Position numbers and translations under genes: made by a program. Shown one piece after another: positions 1-64,000 of a stretch of 64,000 nt of DNA. The notes under the pieces are model-generated. The model was not told the DNA's origin. It did no database searches and was given only the letters and a program-made list of their open reading frames with translations. Source of the DNA: Octopus sinensis (Eukaryota); contig NC_042997.1 of NCBI RefSeq assembly GCF_006345805.1, forward strand, positions 203,794,001 through 203,858,000, read 5' to 3'. Each line of letters opens with the position of its first letter. Positions within the stretch are counted from its first letter, which is position 1.

Positions 1-755
1 TTAGATGTGAACTTAAATTTAAAAATATGCATAGTGATTATTTTGTTAAATAATTTAGATATTGACTATAACTGAGTTAAGGATATTCGTAAGTCTATTA
101 TGTTTTTTAAAGTCATATTATATCTTGATAGATAAATACATTTTTCTATCCATTTTTTACCTTAAAAATTAATATTTAACATAATAAATGGGTTGTATGA
201 CATAATCCTAATGTTTTAAGTTTCTAATTTGATAATAGAGTTTTTATAAGAAAAATTATTATTTTATTTATTTCTTAAAAATATTGTTTAACTCTATTTG
301 CTTATTTATTTAACTATTATCATTAACTATAATTTTAATTCGAATTTTTAATTGAATTTAAACTTAATTGTAATTCGAATTGAATTATAGCCATGAAACG
401 TACGTAGTGTTTTTACTTATTATATTATATTTAACTCTTTTATACTTTTTGGTTAGTTATAAAAAAAAGTTTAAAAATTTAAAAATTTAAAGATATAAAA
501 ATATAAAAATTTATAAATATAATTTTATAATTTCAAATTTTAATAATTTAAAATTTAAAATTTTATATTTTATATATATATTGTATATTTTATTAATCAT
601 ATTTATTTTTTGTTTTTATGCTTTGGCTTACGTCTATCACTGAGTTGCCTAATAGTGGTTTTATCTCTAATTTAATTTATATTTATACTGTGAATTTTGA
701 TTTAATCCTAAATCTAATTTTTCCCTGTAAGTTTGGATATACTCCCTAATATTAT

Positions 756-793
<38 letters not shown>

Positions 794-830
794 ATAATAT
801 TAGGGTGTATATCCAAACTTACAGGGACAA
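1..830. repeat. AT-rich dispersed repeat (probable PLE relic) with a short inverted end around (TA)n
   Basis: 640-750 resembles the reverse complement of 47410-47510; 721-753 is inverted at 796-830; the 3' half of a hammerhead (GAAACGUACGUA) is at 395-406. Confidence 0.45.
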
Positions 831-904
831 AATGTGCCCGCGTGTGTACCGTTGGCGATTTTTTTCCCTCTGTCTTCCCTTCTCGGGATCTTTCCTTCTC
901 CTAT

Positions 905-939
905 GTTTCCGACGAAGAGCTCCGCTCGAAACGTTAAAC
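905..939 (+). ncRNA. minimal type I hammerhead-like fold, core variant CCGACGA
   Basis: GUUU-CCGACGA-A-GAGC(UCC)GCUC-GAAA-CGU-U-AAAC; second family copy on - strand at 60705-60739 (G12 mutated). Confidence 0.6.
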
Positions 940-1131
940 CCTCCTTCTTCCCTTCCTTCCTGAGCGTCCAATAATACTATATTTGCTCCACGTCCTCGCG
1001 TTGTTGTGTTTTCTCTTTGTGTTTTCATGTTTGTATTAACTATATATATATATATATATACCGGAGTAAACACATAAATGTGAAACAAGGTGGAAAAAAG
1101 AGTACTCAAATACCAGTGGTAGAGTAATATG

Positions 1132-1289
1132 CTTTATTTAAAGCAGCAGAAAATTCAACAAAATCTGTTACTCTGAGTTTCTCGTTGCCGTTCATCAGAC
1201 AGTTTTTGCTAGCAAAAACTGTCTGATGAACGGCAACGAGAAACTCAGAGTAACAGATTTTGTTGAATTTTCTGCTGGTTTAAATAAAG
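1132..1289. repeat. near-perfect palindrome (79-bp arms, no loop) within (TA)n
   Basis: centre GCT|AGC at 1210/1211; one mismatch seen. Confidence 0.95.
1215..1260 (+). ncRNA. type I hammerhead ribozyme motif (mirror copy on - strand in the left arm of the palindrome)
   Basis: CUGU-CUGAUGA-ACG(GCAA)CGA-GAAA-CUCAGAGU-A-ACAG; stem III ACUC/GAGU. Confidence 0.7.
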
Positions 1290-1316
1290 TATATATATAT
1301 ATATATATATATATAG

Positions 1317-1366
<50 letters not shown>

Positions 1367-1812
1367 AATATCTTATAAGCAAGGGCTAAAGAAGGTTATT
1401 CTAAAGCCAATATACTGATAATCCACGTTTAATCTACTTGCTACAGAAAGTTGAACTGAAATTCGGGCAACTAAACCTTTGGAACCCTTAAATTTCGTTA
1501 TCTCAATATTGAATCAATTTCGGAATCAACCACATATATATGTATGTACATATGCACATATAGATACAGGGCGTCATAAAGCGTAAACAACAGGATATAT
1601 GAAATACAGAGTAAAAGTCAACATGTCCACTGACATGAAAACCGATAGGTCAAATATTTTGACAACAAGCGATGCGTGACATCGGTGTATGAGATTAACG
1701 GTCAAAAACTTGTAGCAGGAAAGTCTTCATCCAGTCTATAAGAAACAACACAAATGCTAAGTATATTCATTTCTTGAAAATGAAACTGTAAAAGTTTGTA
1801 AACGTCGAATAT

Positions 1813-2330
1813 GAGTTCGATGAAGAGCGATTGAATCAACGTTTTCACGAAAACCCACGTCAAATGGCCAGAGAATTGGCGGAACAGACAGATTGTGATA
1901 AAAAAAAAACTGTGGTGAAGCACCTTCCTTCAGTGGGCAAGGTTCATCGAACTCAGTTGGCCAACCGGTCTGTGATCTGTCCTTGAGATCAAAATTCCTA
2001 TTTTTGAAGCACGAAACCCAACTGCAGGCGGTACTTCAAGGCATTGCTCCTATTCCGTACACAGCACAACTCTCACGAGCAGCTTCGGCGGGCTCAACAC
2101 CGTGATTAAATGCAAAAGGCAAATAGTGTCGAAAATGCTTAGTTTTGTCTACTTCACTTTCCATTCTAATGATCTGAAAATACACAAAAATCAGTAAAAT
2201 TAAAAAAGCAAAAAAAAAAAAAAAATCCCCTTTCATACATCATAAAACATTTTGCCAATGCGTTTTATTTCTGCGTGCATTTTTAAATTTGAAGTAAACG
2301 CTCATGAATTATTCCTCAACCCATATTTTG
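1813..2330. mobile_element. mariner transposase relic with an internal inversion
   Basis: - strand MESEVDKTKHFRHYLPFAFNHG..AARESCAVYG..FDLKD..GWPTEFDE; continuation EFDEERLNQ..NPRQMARELAE..HLPSVGKV on + strand 1813-1944. Confidence 0.75.
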
Positions 2331-3156
2331 AACTAGTCGGATGCACTGCGATTTCCATGTAGTGTTCGAAAGTTTAGCTTGTTATTTTCTTTATGATACA
2401 GTTGAAACATTATCGCCAGGAGCTTCCATTTACCTTCTTGCAACGTTCAGAAAGTCGGCAATTTTTAAATCTTTGCGTTCCGCGCGTATGGCAACAATGA
2501 ATGTCTTTTCGTTTGTTATGTTAGCATTTTATTTGCCATGGGGTATCCGAAAGAAATTGAATCCTTTCAATTGGTTTGAAGAGAGTAATATACTGATAAT
2601 TAAGTGCCTTCAGAAGCACCCCAAAGACTTTGTATAGACACACAAACACTCACACATACACACACATTATACATACACAAACATAAATACACTGACACAT
2701 GTATTTTTGCGTGCATGTGTAAACGATAGACACACATACATACATACACACGCACACACATTATACATATACAGATACACGCATGTATTTTTGTGTGCGA
2801 GTGTAAAAGACACACACATACACATACACACACGGTTATAATCCATCCCTCATAAATACGTGTGATTGACATGACCAGATAAAGGGCGAAGTGGTCCAAC
2901 CAACCAAACAGCAACCCAAATGACGCCCATCCTTATGTTAACCTAGAAGCAGCCGAAAAAAATTTTCTTAGTTGCTTGTAGGTCATCACTTTCCTCAGAA
3001 GAATCTGCGTACATTGTTGAACACCCATGTACATGAGGTTGTACACACACACACACACACCACATGTATATGTGTATATATATGTATGTGTAGATATATG
3101 TATGTATGTATATACATATGTGCGTGTATGTATGTGTATGTGTGTGCATATATATA

Positions 3157-3207
<51 letters not shown>

Positions 3208-4249
3208 CATATATATATATATACGTATGTCTTTTTCCTTAAAACCTGTTTAAATTATATGTATGTATATACATATTTATCTTTCTATATATATATATGT
3301 ATGTATATGTATTTATATGTATGTATATGCGTGTGTGTGTGCGTGTTGACCATATAGACACAAATAACTATATATATATATATATATATATTTACATGTG
3401 TGTATATTTATTTGTATGTTTGAAGATATCTGTATGTGCGCGAGAGGGGCTAAATAAATTGGATAAGAAAGCAATTACAAATCCTGTCACGTGTTGTTCA
3501 AGTAGTTTTTCCTTTTTTAATTGGGCGGGAGTTTAATAATGACAGGAAATGTATTCTTGTGATCAGCACGAATACAAGTTGGTTGGAATCATACAAGTGC
3601 TTAGACGTCGCTGATATAACCAGAAAGCCATAGAATAACTTGGGCGGCTAAACTGCTGGCAGTGAAAAACCTTTGTCTTTAGAGAAATACCAGTTTGAAA
3701 TTTTTGGCACAGGGTCAGCAGTTTCAGGAAGGGAGCTAGAGGATTACATTGACTCCAGTACTCAGCTGGTACTTAATTCATCGATCCCCGAAAGGAGAAA
3801 AAGCAAATTCGACCTCGGGTCAATTTGAATGCAGAACGAAATGCTGTTAAGCATTTTGCTCGGCGTGCTTAACGGTTCTTCAGCATCGCCACCTTATCCT
3901 TAGAGATATATTGATTTCTAATATTTATTGAGTGGAGGCATATGGCCTAGTGGTTAGAGCAGCGGACTCGAGGGATAGCGGGTTCGAATCTCAGGCCGGG
4001 CGATGCGTGTGTTCATGAGCGAAACATCTAAGCTCCACGCGGCTCCGGCAGAAGGTAATGGCGAACTTCTGCTGACTCTTTTGCCACAACTTTCTCTCAC
4101 TCTTTCCTCCTGCATCTTGCAGTTCATCTGTGACGGACCGGCGTCCCATCCAGGTGGGGAACCTATACGCCGCGGAAATCAGGAAACCGGCTCTTATGAG
4201 CCAGGCATTGCTTGAGGAGGAACAAACAATATTTATTAAAAGGCCACAT

Positions 4250-6005
4250 TGTTATGTGTAGTTTGGGTTCTAATGGGATAGACAACCAATATGAAAGCCA
4301 TATGCTTATCAGTTCCTCTTTGTTTATGATTTGTGGTCGGTCTTTGATAGGCATATCACTGTCAATCCTGCTTGGAGCTGCTTTCACATCAGCACTGATT
4401 GATACAATATTTAGCTTTTTGCAGGTATGAGTTCAAGAATTGCTGGCCCTTCTGTTCTTGTGACATAAAAAGAACACTTGATTGTTTTTCCTTTGTGTGT
4501 CCCTGTGATTGTTGTTTTGCCCAGTTGTGGAATCCTGGTACCTCCGTACGCAGTGAGGATTACATCACTTGGTGTGAGGATTCCTTCTTTGATTTTATCC
4601 TCTTGTGTCATGTGTTCTGGGAACATCTTTTTGTAGAGGTTGACAGGCAAGATATCACTCTGGGCTCCAGTGTCAATCTTCAGCCTTAAGTCAATGTTTA
4701 TTCGTTTCTTGCCAGACTTCTTTTGTATTCTTATTGTTGTGTATGCCTCATTTGCTTTCTGGTCGTCATTTCCCATCTCATGCACATTTATTGTGCCGAC
4801 TGCCAAGAATTCATCCTCTGAGGTGTTTTGTTCTTGTTGTTGGGCATGTATATCCCTTCTTCTATTTCCGCTCCTCTTTGAAAATTGGGGCTTGTTTTTC
4901 TGGGATTTTGTTATCCTACACATTTTTCCCAGTGGTTGGGTTTTCCACTGTGCTTTGCAGTGTGCACCGAATGCAGGACATTTCTTCCGGTTGTCGAACT
5001 CATGCTCTGTACCACAGTACTGGCATGTTCTTTGTTTGCGGGTATGTTTCGTCCTGTGCCTAGATACAATATCTACACTGCTGCCGAGTGAGCTTGTTTG
5101 TAAGCTAAGTGAGGCCATTTGTTTGGTAGTGGCTTCGAATGCTCTTGCAGTGTCTACTGCTTCTATCAACTGGAGAGCGTCCTTACCTATGAAGGATTTC
5201 TGAACTTCCTTATGAGCACACCCCATATTAATTGATCAACGATTCTTTCGTCCTTATTTTTGAATTTGCATTTTTCGGCAACATTCTTTAGTCTGGACAG
5301 GGAATTGTCAATCGTTTCTTGTGGGTCTTGTTTCAGGCCCTGGAATTCGTATCTGTGAATTCTATGGTTCGATCTGGGCTCTAGGTGCCTTTCAAATTTC
5401 TCTAAAAGTGTGTCTGGGTTATTGCAATCCGATTCTGACATATTCCGGCTATTGAATAGGTCTAGACCTTTATTGCCCGTCCATAATAGGATATAGCTTA
5501 CCTTCTCATCGTCGGTTGTGCCTTTCAGGAAACTTTTGAAAGCTAGTTGAGTTTTCTGTTTGAATTTCTTAAATGCTTCTACGACACCACGGAATCCCAG
5601 TTCATGATCGGATGTAGATTCATCTGTACGGCGACGGGGGTCGCCATCTTGGATCGTCGTGTATGTGCGTGTCCGAAGACGAAGCGATGTTTTGTTTGTT
5701 AAATTCCTGGTTCGTTGTGTTTCTGTTTTGTTGTAAAGGCAGTTTCCGATTAATTATTTACCGCTGCCACCATGTTATGTGTAATTTGGGTTCCAATGGG
5801 ATAGACAACCAATATGAAAGCCATTGTTATTGTTTTACGTGTTTATTAACTATTCATGTTACACGGACTTGTCAACATTCAGCGTAGTAATACATTTTAT
5901 ACTTTACACACAGTTTGTACTGTTCACTAACAAAATAGTGCCAAAAGTGGGGATGTATTCTATACAAGTGTGCCAACGTATACACACAGATATGAATGTG
6001 TAACA
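4250..6005 (-). mobile_element. Gypsy (Mag-like) LTR retrotransposon, internally deleted
   Basis: 5' LTR 5773-6005 (TGTTA..TAACA), PBS TGGTGGCAGCGG at 5761-5772, frameshifted gag with CxxC..H..C knuckle, protease KIDTGAQSDILP, 52-bp 3' LTR remnant 4250-4301, TSD CACAT at 4245-4249 and 6006-6010. Confidence 0.9.
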
Positions 6006-6884
6006 CACATATTTGGGGTGAGGACAGCCGATGAAATCGGCCCAGTACGTGACTATGAGGGCGCATTGCTTTGTGGTCAGGGTATTGACTCACGATCGCA
6101 AGCTCGCGGTTTCGATTCCCCGACCGGGTGGTGTGTTTTGTTCTTGAGCAAAACATCTCATTTCACGTTCTTCCACCTCACTCAGCCATAAACAAGTAAC
6201 CCCCGTGACAAACTGGCCTCTTGTTCAGGGGGAATGTTATGATCTCGGTCACTTACACATCGTGGAAACTGGGCAATCGGCCCTGAGCCCTAGGACTCGA
6301 GTCACTAATATCTATGCGACGATGGTGATGATGGTGGTGGTGGTGGTGGTGGTGATGATGATGATGAGGATGATGATGATGATGATGATGACGACGACGA
6401 CGACGTTGTACTTGGCTCGTACTTTATTTATTTCACCGACTCCGTAATTTTGAGGGAAGGAGATTTATTCGAATACAATGACCCCAGCCTTAGATTGGTT
6501 CTTCATTTCATCGACCCTGGAAGGATTTGACTTGGCAGGATTTGAACTCACAACGTAAAGAGTCAAAAGGAATACTGCATGGCAGTTTGCTACACGTTCT
6601 AACGATTCCAATCCACTGCTATGTCGACCCCATAATAATGACGTGATTTGAACTCAGATACATTCTTTTAAAGTATCTAGAACAAACATAGTTATTCGTG
6701 AAAGCGGAAGTGAAGGAGTGAACGGGGAAATAGCCGTGAAAATGTATTTGGTTATGACACCGGAGAACTCCTGTAATTTGCAAAGACCTGTTTCGAAGTA
6801 GTTTTGTTTCGATTGTAGCGTGAATCCGGTTTAGATTCGAATCATAGTTCTCAGATTCTTCCTGTCTAGAATTATGACATAATA

Positions 6885-7280
6885 TACAGGGTGTTTCAAA
6901 AGTCTATGTCACATTCTACGAATGTTCTCTTTGCTGGACACAAACACCCCTCTTCCTTAAATTTTGCAATACCAATTTAAAATGGAACGTCTGTCTGGTG
7001 CCTGCTTGGTAAACATTGTACGAAATTTGCGTTGAACACGTGTCCGTGGATACGATTTTAGCGTATTCTAGCGACTTTTTTTGTTTTGTGAATGGCATTA
7101 CTGGATTTGAAAAGAGACAAGGAACAAAATTCAATTAAACTAATTAAGTTAAAATTAAATTAACAGAACGAAACTTGATACTTTTCGCTTTTAAATGTTA
7201 CCAGTTCAATCATGCTACCGTTTGTAGTTCATGATATAAGAGTTCTTAGAATGTGATATAGACTTTTGAAACACCCTGTT
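6885..7280. mobile_element. Tc1/mariner-type MITE
   Basis: TIRs TACAGGGTGTTTCAAAAGTCTATGTCACATTCTA / TAGAATGTGATATAGACTTTTGAAACACCCTG. Confidence 0.85.
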
Positions 7281-7959
7281 TTTCCATAAAAGAAAAAAAA
7301 GATTTACCTTAAAAGTTATTAACGCTCATACGAATCAGAGGCGTAGACAGGCCCTAAAGTTAGTGGGGGCGAGCACGTTAAACAAAAGGCAATTTTAAAC
7401 TCATTTCTCTTATATTACACAAAATATTTCATTAGTTATAATCGGAGTCGGTTGCTGGCGCCCCGGGCGAGCTGAACTTCGGCGTGTAGAAGCTGACAGT
7501 CGTGGAAATGTTCTTGTCTTTGTCAAGCCCTCCTTGGGGCCCCGTAGCACATGGCGCCCCGGGTGACTACCCGTGTTGCTGATACCTTGAGCCGGCCCTG
7601 GTTATAATATAGGTAACTGTATTCTACATTCAATAATTTCATGTTTCATTATGTATGAAACTTACAACTGCTGATATAGATGTAACATGAAGCTACACGG
7701 GATCGTTGAGTGTTGAAAGGTTATGACGTCAGGGTTTGTTTTGGATCTACAGATGTCGGCACCCACCAACATATCACAGTTCAAAAACCACGGGAGGCTG
7801 ATGAAATAAAGTAATGACTCCAGAAAGTTCTTCCAAGGTCATGGGAGTAACGAAAACAAAAATCTACCTTTATCGCACAAATTAACTAGAGGCGCCAATT
7901 TCGAAAAATATGCTCAAGGAAATGGGTCACTCCCCTTGTTTCCCAATTAGCTACGCCAA

Positions 7960-8002
<43 letters not shown>

Positions 8003-8765
8003 CTGATTCAATCAGCATTGGACAGTCTTATTCACAAACCTGAACTAGTTGTGTCAATCACCAAATATTCATCATATTAATTCATAATGCTCTGTACCAC
8101 ATTCACAATATTAATTCATTGGACGTGTAGCTGTAAACTAAGTATGGCAGGTAAACAATATATTCCTTTCTGTTATAGACACAAGGCCTGAAACTTTGGG
8201 GGCTGAGAGTAGTCAATTACATCGATCCAAGTGCTCAACTGGTAATTATTCTATCGACCCCGAAATGATTAAAGGCAAAGTCGACCTCGGTGGAATGACG
8301 GGACAAAAGGGCGCCAAGCATTTTAGTCGGCGCGCAAAAGATTCTGACAGTTCGCTACTTTAGGTAAATAATATATTGAGAAACTCAAATTTTTGTGCGG
8401 ATAGTTTCAAAACACACTACCTACGAGACAATGAGAACAGCTAAAGAAAATAAAACTACTAACCGCACTAAACTATCAACATTTCTTTGAAAAAAAAAAA
8501 AAAGAAAAAAGAAAAGCTACCGTTGTTTCGTTTTGTAGACCCTTTGTACTCTGCATACAATAAAAGTGGGAAATTTTATAAAATGAGATTCAGTAATAGA
8601 CGAACGTCTAGGATTACCAAAGCCGCAAGTGCCTATGTTATACGTAAACTACAGAATTCACAAATGCTCATATATAGTTTCCACGACTGAGGACAGCGAA
8701 ATTTAATACCAATTGAATTTCAGTGTCATTTTGTAGAAATACTACAAATAAAATATCTAAAACTG

Positions 8766-9400
8766 AGGCGGCGAGCTGCCAGAAATGTTAGCATACCGGA
8801 CAAAATGCTTAGTAGCTTTTCTTCCGGTTTTTCGTTCTGAGTTCAAATTTCAGGTCATCTTTGCCTTTCATCTCTCGGGGCCAATAAAGTAAATACCCGT
8901 CAAGCATTGGAATCAATGTGGTCGATTTCCCCTACTTCCCACAAATTTCAGGTTTTGTACCTAAAGTAGAAAGGATTACTTCTAGAATCCGGTTAAAGCC
9001 AAGGAGTTATTTTAAAAGTTATTTATTGTCAAAAGCTATTTCAAAGCCAAGCTAATATTGCAAGGATAATGATAATAATAACAATTTAGATATATTCAAA
9101 AATTAGAGTCACTCAAGAATATCATATTTATAAATTTAGTTGGCATTGACTTCGAAAGGATGAAAGGTAAAGTCGACCTCGGCGGAATTTGAACTCACAA
9201 CGTAACTTTGCGCTATTTTGTCTGCCGTTACGTTGTGAGTTCAAATTCCGCCGAGGTCGACTTTACTTTTCATCCTTTCGGGGTCGATAAATTAAGGACC
9301 AGTTTCGCACTGGGGTCAATATAATCGACTTAATACCTTTGTCTGTCCTTGTTTGTCCGCTCTATGTTTAGCCCCTTGTGGGTAATAAAGAAATAGGCAC
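8766..9400 (+). mobile_element. SINE family B copies (central motif CTTTCATCCTTTCGGGGTCGATAAATTAAGTACCAG)
   Basis: further copies near 3690-3895(-), 6440-6610(-), 8170-8360(-), 17000-17225(+), 19650-19840(-), 19985-20120(-), 23415-23660(-), 34065-34290(+). Confidence 0.8.
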
Positions 9401-9820
9401 TGGCAACAACACACGCATGAATGGTGCTTATTGCGTGCCACCAACATGGGAGCCAGTCAGGCGGCAATGGCATCGGCTACCAGTGCCGCCTGACTGGCTC
9501 CACATGCTGGTGACGTAAAAACCATCATCCGAATGTGGTCGATGCCAGTCCCGGCTGACTGGCTCCATGTGCCGGTGACACGTAAAAATCACCATCCGAA
9601 CGTGGCCAATGCCAGTTCCGCCTGACTGGCTCCCATGCTGGGGGCACATAAAAAGCATCCACTACATTCTCGGAGTGGTGGCGTTAGGAAGGGCATCTCA
9701 CTGTAGAAACACTGCCGGATCAGATTGAGCCTGGTGCAGCCGCTGGATCTCCAGACCTCAGTCAAACCGTCCAACCCATGCCAGCATGGAAAGCGGACAT
9801 TAAACAATGATGATGATGAT
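9395..9820 (+). mobile_element. RTE-LINE 3'-end-derived repeat with (GAT)n tail
   Basis: GGTTGGCGTTAGGAAGGGCATCCAG...CCAACCCATGCTAGCATGGAAAACGGACGTTAAACGATGAT family; copies near 21190-21670, 22280-22635, 38045-38650(-), 39170-39400, 52330-52715, 53910-54125(-), 57085-57310(-), 58015-58160(-). Confidence 0.8.
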
Positions 9821-10343
9821 ATACATATGCATACATACTCTCTCTTTCTCTCTCTCCCCCCTCTCTCTCACACACACAGACTCACACACGCACACATGCT
9901 TAAAAGCTTAGTCGTCACTCGTGATCGAATGAGATCTGAGAGTCTGTAGCACACTTTTGCTAGATGTTTAAGGCGCCTGTGTAGTCACGAACAGACAGTG
10001 GAGCACCGTGCATGTCACAAGCTAGAAGGAGAGAGAAAGGGACGCACCATCTCAAGACTGCAACTTATTTACAGAAGTGTAGACCGTCGGTGTATATGTA
10101 TTTGCTTGTATGTGCTTGTGTGTATGTGTCTCTCCACACTCACACACACACACATGCACACAACACACACACACACATGCACACAACACACACATGTGAG
10201 TGTGTCGTGTGTTGCAAGTCAAGGCGCTGCGGCCTAGGGATTAAGGTATTGGGTCGGGATCCTATGGTCATGGGTTCAATTCTCGAACCAAGCATGTGTT
10301 GTATACTTGAACAGGGCAATTCATATCGTGCACGCATACACAT

Positions 10344-10745
10344 AGGAGTGGCTGTGTGGTAAGTAGCTTGCTTACCAACCACATGGTTCCGGGTTCAGCC
10401 CCACTGCGTGGCATCTTGGGCAAGTGTATTCTGCTATAGCCTCCGGCCGACCAAAGCCTTGTGAGTGGATTCGGTAGACGGAAACTGAAAGAAGCCCGTC
10501 GTATATATCTATATATATGTTTATATGTATGTGTGTGTATATGTTTGTGTGTCTATGTTTGTTCCCCCAACATTGCTTGACAACCGATGCTGGTGTGTTT
10601 ACGTCCCCGTAACTTAGCGGTTCAGTAAAAGAGACCAATCGAATAAGTACTAGGCTTACAAAGAATAAGTCCTGGGGTCGATTTGCTCGACTAAAGACGG
10701 TACTCCCGCATGGCCACAGTCAAATGACTGAAACAAGTAAAAGAG
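10344..10745 (+). mobile_element. tRNA-derived SINE family A
   Basis: head GGAGTGGCTGTGTGGTAAG..GGTTCAGTCCC, internal microsatellite, tail GACTGAAACAAGTAAAAGAG; copies 14617-14990(+), 16426-16818(-), 17600-17735(+), 21731-22133(+), 41410-41745(-), 44530-44970(-), 55195-55610(-), 59702-60070(-). Confidence 0.88.
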
Positions 10746-11342
10746 TATATACTTATACGAACAATAATAAATTCAGTGATAATAAACTAATTACAATGCT
10801 AGGATAAATTACAATGTTAAGTATAACTGCATACCCATATCCAAATACAAGGTTAATTAATTTTAGATAGTGCGGGTCAGTAGCAAAGACTGTCTGAGAA
10901 GCAGCTATACTGGTTTTATAACGCCTCTAACGATTGGTCGCTTGTCATACGAGAAGTAACGACCACATCTCGCTCAAATTATATCCCATCCTTAAGAAAG
11001 AAAGAATATAATTTGTAGCCTCATTTGATCTGTTTTCTTCCCAATTAGGAGGCTTTTGTAAACACAAACAAAATACATCGAGCGAGGAATGAACACAGTC
11101 ATGTATCAGCTCAGACACTATTGACAGTCGGAGGATAGGAACGACCGAATCTGCTCCTAATCTAAAAGTACCATCTTTCTCCTCTACGCACAGTCACATA
11201 AGTTGTTCAACTAAATCACTAAGATGAAAACAACATTTTCTTATAGAATCAGGCAATAAAATTAATCTCATTTTCCGACGTTATTCTATTAATATATTTT
11301 CTTGGAACAGTCATGTTCCATTTCCGCCCTTTATCAATAAAA

Positions 11343-11749
11343 CTAGCAGCATAGCCCGGCGTTGCCCGGGTATGTAAGAGCCCCTAGTAGGCAACGACTA
11401 ATCCCAATCTAGTTCTTTCTCTCTAGGGAATGAAGGCGCATGTGTAGGTTGCAATGTATTCTCTTCACTCGAATACTTCTATGTATACGATGTTCCTAGC
11501 TGTCTCCCGACAGAAAATGTTTTGCATATAAAAAGCTTAGATTCTCGACCCCATGTCGAATTTATCGATTTTTTCAGAACTGGGGAAACTTTTCGAAATT
11601 TTCGCTGCGCTAGTTTTGAATTATGACATTGGGCTATGTGTGTGTCAAGTTTCATCAGAATCGGTTGAAAGCCGTGGTCAGTGTGAAGGTACAACCTGAC
11701 AGCCACACAGACACACAGACAGACAAACTGCCGTTTATATATATAGAGA
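11343..11749 (-). mobile_element. non-autonomous Helitron
   Basis: - strand 5'-TC start, subterminal hairpin CCCGGGCAACGCCGGG, CTAG-3' end, A|T insertion site. Confidence 0.8.
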
Positions 11750-12176
11750 TAGAGGTTGAACGACAGACTGCTCTCATTATTTATTTTTCCTCTTTCATTA
11801 TTGTTGCATTAATCTTAATTAATACAATATTCCTAGATAAAATTAAGTCTGGAAAATAAGTACAATAAGCCAGAATACAATCAGTTTGTGAGTGGAAGAG
11901 GTTGTGACGGTTGAAGTTTATTTTGTAAACAATAATATGGAACGTTGGAGTCGTAATAAGTTTGTAAGGGTTAGTTCTTCGCTGATTGCCATTATGCAAA
12001 GATGAAAGAACAGTGAATGAAGTTGTGAAGAAAATATTTATTTACCGTTACATTGTAAAATACCTTTCCTCGACGGGCAGGTGATAAAATCGCAAATCAT
12101 TCAAAGTAAAGATAGATGTCGTAGATTTTCCCTGTATAGTTTGTGTGTTCTCGTTATTGTGTAGTAGTAATTGCAG

Positions 12177-12560
12177 ATGGAAGCACTCCGTCGGTTACGA
12201 CGACGAGGGTTCCGGTTGATCCGATCAACGGAACAGCCTGCTCGTGAAATTAACGTGTAAGTGGCTGAGCACTCCACAGACACGTGTACCCTTAACGTAG
12301 TTCTCGGGGATATTCAGCGTGACACAGAGAGTGACAAGACCGGCCCTTTGAAATACAGGTACAACAGAAACAGGAAGTAAGAGTGAGAGAAAGTTGTGGT
12401 GAAAGAGTACAGCAGGGATCACCACTATCCCCTGCCGGAGCCTCGTGGAGCTTTTAGGTGTTTTTGCTCAATAAACACTCACAACGCCCGGTCTGGGAAT
12501 CGAAACCACGATCCTACGACCGCGAGTCCGCTGCCCTAACCACTGGGCCATTGCGCCTCC
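12177..12560 (-). mobile_element. tRNA-derived SINE family C, full length
   Basis: A/B-box head GGAGGCGCAATGGCCCAGTGGTTAGG..GGTTTCGATTCCC; flanking direct repeat AGTAATTGCAGAT. Confidence 0.88.
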
Positions 12561-13500
12561 AGTAATTGCAGATAGAGATGGAGTAAAGTTCTAAAAAGAA
12601 AGTGAGCTGAGCTAGTGATAGTGAGAGAGTCGAGGGAATTTGTCTCGCATAGTCGCTGATTGTAACTTTCTTTTTCCCTCTGGCCGTTTGTCTTTAGTGG
12701 CTGCCAGCTTGTAGCCATGATTCTAGTGGTCCGTTCACTAACTGATGGTCGCTCTCTCTAACTCGGGTTCTCACTAACTCACTAACTGACTTTTGCTTGG
12801 GGGTTCTTGTTTTTATAACTATCCATAAGGATAGACATATCATTGAGAACAATAGATTTCGTTGGTGGTACTTGTTATCTTAATTCTAGCTTTTGGTGGC
12901 TTATAAGAGGTTAGAAGGGTCAAGTGGCGGAGACATCATTTTACTTAGCTAAGGCATCTGGAAAATGTAAACTGCTGTTTACAGAAAAAACTATTGTTTT
13001 ACTGTGAGAAAAGTGCTGTTGAAGCGTTAATTTAAATTTGGCTATCTAGGATCAAATCTACATCATGCTTGCAAGATCCACTACAAGATGAATGATTGGT
13101 TGGTGCTATTAACCAATGGTATCTCGCTGTTGGAAGTTCGGTGAAAATAATATCACTGCATTTGACACAAGAAAAAATTTTATCATGTTAACCAGTGTGT
13201 CAATTTGTGTCCCTTTATATCAAAGAAGTAACTTAGTGAATCGGTTAATAGGGAGCCATAACTGGGATCAATGTGGTCGGTTAAAATCCTTGACAGTGGT
13301 GCTGAAGGGTGGTAACTGTCAAATGACTGGAACGTGTGACAAAGTAAAAGAATATATTATTTTCTTACTGCCGTTTTGAAATGTTTTATATTACAACGAG
13401 TCACCAAGAATAGTATTATCTTGAATTAAACTGAATCTCGTCTGAGGTCCGGATTTTCAGCTGAAATTTAATATATTTTCATAACTAGTAATATCTATCA

Positions 13501-13871
13501 GGAGGCGCAATGGCTAGTGGTTAGGGCAGCGGACTTCGCGGTTTCGATTCCCAGACCGGGCGTTGTGAGTGTTTATGAGCGAAAACACCTAAAAGCTCCA
13601 CGAGGCTCTCGCAGGGGATGGTGGTGATCCCTGCTGTACTCTTTCACCACAACTTTCTCTCACACTTACTTCCTGTTTCTGTTGTACCTGTATTTTAAGG
13701 GGCCGGCCTTGTCACTCTCTGTGTCACGCTGAATATCCCCGAGAACTACGTTAAGGGTGCATGTGTCTATGGAGTGCTCAGCCACTTACACGTTAATTTC
13801 ACGAGCAGGCTGTTCCGTTAATTCGGATCAACCGGAACCCTCATCGTCGTAACCGACGGAGTGCTTTCATC
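13501..13871 (+). mobile_element. tRNA-derived SINE family C, inverted relative to 12177-12560
   Basis: near-identical sequence; flanking AATATCTATCAG/AATATATATCAG; related copies at 3934-4220, 6057-6290, 15530-15850. Confidence 0.88.
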
Positions 13872-14072
13872 CAATATATATCAGCAATTAAACAGACCTC
13901 TTGGGAGAAATAAGTGGAACTATGAAGAACATTGGCCACTCAAAAACAATAATGGTTTTAAAAATGAAAACTGTATTTTTTTATATTTGAAAACGTTGCT
14001 GACGAATTTTTCAAAATGACTCTTGCTGCAAAAAACATTTTTGTTAAAACAAACCTCTTTTCTTTTGTACAG

Positions 14073-14143
14073 AATGTCCAGGTGGCGCTGATAACCCATG
14101 TTATGGAAATGGCGCTTGTGCGGATGGAAAATGTACCTGTTAT
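14073..14143 (+). CDS. stabilin-like exon: [23 protein letters not shown]
   Basis: polypyrimidine+acag acceptor, gtaagt donor, phase 1-0, EGF cysteine pattern. Confidence 0.9.
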
Positions 14144-15887
14144 GTAAGTTCTTGAATTAAAAATAATAACTGTTTCAAATTTTCGTACACGACCAGCAAC
14201 TTAAGGGTATGGAGGTGAATCAATTACATTGATCTCAGAATTTGATTGTATTTTATCGATCGCGAAAGGACGAATGGCAAAGTTGATAACGGCAGTTACG
14301 TTATACGATAGAAATAGTCAAATGGAAAAATATAAAGTAGTATGAAATAACGCGTACGTGAATTTGGGTACATATATATACATGTACAAAAAATATGTGT
14401 GGTATAGAAGTTATGAAAGATAATGAATTAAGTGGATTTAACAAAAACCTAAAAAATGTATTTAGTGTAGTTTATTTTGAGGGTGGGGTGGGTGGGTTTA
14501 TTACGTTAAATCTAAATGCGATTATGTTTTGCTCTTTCCGGAAACTTACATAAAGGGAATTCAATCACTCGTGTAATGTGCTAAGGCAAATAGATCTTAA
14601 CATTAGTTAACAAATTAGGAGTGGCTGTGTGGTAAGTGGCTTGCTTACAAACCCCATGGTTCCGGGTTCAGTCCCAGTGTCTTCTACTATAGCCTCGGGC
14701 CCACCGAAGCCTTGTGAGTGGACTTGGTAGACGGAAACTGAAAGAAGCCCATCGTATATATCTATATATATGTTTATATGTATGTATGTGTGTGTATATG
14801 TTTGTGTGTCTGTGTTTGTCCCCCCAACATCGCTTGACAACCGATGCTAGTGTGTTTACGTCCCTGTAACTTAGCGGTTCGGCAAAAGAGACCGATAGAA
14901 TAAGTACTAGGCTTATCTGGGGTCGATTTGCTTGACTAAAGGCGGTGCTCCAGCATGGCCACAGTTAAATGACTGAAACAAGTAAAAGAGTAATATGATA
15001 TAATATAATATAATACAATGCAATTATCGCTATCTTCAGATGCTTAAAGTGCGATTTAATTTTGCTTTAGAGTTCCTTTCATTTCCAAATGAATCATGCA
15101 ACAGGTATTCTAGCCATTTCAACTTTAAAAGTTTTTCCAATACAATCTCTTCTCCTACTTCTAATTTCATTACCTTAAATATTTACCCTCTTAATGATAA
15201 TTGCTTTGCAAAGGCCTTAGTATTATGTGATCGGGTACAAATAGACAATAACGAGAATTCTATCAAGGCACGTGTTTATCAGCACATTCAGTCAATCAAG
15301 AAATCTGAAAAAAATTATAACAAGCATTACTAAGTATATTTGGTGTTTGAAAGAATCACATTTGAAGCATTCAAAGTCAAACAGCCAATCCTTGAATATG
15401 CTTCCCCACATGTAACTGTCAATTTCTATTTGGATTTTCGATGTGACTTATTCCTCAGTAGAATCTATGACTTCAATGAAAGGTCTCAAAATAAAGCTTT
15501 TATAGATCTAATCTTGTGCGTGCATGTATCAAGGCACATAGCTTAGTGATTAGGGTCTTCGGCTCACGATCGGAAGGTCGTGAGTTCGATTCATGGCGAC
15601 GCGTTGTATCCTTGAGCAAAACACTTTATTTCATGTTGCTCCAGTTCACTCAGCTGACAAAAATGAGTAACACCTGTATTTCAAAGGTTCAGCCTTGTCA
15701 CATTCTGTGTCACGCTGGATCTCCCTGAGAGCTACGTGAAGGGTACGCATCTCTGTGAAGTGCTCAGCTATTTGCACATTAATTTCACTGGCAAGCTGTT
15801 TCAGTGATCGGATCAGTTGGAACTCTCGTCGTCATAGCTGGCGGAGTATCAGCGTGAAGAAGTATGTGCATATGTATGTGTGTGTGT

Positions 15888-15927
<40 letters not shown>

Positions 15928-17294
15928 CAGCAGCAGTAGCAGTAGTAGTAGTAGTAGTAGCAGTAGTAGCAGTAGTAGTAGTAGTAGTAGTAGCATTAGT
16001 AGCATTAGTAGTAGTAGCTGCAGCAGCAGTAGCAGTAGTAGTAGTAGTAGTAGTAGTATCTTGCAAATCCAGTCACATGTCAAAGAAGTAATTGGTCCAT
16101 TTAACGCAGTGTAATTTATAACATTATGTAAGTTCGTGTTTTCATAAAGCACTACTTCTTCGTGATATATTCCTAAAAATAAATTTTAGGCGATATTTTA
16201 GCAAATATTCAAATATTTAGTGATATATGACAATTCAGTGAAAGGATTCAACATATAGAGAATGCTGAATTTGAGGAATTTAGAAACGGTGGAGTTGTAT
16301 ATTTAAAACAGCAACCAGACAAACCCATTAGTTTCACACCCAAAACAGACTCATTGTATGCATTATTTGAGCAGGGGATGGCCAAAATAGTATTCCCTAT
16401 TCATTGGAAATGAATCATACTCTTTCTCTTTTACTTGTTTCAGTCATTTGATTGTGGCCATGCTGGAGCACCACCTTTAGTTGAACAAATAGAACCCAGG
16501 ACTTATTCTTTGTAAGCCTAGTACTTGTTCTATAGCTATTTTTTGCCGAACCGCTAAGTTACAGGGACGTAAACACACCAGCATCGGTTGTCAAGTGATG
16601 TTGGGGGTACAAACATGGACACACACACACACACACACATACATATATATATATACGACGGGCTTCTTTCGGTTTCCGTCTACCAGATCCACTCACAAGG
16701 CTTTGGTTGATCCGAGGCTATAGTAGAAGATACTTGCCCAAGGTGCCACGCAGTGGGACTGAACCCGGAACCATGTGGTTGGTAAGCAAGCTACTTACCA
16801 CACAGCCACACCTACGCTTATGGTGAGGAGTGGCTGTGAGAGAAAAATCTATTGTCCATAGATTACAATTAATTATGGTATCTATCACTCTTTATCGATG
16901 GGGGCCGCCTGCGGCTTTTCAGCCAAACCTGAAACCAAAGAAATTGGCGCCAAGAAAGAAATTAGCAAGTCTTTTGTTAGAATGTTATTGTAACTGCGTG
17001 TAATGGTGATGCGCTAGCAGAGTCGTTAGTACGCCGCGCAAAACGCTTAACGGTACTTCATCTGTCTTTACGTTCTGAGTTCAAATTCCGCCGAGGTTGA
17101 CTGTGCCTTTCATCCTTTCAGAGTCGATAAAATAGGTACCAGTTAAATACTGGGGGGGGGGGCGATGTAATCGACTCAACCCCCCTCCCCGAAATTACTG
17201 GCCTTGAGCCAAATTTAGGAAATAATATTTTACTGCGTGTGGAGATCATTATAATTGAGTGCATTTGCCGTAATGCGAAGACACACGTGCATGG

Positions 17295-17332
<38 letters not shown>

Positions 17333-18068
17333 ATGGAACGGTTAAGTTGGAAATTACGTTTTATTTGTATTAATGTTTTAAGAAGCACTTAAATTCGTCT
17401 AAATGGGAAATGAAGAGTTAACCGAAATAAGATTAACTTGGAGGAAATAAATAGTTCATAGTACTGGAAGAAAAAACAAGGGATGATGTTAAACTGATTC
17501 ACGTTAATATCTAAATTAGGTCCCTGGTCTTGAGTTAAAGCTTGAACTCAATATTTAAACCAGGACCAACAATTTGATTATTTTAAAATAATTTACTTTA
17601 GGCGCAGGCGTGACTGCGTGGTAAGAAGTTTGCTTTCCAACTGCATGGTTCCAGGTTCAGTCCCGCTGCGATGTACCTTGCACAAAGCCTTGTGGATGGA
17701 TTTGGTAGACGGGAACTGAAAGAAGCTCGTCGTACATATATATATATATATATATATCACTGTTTTTGTCCTGTTATTACTATTATTGTTTTTTGTATTT
17801 ATATTCGTGTGGCATCGTCCGTTTTTCTGTCCTTGTTTCATATACATTCGATCCTTTTTCCAAGAAATCTAATGCTCGTAGCTTAGATTTTCCTTGGGGC
17901 TGGCCGGATCGGGGCGATCTTAAGATTAATCAGCCAAAATTGTGAGGATGATCCGGTTCTTGACTGAAGATTAGAGGCTTCGAATGACCCGTCCGTTTTT
18001 TTGTGTCGTCTATTTGAGTGTTTTGCGTTTGTGTCACATTTTGTATTTTTAGATATATTTTTTTATAC

Positions 18069-18130
<62 letters not shown>

Positions 18131-19874
18131 TCATTCTATTGACGTGACTTAGATATTCGTCATAACATATAGACAGATCAGGTGTTGGAGCATGCGCTGT
18201 TGCTGTGCATTGCTGCACCACCATTTGTCAATATATTCCCGGACCTCTGAGAAGACCCGTCAAACAGAGTTCCTGTCTGCACAATATATCTCCTCATCCG
18301 CTGTGACGATGCGGCATGTGATCGACCAACATATGCTGTCAGCCCAGCTGGATCCTTAGTGAAGAGAACACAGTATATATATTTATTTATAAAGGTATAT
18401 AATCGGTCACTTGAAATATATACACACACATACATTGATATATATGGGCAGTGGTTTCACATATTCTATAGTCATTCATGGTTTAAAAAAAAAGATGAAA
18501 AACGTAATTAAATTTCTCATTTTACTTTTAAATATTTTCAGCCAAAATATGCTGGAGAAGAATGTGAACGTTGTTCTGAAGAACTTGTCTTTGGACCAAA
18601 CTGCACAGGTGAGATTATATCTTGAGAATATACCTATATAGAATGTAAGCCCCTTTTAGGTTACCTGCAAATTAGAAGCATTATTTAAAGGAAGTAATGT
18701 TTGGAATATTTTGTCCTTTTTAAATTATAAATTCTTTTGTGTACGAGGGGTACCCAAATAAAACCGGAATTTTGCAATATCATTTTATTCACTTAGTTTT
18801 ACATGTTTACTCTTTTATCGTCTTCAAAGTATTCTCCATCGAAAAAAGATCCGGATCAACTTCCAACTGTTCTTTTAGTTCTCGCCATCATTCAGTCGTG
18901 ACTGCTTTTGATCTTCCATGAGCAAGTGAGACACAAATTTTGCTAACACTCTTTTCAGTTGCAATTCCTCGCTCAAATTCGTTGGCAGGAGCTCCAGGAC
19001 ACACCAGTCATATCGACAAGTTCGTCAATTTATTCGGTGATGGTCCTCTAAGATTAGTTCATGAATTTTCATGATGTTTTCATTCGTTCGGGTGGTCGAC
19101 GATCGTCCTGAACGATGTTGGTCCTTGTAAGCTATTTGAAGTATGACGGCTGTTTCGGTCGCCGTTTTCCCCAGTGGAAAACAAAATTTCAGGGAAGCAC
19201 GCTCATCCTCGTTTTAGCCATCCCCAAAATTGAAGAACAGGGAAGAAACACTGCAAAACAAAGACGCACCACGTGACAGAACGACTTCATCGGAGGACGC
19301 CAGAAGACAGACTGATGCTTGATGGTCACATCAAGTGGCTTCTTGCAGCGGAAGCCTGAACTACAATGAGTTTGTCCCACGGAGAACGTTTCCGGTTACT
19401 TTAGGGCACCTCCTCGTATTAGCAGAACATATAATTTCCGGCATATGTGAAAGGGCCATAGTCAATCATATTTGTATGACAAGCGATTTAGGGTAAAGAT
19501 TTTAAGTTATTCCATTTCAAGTTACCGCCCAAATAAACCTGGATCTGATTTCATGTACCCTTGTTCTACTACTACTACTACTACTACTGCTACTACTACT
19601 ACTGCTGCTGCTGCTACTACTACTACTACTACTACTACTACTGATAATAATCCTTTCTACCATAGGCACAAAGCCTGACATTTTGGGGCAGGGGTTAAGT
19701 TGATCACATCGACTCCAGCACGTAACTGGTACTTATTTCATCGACCCCAAAAGGATGAAAGGCAATGACGACCTTGGTGGAATTTAAACTCAGAACATAA
19801 AGTTGGATGAAATGCCGTTAAACATTTTACCTGCTGCCTTAATTACTACTATTACTACAACAACAACAACAACA

Positions 19875-19908
<34 letters not shown>

Positions 19909-19909
19909 T

Positions 19910-19962
<53 letters not shown>

Positions 19963-21067
19963 ATAATAATAATAATGATAATCTTTTCTACTCTAGGCAC
20001 AAGGCCTGACATTTTTTGGGGAGGGGGCCAGTCGATTAGATTGACCCTAGTATGCAACTGGTACTTAGTTTATCGACCTTGAAAGGATGAAAGGCAAAGT
20101 CAACCTCAGTGGAATTTCAATAATAATAATAATAAATGCCTTGATGTAGTACCAGGCAATGGCTCTCATGGCTTTTGATCTTAACTGAATGGAAGTGTTA
20201 TCATGTACATTGTTTTGTCTTGGTATAAAAGATGGGCTACACCAAATATTCTGCTCAATACAACAGATTTGCTTGTCAGTTGTTTGACCTTAACCAGTTC
20301 AGCATGTCCCTTAGTGGCTGACGATATGTGCATCCCTGATCATGAGCAGGAGTAGTGGAGGAGCATCATAGCCATGTTTTGAAAGGAATTCTTTGGAGTT
20401 TGGATAATTTACCTCCGGAAACTTGGGTGTATCATTCCTCATCCTTAAACAACCCTTATTCAGGGACCTTTTGAGCAGGATGGGATACTTGTCCTGATGA
20501 AAATTCTAACTGGGCCCCACCTGCAAGGTCATGCACTGTTTATCTTGATATGAGATCATCATGTCACACACATATGGTTGTGATGCATATGCCTGGTGTA
20601 CCCTTATCAGAGGGGTAGTCATGATGGGTATACTGGGCTTCATTTATTTTACCCCAGTGTCACTTTGATGGCATGCACTGCTGTCTCACTCAATAATAAT
20701 AATAATAATAATAATAATAATCTTTTCTGCTAGAGGCTCAAGACCTTTTTAATCCGAAAGAAATGATATAAGAGAGACTTGACTGCTGTTTCTTGCATGG
20801 CTCTTGTAGCAATTCTGTTTGTTTCCATGCATAAGAAGCTTACTAGAACTCCATGCATTGTAAAGAAATATTAAATAAAATCTTATTTATTTCAGATTGC
20901 ACATGTTTGCATGGTACCTGTGACAGTGGAATCCTTGGAACTGGCAAATGTGAATGTGAATCTGGATTTAAAGGCCCACTTTGTGACGAGGGTAAGAGTT
21001 CCAACAATTTTATCTATCTATCTATCTACATACATACATACATACACATGATAAATATATGTATATG

Positions 21068-21099
<32 letters not shown>

Positions 21100-21889
21100 A
21101 TATATATACACACACACACACACCATAAAAATACTCCTGATGCATTGGGCAATACGATATGCTTGAGTCAAGTAAAATCAATATCGTAGCTGGGGCAGGT
21201 GCTCTCTGGCTGGCTCCTGTGCTTATGGCACATCAAAGGCACACTGTCCCAATGTGGTTGAAACCAGGTTCACCTGGATGGCTACTGTGCTGGTGGCACA
21301 TAAAAACCACCTACCAATAGTGACTGATGTCAGTACCCGCTTGACTGGCTCCTGTGCTGGTGGCACTTAAAAAGCACCATTTGAACTTATTTGTTGCCAG
21401 GCTTGCCTTACCGACTCCCGTGTTGCTGGCATGTAAAAAGCACCAACCAATCATGACTGATACCAGTACCTCTGTACTGGTTCCTGTGCCGGTGGCACGT
21501 AAAAAACACCATCTGAACATGATCGTTACCAGGCCCGCCTTACTGACTCCTGTGCCAGTGGCATGTAAAAAAGCACCCACTACACTCTCAGAGTGGTTGG
21601 TGTTAGGAAGGGCATCCAGCTGTAGAAACTCTGTCAGACAAGACTGGAGCCTGTCCTGTCAAACGTCACCTCTTTCGCGTATAAATACGCAAATTGTTTA
21701 TACACTATTATAAATGAATATATATATATAGGCGCAGGAGTGGCTGTGTGGTAAGTAGCTTGCTAACCAACCACATGGTTCCGGGTTCAGTCCCACTGTG
21801 TGGCATCTTGGGCAAGTGTCTTCTGCTATAGCCCCAGGCCGACCAATGCCTTGTGAGTGGATTTGGTAGACTGAAAGAAGCCTGTCGTA

Positions 21890-21920
<31 letters not shown>

Positions 21921-22632
21921 GCGTGTTTGTGTATCTGTGTTTGTCCCCCTAGCATTGCTTGACAACCGATGCTGGTGTGTTTACGTCCCCGTCACTTAGC
22001 GGTTCGGCAAAAGAGACTGATAGAATAAGTACTGGGCTTACAAAGAATAAGTCCCGGGGTCGATTTGCTCGACTAAAGGCGGTGCTCCAGCATGGCTGCA
22101 GTCAAATGACTGAAACAAGTAAAAGAGTAAAGAGTATATATATTATGTCATATGTAAACAAACAAGTTTGTTTTTGAAGCGTTAAAATGTATTGTAGAAC
22201 AAGAAGAAAGATATATCTTTTTTCAACATGTAAATACTGAACAGTATATATAAAGGATAAAATCCTTTTAAGAGCAGAAAAACTTGCCAGCGCCGCCTCG
22301 ACTGGCTCCGTGTCGGTGGCACGTAAAAAGCACCATCCGAATCGTGGCCGAAGCCAGTGCCGCCTCGACTTGCTTCCGTGCCGGTGGCACATAAAATACA
22401 CCATAAAATACACCGTGGCCGATGCCAGCCTCGCCTGGCACCAGTGCAGGTGGCACGTAAAAAGCACCCACTACACTCATGGAGTGGTTGGCGTTAGGAA
22501 GGGCATCCAGCTGTAGAAACATTGCCAGATAAGACCGGAGCCTGGTGCAGCCTTCTGGCTTCCCAGATCCCCGGTTGAACCGTCCAACCCATGCTAGCAT
22601 GGAGAACGGACGTTAAACGATGATGATGATGA

Positions 22633-22685
<53 letters not shown>

Positions 22686-25600
22686 GCAGTAATAAATCTC
22701 TGAGCGAGAAATAAACTATAGCAGCATGGAATCGTGAAGTATATTTACCACTTAAATGTTGCGGACTCATAAGGGATGACGCTATTGTTGTTTATAGCCC
22801 TAGGAAGACATCTCCACCAGCTGGCTAACGACACACTGTCTGTGTCCAATTAGTATTTGCGACACAGACAGTGTGTCGTTAGCCAGCTGGAGGAGATGTC
22901 TTCCTGGGGCTATTAACAACAGTAGTGCCATATCCTATGGGTCTACCACGTTTAGGTGGTATATATATATATATGTATATATATAAACACATGATATAAT
23001 ACCATCTAAGAATCCATAAGTCAGAAAAAACATGCAGTCATATACTTGTCATTAGAGTGGGCTTATTAATCGAGGTGTACTCTTTTATGTATCCACTATG
23101 GCCAATCTTGCCAATTGATTTCACACTAGGAGTTGAATGGAGTGTTAGGTAACTGCCAAATTATGCAATCCGACTCTCTTCAGAGATTGCAGTTATGGGA
23201 TGAAATATGGCGACTGGTCTCTATTGTTGGAGGTGTCTGGTCTTAATTATTTTGTTTCATATGTTATTTTGGGCCAATTGGAAACTAGTAATCTGTCAAT
23301 CATTTGAACTATTTAAACAAAAGCAAACTAATTTTTTTCTTTCTTATTTTCCAACAATGAGCAGTCATGAGGCAACTATTCTACTTCATCCTTCCTTTTT
23401 TTAGCTTTTAGGTCTTTGTTTCTTATTTCTTTACTACCCACAAGGGGTTAAACATAGAGGGAACAAACAAGTACAGACAAAGGGATTCAGTCGATTACAT
23501 CAACCCCAGTGCATAACCGGTACTTAATTTATCGACCCCGAAAGGATGAAAGGCAAAGTCGACCTCGGCGGAATTTGAACTCAGACCGTAGCGGCAGACG
23601 AAATACCACTAAGCATTTCACCCAGCATGCTAACATTTCTGCCAGTTCACCGCCTTAGCTCTTAGGCCTCTGTTTTGTCTCGATAGAATGGATGTGGTCG
23701 TCTTAAATCACAAGCGACATTAAACTGAAGAAATAAAAAAAGTATTGTAATTTGCTTGAAGTATTGTAATGTGTAAATGATAGAAATGTTTTTTCTTTAG
23801 AAGCAAAACCTTTAAGCAATGTGGGTTACAAATTAGGCAGAAATATGTAAGGTTATGCCAATAAATACAAACAAAGAGAAGATATATTACTTCAGATAGA
23901 TTATTTGTTTCTGTAATATGTCAGTCAGGTAGTGGTGGTAGTGGTGGTAGTGGTGGTAGTGGTTGGGTGGTGGTAGTGGTTGGATGGTGGTAGTGGTGGG
24001 GTGGTGGTAGTGGTTGGGTGGTGGCAGTGATTGGGTGGTGGTAGTGGTTGGGTGGTGGTAGTGGTTGGGTGGTGGTAGTGATTGGGTGGTGGTAGTGGTG
24101 GTAGTGGTGGAGTGAAAGATTCCTCGGTAGGTGTTGTATGGTCAGCAGTTCCATATATAGTTGTGGACAGTGTTGACATTGCACTATTCATGGAAAGCCC
24201 CTAATCAATGGTGTTCCAACTGTGACTATCCGCATTTTGAATACGTAGAAGTACATTATTTATTCTGTGCTTCCACTTCAAATAGAGTGAAGTTAGATCT
24301 GAGGGGTATTTGGCTGTTCTTTCTAGCAGTTGAAGCAACTACGTGAAGACTCTCATGTTGGCTCAAAAAGCTCATTGCCAGATTGGCCAAAAGTCTCTCA
24401 TTAGCTCAGTAGAGAATCCCTTACTGGTAGAGACACTCGCTATTGGCTTGGTAGAGACACCCTCACCATATTGATAGAAGATCTCATTGGATTAGTAGAG
24501 ATGGTCATTACTGGATAAGTAGAGAATAATCCAAAGAAACTCACTCACTATAATGATAGAAAATCCCTCTTTGGATTAGCAGAGACTTCTTTGTTGTGAT
24601 TTCCATGGTGTCTCACTAAAGGTGACTTACTTTCATGTGATATCTGAATATTCGATTTTGCTGACCCCTAAATCTCCTTAATTCGTAAATGATCAAATTG
24701 CTAAAATGATGAGAAGACATCTTATTTCTGAATTATGACATTTATTGTTGATTTTCATAGAAATACCCAGATGTGGAAATATACACTGTGGGAAAAATGA
24801 ATCCTGTAGAGAAGATGACGAAGGAAATCCTGTTTGTAAATGTGAAAATGGTTACGAGAAAAACGAGAATGGTGAATGCCAAGGCAAGTATCAAGACATT
24901 TGTAGTTAACACACACCAGTATGCATACATACATGCATGTATACATACATACATACATACATGCATACATATATGCATACATATATGCATACATATGCAT
25001 ACATATACACATACATACATACATATATACATATGTAAAATATTCATGAAGTTTATTATGTAATAAGATCCTCATTTGCAATACTATCCATGCCTGCATC
25101 CATATCTGCAAGTGCACATACACATGTATATGCATACATGTGTATATGCATTCATGTGCACATGCATACATACATATGTGTATACCTGCATACAGACATA
25201 CACATCATACATACACACACACATAACCTCAAATATGTGAGATGAAAATCCAATCATCCAAATACAATTATAAATTCTTTAGTTAGGAGTGTCTCCCTTA
25301 AAATCTTTAAAATTTCAGCGACTGAAAAATAGTTAAACAAAACGAGAAATACAATAATTTAGCTTTAACTGAAGCTGGTTCTGAGGAGAAAATTCATTAT
25401 ATTTCAAATGGTGAGAATAAGAGTATACGTTAAGATGCAGAAATAATGGACCGAATGAATAATGGTAGCGATCACCATGACGATAAAAATTCTTCAATAA
25501 GAGAAATAATAAGAATAAGATAATAGATATGTCAATGTAGATAAAGTGATAAAAAAAACTCTAATTAATAAAAATAGTGAAATGAAGAGCAAAAGTAGCT

Positions 25601-28419
25601 ATGTGAACCTATGTGGCAAATTTAGTACTAATAAGACCATTATAACAACCAAGCAATCTACTGATTATAATAGGGATGATTATAGTGAGGTTGATAATGA
25701 TAATAATAACTGCTCTGCTGAGAACAGCTAGGGTTTTTGAGATTGGTTCTTGGGTATTGAATGTCTTCCACGATAATTAACAACTGATCATCAAAGCTTA
25801 TAATGTGCAGAAAGAGACCCTGTGAAACTCCCTGACAACAGGCTGCTGTCTGCTCTCACAGAATCAGCCTGAGCAGACAAGACCAAGCACTCTGAGAAGT
25901 AAAACAACAACAACAACAATAATAATAATAATGGCAATATGAAGTATAATAATAAAAAAATAATCTTGGGTTATATATAATGAATCTGAAATACCAAGCT
26001 TGAATAGGGAAAACACGTCCATATCAAATGTAACAAATCTTATTACAGAAGAGATTCCTAGATCAAAACCTAATATTGACAATAGATGGAATGTGTACTG
26101 CTCGGATGAAAAATCTCTCAGTAATAGGTCTAACTGGTTATGTAATCTCAAAAATCATCCAAAATAGCTTTTAAGCTATGATTAAAAGAGACTTAATATA
26201 TAAATGCTCAGTAACAGGGGAATCTAAATACTATTATGTAGATATTTGCACAACTAATTTGAAGTCAAGATTATAGAACCATGTTTCTTAATCCATGAAT
26301 TTCTTGGATGCACATTTATGACTATAACAATGCAGGTTAAACTATTTGAAAACTCAAATTTTAGTCTACACATGCAACCTGCCTTACTTAGGGAATAGTC
26401 TGAGAAGAATATATGACTAACCATCACACTAGAATGGTTCTTCATATTTTCATATTTGATTTTTAACATTTGTTTTTTACTTCATGGAGCAAGTTATAAA
26501 GCTTTTTGTTTTCAATGGTGTGTTTTTTTTAGAATTAATGGTTTATCATTTCTTATTCATTTTCATTGCCTTTAGATATTAATGCAAATGTTTATTTTCA
26601 GCTCAGAGTGCCTGTGCCTCCTCACCTTGTCCAGTAAATAGTAACTGTATTGACTTAGCACCAGGAAAATATGACTGTATTTGCCATGAAAACTACAAAA
26701 ATATTGGGCGTCGAAGATGTGCCCCGATCAATCCTTGTGCTATGAACAATGGTGGGTGTCAGGCAGAGAACTCATACTGTGTGTTTCTTGGCCCAGGACG
26801 GGTAAGTTAATAATTGAAAATAGCTTGTCAGCCGCTGTCAGATATCTCCTACCATGTAAGAGAAAATCTCTAAACCTGTATAATAATCAACTTGCTTCTA
26901 TTTTCATTTCTGCAGCTGAATAAATCTGCAAAATTTCAAGACAAGCAATAACCATATTGACCTCATCAACGGTAAAAGACCAGTAAAGGTTATGGATAAT
27001 ACTCCTCAGACTAAAATGCTAAATAAAAATTACGATTAGCCTTTATAAATGAACAAATATTTTCCTATTTATATGATCTTTAATTACTTCTAATCCTGAA
27101 CAACAGTTGGTAACCGTTATTTTAATCCATCAAAAACAGCATTCGTTTCTAGAATTGACTCAAAAGCATTTCATGGAAAGTAAGGCCATGATGTCAGCTG
27201 AGAAGAGCAATGAAGAGTCAAGCCTGTATATGCTCTGATGTGCCTCAGAAATCTCTGAAATTAGCAGGTAGAAGCTGAAGTTCTTTTTACAGAATTTTGA
27301 GGCTTATGATAAATTTCCAGAGATATACACAGTAAATATATCATATTCAGCTTAGAGGAATTTTTTACATTTATTCCAGGTATGTTTATTATTTATACAA
27401 GATTATATAATTTATTATATTAGTTTTTATATAACCTTGAATTGGTTGTGTTTTCTATGAGGGAAGGTCATGACATTAACATGTCCATTATAGTTACTGA
27501 CTTTTTCATTTCATCATCATTTTATTGTTGAACAACAGTGGGTTATATGTAGATCATTCATAGATTAATGTGCACTACTACAACTATATATGCACCATTC
27601 ATGGTTTAATATGCTCTCTCATATGAGCATTACTCACAGTATAAGATGTATGACTCATATGTATCACCTACAGACTAACATGCAACACCCCAAATACCCT
27701 GACTGAAAGCCCTAGGTGCAGCACCACAGACACTAATTAGGAACCACAGACACTAATTCAACTTTGAGAAATAAATTGCTTTTAAAATGATAATTTCCTT
27801 AGAATGGATTAGGCGGAGCAGGAAGATACACATGGATGTAAAGGGTCGCTGAAGAGGTCACAGATGTGTGACGAAAGATTTCCCGACAATAGACATACGA
27901 TAAAATAAGAAAACAAGAACAATAATAAACGAGTGAAGAACAAATATATGGTGCATGTGTTTATTTGTCAAAAAACAAAAACAAACGACCATTCTGATAT
28001 ATAACAATAACTGTTTCAACACACAATTTCACATCAGGAATCAGGCAAAGCAAATCCATAAACGTAATTTCCTAAGTCTATTCTGCTTTTTCCTCAGCAG
28101 TTGCTCAAATTTACCAAGTGTGCTTACTTTCCAGGGATTGTTCAGTTTTCGTATTTATTTCCCTGAACAATGTCCAGATTTGTATTTTACTTTCCAGAGA
28201 AAATCTCCGGATTTATCAAATGTGTCTACTTTGCAGAAAACGTTAATTTTTGTGTTTATTTTCCAGAGGCAATGTAGATGTAACGATGGTTATGAATGGA
28301 TTGATGGAACTGGGTGCCGTCTCAAAGATCTTTGTCTTACCAACCCATACCCGTGTCATAAATATGCCATGTGTAAAACAATTCCACCAGAAGAATTATT
28401 GTAAGTTGAAGAGAACTAT

Positions 28420-28481
<62 letters not shown>

Positions 28482-31400
28482 CTCTCACTTTCTCGCTCTC
28501 CCTCACACATACTCTCACACACACTCTTTCCCTTACTCTCTCTCACACACACTCGCTCTCTCTCTCCCACACATTCTTTCTTTCTCTCTCTCACAGAGAA
28601 ACAAATACAGTCTATCTCTTTCTCTATCACACATACACACTCTCTCTCTCTCCTTCTCACACACACATACACGTACACATACACACATACAGATACACAT
28701 ATGGTCAGATAGCTATACTTATAAGAACCAACAAGGGATTCGCCTCATGGTCACTCTGCTCGACTCGGAACCAAAGTTCCTTTAAATCACACTACAATGT
28801 TTTACAAAAGAAAGGACACACAGGACAATGTAGTTTGGGGGTTTTATTCCTGAGAAAAAGGTAAAAAGAGACATAACCACAAATTGGTCCACACCATACA
28901 ACTTTTTTTCCTCATAACTTCCCCAAAATTGCCTATTTTTTAACGAAAAATGCAGCAGTAACATTTCAAGATGGTTACAATTATAATGACAGCATTAAAA
29001 AAATTTTCTGAAGGATTTGTTAATAATAAAATGAAAACAATCGCAACAAAAACTGAATTGAAAAATAAAAAGTTCCAAGTAGCGTTTAGGGTGGTAGTGA
29101 AGTTCAAAATAGTGGTTTCGATACCTGAACAGAGATCATTACCCACCTCTGAATTTTTTGTGTCTTAATTGTCTTTAAATACATATTTTTTAAAACAACA
29201 TTTTGCAGACATATGCTTCCCTGAGTGTAGCTCATATAATGTTGATGCTGCAAACATATAAATTTGGGAAAAGTGAAAATACCAAAGACATGAAAATTGG
29301 TGGCAACAAGATAAAAGGACAAGAAAAAGAAATGATCCAACTCTCATCTAAACTCTTTTCTAAATTCTGTCCATTTTATTGTAACCTACATTCTTGAAAA
29401 TATATGGCTGTAAAATTTCTTTAAAGAATATCAATTTTTGACAAAGTTATGTAGAAACAAAGTCGTATCATAGTTAAGTCAAAAAAGGAAAAAATAAGAT
29501 AACTTGATGGTCAGTCATTATTCATCATAATTCTTGCTCAGTCAGGACTAATCTAGGACTAAACAACAGCAGCAACAATATATTCCTATACTCTTCCAAA
29601 AAACTGTTGCTGTGGTTGTTGCTTATCCTAAGTCAGTCCTGATCAAGCAGAACTATGACCAAAAACTATGATCCATTGCCTTTTTCTTTGACACACTCTT
29701 CTACAACTTCATTATTTAATGTGTGATGGAGAGAGATTTGATTGTTATTTCTACAAAGTCAGGTGACCATGCAGAGGTGCACTGGTTGGCTCACTATTAC
29801 TCTTGTTTAATCCCAGGTTAACTCCACTCGAACAGACTTCTGGTCAAGAGCATTGAATCTGTGGTCATCCTGCACTTTTAGGGCTAAGGTCATCGTTAGA
29901 ATCTGAACTGCCGTATACATGAGTGCAAGAGCATATACAAAAGTGAATCTGAATATGCTATGGTACTGAATTGTGTGTATATTCAAGTAAAGTACCAAAG
30001 TGCATATACATGTAAGTGCAATCTTCCAGTGAGTCTGAATATCGTGCAGTGAATCTGAATATGGAGCAATTGTGAATTTGCATTGCAAGGTGCTGAAAAA
30101 AGTGTTTACTCAATGTATAATTTCTGGCAATATATCTGTACAAACTGTGTACTGGTTGGTGCCTTGAAATTTCTACATAAAACTTGAAGTGTACAGATTA
30201 AAGAATACCTCTTCCAAAATGAATGCAACAATAATGGCTACAGTTTTTGCAAACCGGAATAATTTGTGACTAAATTTGTTGCAGTTGAGATTCTTGTTGA
30301 ATTGTTAATTGCTATTGATGTTAAGATCCAATTTAGCACTGATGAATCAAGCCTATCGTCATAGACGCTCCATCTTTGACCATCTCATCTTTTATATATC
30401 CATATTATGTTATTCACTGTCTTCTAAGGCAGTGATCAAGGCAGATTTGACTGCTATTTATAACAGCTCAAGTCTGGATGCAGAGACTTCTTTCATTGGA
30501 TTGCAGATGTTCATTGAGATGAAGAGAATTGATTGAGAGAGTTTGTAATTAACTAATTAACTCATTAATTACATAGCTCATTTAACTTTTGTCAATGGTT
30601 TTTGGCTTACATATTTTTTTAAAGTATGCAAAAATAACAAATGCTATGTGCTATAACAACACACAAAGAATGAAATAAAACAATTGTTCTCCATTTCTTT
30701 AAGGTGTGTCTGTAAAGAGGGATATATTGGGAATGGACGTACAGAGTGTATTGGAAATCTGGTCGATGTAAGTATTTTTCTAAAAGGTTCTTAATATTCT
30801 ACAGTAATTTATGTTGTATCCTTACTCCTGTCCCTTATCACCTTCTCCTCTTCTTGCTCCTTCCTGAATCCTATTTTCTTTCCTTTACTCCCCATTCTCA
30901 AACTGATATTTATTGTATCCACTTCTTAGCTGTTTAAGAATCTATAAGTTAGAAAGAAATATGCACTCATATATTTGTCGATAGAGTGGGTACATTAATC
31001 AATATTATATATCCATTACAGCTGATCTTACCAATCGGTTTTGCACAGGTGGTTCAACAGGATGTTAGGTAACAACATGATTATGTAACTCTATGCTCTT
31101 CAGAGTTGGCTGTTATGGAAGAAAATATGGCGTGTGTGTGTGTGTGTACATGTGTGTGTGTGTCTATATATATATATATATCAACATCATCATCATCATT
31201 TAACATCTGCTTTCCATGCTAGCATGGGTTGGACAATTTGACTGAGGACTGACGAACCAGATGGCTGCACCAGACTCCAATCTGATCTGGCAGAGCTTCT
31301 ACAGCTGGATGCCCTTCCTAACGCCAACCACTCTGAGAGTGTAGTGGGTGCTTTTACGTGCCAACGGCATGAGGGCTAGTCAGGTGATACTGGCAACTGC

Positions 31401-34400
31401 CTCACTCAAATGGTGTTTTTTACATGCCACCTGTACAGGAGCCAGTCCAGCAGCACTGGCAACGACCTCACTTGAATGTTTTTTCACATGCCACTGGCAC
31501 AAGTGCCAGTAAGGTGACGCTGGTAATGATCATGCTCGAATGGTGCTTTTTATGTGCCACTGGCATGGAAGCTAGTTAACTGCTCTGGCAACGATCATGC
31601 TCGGATAGTGCCCTTAGCGCTCCACTAGCACGGATGCCAGTCATCGAATTTGATTTCGATTTCATCGAATTTGATTTCGATTTCACTTGCCTCAACAGGT
31701 CTTCACAAGCAGAGTTTAGTGTCCAATGAAGGAAAGGTATGCATAAGTGGGCTGGTTACACTCTTAGCATAGGCCACGAGGTTATGGTCTCACTTGGCTT
31801 GCCGGGTCTTCTCAAGCACAGCATATTTCCAAAGGTCTCGGTCACTAGTCATTGCCTTGGTGAGGCCTAATGTTCAAAGGTCATACTTCACCACTTCACC
31901 AGGCTCCAATCTGATCTGGTAATGTTTCTACAGCTGGATGCTCTTTCTGATGCCAACCACTCCAAAAGTGTAGTGAGTGCTTTCTAAGTGCCACTGGAAC
32001 AGGAGCCAGTAAGTGGGCCTGGCATCAATCATATTCGGGTAGTGTTTTTTACATACCACCGGCACAGGAGCCAGTCAAGGGGTACTGGCACTGGCTACAA
32101 TTTGGATGGTGCTTTTTATGTGCCATCAGCCTGGGAGCCAGTCAGGTGGACCTGGCATCGATCATGCTTGGATGTTTTTACATGCCACCAGAACAGGAGC
32201 CAGTCAGGGAGCACTGGCCATAGCTACAATTTTGGTTTTACTTGATTCAACAGGTCTTCTCAAACATATCATATTGCCCGATGCATCAAGGGCTGCGATC
32301 TCACTTTAGTTGCCAGGTCTTCTCGATTACAGCATATATCCAAAGGTCTTGATCTCCTGTCATTGCCTCTGTGAGGCCCAATGTTCGATGGTCATGCTTC
32401 ACCATGTCTTCCTGGGTCTTCCTCTTCCACAGGTTCCTTCCACAGTTAGGGTGTGGCACTTCCTCACACAGCTGTCCCCATCCATACGTAACCCATGGCC
32501 ATACCAACACAATCATCTCTCTTGCACACCACATTTGATGCTTCTTATGTCCAGGGTGCTTACACTCTGTCGTGTATGCACATTGACATTACACATCCAG
32601 CGGATCATACTAGCTTCATTTCTTTCAAGCCTATACATGTCCTCAGCAGTCATGGCCCATGTTTCACTGCCATGTAGCATGGCAGTTTGCACACATGCAT
32701 CATACAGTCTACCTTTTATCCTGAGCAAGAGGCCCTTAGTTGCCAGCAGAAGTAGGAGCTCCCTGAACTTTGCCCAGAGTATTCTCATTCTAGCAGCTTT
32801 ACTCTCAGAATAACCACCCCCACTACAGATTTGGTTGCCTAGGTAGCGGAAGCTATCAACTACTTCTAGTTTTTCCCCCTTGCATGTAATAGAATCTTCA
32901 GTGTTTATTGCCCCTGTGCATCTGCCATACACAAAAACTATCTTCCCAGTTAACCTTCTATAATAATAATGAAATCTGCCTTAATACATAATCACTGACC
33001 ATATCTACATGCTTAGTTTGTCTACAGAATCTATAGTTGTAATACACTCTATAACAGATTGCCTCATTATTTTCATCATCGTTGTTGTCATAATCGCCAA
33101 CATTGTTGTTGTCGTTGTCCTCCCCCATCTTCACCCCCCTATCATCATCAACATCATCATCTTTTAACGTCCATCTTACATGCTGACATGGGATGAAGTG
33201 AGAGGATCTGATAAAATCATCTTGGGCAAGCCCCTAGGTTGATTCTCTTGAGTGGATTTGGCTGACGGAAACTGAAAGGAGTCTGTCGTGTATACATGTT
33301 CGTGCGTGTATGTTTGTGTGTGTGTATGCACACATGCATGTGTGTTTCTTTGTCTTGACCTCGTATGATAGTTGTAAACGAGAGTCACAAGCATATATGC
33401 AGTGTCATTCTTGCCAGTCTTCTGTGAATTTGTATTCTGGTCATAGAGAACTGATACCTTCCTTAGAAAAAGATAAGGGTTGGCAACAAGAAGGGCATCA
33501 GGCCGTAGAGAGATTTGCTTCCCCTGATTCCATCTAACTCATGCAAGCATGGAAAGTGGATGTTAAAACGAAGATGGCGATAAAGACGATAATGGTGGTA
33601 ATGATGATGATGATGATGATGACAATGATAATGACGACAATGATGATGATGATAGTGATGAATTTGCTGCAATTAGCTGGCAATTAAACCTTGTTCTCTA
33701 AAAAATCATTCTTCACGCTTCCTTTAGCTTCTTAAATATTCACATTACCATTAAGACATGATTCTTGTTCAGGTAACAATTTTTTTATTTCCTCATAGCA
33801 AATTGCAGACATGAATGACGAAGATGAAATTGGTAAGAACCGGTTAAATAATTTCCTAATGATGCTGCAAAAAGTCTACAAAGGTGAATTAACGAAACAC
33901 GGGAATTATACAGTTTTTGTGCCATTAGACCGTGGCTTTAGTAACTTGCTTCAGGACACTACTGTAAGTAAGCTTTCAGATATTATTGCTTAGAATCATA
34001 TTTCTCTCTTCTCTCCTCTCTCCAATCCCTTGTGTGTGTATGTGTGTGTATAGATGTATGTTTTCGCGGTGAGCTGGCAGAAACGTTAGCATGCCAGGCA
34101 AAATGCTTAGTGATATTTCGTCTGCTGCTATGTTTTGAGTTCAAATTCCGCCGAGGTCGACTTTGCCTGTCATCCTTTCGGGGTCGATAAATTAAGTACC
34201 AGTTACGCACTGGGGTCTATGTAATCCCTTTGTCTGTCCTTGTTTGTTCCCTCTATGTTTAGCCCCTTGTGGGCAATAAAGAAATAAGATGTATGTTTTT
34301 GCTCTATTTGTATATAAGTCACAGACCAGAGATTCAATTCATTTCAGTTTTATCTGAGTGCATGGTATTAATAATCCAAAATAATGATGAAATATTGTTA

Positions 34401-37400
34401 TCTACCATTCTCAGATTCAATCCGAGGTGAGTTGTTTCACCTGGTTCATGGTATTTAGGTGTTCTTTAATACCCAGCCTTGTGTAGGGAGCTATATCGGA
34501 TATTATCCTGCAGCAAATTTGGTGTATAAACAAAACACAAAACTTTGTTTATTATGGTATTATCAAAATTTGCTTATTATAATTATTTGGAATCTTTCCT
34601 GCTTGGCTGCACCTGTGGAAATTTTAATGTTTAGTGAAAATTTTAAAATTTGATGTATTGGTGTGATTTTCCATGCTGAATCTCAGGAGATACTTCACAG
34701 TTCCAGAGGTTTAAATTCTAAGGATTTTTACCTGGTCAGAAAACTGGATTTGGAAGCTGTCATTTTATGCATGACAGCAAGTGTTGTCAACTGTAAACAG
34801 ATGAAATATTGGCAGAATTCTACTTTATGCATGTCTCATATAACCCATCATAACTTTTTTTTTCCTAATTTTCAGAGAATTTTTGTGAATTTGTATTCTA
34901 CACAGGGGAATTCATATAATTATGCAAAAACCCCAAAAAAAAGTTTGCATGTGTGATTTAAGGTCAATTTAGCTGTTATATCTCATACCACATGTGTTTT
35001 AAGTATGTCATGCTGCATGTGTTTTAAGCATTTAATAAGCGACAAAAAGAACACATGGTAAATAGCTTGGTAACAGCTTGGTTTGTTACCAAAGAAACAG
35101 GTACCTATATGTCTGTGACTTTTGACTGGCTAAGATTACTCACAATTTGCAAATTTTAAAAAGCTGTTAACTCTTTATTTATTGATTTATAGTGAAAATG
35201 AATATCATGTCAATGATCACTTTACAAAACTACACCAATATACCAAATATGAAATCAAATGGAACAAAAATTAAAGAAACTGAAACGTGCCAACCAAACA
35301 GAAAAGATCTGTTATTTGTTTATCACATTATTATTCTCATTAAATTCCAATCTAACATGTGTTTCTGCTGGAATTTAATGAGAGTAATGCTATAAAAAAC
35401 AAATTTTGAAGATGTATAATTCTCCATTCTTGTTTGTGATGTCTTGATTATATACACTGTATACTGTGTGAAATCCAATGAAGTGAAGTTGGGAGTTACT
35501 TATTGAGTGAAGCACCATTTAATTGTCTATCATTAGCAATTCTGTACATTTCCTATCATTCGATGTGGTTAGCGAGATCTTGATTATATCAGAATGCTAA
35601 TAAGTGACCCACTCAGATTCCAAATCAATTTTCACTTCGAATTTTGTGTAAACTGGCCTTGCAAACAGAGTTGGTACAGAAACAATTGTAAATGATCATT
35701 AAAGATGTGTTAAAGTATTTCTTTGTCTTATTATTTGGATTACACACACACTCTCTCTCTCTCTCTCTCGCTCTCTCTCTCACACACACACACATGTGTA
35801 ATATATATATGAGAATGATAAGTTATTAACTGTTTCATAAAGTGGTCAATGAGATGAAAAGTTTGCTGATTCATGGGTCAAAATCATATTTGAAAAAAAA
35901 AATGATTATTAAATATTAAGATATTCACTTTAGGATGATTTAATTTCAGAGTAAAAATTATTTGCCAACATAACATGGCAGTCCTGGTTTAGGACGAATG
36001 TTGCTGTAATTTAGTCCCAGGAGACATTGTCTCCAGCTGGCTATGTGTGTCTTTATATTTTTCAAACAAGGGAATCTAGCAACCCTACTCATCGTTCGAA
36101 AATATAAAGACACAGATCATGTTGTATAGCCAGCTGGAGACAATGTCTCCTGGGGCTAAATTACAGCAAGATTCGTCCTAAACCAGGACTGCCATGTTAT
36201 GTTGGCAAATAATCTTTACTCCAAAGTACTGTTGCTGAATATCTCTTGTTGTGAGATTTACAAATCGTAATTTTCTGATTTAATTTCAGTTTGGCAAGTT
36301 TCTGGAAAATTCAGACCATGTAAGACAAATTCTACGCCAGCACATTTTTCCTGTAAGTGTGTATATAGATGATCTCACAGACAACACGTTCTATACATTA
36401 CAAGGAAACTTTGCCCGCTTCTTTTACAAGGTAAAACAAAAATTTAGTTTTCAATCTCTGATCAGAATATCAAAAGTAACACATCTTGAAATGTGTCGTA
36501 TTTGAACACAAAGGTTATAAATCCAGATACACTTAGTATGTGGAAGTTGTGAGGTTCATGCATTTTTGAAGAGGAGTAAATTGTCATTCTATACAAATGT
36601 AATGAGTGTTTCACTGGCATAAAATTACTTTTCTTCTGCAAAAGTTCTGTGCTATTTTGATGATTCTGGAGCAAGATTTTCTTCTTAACCCTTTTGATAC
36701 CAACCCGGCAGAAACCACCCCTGGCTCTGTAGTACAAATGTTTGTTTTCATAAGTTTTGAATCAAAATCTTCCACCAAACTTTAGTCGCAATTTACATTC
36801 CTAACATTAGCTGAATGATAACTAAGTTATTTTACTAAACTCTTTGTTATATTTAAAATTAATTGAAAGAAACACAGAACATCTCAACAGAAATATGGTA
36901 ACAAAAGGGTTACCAAATGATTAATTTAACCATTTTGATTACCACCCCAGCTGAAACTGCCTCTGTTTAGTAAGTTATTTTACTAAATTCTTTGTTATAT
37001 TTAAAATTAATTGAAAGAAACACAGAACATCTCAACAGAAATATGGTGACAAAAGGGTTAACAAATGATTAACTTAACCCTTTTTATACCAACTTGGTTC
37101 AAACTGGCTCTGGCTCTGTAGTACAAATGTCTTGTTTTCAAAAGTTTTGAATTGAAATCTTCCACCAAACCTTAGTCACAATTCATGATCCTAACACTAA
37201 CTTAATGATAACTAAGTTGTTTTACTAAATTCTTTGTTATATTTAAAATTAATTGAAAGAAACATAAAATATTTCAACAGAAATTTGGTGACAAAAGGGT
37301 CAAAGCTTATATAATAGTATATGTATATGCATATATATATATTTGTGTCTTTTTGTCTTGATGTCATCATCATTGTCATCATCATCATCATCGTTTAACA

Positions 37401-40400
37401 TCTTCTTTCCATGCTGGCATGGGTTGGACAGTTTGACTGAGGACTGGCAAGCCAGAAAGCTGCACCTGTCCTGTCATACAAGCAGTGTCATTCATTTCCA
37501 ATATTGTGCGAGAGCATGTCTGGCCATGGGATAATATTACTCTGCTTGAAAACAAGTGAGGGTTGGTGACAGGAAGAACATCTGGTAGTTGAAAATATGC
37601 CTCAATAAACTCCATCCGATCCATGCAAGCATGGAAAAGAGGATGTTAAAAAGAGGATGATGATGGTGATAATGATGATGGTGATGATGATGATAGGATC
37701 ACCTGATACTGTTGGGAGGAAGAGAGGAAGTTATTTTCAGGCTGAAGATGTATTGCAAATGCTTGCTACAGAGTAGACCCTCTTAAATATACTAAAGGTA
37801 GTGGTGGTATTAAACTGGGTGATAAATTCAGTTAACCACTCCAAAACAGAATTGGTCTTTCTACACAGTTCTGTTTCCCAAATTTCACTCATAAGATTTG
37901 GGTCACCCTGACATTGCAGTAGAAGATTTTGGCCCAAAATAATATGCCAAATGATAGAACTCAAACCATGACATTTGGGAACAAACCTCATGACCACATA
38001 GTCATGCTGACACCCAAGTTATAAACTCCAGAATATGAATGCGTGTTTCATCATTATCATTATCGTTTAACGTCCGTTTTTCATGATGGCATGGGTTGGA
38101 TGGTTCGACTGGGGTTTGGGAAGCCTGGAGGCTGCACTAGGCCCCAATCTGATCTGGCAGTGCTTCTACAGCTGGTTGCCCTTCCTAATGCCAACCACTC
38201 CGAGAGTGTAGTGGGTACTTTTTATATACCACTGGCACAGGGGCCAGAGGAGCTGGCATCGACCACATTCGGATGGTGCTTTTTAAGCACCACCAGCATG
38301 GAAGCCAGTCAAAGCGGCACTGGCATTGGCCACATTCAGATGGTGCTTTTTATGTGCCACCAGCATGGGTGTTACAACTACAATTTCCATTTGATTTGAT
38401 TTTGATATTGATATTGATTTTACTTGACTCAATAGGTCTCCTCAAACATGGCATGTCGCCCTACGATCCAAGGTACTTTTGAGTTGACTGGTTATGTGAC
38501 ACTGGTGTAGGTTACAGCTGTGAACTCACTTTATTTGCCGGATCTTCTCAGTCACAGCATACCTCCAGAGGTCTCAGTTTTTTGTCATTGCCTCTGTGAG
38601 GCTCAATGTTCAAAAGTCATGCTTCACTACCTCATCCCATGCCTTCCTGGATCTGTTATTATTTGTATTTCTTCCATAACAATTATGTATATAATTGTTG
38701 CTTCAGACATGAGGAAGAATTTTATTTCATCCAAGAATATTTAGAACAAGAGCTCCAAAGTTTGCCATGATTTTAGTAAGAAATATACCCAGAAATATAT
38801 AGAAGTATTTGAAAATATGTTTCAAATAGTATGATAAAAGTTGCATTTGTATATCATGTGCTGAAATAAATATTTAAATCTAAGAGAATATAAAGCTGTG
38901 TATCTTTTTGAGGAATTTACTGATTTTAGAATCTCTACTTCTCATTCTAGGGTAAAAAACTAATTTTAAAATTCCAAGGTTCAAGCAGGCGAAGTCGTGT
39001 GCTTGCTATTTATCGTGATATTAGAGCCTCAAATGGACTGATCCATATCGTCAACAACCTTATGATGAATGAACCAGAAATACCAGGAAACCTCAATGTA
39101 AGTTGAATTTATATCTATTTTAATCATCCTTAAATGCATGATTACCTTTGATGTAGCTTCAATAATTACTCTGTGCTGGTGCCACGTAAAAAGCATCCAT
39201 GCTGGTGCCACACACATAACACCTGTGTTGTGCCACATCAGAAGCACCTAGTACACTCTGTAAAGGAGTTGGCATTAGGAAAGGCATCCAACCATAGAAT
39301 CCTTGCCAAAACAGACAATTGGATCATGGTACAGCTCTCTAACCTGCCAGCTCCTGTCAGCTCGTCCTACCCATGCCAGCATGGAAAACGGAGGCTATAG
39401 GCTGCTAATGATGAATCAGTAATACTGGCAAGGAAAAACACATGAGCCAGTGTGGGAGTAGCTATGAAATAGTTGCCAAGTCTCCCTCAAATCACACAGC
39501 ACCCACTAAAATTTGAGGCAGATACTTAATGAAATAAGTTGATGTAGGAATGGAATTCCCTGTGTAATATGTCAGCCATGGCTTATTATGTTATTAAAAC
39601 GAAGTTGATTACGATAGACCAAAAGAGAAGAAATTTGAAATATAGCACAGAACAACAGCAGTTGTGTCAAAAAATTCATAGTCACAAAAATGTGGTAGAG
39701 TTCATATTAACAGAAAAGCTCACAAGGAAATAAATATAGAATTAACAGTGACCATTGAAATTCCAGGATTATTTTGAAGATGGAACTTTACATTTTTCTG
39801 CAGCATTTGATTCATGAAATGGTGTAAAAATCCTCTTAGGTAGCATTTTTTTCAATTGCATGAACTAAAAGTTGGAGGAGGATGGAATTAACTACCTGCA
39901 TCAACTTGCTATAAAAGCAGGTAGTAAGTTTACTTTATCCTTATTCTTAGTGAAAGTTTTGAAGAGTGCAGTTCAATTTTAACAGTTATTTTTTCAAAGC
40001 TATAATGGGAGTGACAATGGAGCATATTCGGCATATTTTGCTTTATGAGTTCAATAAGGGCAACAACGCAATGGAAAGTGTGAGGAATATTAATGCAGTA
40101 TATGGGGATCGGACAATAAATGTAAGCCAGTCTCAACGGTGGTTCCAGAAATTCTGAGTCAGAAACTACAGCCTCAAAGACAAGCCTCATCCTGGAAAAT
40201 CTTTAGAGCTCGGCGAGGACATCCTGCAAACCCTGGTGGAACAAAATCCCATCATAGCTGTTGAGGAATTAACAAAGAAGCTTGGATTTGGTCATTCAAC
40301 CATTCATTGGTACCTGTATACCATCGGAAAAGTCAGCAAATTGGGTCAATAGGTTCCTTACAAACTTTCTGAGTCTAATCACATGCAGAGAGTGAATGTG

Positions 40401-43400
40401 TGCTCTTCTTTGCTGTCACATCTCATGAATGAACCTTTTTTTGGACCAAATAGTGACTGGTGATGAGAAATGGATTCTCTATAAAAATGTCAAGCACTGA
40501 AGACAGTGGACAGGGAAGGGAGAAACCCTGGCACCCCAGGCTAAAAATAGGTCTTCACCCACGTAAGATGTTGTTATCTGTTTGGTGGGATATGAAAGGT
40601 GTAGTCCACTTTGAAGGTAAGGTACAAGAAGCCAGTCTGGTTGGTTTGAACATAAAACAGGTGGAATATTTTGACCAGATATGACCAGTTTAAAATGCTG
40701 AAGAGTTAATCACATTATCTACTTACAGCTGTTCTTATTTTCCAGTCTTGGAAGACTTAAGTTAACAAGAACACTGTCCATTTCAAAATTGCAAAAATCT
40801 TCAAACTTTACATGAATGCCAGGACTTTTGATGATGATTGCTTTTATCTAACCAACATATGTTTTCTGAATAAAGCAATCATTTTTTATATTGTAGCAAG
40901 ATTTCGTGACTTTCATCATGGGGCATCCTGACTTCCAAGAATTTGGATCCTGGATTACGGTAAGTTCAATCTATTCTAAGGGAAAAGGTTTGGCTTATCT
41001 TTAATGGAAATGAACGGTTTTTTTTCAGGTTACACAGGGGAAAATATTTTGTACATGTTCACTTAGCATGCTAGAAATAGTAATCAAATATCTCTTAGAT
41101 AATTCACAATCACCTTCAAAAGGAAGGACACATTAGATAATATTACTATGCATACATTTTATCTGGAAACCAAAACATGGGGTGGTTATAGTTGGAATAT
41201 ACTTTGTGAATATCGTTTTATTGTTGCTGAGATTCTAATAGTTTGTAATTCTTAAATCAAAACGTCTGGAAGTCTCTTAATAACATTTTCTCCTGAACCA
41301 ACATTTAATAATTCCAACTAAATATTAAACTATTTTTTAGAAGAATTAGAATTTTTATGAATTCTAGAACCTTTTTGAAAGGTTAAAATTGATTTATCTG
41401 TTATCTTATATTTCTTTCAGTCGCTAGGCTGTGGCCATCCTGGGGCATCCCCTTGAAGAATTTTAGTCGAATGAGCAGACATCAGTATTTATGTCTTTTT
41501 AAGTCTGGTACTCATTCTATTGGCTGTTTTGCCAAACTGCTATGTCAGGGGGAAGCAAACACACCAACATCGGTTGTCAAATGTTGTTGGTGGACAATAC
41601 AGACATAAGGACACACAAACACACACACACACACACTCACACAAAGGGCTTCTTTCAGTTTCCATCTAGCAAATCAGAAGACTTTGGTCAGCCCAAGACT
41701 ATTGTGGAAGACAACTGCCAAAGGTGCCACACAGTGGGACTGAATCCAATTTAATTTTGTTTTGAATTTCGATGGTGAGGGAGTGAGAAAGAGAATGAAA
41801 GAGAGAGACTTCAGCCATACTGTATATGATGGCTAACTTGGATGCGGTCACTATTGCAGTTTCCAATCTTGCTTCCTTTCCTTCTTCTCTCTGTCTCTCC
41901 TTCATTCTATGCACCCCCACCTCTTCCATACACACTCACTTCTCCACCTGTCTTTGTATTGTTCTTATTAGTAGCAAAATGGTTACAAATCAAATTATGA
42001 AGACTTTTTAAGTATGATGCAATCATGATAGTAATACCTTCTTTCAGTTGCTTCTTTTTAAATATAAGTCCTTTTATTGAATAAATGCAAGCTAACAAAT
42101 GATAGAAATATACTTCTGAAAGAATCTGTAGGTAATTAGAAGATGATTAGTGAGATTAAAGGTGGTTGTCTATCCAGAATTATGTTGCTACCTTTTAACC
42201 CCATTTTGTTTGTGGGTTAAAGCAATATAAATGACACAACTGGTAATGGGACAGAAATATGACAGATCTTAATTTACAAGGCAAAGTTTACACAAATGTG
42301 TTTGTAAGATTGTACATAGATGTTTTCGTGTTTTACAATCAATTGAATAATGTAAAATAGGAAGTGTCAAATCCACTGAGAAGGATTTGGACTTACCTGC
42401 AGATTTAGTAGAAGACACTTGCTCAAGGTATCACATCATGGAACTGAACCACAAATCACATGATTGGAAAGCAAACTTCATAACCACACAACCATATCTG
42501 CACCTATTCTTAGTCATACACTCAGGTTTACACCTACCACAACTAAAAGTATTCCTTTCTAATAAAAGCATAAGAACCAAAATTTTGGGTTGGTTAGGGT
42601 TGATTACACTAATTCCGAAAGAAAAGGATAGGAAGCAAAATAGGCCTTTTGTAGATTTGAACTCTAAATGTATTACATGGAAGAATATGTATTTCAGTTG
42701 CCTCAAAGAACACTAAGCTGAGCTAGAATAATAATAATTTACTTTTGTTAGGGGAATAATAATAATAATAATAATAATAATATTAATAATAATAATAATG
42801 GAACACCCCTCCCACACGAGAAGTGGTATGTGCTAGTCATTACAAATACTCTGATGTAGGAAGTTGAGTTGTCGAGATGTTGAAGTCGGTCATAAATAGT
42901 CATGTCTTTATTTGTCTAACTATATTGCTATACTGGAGCAGATGTTATAACAGTCCGACGTTAGATTAGAACAAATTTTTAAAAAGTGAGTTGTGCAATT
43001 TACTTGAAACAATGTAGTACAAAAGTAGAATAATGAAGGAAATGAAGAACAAGGAAATCTTCTGACAAACTTTCTGCATTGTTGGAAGCTTTTCTTATTT
43101 CACATTTCATTTATTATTCTACTTCAATAAGTTTTTAATATTTTCTGTTTTATTCATTACAGCGCACCGGATTGGAGAAACAGTTTCGACGACAAAATAT
43201 CACAGTTTTTCTTCCAAGTAAAACCTCTTTGGATAAAATACCAAAAAATGTGATGGATTATTTGAAGTCTAAAAATGTGAATACATTCTATCATATTTTT
43301 ATGTATCATTTATCTTTTGTTGTTTCAGTTATTGGACTGTGGCCATGCTGGAGCATCACCTTAAAAGATTTCAGTCATAAAAAGCACCCCCAGTACTTAT

Positions 43401-46400
43401 TTTTTTAGTCTGGCACTTATTCTGTCTGTTTCTTTTGCTGAAATGTTAAGTTGAGTGGACACCAACAAACCAACACCAGTTGTCAAGTGGAAGGAGCCAA
43501 ACACAAACACACACTCACACATGGACACACAGACACAAACATATATATGACAGGCTTCCACACAGCTTTTGTTTACCAAATATAACCAAAGGCTACAGAA
43601 GAAGTCACTTGCCGTAGATGTCTTTTGGGACCAGCGTGGAGTAGTGATGATGGATTTTCTGGCAATGGGTACCACAATTAATGGGGGTATATTATGCTTC
43701 TCTGCTACAGAAATTTCAGGATGCCATCAAAGCAAAGAAGCATGGCATGCTGAACAAAGGAGTCCACCTCCTCCAAGATAACACCCCAGTTCACAATGCA
43801 CATGATGCCCAGGTGAAAGCACACTCCTGTGCCTATGAAATCCTTCCTCATCCCCCATACTCTTCCAACTTCACACCATCTGACTTCCACCTCTTTCCAA
43901 CCATGAAGTCTTTTTTGAAGGGGAAGCACTTTCAGATGATAATGAACTATTTCTGAGGTAAAGTCTTTGCTTCAAACGCAACCTACTGACTTCTACAGAT
44001 GAGGTCTTCACAGCTGCATAAAGCAATGAGAGAAGTATGTTACCATTGGTGGTGGCTATGTAGATAAGGACTAATAATTATACCAAGTCTTGTTTATCCC
44101 AGTCCTTGGGAAGGGGATCAGGGGAAATCTTTAATGACCATCCCTTGTAAGTAGCAGCTAAACACTGGAGTTTACTGTAATCAACTTACCTTCCTCTATG
44201 AAATTGCCGGCCTTGTGCCAAAATTTGAAACTCTAATTTGCTCTATCATCAACATTTCACTACATTTTTAGGTTCTTTACATTTGGCACAGTTTTGAATT
44301 CTTAAACTTTTATTGCAGCAATATAAAGATAACATTTCTTGTCAAACATTACTTAATCCAACCTTAAATAACTTATTTGGTAGCAAAGAATAATGCCTTA
44401 TTCAGTTTGTGGCCATTTCATGCTGCTGCTTGGCCAGACCATCATTAGTATTCCCAGAGTCTTCGGCTTTACTTATTAATTACCATATTTAATTGTGTAT
44501 AAGTTGCACAGTTTTATAGCTTTGATCTTTTTCTTGTTTCAGTCCTTAGACTGCAGCCATGCTGGAGCCCTGCTCTGATTAATCGACCCCAGTACCCTTT
44601 TTTTCCCTTTAAGCCTGGTACATATTCTATTGGTCTCTTTTGCCAAATTGCTAAGTTACGGGGATATAAACATACCAACACCAGTTACCAAGTGATGATG
44701 AGGGACAAACACATACGCACATGCACACAGACGCATACGCACACATACACATGCACACACGCATACGCACACACACACACAGGCGCACACACACATGCAC
44801 ACACACACACACACGTACACACACACAACAGGTTTCCTTCAGCTGCTGACTACCAAATCCACTCTCAAGATTTTGGTCAGCCTGAGGCAAAAGTAGAAGA
44901 CATTTGCCCAAGGTGCCCTGCAATGGGAATGAACCTAGAATGATATGGTTGAGAAAACACAGCTGTCTTGTGCCTATACTGGATTTTAACTGAAAAAAAT
45001 TTGGGCTGTGACTTATACATAGAGCAAAGCTAAAACTATGAACAGAAAAAAAAATTTTGTATCAGGATTTAACAGTTAATTAGGGTTGTGACTTATACAC
45101 AAGTAAATAAGTAATTATTTACATTTAACGGATATTTGTCCTCATCTTGTTTGTTGTTAACACAATGTTTCGGTTGATATACCCTCCAGCCTTCATCAGG
45201 TTAACAACAAACAAGATGAGGACAAATGTCCCTCAAATGTAAATAATGTACATAATTCCTCATCCCTTAAATATAGAACTATAAATAAGTAATTGTTTCT
45301 AACATTGTTTTATTTATCAATTAATGCCGTTCATTTGTTTGCTAACACACAATATTTTCTCTGTTGCAGGGAATCGGGACATGGATTGGTCTTGTGAAAA
45401 ACCATCTACTTCAAACAAAAGTACAACAGAATGCCATATTTGTTATTTTAACTTTTTTTTATGTCTGATACTTTTTAATTGTTATTATTTCACAATTATA
45501 AATAACTAGCAGTATCGCCCGGCGTTGCTCGGGTTTGTAAGGGAAATAACTATATAAGCATTTTTAGAGAGTTATAGCCAAAAAATAGCAAAAAAATGCA
45601 TTAAAAATTGGGAAAAAATGATGGTAAATTTTTTTAAAAATCGTTGACTCATCGTAGACATTTTTAGAGAGTTACTTCCCTTATATAATAGCGAAAAAAT
45701 GCATTAAAATGGAAAAAAATGATGGTAAATTTTTTTTTAAATCGTAGACTCACCGTAGATGCACGCTAATACCCAGAAGGGCTCGATATGAATCACGACT
45801 ATAAGATACCCGGTTTTGGTTAAACTGCACCGCAAAATGTGGGAGTTGTTAGGAATCTAAATCGTAGGAGACAGACAGCACACAACCTCTCTTTTGTATA
45901 TAAAGATCAGATGAAGGGCTCCAAGACAGTGTCGAAGGCATGGGATTTATCTCCAGACTGGCAGCTGGGTCTGAATGCTTGCAATACCATGGCACCACTG
46001 AAGGTATCCAAAGGGCAGGCAGAGGTATCAGAGTGAGAAATGGAGTCTGTCACCCAATAACAGTAAGGGTTTGGCCTCTCCAACTAGTTTTGTGCAACAC
46101 AGTTTTCATAAAGCAAATTTCCCTCATAACACTTTGGTCAACAAAAAATTATAGTAGAAAGCAATTTTCCAAAGTTTCCATGCAGCTGGATTGAACCCCA
46201 AATCACACTGCTGTAAAGTGACATAAAAACACCAGTTCTTATCAGGTTATCAACAACAGATTCAGTGTCTGCAGCTGATGAAGCATAACAATGCAGAAAT
46301 ATGTGTCTTACAATCTAAAGACACTATTTATGGCTGCATGGTGTGTTTTTCACACACCATTGTCTACAAAGAATTTCTCTCCTGAGATAGCATCTGCAGC

Positions 46401-48034
46401 CAAGGTCTTTCCATCTTTGAGTGTTCATGAATGTGCTTACTGTAAGTTTCATGTGATCACATGATCAAACAGACTATTTGATATTTTCATACACTGCTAG
46501 TCACAATGTGCTTTGTGTCATTTTTTAGCTTTCGAATGATGCCACCCTGCTGGTGAGGTGAGGAGGCCAATATCTCCATGATCAGAAGACCAGTCCATCT
46601 CAGGGTGTACCCATTTACAGTTGAGTGGACTGGAACAATATGAAATGAAGTGTTTTGCTCAAGAACACAACATGCCCCTTGCTCAGGGAATCAGACCCAT
46701 GACCTAGAAATCATGAGTATGTCACCTTAACGACCAGGCCATCTGCCTTTATGACTATAATTGTACACACCTTTATTTCAATCATCATAGCTCAGTATGC
46801 TTCTGGTTACTAGAATTCACATTTCTTATTTCAAATTTAAAAAGAAAATAATTGGCATGTTAATTATAATGAAGTAAAACAAATGTCATCCTTAGTTGGA
46901 AGTCAATCCTTTTGTGTGTAAGAATAATTTAGAACTTCAATGATTTTATATTTATTTCTACCAGCGAACTATCACTGATCTGATTGATTCAAAGAAAATG
47001 TATTCATTGGGCAGAACTACATTCCGCATTAAAATATCAAGTAATGTAAGTGAATTTTCTTTACCCGGTTTCAATAATAAGATTTTTTTCTTTCATGTGG
47101 TTATTTATTTATATGTATATAGACAAATATAGGTACATATGTATGTGTATATGTATCTATATATATAGATATATACACACATTCATTCGCTAAGCTGGAC
47201 TGCTGAAATCTACAATTTTTTGTCAATCTCTCTCTGTTTATTTTCTCTTATTCCTTTCTGTCGAAGAGCGTAGGCTCGAAACGTAAAAGACTTTTTCATT
47301 TTCTCAAGTGTCAAACTAATGCACTTGCTTGTTCTTCATACACCTGTCTTCATCTTTTGTATAAAATTCAACTATATATATATATATATAAATAAGTATA
47401 TAATAAATATTAGGGAATGAATCCAAAATTACAGGGAAAAATCAGATTTAGGGTTAAATCCAATTTTATAGTAAAATATTATATAATATAATTCGAGACA
47501 AAACCACTATTTTAAAACCAAACAAGGAAAGACTTAATCAATACATAAAATTTTAATATAAATTAAGTAAACCGCCACTACAAATGTTTCATGTCTGCTA
47601 CCGTATATATATATATATATGTAGGTCCCGGGTTGATTCGGGGTTAACCACAGTAAATAAGGTACTCAATACATAGCAGAGTAAAATTAATTTATTATAT
47701 AGAAGGAGCTTCTACAGGACTAGAACTGTTTCATTCAAGAGAAATCTTCAGGAAGCTAGTTAACAAGAATTGTATTGGCATTTATACATTTAGGCAGGTT
47801 TAAAGGGGTGTTGGTGGGGGACTTTTTGGGGGTAGGCATAGCGCAAAAAATCATACTTGGGGGAGTGGTCAAGGAGTCAGTATGCGTGTGCATGGGTATA
47901 TGTATATGTACATATGCGCGTACGCTCGTGTGTTTATGTATGTGTAGGTACGTAGAGTTATCTATGTGTGTATTTATATGTACATGTGTAAGTATGTATA
48001 TATATGTATGTATGTGTATGTATATGTATGTGTA

Positions 48035-48085
<51 letters not shown>

Positions 48086-48295
48086 GTGTATGTGTATATG
48101 TAGGTGTATGTGTGTATGTATATATTTATATTTATATATATGTGTGTGTATATATGTATATATGTGTGTGTGTGTATATATATATATATTATATATATAT
48201 ATATATGTATGTATGTGTGTATGTGTATATGTAGGTGTATGTGTGTATGTATATATTTATGTTTATATATATATGTGTGTATATATGTATATGTA

Positions 48296-48328
<33 letters not shown>

Positions 48329-48498
48329 CTATGTGTGTAAGTTTATTATATGTATGTATCCGTCTATATAATAGGTAACTGCACGTACATATACTTAATA
48401 TTTATTTTTTGAGTATGCATGTATGTATAACTGCGTGTATATATATTTACTATTTACTTATTTTTTGAGTATGCATGTTAGTATGAATATATATATGT

Positions 48499-48541
<43 letters not shown>

Positions 48542-48664
48542 GTATATATATGTACATGTATGTATTTGTATGTAGGTGTACATGTATGTGTGTGTATTTA
48601 TATTTATTTGTGTATATGTATAGACTAGCCTTCTAAGAGTGTAGACAGGAATCTGTAGGTACGC

Positions 48665-48709
<45 letters not shown>

Positions 48710-50005
48710 TACATGTATGTATTGTATGTAGGTGTACATGTATGTGTGTGTATTTATATTTATTGGTGTATATGTATAGACTAGCCTTCTAAGAGTGTAG
48801 ACATGAATCTGTAGGTACGCGTACGTATGTGATATACGTGAATGTATGTAGATGTATGTATGTATGAATATAACGCGTGCGTGCGTGTATGCGTATGAGT
48901 GTACGAATGAGTGAGTGTACGTGCTAAGAGTGTGCGTGAGTGAATGAGTAATTGTTTTCCAGTAGACGGATAAATGGTCTGGCTGTCATAGCCAAGATGT
49001 TTGTGACCAAGCGGCCAAAGATAACAAAAGTAATAAACGAAGATAATAAAATTAAAATTAGGGAATGGGTCTGTATTTGTATATGTATATATATATATGT
49101 GTGTATGTGTAGGTATGCATGGGTACACATATGTATATATATGTGTATATATATATATATATGTGTATGTGTATATATATGTGTATATGTATGTGTATGT
49201 ATGTATATATATGTGTATGTATGTGTATGTGTGGGTGTATATATATGTGTGTATGTGTATATATGTGTATATAGGGACTAGTGTGCTGTGTGTGCATGTG
49301 TGTGTATGGATTTGTGTGTGTATGCGTGTATGTGAGTATGTGTGTGTATGTGTATATATATATTTTTCTGTGTGTATATGTATGTGTGGTCGTGTGTGTA
49401 TATATACATGTGTGTATACGTGTATGCAAGTGAGTGTGTGTATGTATACATATATATGTGTATGTGTAGATATGTATATGTATGTGTGAGTGTATATATG
49501 TGGTATGTGTAGAGGTATAAGTGAGAATCTCCTCATTTACCTAAAACTCTATTCCCCCCTTTATATATATATTATATATATAATATATATATATATTTTT
49601 ATTTTTTTATTTTTATTTTTTATTTTTTTATATTTTTTTATATATTTTTTTATTATTATTTTTTTATTTTTTTTTATTTTTTTTTTTTTATTTTTTTTTA
49701 TTTTTTATTTTTTATTTTTTACTTTTTATTTTTATTTTTTATTTTTTATTTTTTATTTATTCTCCTATCTAATTTAACACTGACTCCTTGACCACTCCCC
49801 CAAGTATGATTTTTTGCGCTATGCCTACCCCCAAAAAGTCCCCCACCAACACCCCTTTAAACCTGCCTAAATGTATAAATGCCAATACAATTCTTGTTAA
49901 CTAGCTTCCTGAAGATTTCTCTTGAATGAAACAGTTCTAGTCCTGTAGAAGCTCCTTCTATATAATAATTATATATATAATATATATATATAAGTATATA
50001 TATAT

Positions 50006-50077
<72 letters not shown>

Positions 50078-50247
50078 GTATATAATATATATATATATAT
50101 ATATGAATAAGTATATATATATATATATATATATAATATGAATAAGTAATATATATATATATATATATATATGAATAAGTATATATATTATATATATATA
50201 TATATATATGAATAAGTTATATAATATATATATATATTATATATAAG

Positions 50248-50326
<79 letters not shown>

Positions 50327-50351
50327 TATATATATATAATCTTATCTAATA

Positions 50352-50394
<43 letters not shown>

Positions 50395-50570
50395 GTATAT
50401 ATATATATAATATATAATAAATAAGTAATATAATATATTATATATATAATAAGTAATATATATATATATATTATTATATATAAATAAGTAATATATATAT
50501 ATATATATAAATAAGATATATATATATATATATATAAATAAGTATATATATATATATATATATAAATAAG

Positions 50571-50603
<33 letters not shown>

Positions 50604-50735
50604 TTTATATATATATATATATATATATAATAAGTATATATATAATATATTATATATATATTATATAATATATATATATATATAATAATAAGTATATATA
50701 TATAATAAGTTTGGAGAACGGACGTTAAACGAATG

Positions 50736-50820
<85 letters not shown>

Positions 50821-51015
50821 GTATATATAATAAATAAGTTTGGAGAACGGACGTTAAACGAATGATATATATATATATTATATATATTATATATATAAAT
50901 AAGTATATATATATATTATATATATATATATAAATAAGTAATATATATAATAAGTATATATATATAATAAGTTTGGAGAACGGACGTTAAACGAATGATA
51001 TATATATATATATAT

Positions 51016-51050
<35 letters not shown>

Positions 51051-51145
51051 ATAAGTTTGGAGAACGGACGTTAAACGAATGATATATATATATATATATA
51101 ATATATATATATAAATAAGTTTGGAGAACGGACGTTAAACGAATG

Positions 51146-51204
<59 letters not shown>

Positions 51205-51229
51205 GTTTGGAGAACGGACGTTAAACGAA

Positions 51230-51273
<44 letters not shown>

Positions 51274-51321
51274 AAATAAATATATATATAAATAATTTGG
51301 AGAACGGACGTTAAACGAATG

Positions 51322-51353
<32 letters not shown>

Positions 51354-54300
51354 GTATATATATAAATAAGTTTGGAGAACGGACGTTAAACGAATGATAT
51401 ATATATATATATATATATATCTTTATACACACACATACCTATATGTATATATATTTGAATGACATGTTTCACTGGACATTTAAGACAGTAAGACAAACAA
51501 CAATTAACCTCTTGCATCATATTTCTTCTGAAATACGCTGTCTTTTGTTTCAATTAAACTTGAAAATAATGAAGAATTTAGTAAGACATCTATGCCATAA
51601 ATTGTTATTTGGAATAAAAATTAACTTGAAATTTTCATGGAGGGGTTTAATCTAGATCCCTTTAAAGCAGGAAGTTTGTATCATAGACTTGGAACCGTCT
51701 TGGGTGGGTTAGTATCTAAAAAGGTAACAATTAATATTTCAGTCCATTATCAAGGACATAGTTAATTCACTACAGTGCAGCTTCTCTGAAATGCCAGTGG
51801 TAGCATTCTGAAGAACAGTACAACTTTATTAAAAGCTTTAAAATAGAAAACAAATAACTAAATAATATTCCATATTAACTATTTTTTTTGTTTGTATTTA
51901 AATTTCATAATGAATTTCAGTGCTTACAAAATATTTTGTCTTTGAGTAGGGTCAAATTCATTTTGGTCCGAATGCAAACATGACTCAATCAGGTGTTCCA
52001 GTGAAGAATGGAATTGTTCACTTAATCGAAGGTTTACTCTTTCCTGATGATTTGGAAACTCTGGTGCCCCATAACTGTGATAATGTAACCTTCAAAGCTG
52101 TTCATGTAAGTATTAAAGATTTTGGAATAATATTGCTATATTATTATTTTTCGTGGATGCAGGCTTAGCTGGGTGGAGGTGCTTGTCTCCCCCTTGTAAA
52201 CATAAGGACACAGAAAATGTGTCAAGGCCGACAGGAAGCGTTGATGCTTCGTAGGGCTAAATAGTGGTGGTGTGATTCCTTTCATGGGACTGTCACATTA
52301 AGATGACACTACTGCTTATATCTCCCTGAGGATCAGAATCGAAATCGATCAATGGAAATTGCAGATGTGTTACCAGTGCCGGTGGCATTTAAGAGAACCT
52401 TCCGTTTCGCGACCGTTGCCAGCACCGCCCCGTTTCGTGTCTGTTGTCAGCCTCGCCTGGCCCTCGTGCTGGTGGCACATAAAAAGCACCATCCGTTCGT
52501 GGCCGTTTGCCAGCTCTGTCTGGCACCTGTGCGGGTGGCACGTAAAAAGCACCCACTACACTCACGGAGTGGTTGGCGTTAGGAAGGGCATCCAGCCGTA
52601 GAAACACTGCCAGATTTGACTGGGCCTGATGAAGCCTTCTGGCTTCACAGACCCCAGTAGAACCGTCCAACCCATGCTAGCATGGAAAACAGACGCTAAA
52701 CGATGATGATGATGATATTTAGAAATGTAATATTTCTATTATTGTTATATTATTTTATAAAAAACATTGCAGAGACTTAGAGGGAAAATACAGAAAACAT
52801 TCTCAACAATTTAAAGTATTAGACACAAACTTAAAGAGATTTCATAATAAAAAGAAGTGTCAAGTGTTAGTGTTTGTATTTGAACCTAAACAGGTGCTGC
52901 ATTGAACCAAACTGGGGTAATTTCGTTTTATCATATTGTTGTAGAACAATATGATAATATAACTTCTGTAAATGGTATCTTGTAAAACTGGGAAGGAACA
53001 ATGCATAACTTTTCTCATGTTTCTAATATATTTACAGTTGAACACATCAAAACCAATCAATGTAAGGTTTAGTTATAATGTTCCTCATCAGAATATACAT
53101 CTGGTGGTACCAGGACAGATTTGCTTTCATTGCTTTGATGATTTCTTGGACTCAAAGTTAAAGGGTAGAATCTTACAATCACTTGTATTTTCAATACAAT
53201 TCCTAAATTTTCCTGGTCTAAATTCATCCCATGACATCCTCTAAACTTTGAATGTGATGTCCTTTGTTTCAGGAGTCAGTGATCTAAATATGCAATGAAA
53301 TTACTTGAACTCAAACTTAGCTAATTCACACATTGGGATGGTCATGGATGGAATGTCTTTAATCATAGGTCTTCTCAACCAAGGTGGTATTGAGATTAAC
53401 TGACAACCTAATAATGAGTAGTCTCAGTAATACAATGAATTATATCAGAATCTATTCAGTTTTAAAACGGTAAAAGTTGGTATCTCAAAGAGAAAGTTGT
53501 TTTGCCTTAGTCTTCTGAGAAAGAACAGCTACTGCTGGGCCTTCTTAACTGTGGCATCAGTGTTGCAGAACATTAGATTAGGAAACAGTCACAAGGAAAA
53601 ATATAAATCTGTGGTGACTTTTCATTTCTTTGGTGTTAACTTCAATAGAAAACATCTAAATATTTTGAGTTGTTATAAATATGATAAAAGAATGTTGGGT
53701 TGTTGTCCTTGCATTAATTCATAAATGTCTGCAATGCCTTACTGCAAACTGACTTGACATTCTCAGCATCTAAACATAGAATGTGATTTCCTTTGCTACT
53801 TTATGTTATTGATGGATTTGGGGAATAAAAAAGGAATAAATAGAATTCAGAATATGATGTTCATTAAATATTAGTGGGGTGTTTCAGTGCTGAGATTAAT
53901 AAAGGAGAACCATCATCATCATCATTTAACATCTGTTTTCCATGCTGGCATAGTTTGGACGGTTTGATAGAGGACTGGCAAGCCAGGAGGCTGCACCAGG
54001 CTCCAATCTGATTGGGCAATGTTTCTACAGCTGGATGCCCTTCCTAACGTCAACCACTCTGAGAGTGTAGTGGGTGCTTTTTACATGCCACTGGCACAGG
54101 AGCCAGTCAGGCAGCACTGGCATCGACACAGAAATACATACATACATACATTTATATATAAATACAACAAGCTTCTTTCAGTTTCCATCTATGAAATCCA
54201 CTCACAAGGCTTTGGCCAGCCAAGGCTATAATAGAAGACCCTTGCCCAAGGTGCTATACAGTGGGACGGAAACCAGAATCATGTGGTTGGGAAACAAGCT

Positions 54301-57300
54301 TCTTACCATGAATGACATTGTTGGGTAGGTATGAGAGGCTGGATCTGGTCAGTTTTAACGTAATACAGGGAGAATATTTGGGTCCGACATGGCTGGATTA
54401 AATTCTAAAGGGTCAAAGGTATTAAATGAAATAAAATTTTAAACTTAATGTTTTTATTTCCTCCAATAATCTCAAAGCAAAATTTTATATTGCAGGGAGA
54501 ATGTGGTCTGTGTGAGAGTGATCTCCATTGTTTGCAGCCTTCTGATATACCAACAGTAAGTAGTGTTTCTGTTTTGATCAGGGTTAGTGTTGTAAATATC
54601 TCAAATGAATCATGAAGTTTGAAGTAAAATGTCTACTGTAATCATTTATACATTATTTACATTATTTACATTTGATGGATATTTGTCCTCATCTTATTTG
54701 TTGTTAACACAACGTTTCAGCTGATATACCCTCCAGCCTTCATCAGGTGTCTTGGGGGAAATTTCAAACCTGGGTTCTCATTCCTAAGGTATTTTTCGAT
54801 GTTATTATTATTATTATTATTATTATTTAGGTCACTGCCTGGAATCAAACTTGGAATCTTGGGGTTAGTAGCCTGTGCTCTTAACATCGAAAAATACCTT
54901 AGGAATGAGAACCCAGGTTCGAAATTTCCCCCAAGACACCTGATGAAGGCTGGGGGGTATATCAGCCGAAACATTGTGTTAACAACAAATATGATGAGGA
55001 CAAATATCTGTCAAATGTAAATAATGTAAATAATGAACATAATTCCTCATCTCTTAAATATAGGACTGTAATCATTTATAACAATATAAAGAGATTAAAG
55101 GAGATGCCTCGTTGGCAAATTTGGATTACTGTCATCTGCTTCTTTAATAATATCCGTGGGGATGGTCGGATAATATATCTGTTATCTTTTATTATTTTAC
55201 TTGTTTTAGTCATTAGACTGTGGCCAAGCTGGGGCACCACCTTGAAGAACTTTTAGCTGAATGATTTGATCCTACTACTTTTTTTTTTTTGAAGCCTGGT
55301 ACATAATCTATTGATCTCTTTTGATAAACTGCTAAGTAATGGGGACATAAACAAACCAACACCTGTTGTCAAGTGGTGTTAAGAGACAAAGGCAGACACA
55401 AAAGTACAAAGGCACACACACACACACACACACACACCACACACACATGACGAGCTTTTTTCAGTTTCTGCCTACCAAATTCACTCACAAGGCGTTGGTT
55501 GGCCTAAGACTATAGCAGAAGACACTTGCCCGAGGTGCTATGCAGTGGGACTGAACCTGGAACCATGTGGTTGGGAAGCAAACTTCTTACCATGCAGTCA
55601 TGCCTGCATCTAGTTTATGGATGTAGTGTCATTTTTCAGGGGCCAACTTGAAATGTATTTTAACCTTTGTGATCCCATATTTCGGCTGAATTACTCTGAC
55701 TTTTCCTTTGAATTAATTTTGAAAACAATGAAGAATTTAGTAAAATAATTATGTCATTATTAACCCTTTTGACCCCAACCTGGCTGAAACCGGCTCTGGC
55801 TCTGTAGTACATATGTCTTATTTTCAAAAGTCTTGAATTAAAATCTTCCACCAAACCTTAGTCACAATTTATGTTCCTAACACTAGCTGAATGATAACTA
55901 AGTTATTTTACTGAATTCTTTGTTATATTTAATGTAATTGAAAGAAACACAGAGCATTTCAACATAAATGCAGTAACGAAAGGGTTAAGCTGGTGTTTGA
56001 AACATAACCATGAAATTCTTTAGAAGATTTTAATTTAGGGAGATGTACTTGCATAGCAAATGACCTGATCTAAGTTCATGTGCTGGAACGAAAACGATTA
56101 CAGCATGGAAGGTGTTTATAAGGCATTTAAGAAACACACAAAAACCGTTAGATTCACATCAACATTTAAATTTAATTTGCCAAAATATTTTCATCACTTT
56201 GAGACCACAACCTGTTCACTGACAAAATTCTGTGCTGCATCTGAGAAAGTAACAGTTAGTTCATGATTTAACAGTTACTAACTGTTACTTTCTCAGATGC
56301 AGCACAGAATTTTGTCAGTGAACAGGTTGTGGTCTCAAAGCGACGAAAATATTTTGGCAAATTAATTTTAAATGTTGAAGTGAATCTAACGGTTTTTGTG
56401 TGTTTCTTAAGTAGCTTATAAACACCTTCCATGCTGCAATTGTTTATTTTGATTTAGATCACATTAAAACCAGGAATTTGTATCATAGAGCCAAAGACAA
56501 CTTCAGACAGATTGGTATCAAAAGGGTTAAACACGAAATATATTTTTAATTCCTTATTCTTTTCTCAGGATAAAATATATAAAAACTGCACCTACCAAAT
56601 AAACCTGAAATACACTTATTCTAGGCGGAAAGGTTGTCAACGAATTTGTCGTCGAAAAGTAATTGTAAGTACATTCTATTCTTTCTTTCTCAACTCTAAG
56701 CACAGACATTAGATATAAAATACACTATTCCATTCTATGAGACAAAGAACTTGTCCTTCAGTTAACATGCCATATATCATTTCTCTTACTGTTTCTTCCT
56801 TTTCCTCCCTTTGTCATAAAATTGGTCTCAAAGTTTTAAAATGGAGATTATGCATGTGTAACTCTTCAAAATAGGGGGTAAAGAAAATGTGGCTGTTTAC
56901 TAATTTTAATATAATTTTCTGATGGATCCTTCATAGCGTTTGGTACTTTTGGTGCTATCTATGGCAAATATTTTGGAGTTTTATATATATATAGGATTAT
57001 ATTATTGTAATAAATATTGGTGTGTATAGAGGAGTGTATGCACATGCATGTGCATGCACACATACACACACACACACAAGCATATATCATCATCATCATC
57101 ATCATCATCTTTTAGCATCTGCTTTCCATGCTGGCATGGGTTGGACGGTTTGACTGAGGACTGGCAAGCCAGGAGGCTGTATTAGGCTCCGATCTGTTCT
57201 GACAAGGTTTCTACAGCTGGATGCCCTTCCTAATGCCAACCACTACGAGAGTGTAGTGGCGGCTTTTTACGTGCCACCAGCATGGGAGCTAGTCAGGTGG

Positions 57301-60300
57301 CACTGGCATATATATGTATACATTTGATGGGATTTGAACTTAGAAACTTAGCTCTTTTTGAACATAGCTCTTTTGGCTTTCTGCACTAATACTTTTCTAC
57401 AGCTTTGTTAACAACAACAACATTTTCATCTAGTTCCCCACTCACCCTCTTCCCCCTGCTCCTCCCCCTTCTCCTCCCCTCCTCCACCTTTTCATCATCT
57501 TCGTGAACAACATCAACAACAATTATTTACTCAAACCATGATTTCTCTCTTTCAGGATCGTCAGTGTTGCCAGGGCTTTTTTGGTCCTAACTGTGAACCT
57601 TGCCCAGGAGGCTTAAACAACCCTTGCTACGGACGTGGCACGGTAAATTAAACCAATTACACACAATATTCATTATTTCTCTGCCATTACCTTATATATT
57701 TATATGTTTATATGGATTTTCAGCAAGGAAAGAGTTAACCCATGGCCCATAGCCTAATCGGAAAGTTAAGTCTGAATCTTTTATCTTTTACTTGTTTCAG
57801 TCATTGAGCTGTGGCCAAGCTGGGGCAACATCTTGAAGAATTTTTAGTTGAATAAATCAACCCCAGTACTTGCTTTTTTGTTTAAGCTTCATGCTTATTC
57901 TATCAATCTCTTTTGCTGAACTGCTAAATTTTGGGGACATAAACACACCAACACCGGGGACATACACAAACACAAAAACACACACATAGAAATATATATA
58001 TATATATATATATATCATCATCATCATCATCGTTTAACGTCCGTTTTCCGCGCTAGCACGGGTTGGACAGTTCGACCGGGGTCTGGGGAGCCAGGGGCTG
58101 CTCCAGGCTCCAGTCTGATCTGGCAGTGTTTCTACAGCTGGATGCCCTTCCTAATGCCAACTATATATATATATATAAGACAAAGTATGGAAACAAGTCC
58201 ATGTAGATAACAATTTGGTCTAAATTTGGTTCTAATCACACATAGTATTAATTCCAGTTAAAATACTTAATGTAAGTCCCAAGAAAAAACAAGGTAGACA
58301 ATGGAAACAGACAACAAATGTTCAAGTCAGGCAAACATCTCATGTCATATACATTATTATTATTGGAAAAAATTCAAAGTCTTACAGCTGTTTCTGGGAT
58401 TTCCCAGAGTATGGGATATTCCATCATCAGAGACAAATAGGGAGAATGAAAAGAGTATAGATTAATGAAATGACGACATAGAGGACAGGAGTAAAAGAAT
58501 AAGGAGATGAAGAAAGAGAAGGTACCAAGGTACCATGCAGTGGGATTGAACCCAGAACCATGTGGTTGGGAAGCAAACTTATTTCTACACAGCCTGTTCT
58601 TGTGTATTGAACCTTTTTATTAGTTGAGGAAAATTACTAAAACCATGAGCAAATGTGTAAATTTGTTCTGGACTATATGTGTGAGTATGTATTTATGGGA
58701 TTATGTGTATGTTTGTGGGTGTATGTGTATGTGTGTAAGTATATGTTTATGTATGTGTGTATGTGAAAGTGTATGTCTGTGTGCATGTTTATTTGTGTGT
58801 TTGTAAACATGTGTATGTATATACATGCGTGTGTATATATGTCGAAGTTTATAGGTATATCTCAGTGCATGTGAGAGTGTATGTGTATGTACATATGTGT
58901 GTGTGTGTATGTGTGTGTGTGTGTGAATGTGTGTGTGTTTAGATGTGTGTGTGTCTACAAGTGTGTTTCTGCAACTATATTGAGAGTTGTATTGAAAATC
59001 TCATTGAAGACATATGGTCTCCCATGCTTGTGAACGCAGTGTATATGCATATATTTGTATATGTGCCCATGTATATACACATACATACTCATGTATATGT
59101 ATGTACACGAGTGTATGTTTGGTGTATGAATTCATTTATGTGTGTGAGTGTACACGTGTGGGTGTATGCATATAAATATGCAGGTATGTTTGTGTGTGTG
59201 GGTATATGGGTTCTTTTAATACATATTTTTTACAAAAATGCTAAATCTGTTTAGAGAATTACATAAATAATTGCAAAAAATCCCATTATGAATGTATGCG
59301 TCACTACTGAAATTATTGTGAGGCAGAAATTCCTGAAGTCCATTTACGAGAGATTTCTTATCTAGTTTTAGATTTATTCTATTTTAATCCCTCCACTTTA
59401 TGTAAAAATGACTGAATTCCTCATTCAGCTCATGGCTGAGATTTTCATTAACTGATTCCCAGGTGGTTCTTTCAGCAAGGAATGTCAAAAACATAAATAA
59501 ATATCTAAATTACCAAATCATTTTATGTTGCAAAAAAAAAAAAAAAACATACATTTTTCATTATTTACATTATTTACGTTTGATGAAAATTTCGAACCCG
59601 GGTTTGAAATTTCCATAGGACACCTGAAGAAGGCTGGAGAGTACATCAGCCGAAATGTTATGTTAACAACAAACAAGATGAGGACAAATATCCATCAAAT
59701 ACTCTTTTATTTGTTTCAGTCATTTGACTGCGGCCATGCTGGGGCACTGCCTTCAGTCGAGCAAATTGACCCCAGGCCTTATTCTATCGGTCTCTTTTGC
59801 CGAGCCGCTAAGTTACGAGGACATAAACACACCAGCATCGGTTGTCAAGTGATGTTGGGGGGAACAGACACACAAACATACACATACACATAAATATACA
59901 TATATACTATAGGCTTCTTTCAGTTTCTATCTACCAAATCCACTCACAAGGCTTTGGTTGGCCCAAGGCTATAGTAGAAGACACTTGCCCAAGGTGTCAC
60001 GCAGTGGGACTGAACCTGGAACCATGTGGTTGATAAGTAAGCTACTTACCACACAGCCACTCCTGCACCTATATGTAAATAATGTAAATAATTCCTCATC
60101 TCTTGAATATAGAACTGAACATAAATTTTTAATTTATTCTTTAGAAGAGGAAGGAAACCTGCTTGTGTGTGTATGTAAGTATGTGTGTGTACAAGTGCGT
60201 GGGTGTGTGTGTGTGTGTGTGTGCATGTGTATTTTATTCTTTATCTTTTACAGGTTTCAACCATTAGACTGTGGCCATGCTGTAGCAGTGCTCTGAAGAA

Positions 60301-60474
60301 TTTTTTGTTGATCAAACTGACCCCAGTACTTATTTTCTCTCTTCTCTTTTAAGCTTGGGAATTATTCTCTCAGCCTCTTTGGCTAAACCACTCATTTAGA
60401 GGAACATAAACACACCAGCACCTGTTGTCAAAGAGGTGGGGTGAGGCACAAATGCAGACTGAAAGGCGCACACT

Positions 60475-60506
<32 letters not shown>

Positions 60507-61126
60507 GATATAGATATATATTTATATGCAGTTAAGTATATGTCTGGTCTTAACTGCATATAAATACATTACTGCTCTATTCTTTAGAGTCTGCTTATAT
60601 ATATATATAGTTAATCCAAACAAGAAAACACAGAAAAAAACAGCAACGCGAGGACGTGGAACAATTAAAGTATTATTTGACGCTCAGGAAAGAAGGGAAG
60701 GAGGGTTTAACGTTTTGAGCGGAGCTCTTCGTCGGAAACAAGGAGAAGGAAAGATCCCGAGAAGGGAAGACAGAGGAAAAAAATATTTTTGCTGGTGGTG
60801 CTCAAGAGATCACATGTTGAAAATATATATATATATATATTGATAAAAATGGTAAGACAACAAAAGAAAGAAAGAGACCTCGATGTTATGTCAATAGAAG
60901 AATTTATCTGTAAATGCAATACGTGACAATTATTCTATAGCCATGATAAAACTCCGAGATTCGGATGGTGAGGTGGAAATCCACGCTGCCATCTCTTCAC
61001 TTATATGGCCATTGGAAAATCCGATGGCCGGATAACTGAAGAGATGGCAGCGTGGATTTCCCCCTCGGCATCCGAAACTTGGAGTTTTATCATGGCTACC
61101 GAATAATTGTCACATATTACTTTTAC

Positions 61127-61208
<82 letters not shown>

Positions 61209-63176
61209 GTTAAATGAAATGAGACAACAAAGACAAGGGTGTGTGGAATTTTCAGGACATTTATGAAGAGACGATGTGAGATGGTTAAATAGAAGGAAAT
61301 ATTAGTTATTTTTAAAAAGGAAGAAAGGAAGGAAATAAGGAGTATAGAATGAAATAGGAGAATGAATGTATGAAATACAAAGAAGAAAAAATATATAAAT
61401 ATTATATATATACACACAAGGGGAAGTAAAAAATTATCTGCATTTTGCCATAACATATCTTTATTATTGTCACACTGCCTTCTAAAATAATAATAATAAT
61501 GAAATTATTGTATACAGTGCTCAGGTGCACCACAACTTGCCAAAAGTGCGTATAAAGCATCTGCAGTAATGTACAAATGTCTGGGAAGTGAACAGTGTAT
61601 GAGTCAGATACATGTGTATGGAGGGGAGAAAATCAGGTGTAGTGTTGGCGAATCTCAGGAAGCATGGAAGTTTTGAAGGATGCAGTGCTCCGATAACTAA
61701 CAACTGATGCCGGCAGTTTGTTCCTTGCTTCAGCAACTCTCAGCGTGAAAAAATGTTTCCTGAAGTCATGGGAGCTGTGCTGTTTTCTTACTTTGTAAAT
61801 ATGTCCACGGGTGTTAGATGGGTGGAGTTTGAAAAGGTGCTCAGAGTTATTGTTTGTAAGATGGTTGATAATTTTATGGGTGTCTGCCAAGTCAGCTGCC
61901 AGACGTCAGAGTTTCAATGTGTCCATGCCCAGGGAAGTAGGGCGTTCAAGATATGGCAAATGCCTGATGGAAGGTATTCTTTTGGTTGCACGTCGCTGAA
62001 CAGCTTCCAGACGATTGATATCCTGGGCAAGATAGGGGTTCCAGACCGGTGATGCAAATTCCAGGTGAGGTCTTACCATAGCTATATAAAGCCGCAGATA
62101 GATAGCCGGAGAGCAGCTCACAAAGGATTTGGTGAGTGATGCCAAGCCACCCTCAGCCTTCTTGACAATTTTAGCGATGTGTTTTGTCCAACGCAAATCA
62201 CTGTCGACAATAACACCCAGGTCACTTCACATGAAGACTTTTTGAGACTAGTGTTGTGGAGGGAGTAGGTGGACGCTGGGTTTCTCCTCCCAAAATGTGC
62301 ATATGTGTTTATAATTGATACTCTTGAGGTCACATGATCGAAGTTTGAGTCTGATAGCACCATTTTTGTTTCTGGTTTTACAGTTTATGCATGGTTGCTC
62401 CACTAGCAATGTATACCAAAGAACAAAGAGCAGTGATCTGGTTTCTCTGGTTGGAAGGTGTGTCAGGTGCTGAAATACATCAGAGGCTTTTAGCACTATA
62501 TGGGGACAGTGCGCTGCTATGTAGAAGTGTGTATGAGTGGATTGAGAAGTTTAAAAGTGGCAAGTGTGATGCACGAAGACACCTGTCAACCTCCACCACT
62601 GACAAGAAGATTCAGCAAGCTCGAGAGGCTGTGATGGTGGACCAGCAAGCTATGATCGATGAGGTAGCTCATTCTCTGTAGATTAGTCATGGTCTGCCTA
62701 TCAAATCATCCACGATGAGCTCAGCTTCCATAAAGTCTGTGCAAGATGGGTGCCAAGAGATGTTGCTGCAGAGCACAAGCACAAATGTCTTGAAGCCTGC
62801 CAACGTTCACTTGATTGCTACAACAATGTGGGTAAAGGATTTTTGAGCAGAATAGTCACAGGAGATGAAACATGGGTCCATCATGGTGGAGGCAGAATCC
62901 CAAAGACAGAGTATGGAGTGGAAACAATAAAGAAGACAAATAGGAAACATGTCTACTTATTTCAGCTCTGAGATTCTTAATATTAAATGTGAGGGATTGA
63001 AGTTTTTATGGATATGGTTTCCTCATTCTTCGTTTTATAAGATTATTTTTCTTTTATTGCACAGTGTTTCGATGGAATCAATGGGAATGGAACTTGTAAA
63101 TGTAAAGAAGGCTTTGGTAAGGAAGCATGCAGGGGTTGTGCCGCTGATGATGTGTTTGGGCCCCAGTGTACTGAGA
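14073..63176 (+). CDS. STAB2: Stabilin-like (STAB1/STAB2 family) EGF + FAS1 scavenger receptor; partial, 19 exons joined
   Basis: 19 exons splice in frame (2028 nt). The conceptual protein follows the stabilin order: CPGG..NPC.G.G.C, laminin-EGF/EGF repeats, FAS1 (YTVFVP...ASNGLIHIV), FAS1 (ITVFLP...[14 protein letters not shown]), LVPHNCD...[28 protein letters not shown]2 versus STAB1 orthology is not resolvable here. Confidence 0.9.
15040..15430 (+). mobile_element. degenerate GIY-YIG-like (Penelope-like element) coding relic
   Basis: ..LCDRVQID....[14 protein letters not shown].. and ..[12 protein letters not shown].. resemble GIY-YIG R..QH and R...EA..I motifs; stops present. Confidence 0.4.
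15890..16057. repeat. (AGT)n/(AGC)n microsatellite
   Basis: seen directly; similar (ACT)n tracts at 19565-19645 and 19845-19975. Confidence 0.95.
18542..18608 (+). CDS. stabilin-like exon: [22 protein letters not shown]
   Basis: ttttcag acceptor, gtgaga donor, phase 0-1. Confidence 0.9.
18742..19418. mobile_element. internally deleted mariner element
   Basis: TA-flanked imperfect TIRs TACGAGGGGTACCCAAATAAAACCGGAA / TTCCGGTTACTTTAGGGCACCTCCTCGTA. Confidence 0.75.
20896..20991 (+). CDS. stabilin-like exon: (D)[31 protein letters not shown]
   Basis: tttcag acceptor, gtaaga donor, phase 1-1, EGF. Confidence 0.92.
22746..22961. repeat. foldback element, ~100-bp arms, 14-nt loop
   Basis: arms pair directly; inner half nearly perfect. 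Confidence 0.9.
23927..24110. repeat. G-rich minisatellite (GGTGGTAGTGGTTGGGT unit)
   Basis: seen directly. Confidence 0.9.
24761..24883 (+). CDS. stabilin-like exon: (E)[40 protein letters not shown]
   Basis: ttttcatag acceptor; six-Cys EGF; putative AG|GCAAGT donor, phase 1-1. Confidence 0.85.
26602..26801 (+). CDS. stabilin-like exon: (A)[66 protein letters not shown]
   Basis: ttttcag acceptor, gtaagt donor, phase 1-0, EGF repeats. Confidence 0.92.
27845..27887 (+). ncRNA. hammerhead-like motif, imperfect
   Basis: GUCG-CUGAAGA-G-GUCACA(GAUG)UGUGAC-GAAA-GAUUU-CC-CGAC; one extra nucleotide at the cleavage site. Confidence 0.55.
28267..28400 (+). CDS. stabilin-like exon: [44 protein letters not shown]
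   Basis: ttccag acceptor, gtaagt donor, phase 0-2. Confidence 0.92.
30704..30767 (+). CDS. stabilin-like exon: (L)[21 protein letters not shown]
   Basis: tttctttaag acceptor, gtaagt donor, phase 2-0. Confidence 0.9.
31185..32960 (-). mobile_element. RTE-clade LINE 3' fragments
   Basis: ORF relic [44 protein letters not shown] followed by the RTE-type 3' UTR and (GAT)n tail. Confidence 0.88.
33799..33963 (+). CDS. stabilin-like exon, start of FAS1-1: [10 protein letters not shown]...[21 protein letters not shown]
   Basis: cctcatag acceptor, gtaagt donor, FAS1 H1 motif YTVFVP. Confidence 0.9.
35948..36221. repeat. foldback element, ~115-bp arms, ending ~70 bp upstream of a FAS1 exon
   Basis: arms pair directly; shares a motif with 22746-22961. 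Confidence 0.9.
36290..36430 (+). CDS. stabilin-like exon, FAS1-1: [47 protein letters not shown]
   Basis: tttcag acceptor, AAG|gtaaaa donor, FAS1 HI and TLQG motifs. Confidence 0.85.
36685..37300. mobile_element. three tandem TTAA-CCC..GGG-TTAA (piggyBac-like) MITE copies
   Basis: TTAACCCTTTTG..CAAAAGGGTTA(A) ends; middle copy internally deleted; same family at 55760-55988. Confidence 0.75.
38951..39097 (+). CDS. stabilin-like exon, end of FAS1-1: [10 protein letters not shown]...[27 protein letters not shown]
   Basis: ttctag acceptor, gtaagt donor, FAS1 H2 motif. Confidence 0.92.
39870..40615 (+). mobile_element. mariner transposase pseudogene (5' two-thirds)
   Basis: [59 protein letters not shown]. 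Confidence 0.9.
40897..40959 (+). CDS. stabilin-like exon: [21 protein letters not shown]
   Basis: ttgtag acceptor, gtaagt donor, phase 0-0, fits the FAS1-2 N-terminal helix. Confidence 0.8.
43163..43276 (+). CDS. stabilin-like exon, FAS1-2: [38 protein letters not shown]
   Basis: ttacag acceptor, gtgaat donor, ITVFLP H1 motif. Confidence 0.85.
43590..44150 (+). mobile_element. mariner transposase pseudogene (3' part)
   Basis: [39 protein letters not shown]. Confidence 0.88.
45159..45202 (-). ncRNA. hammerhead motif, decayed copy of the 54.7-kb family
   Basis: - strand CUGAUGA-A-GGCUG...CAACC-GAAA-CAUU-GUG inside an internally deleted foldback (45115-45280). Confidence 0.5.
45370..45420 (+). 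CDS. stabilin-like exon: [17 protein letters not shown]
   Basis: ttgcag acceptor; LVKNHLL fits the FAS1 YH motif position; donor gtacaa is weak. Confidence 0.7.
45506..45906 (-). mobile_element. non-autonomous Helitron with an internal ~100-bp duplication
   Basis: same CTAG end and CCCGGCGTTGCTCGGG hairpin as 11343-11749. Confidence 0.78.
46271..46311 (+). ncRNA. decayed hammerhead motif
   Basis: GCAG-CUGAUGA-A-GCAU(AACA)AUGC-A-GAAA-UAUGUGU-C-UUAC; stems I and III eroded. Confidence 0.45.
46450..46745 (-). mobile_element. old tRNA-derived SINE
   Basis: - strand tRNA-like head then GTGTTCTTGAGCAAAACACTTCATTTC..ACTCAACTGTAAATGGGTAC. Confidence 0.6.
46965..47045 (+). CDS. stabilin-like exon: [27 protein letters not shown]
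   Basis: ctaccag acceptor, gtaagt donor, phase 0-0. Confidence 0.8.
47254..47289 (+). ncRNA. minimal hammerhead-like fold, core variant CUGUCGA
   Basis: CUUU-CUGUCGA-A-GAGC(GUAG)GCUC-GAAA-CGU-A-AAAG. Confidence 0.55.
47692..49968 (-). mobile_element. Penelope-like element relic with 190-bp inverted terminal repeats bearing hammerheads
   Basis: 47692-47881 is the reverse complement of 49779-49968; microsatellite-filled interior with a weak GIY-YIG-like relic near 48950-49030. Confidence 0.65.
49903..49953 (+). ncRNA. type I hammerhead ribozyme motif (mirror copy on - strand at 47707-47757)
   Basis: AGCUUC-CUGAAGA-UUUC(UCUU)GAAU-GAAA-CAG(UUCUAGUC)CUGU-A-GAAGCU: 6-bp stem I, 4-bp stem III, GUA site. 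Confidence 0.75.
49970..51420. repeat. (TA)n expanse with AATAAGT units and 8 copies of TTTGGAGAACGGACGTTAAACGAATGAT
   Basis: seen directly. Confidence 0.9.
51950..52105 (+). CDS. stabilin-like exon, end of FAS1-2: [52 protein letters not shown]
   Basis: tag acceptor, gtaagt donor, FAS1 H2 motif plus stabilin-type PHxCD. Confidence 0.9.
54496..54555 (+). CDS. stabilin-like exon: [20 protein letters not shown]
   Basis: ttgcag acceptor, gtaagt donor. Confidence 0.85.
54651..55066. mobile_element. foldback retroelement with hammerhead arms and tRNA-like loop
   Basis: arms ~54651-54804 and 54882-55035; flanking direct repeat ACTGTAATCATTTATA. Confidence 0.8.
54706..54751 (-). ncRNA. minimal type I hammerhead ribozyme motif (mirror copy on + strand at 54935-54980)
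   Basis: GACAC-CUGAUGA-A-GGCUG(GAGGGUAUAU)CAGCU-GAAA-CGU-U-GUGUU. Confidence 0.75.
55659..56530. mobile_element. TTAA-MITE carrying a nested TTAA-MITE (55760-55988) and a foldback (56092-56445)
   Basis: outer ends TTAACCTTTG / CAAAAGGGTTAA; body matches the relic at 51470-51730. Confidence 0.65.
56308..56363 (+). ncRNA. hammerhead-like fold with G3-C8 swapped core (GUGAACA)
   Basis: UUUGUCA-GUGAACA-G-GUUGU(GGUCUCAAA)GCGAC-GAAA-AUAUU-U-UGGCAAA; palindromic stem III AAUAUU. Confidence 0.6.
56569..56664 (+). CDS. stabilin-like exon: [32 protein letters not shown]
   Basis: tttctcag acceptor, gtaagt donor, GCxRxC motif. Confidence 0.88.
57556..57642 (+). CDS. stabilin-like exon: [29 protein letters not shown]
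   Basis: ttcag acceptor, gtaaat donor, stabilin CCxGFFGPxC..CPGG motif. Confidence 0.93.
58379..58434 (-). ncRNA. type I hammerhead ribozyme motif, canonical core
   Basis: - strand GUCU-CUGAUGA-UGGAAUAUCCCA(UACUC)UGGGAAAUCCCA-GAAA-CAGCUGU-A-AGAC; stem III palindrome ACAGCUGU. Confidence 0.78.
59619..59664 (+). ncRNA. hammerhead motif, third copy of the 54.7-kb family
   Basis: GACAC-CUGAAGA-A-GGCUG...CAGCC-GAAA-UGUU-AUGUU. Confidence 0.55.
60906..61130. repeat. foldback element with hammerhead motif, between (TA)n tracts
   Basis: arms pair with scattered mismatches. Confidence 0.88.
61031..61091 (+). ncRNA. type I hammerhead motif in the right arm of a foldback
   Basis: GAUAA-CUGAAGA-GAUG...CAUC-C-GAAA-CUUGGAGU-U-UUAUC; left arm implies ancestral stem III ACUC-G-GAGU. 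Confidence 0.65.
61488..62325 (-). mobile_element. CR1-clade LINE 3' fragment
   Basis: [48 protein letters not shown]; (ATT)n tail. Confidence 0.9.
62370..62930 (+). mobile_element. mariner transposase pseudogene (5' half)
   Basis: [29 protein letters not shown]; RWVPR; [15 protein letters not shown]. Confidence 0.9.
63065..63176 (+). CDS. stabilin-like exon: [37 protein letters not shown]
   Basis: gcacag acceptor, gtaagt donor, DGxxGNGTC motif. Confidence 0.92.
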
Positions 63177-63495
63177 GTAAGTATTAAATGAATTAATTAA
63201 TACTCCATGTTTACCATTAATGAGTATAAAATTACTCAAGATAGTTTTGGCAGTTATTTTGGTCCTGGGTGATGGCCACATCTGAGGGTATTGGTTTAAT
63301 CTGATTTTGCTTTAAATATTCTACTTGTTTTATTCAAAGCTAAGAATAAAGCAATCTCCATGAACCATTTCTAACCAATGTTTGAGGATTACATATTGGA
63401 GGGTTTATTAACCTGTTTTCATCCTTCATCAACTATTTCATACTGTTTCCTAAATGACCTGATATTATATTTATTGATTCTACTTTACAGAATTC

Positions 63496-63563
63496 ATGCA
63501 TACACATACATACATACATACATACATACATACATACATACATACATACATACATACATACAT

Positions 63564-63594
<31 letters not shown>

Positions 63595-63710
63595 TACACA
63601 TACATACATACAAACATACATACACACATACATACATACATACATACATACATACATACATACATACATACATGCATATGTACGTACATACATCAATACA
63701 CAAACATACA
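63496..63710. repeat. (CATA)n microsatellite, followed by a polypyrimidine tract at 63781-63940
   Basis: seen directly. Confidence 0.95.
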
Positions 63711-64000
63711 TTTATTCAGCTTCTCGATACACAAAACAATGAAATGAGTACAAATTTTCAAAAGGAAAATATTTACTACACTGCCTCCTCCTCCTCCTCC
63801 CCCCTCCCTCCCCCCTCCCTCCTCTCCCCTCCTCCTTCTCCTCCTCCTCTTCTTCTTCTTCTTCTTCTTCTTCTCTTCTTCTTCTCCATCATACCTCCTT
63901 CTCCCCTCCTCCTTTTCTACCATTATTCTTTCTCTCTCACTGTGCATGTGTGTGTACCTTTTCTTTGCTCATTGCCTGCCACCAAGCCTAGTATGCGTAC

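Follow-up and report, generated by a model that had tools for sequence, protein, structure and literature searches.

Hammerhead motifs, probably of Penelope-like elements, in introns of an octopus stabilin-2-like gene include a high-copy family with a G3-C8 core pair

Minimal type I hammerhead ribozymes of Penelope-like elements (PLEs) are the closest described relatives of the motifs analysed here, and the accessible text of the report by Cervera and de la Pena (2014, PMC4209133) describes several features that recur in octopus: a short stem I, a palindromic stem III, an extra base between A9 and 10.1, a U3-A8 variant, and many unrelated families per genome, mostly as single truncated copies and with opposite-strand pairs. 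The green anole PLE Poseidon (Frangieh et al. 2024, PMC11167929) is similar, in the part of that study available, in having a hammerhead, AT-rich targets, cutting and extension on both strands, and a tail explained by two reverse transcription (RT) starts. An engineered C3G/G8C double mutant of Poseidon reportedly regained cleavage in part, and hammerhead mutants did not impair insertion in vitro. Neptune/Nematis-type EN+ PLEs, according to the available sections of Craig et al. (2021, PMC8557442), share with the octopus elements a C-terminal GIY-YIG domain after a CX2-5CxxC linker, (TA)n targets, 5' truncation, an inverted 5' copy and a tail at one end, which measures 30-40 nt there as against about 60-70 nt in octopus. 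Natural core variants, including a compensatory U3-A8 pair and a position-6 change (A6C), were reported by Perreault et al. (2011, PMC3088659); the accessible text makes no mention that we found of G3-C8 or A6U, and the variants there are mostly single copies from microbes or phages. Non-LTR retrozymes (PMC7229834; bioRxiv 10.64898/2026.07.22.740005), as far as the available portions describe them, likewise place type I hammerheads in animal repeats akin to PLE ends and attain very high copy numbers, with as many as 120,000 in axolotl; they are tandem repeats with mostly canonical ribozymes, whereas the octopus motifs lie in dispersed or inverted PLE 3' fragments.

The window, by which we mean the whole 64,000-nt stretch of Octopus sinensis DNA analysed (NC_042997.1, positions 203,794,001 to 203,858,000), lies entirely within a stabilin-2-like gene on the plus strand (1..64000), with 19 coding exons at 14066-63175. 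Since the first coding exon lies about 33 kb upstream of the window, all of its motifs are intronic; the loci at 905 and 1215, which a first-pass annotation of this DNA had placed in the upstream flank, both sit in intron 1. That annotation listed 12 loci, and a hammerhead-like motif was found at or adjoining every one of them. Its estimate of about nine families becomes ten (F1 to F10), because the loci at 45159, 54706 and 59619 belong to a single family.

F1 is represented by a plus-strand fragment with a (TA)n end (828..1040), whose hammerhead at 905-939 has a U4C core (N3 909, predicted cut 3' of 935), and by a second, decayed minus-strand copy with a mutated GAAA box (60644..60783, N3 60735) that the earlier list lacked. 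F2 forms a palindromic insertion between (TA)n runs (1061..1289, both strands), with a long tailed arm on the minus strand and a short arm on the plus strand; its motifs (N3 1198, minus; 1223, plus) have a weak stem II, which in the 1223 motif is just 2 bp, closed by A.A. F3 (27845..27887, plus; predicted cut 3' of 27882) has the canonical C3-G8 pair, and its stem I has a variable 1-nt bulge. F4 occurs as a decayed minus-strand copy whose stem I 5' strand was lost at an inversion junction (45128..45231, N3 45199), as a palindromic insertion (54651..55035, both strands) with an intact minus motif (N3 54746, predicted cut 54711) and a plus arm with decayed stem III (N3 54940), and as a decayed plus-strand copy in which the first pair of stem I is broken (59594..59700, N3 59624). 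The F5 hammerhead (46269..46313, plus; N3 46275) is an old decayed copy, and that of F6 (47254..47289, plus; N3 47258, predicted cut 3' of 47285) has an A6U core. In the F7 insertion (47692..49968, both strands), two identical 190-nt inverted arms flank 1.9 kb of simple repeats, and the motifs (N3 47751, minus; 49909, plus) combine a 4-bp stem III and an 8-nt loop with a weak stem II. The palindromic F8 insertion (56061..56445, both strands) has a tailed minus arm and a short plus arm. Its plus-strand G3-C8 hammerhead (56311..56361) comprises stem I (56311-17/56355-61), the core (56318-24), stem II (56326-30/56340-44) and a palindromic stem III (56348-53), with the predicted cut 3' of 56354; the mirror copy of this 56318 motif has its N3 at 56219 on the minus strand. 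F9 (58379..58434, minus, antisense to the host) has a canonical core and a long stem II. The palindromic F10 insertion (60908..61128, both strands) holds an intact plus motif (N3 61036, predicted cut 3' of 61086) and a decayed mirror motif (N3 61000).

The window motifs were confirmed as real, above-chance folds. A descriptor allowing an optional extra base after A9 found 6 canonical-core motifs, compared with 0.05 on average in 100 local dinucleotide shuffles; without that base only 2 canonical motifs were recovered and most motifs were missed. At a score of at least 10, a refined descriptor, adjusted after inspection of the window, returned 8 motifs versus 0.16 in 50 shuffles. The loose core pattern proposed in the first-pass annotation gave 4 matches against 1.8 +/- 1.2 in shuffles, which is not significant, so the signal is carried by the full fold; that pattern included the G3-C8 family but did not set it apart. 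What stands above chance is a three-way junction with the core N3-U4-G5-A6-N7-N8-A9, GAAA and UH, albeit in some window copies decayed. Two features not required by the descriptor were also enriched among 33 unbiased matches relative to 23 shuffled ones: a stem III loop no longer than 1 nt (26/33 versus 7/23), to which F7 with its longer loop is an exception, and the extra base after A9 (22/33 versus 9/23). Rfam hammerhead models were absent from the 150 matches listed of 212 for the window and from the 35 rows covering 54600-56500. Minimum-energy dimer folds did not recover a hammerhead dimer for most motifs, which is expected of the method and was counted neither way. The earlier reading of the motifs as minimal type I hammerheads of the PLE type with a palindromic stem III was upheld, and so was that of many high-copy families: about 32 motif clusters were found in the DNA examined, and random DNA contained about 38 motifs per Mb, or roughly 100,000 genome-wide. 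Coelacanth and Xenopus have 4,000-9,000 according to the accessible text of PMC4209133, a comparison made across different descriptors. F7 had 7 copies in the DNA examined, including the two in the window; a genome DNA search with F7 was uninformative, because it returned no match despite the presence of F7 in the window.

The minimal PLE hammerhead itself is known, and what is new is core variation fixed across whole families. C3, U4, A6 and G8 are kept in seven families, the exceptions being F8 (G3-C8), F6 (A6U) and F1 (U4C), and a Watson-Crick 3-8 pair is present in all ten. None of the three exceptional cores was found mentioned as a family-level core in the available text of PMC4209133. 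For F8, 6,148 exact genomic matches carried G3-C8 and none carried C3-G8, and aligned copies had G3-C8 in 56 of 61. This pair is a laboratory mutant in Poseidon, in the part of PMC11167929 available, and the natural state of octopus F8; we found no earlier report of a natural G3-C8 hammerhead in a literature whose key papers were incompletely covered. F3 (27849), a relative of F8 in the same genome, differs from it by four compensatory pair changes, in stem I, the core 3-8 pair, stem II and stem III, in an alignment of eight hand-picked rows that represent two lineages only. Related PLEs on metagenome contigs have C3-G8 or U3-A8. Within families, double-sided changes were rare and mostly at CpG sites, in pair counts that leave out F2. 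From sequence comparison, the G3-C8 swap in F8 suggests that selection keeps the predicted self-cutting shape.

F8 could be traced to a full-length parent, its motif following a PLE whose open frame runs to 1,042 codons, and a single ORF upstream of the motif encodes RT together with a GIY-YIG endonuclease at the C terminus. At locus L009 the GIY-YIG domain (PF01541, E 2.7e-5) lies about 0.9 kb upstream of the motif. When the protein read from L009 was used as the query, 19 of the 29 other loci had a G3-C8 motif downstream on the same strand, 0.8-1.4 kb away, one had G3-G8 and nine had no motif. This position behind the stop codon differs from that in Poseidon, where the hammerhead overlaps the ORF start (PMC11167929, available part). 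A Pfam search with the whole L276 PLE frame gave no match at E<=0.1. PLE fragments upstream of F8 in L010, L011, L012, L017 and L020 derive from other elements and were left out of the links. In a tree of 16 L276 relatives only, branches were long and core types did not cluster; the sole use made of it was the grouping of L276, L307, L309 and L313 (100/100). The two 3' ends seen in F8 are separated by about 60 nt, and the family is apparently a recently active one. The links for F3 and F6 are fragments: an ORF 33-46% identical to L276 lies upstream of F3 in L105, L406 and L408, and 4 of 43 F6 copies have a GIY-YIG-like ORF tail upstream in the same orientation. Another PLE fragment, upstream of F3 in L091, belongs to a different element and was not counted. 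The motifs of three of the ten families were thereby shown to be PLE 3' ends. No PLE ORF link was found for the other seven, for which the same origin is likely; PLE-like traits seen were 5' truncation, a (TA)n or microsatellite target, an optional tail and outward-facing inverted copies. Of 15 complete F2 palindromes, 14 had one long arm and one short arm, no more and no fewer. An element-encoded fixed palindrome was ruled out for F2, as the query spanned the junction and thereby biased the top matches, while copies elsewhere have other junctions; the centre they share is a naturally occurring CTAG immediately upstream.

We consider it probable that the motifs are hammerheads at the 3' ends of PLEs, left in introns as inert truncated cDNA copies and predicted to cut only in the element transcript. 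Following published PLE biochemistry, the RT-endonuclease would nick both strands of (TA)n-rich DNA, and reverse transcription would start downstream of the hammerhead from a pair of sites, one on each strand, which would yield head-to-head arms of which one has an extra tail. Because the hammerhead would lie just upstream of these starts, even very short insertions would carry it. The window motifs likely arrived in this way; they are probably inert inside the host intron, with cleavage expected only in transcripts of the element itself, either as dimers or aided by its protein. In active master elements, selection would hold the fold while cores vary and the 3-8 pair stays Watson-Crick (C-G, U-A or, in F8, G-C).

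Some evidence counts against this explanation. Families with A6U, U4C or a weak stem II multiplied despite expected lower activity, and the unimpaired insertion of hammerhead mutants in anole points the same way. It is conceivable, although we judge it rather unlikely, that the fold is maintained for a structural or protein-binding role as a signal to the PLE protein, cleavage being dispensable or having been lost in variant families. A6U occurs in 5 of the 33 unbiased matches, and A6 changes gave low activity in the accessible data of PMC3088659; stem II has only 2-3 bp in F2 and F7; and, in the available part of PMC11167929, insertion in vitro did not require cleavage, and RNA-seq reads ending at the cut site were absent. 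A structural signal fits poorly with the 3-8 pair, however, which makes a tertiary contact in the active conformation and takes three different Watson-Crick forms in related elements, one of which needs two transversions, as selection on the catalytic conformation would predict; H17 is also not G in the family norms. That the motifs arose as chance folds, or else as by-products of palindromic DNA elements such as MITE ends, is extremely improbable: many copies do lie within inverted repeats, and the loose core alone did not exceed shuffles, but the shuffle controls of the full fold, the unequal arms and varying junctions, the sense-oriented position downstream of RT/GIY-YIG ORFs and the four double-sided changes between F3 and F8 all contradict it.

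The first-pass annotation had also called the population retrozyme-like, which was not borne out. Non-LTR retrozymes, that is, tandem non-autonomous repeats of 150-450 nt spreading via circular RNA, are brought to mind by F1 copies, often about 210 nt long with similar 5' starts, and retrozymes are derived from PLE ends in the accessible part of bioRxiv 10.64898/2026.07.22.740005. Nevertheless, no motif is covered by a tandem array, same-strand pairs number just 1 among 33 matches in 820 kb, 5' ends of copies are variable and three families run into PLE ORFs, and we regard this origin as quite unlikely. Very unlikely, in turn, is that the gene accumulated sense motifs that cut or regulate its pre-mRNA. 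Ten motifs do lie on the host sense strand, as the annotation had said of at least ten; the motifs at 909 and 47258 share the same ACGT stem III, so that pairing is possible in principle; and the window has 8 descriptor matches in 64 kb against 2.6 expected, about threefold (Poisson P 0.005, or 0.016 counted as 7 independent insertions), with a descriptor tuned on this window and a window chosen for its motifs. Outside the window, however, the gene contains 4 matches in 91 kb, an average density, and as the 220 kb around it hold 8 motifs, the genome average, the stabilin-2-like gene is nothing special and the finding is ordinary for the host. Inverted repeats account for five of the ten sense motifs, each of which forms the second arm and comes after its own antisense arm (in the four that were folded, 0.91-1.0 was paired to the earlier-transcribed arm), two further ones are decayed and three are lone without a near partner. 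No tandem pair of intact same-family sense copies occurs in the window. An effect on host pre-mRNA, which the annotation had considered possible, is therefore unlikely.

The only reconstituted PLE could insert in vitro without needing cleavage. In the successful F8 family, two transversions have rebuilt a core pair, which provides natural evidence for a selected active-site geometry, and F3 (C3-G8) and F8 (G3-C8) form a matched pair for testing. Of the 33 unbiased motifs, 16 would escape descriptors in which C3/G8 and A6 are fixed, or 9 if U3-A8 is permitted, and ribozyme counts in animal genomes are therefore underestimates. It is plausible, if somewhat doubtful, that a PLE family of more than 6,000 copies with an unreported, cleaving G3-C8 core reveals an in vivo need for the ribozyme. 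If so, F8 together with the C3-G8 family related to it in this genome and with U3-A8 relatives elsewhere would indicate that a ribozyme able to cleave is required by PLEs in vivo, the motifs, numbering roughly 100,000 in at least 30 families, would constitute a natural library of tolerated cores (G3-C8, A6U, U4C), and standard searches would be overlooking such variants.

A hammerhead-like motif was found at every locus listed in the first-pass annotation, whose observation was confirmed as a whole. The loose core that it proposed gave 4 matches in the window, compared with 1.8 in shuffled sequence, not a significant difference. A descriptor without an extra base after A9 found only 2 motifs in the window; allowing that base yielded 6 canonical cores versus 0.05 in 100 local shuffles. 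A refined descriptor, devised once the window had been seen and admitting any Watson-Crick pair between core positions 3 and 8 (canonically C3-G8), recovered 8 motifs versus 0.16 in shuffles. About nine families had been proposed among 12 loci; our grouping gives ten (F1-F10). Genome searches were run with nine of these: eight gave 39 to 3,247 first-look candidates each, and the search with F7 (47692-49968) gave none, though the window itself holds F7. Genomic copies of F5 (46269) have the full 6-bp stem I that is lacking in the decayed window copy, and those of F3 (27845-27887) show a variable bulge in stem I.

Motif-bearing copies have variable 5' ends and a (TA)n 3' terminus, often with two alternative 3' ends, and an inverted copy is often present 5' of them, making the motifs face outward. 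As far as the available text of PMC8557442 goes, Penelope-like elements (PLEs) share all of these traits. In the palindromic family F2 (1061-1289), 15 of 19 loci are complete palindromes, 14 of the 15 with one long and one short arm, and this one-tail rule fits the two reverse transcriptase (RT) start sites and two-strand extension described in the accessible part of PMC11167929. The sequence upstream of the F8 motif (56311-56361) runs into a GIY-YIG endonuclease domain, and a search with the linked protein returned 5,952 candidates. At 29 other loci from this search, a G3-C8 motif lay 0.8-1.4 kb downstream in 19 and a G3-G8 motif in 1, with none in 9. Nine extended loci contained frames of 381-1,042 codons; four of these have a motif on either side, one in sense and one inverted. 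Pfam gave no match for the whole F8 element frame; some homologues are annotated as reverse transcriptase, and a few of these carry RT or GIY-YIG Pfam tags. A GIY-YIG-like tail precedes the F6 motif (47254-47289) in 4 of 43 copies, and at three loci an ORF sharing 33-46% identity with the F8 protein precedes the F3 motif. No PLE coding remnant was found in the window. The earlier attribution to PLEs is largely right; the ORF link is direct for three families (F8, F6 and F3). A second PLE type, nearly complete, turned up in a random 10-kb stretch (L218:2263-7970); a U3-A8 hammerhead lies on its downstream side and an inverted copy on its upstream side. A third PLE-like ORF (L188:3-2381; 615 codons, GLYRDD motif, inverted 5' copy) had no hammerhead by our descriptor.

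The F8 core reads G3-U4-G5-A6-A7-C8-A9 within a clean fold (stem I of 7 bp, stem II of 5 bp, palindromic stem III of 6 nt). We found G3-C8 in 56 of 61 F8 copies, 25 of the 61 having been picked via the protein and not the motif; two subfamilies differ in loop II and share the core. A 20-letter F8 pattern had 6,148 exact genomic matches, compared with 0 for the reversed control. With both core letters changed in the same context there were 23 matches, none reading C-G or U-A and four reading A-U; these A3-U8 copies (L356, L357, L358 and L360) may represent double transitions, or else a small subfamily that uses the fourth Watson-Crick pair. Four public runs, each labelled with a different organism (231, 470, 4,046 and 6,231 contigs aligned; two runs RNA by guess only), showed no alternative letter at ≥5% at positions 3 or 8 of F8. 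When four F3 and four F8 copies, hand-chosen among intact ones and representing two lineages, not eight, were aligned without guidance, the cores came into register. Both sides of a pair differ in the first pair of stem I, in the 3-8 pair, in one pair of stem II and in the centre of stem III, and 80 of 80 cells are paired. The descriptor was also applied to 48 metagenome loci related to the F8 protein; it found a downstream C3-G8 motif in three and U3-A8 in two, and inspection by eye added two of each. Within families, covariation was weak and mostly CpG decay, as expected from neutrally decaying copies. Elsewhere, F6 retains U at position 6 and takes all four letters at position 7, and F1 (905-939) has C at position 4. 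By eye, single copies of two F8 relatives showed other cores: L307, a close relative, has a C3-G8 hammerhead ~100-150 nt past the ORF end at 4883, with a reversed 15.1-16.1 pair (U-A) and palindromic stem III, and L309 an apparent U3-A8 with changed A9.

Sixty 10-kb stretches at round coordinates contained 25 motifs, compared with 2.0 on average across five shuffles, and extrapolation to the genome (2.72 Gb) gives ~104,000 motifs (64,000-158,000). The same 600 kb held 26 homology matches to the ten window families. In the genomic DNA examined, 112 distinct high-scoring motifs fell into 32 clusters, although chance may account for a few of these. The suggestion of a very diverse, high-copy population is supported, for motifs that are predicted ribozymes. 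An EGF-like exon of the window matches a 1,752-aa protein (source name stabilin-2, Octopus sinensis), and the stabilin-2-like protein maps to the window as 19 plus-strand exons. Because residues 1-111 are encoded ~33 kb upstream of the window and the last exon lies ~58 kb downstream, all window motifs are intronic; the proposed intronic setting stands and the upstream flank does not. The emphasis on this gene was likewise unwarranted, with 8 motifs in the surrounding 220 kb and 4 in the gene's other 91 kb. The threefold excess in the window (8 motifs versus 2.6 expected; P 0.005, or 0.016 counting seven insertions) belongs to a window chosen for its motifs and a descriptor tuned on it. Such clumps could arise from insertions piling into one another's (TA)n ends, as at 719-1370.

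Other repeats share the window. Immediately before the F1 insertion, short inverted arms stand tail to tail over a (TA)n run (719-830), probably 3' ends from a different repeat family with a common target; immediately after the F7 insertion lies ~1.4 kb of (TA)n broken by a repeated short unit (49959-51454). Gag/protease-like open frames in intron 1 (4411-5753, minus strand; by eye) are probably an LTR-retrotransposon remnant, Pfam giving no match for the frame tested. Also by eye, we noted LINE-like RT C-terminal fragments (32513-32980 and 61633-62226, minus strand; no Pfam match) and fragments of mariner-like transposase (43651-43956 and 62358-62971). A ~380-nt repeat, presumably SINE-like, occurs as two inverted copies, 92% identical and 0.9 kb apart (12176-12560 and 13501-13871), with only weak two-mismatch hammerhead matches.

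At least ten sense-strand motifs had been proposed as able to affect the host pre-mRNA. The count of ten is correct: five are second arms of inverted pairs, two have decayed, and the other three (909, 27849 and 47258) stand alone. In an outward-facing pair, the antisense arm would be transcribed first, whichever the strand. When four palindromes were folded, the motif was 0.91-1.0 paired to that arm; F7's 1.9-kb-spaced pair, among the five second arms, lies outside these four. With five second arms and two decayed motifs, the proposed effect is unlikely. According to the available portions of PMC4209133 and the review PMC6765202, minimal PLE hammerheads cleave poorly and as dimers. The anole PLE hammerhead requires PLE protein, and a C3G/G8C double mutant gave partial rescue, in the part of PMC11167929 available. 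The motifs would process the element's own tandem or read-through transcript, and genomic fragments carrying them would be passengers.

PMC4209133 describes minimal hammerheads by the thousand, belonging to many families in a genome, along with opposite-strand pairs and U3-A8; PMC7229834 gives a coral more than 6,000 motifs from 16 families and axolotl up to 120,000 retrozymes; and PMC3088659 lists the variants U3-A8 and A6C, each as far as its accessible text extends. In the literature searched, no title concerned a hammerhead in octopus or cephalopod. For G3-C8, the literature searched gave only engineered mutants (PMC3884650 and PMC11167929, available in part), and an earlier natural case may exist. 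The headline finding is a new, dense instance of an already known kind. What is new are the variant cores of these predicted ribozymes, chiefly that of the high-copy G3-C8 family, which has a C3-G8 relative.
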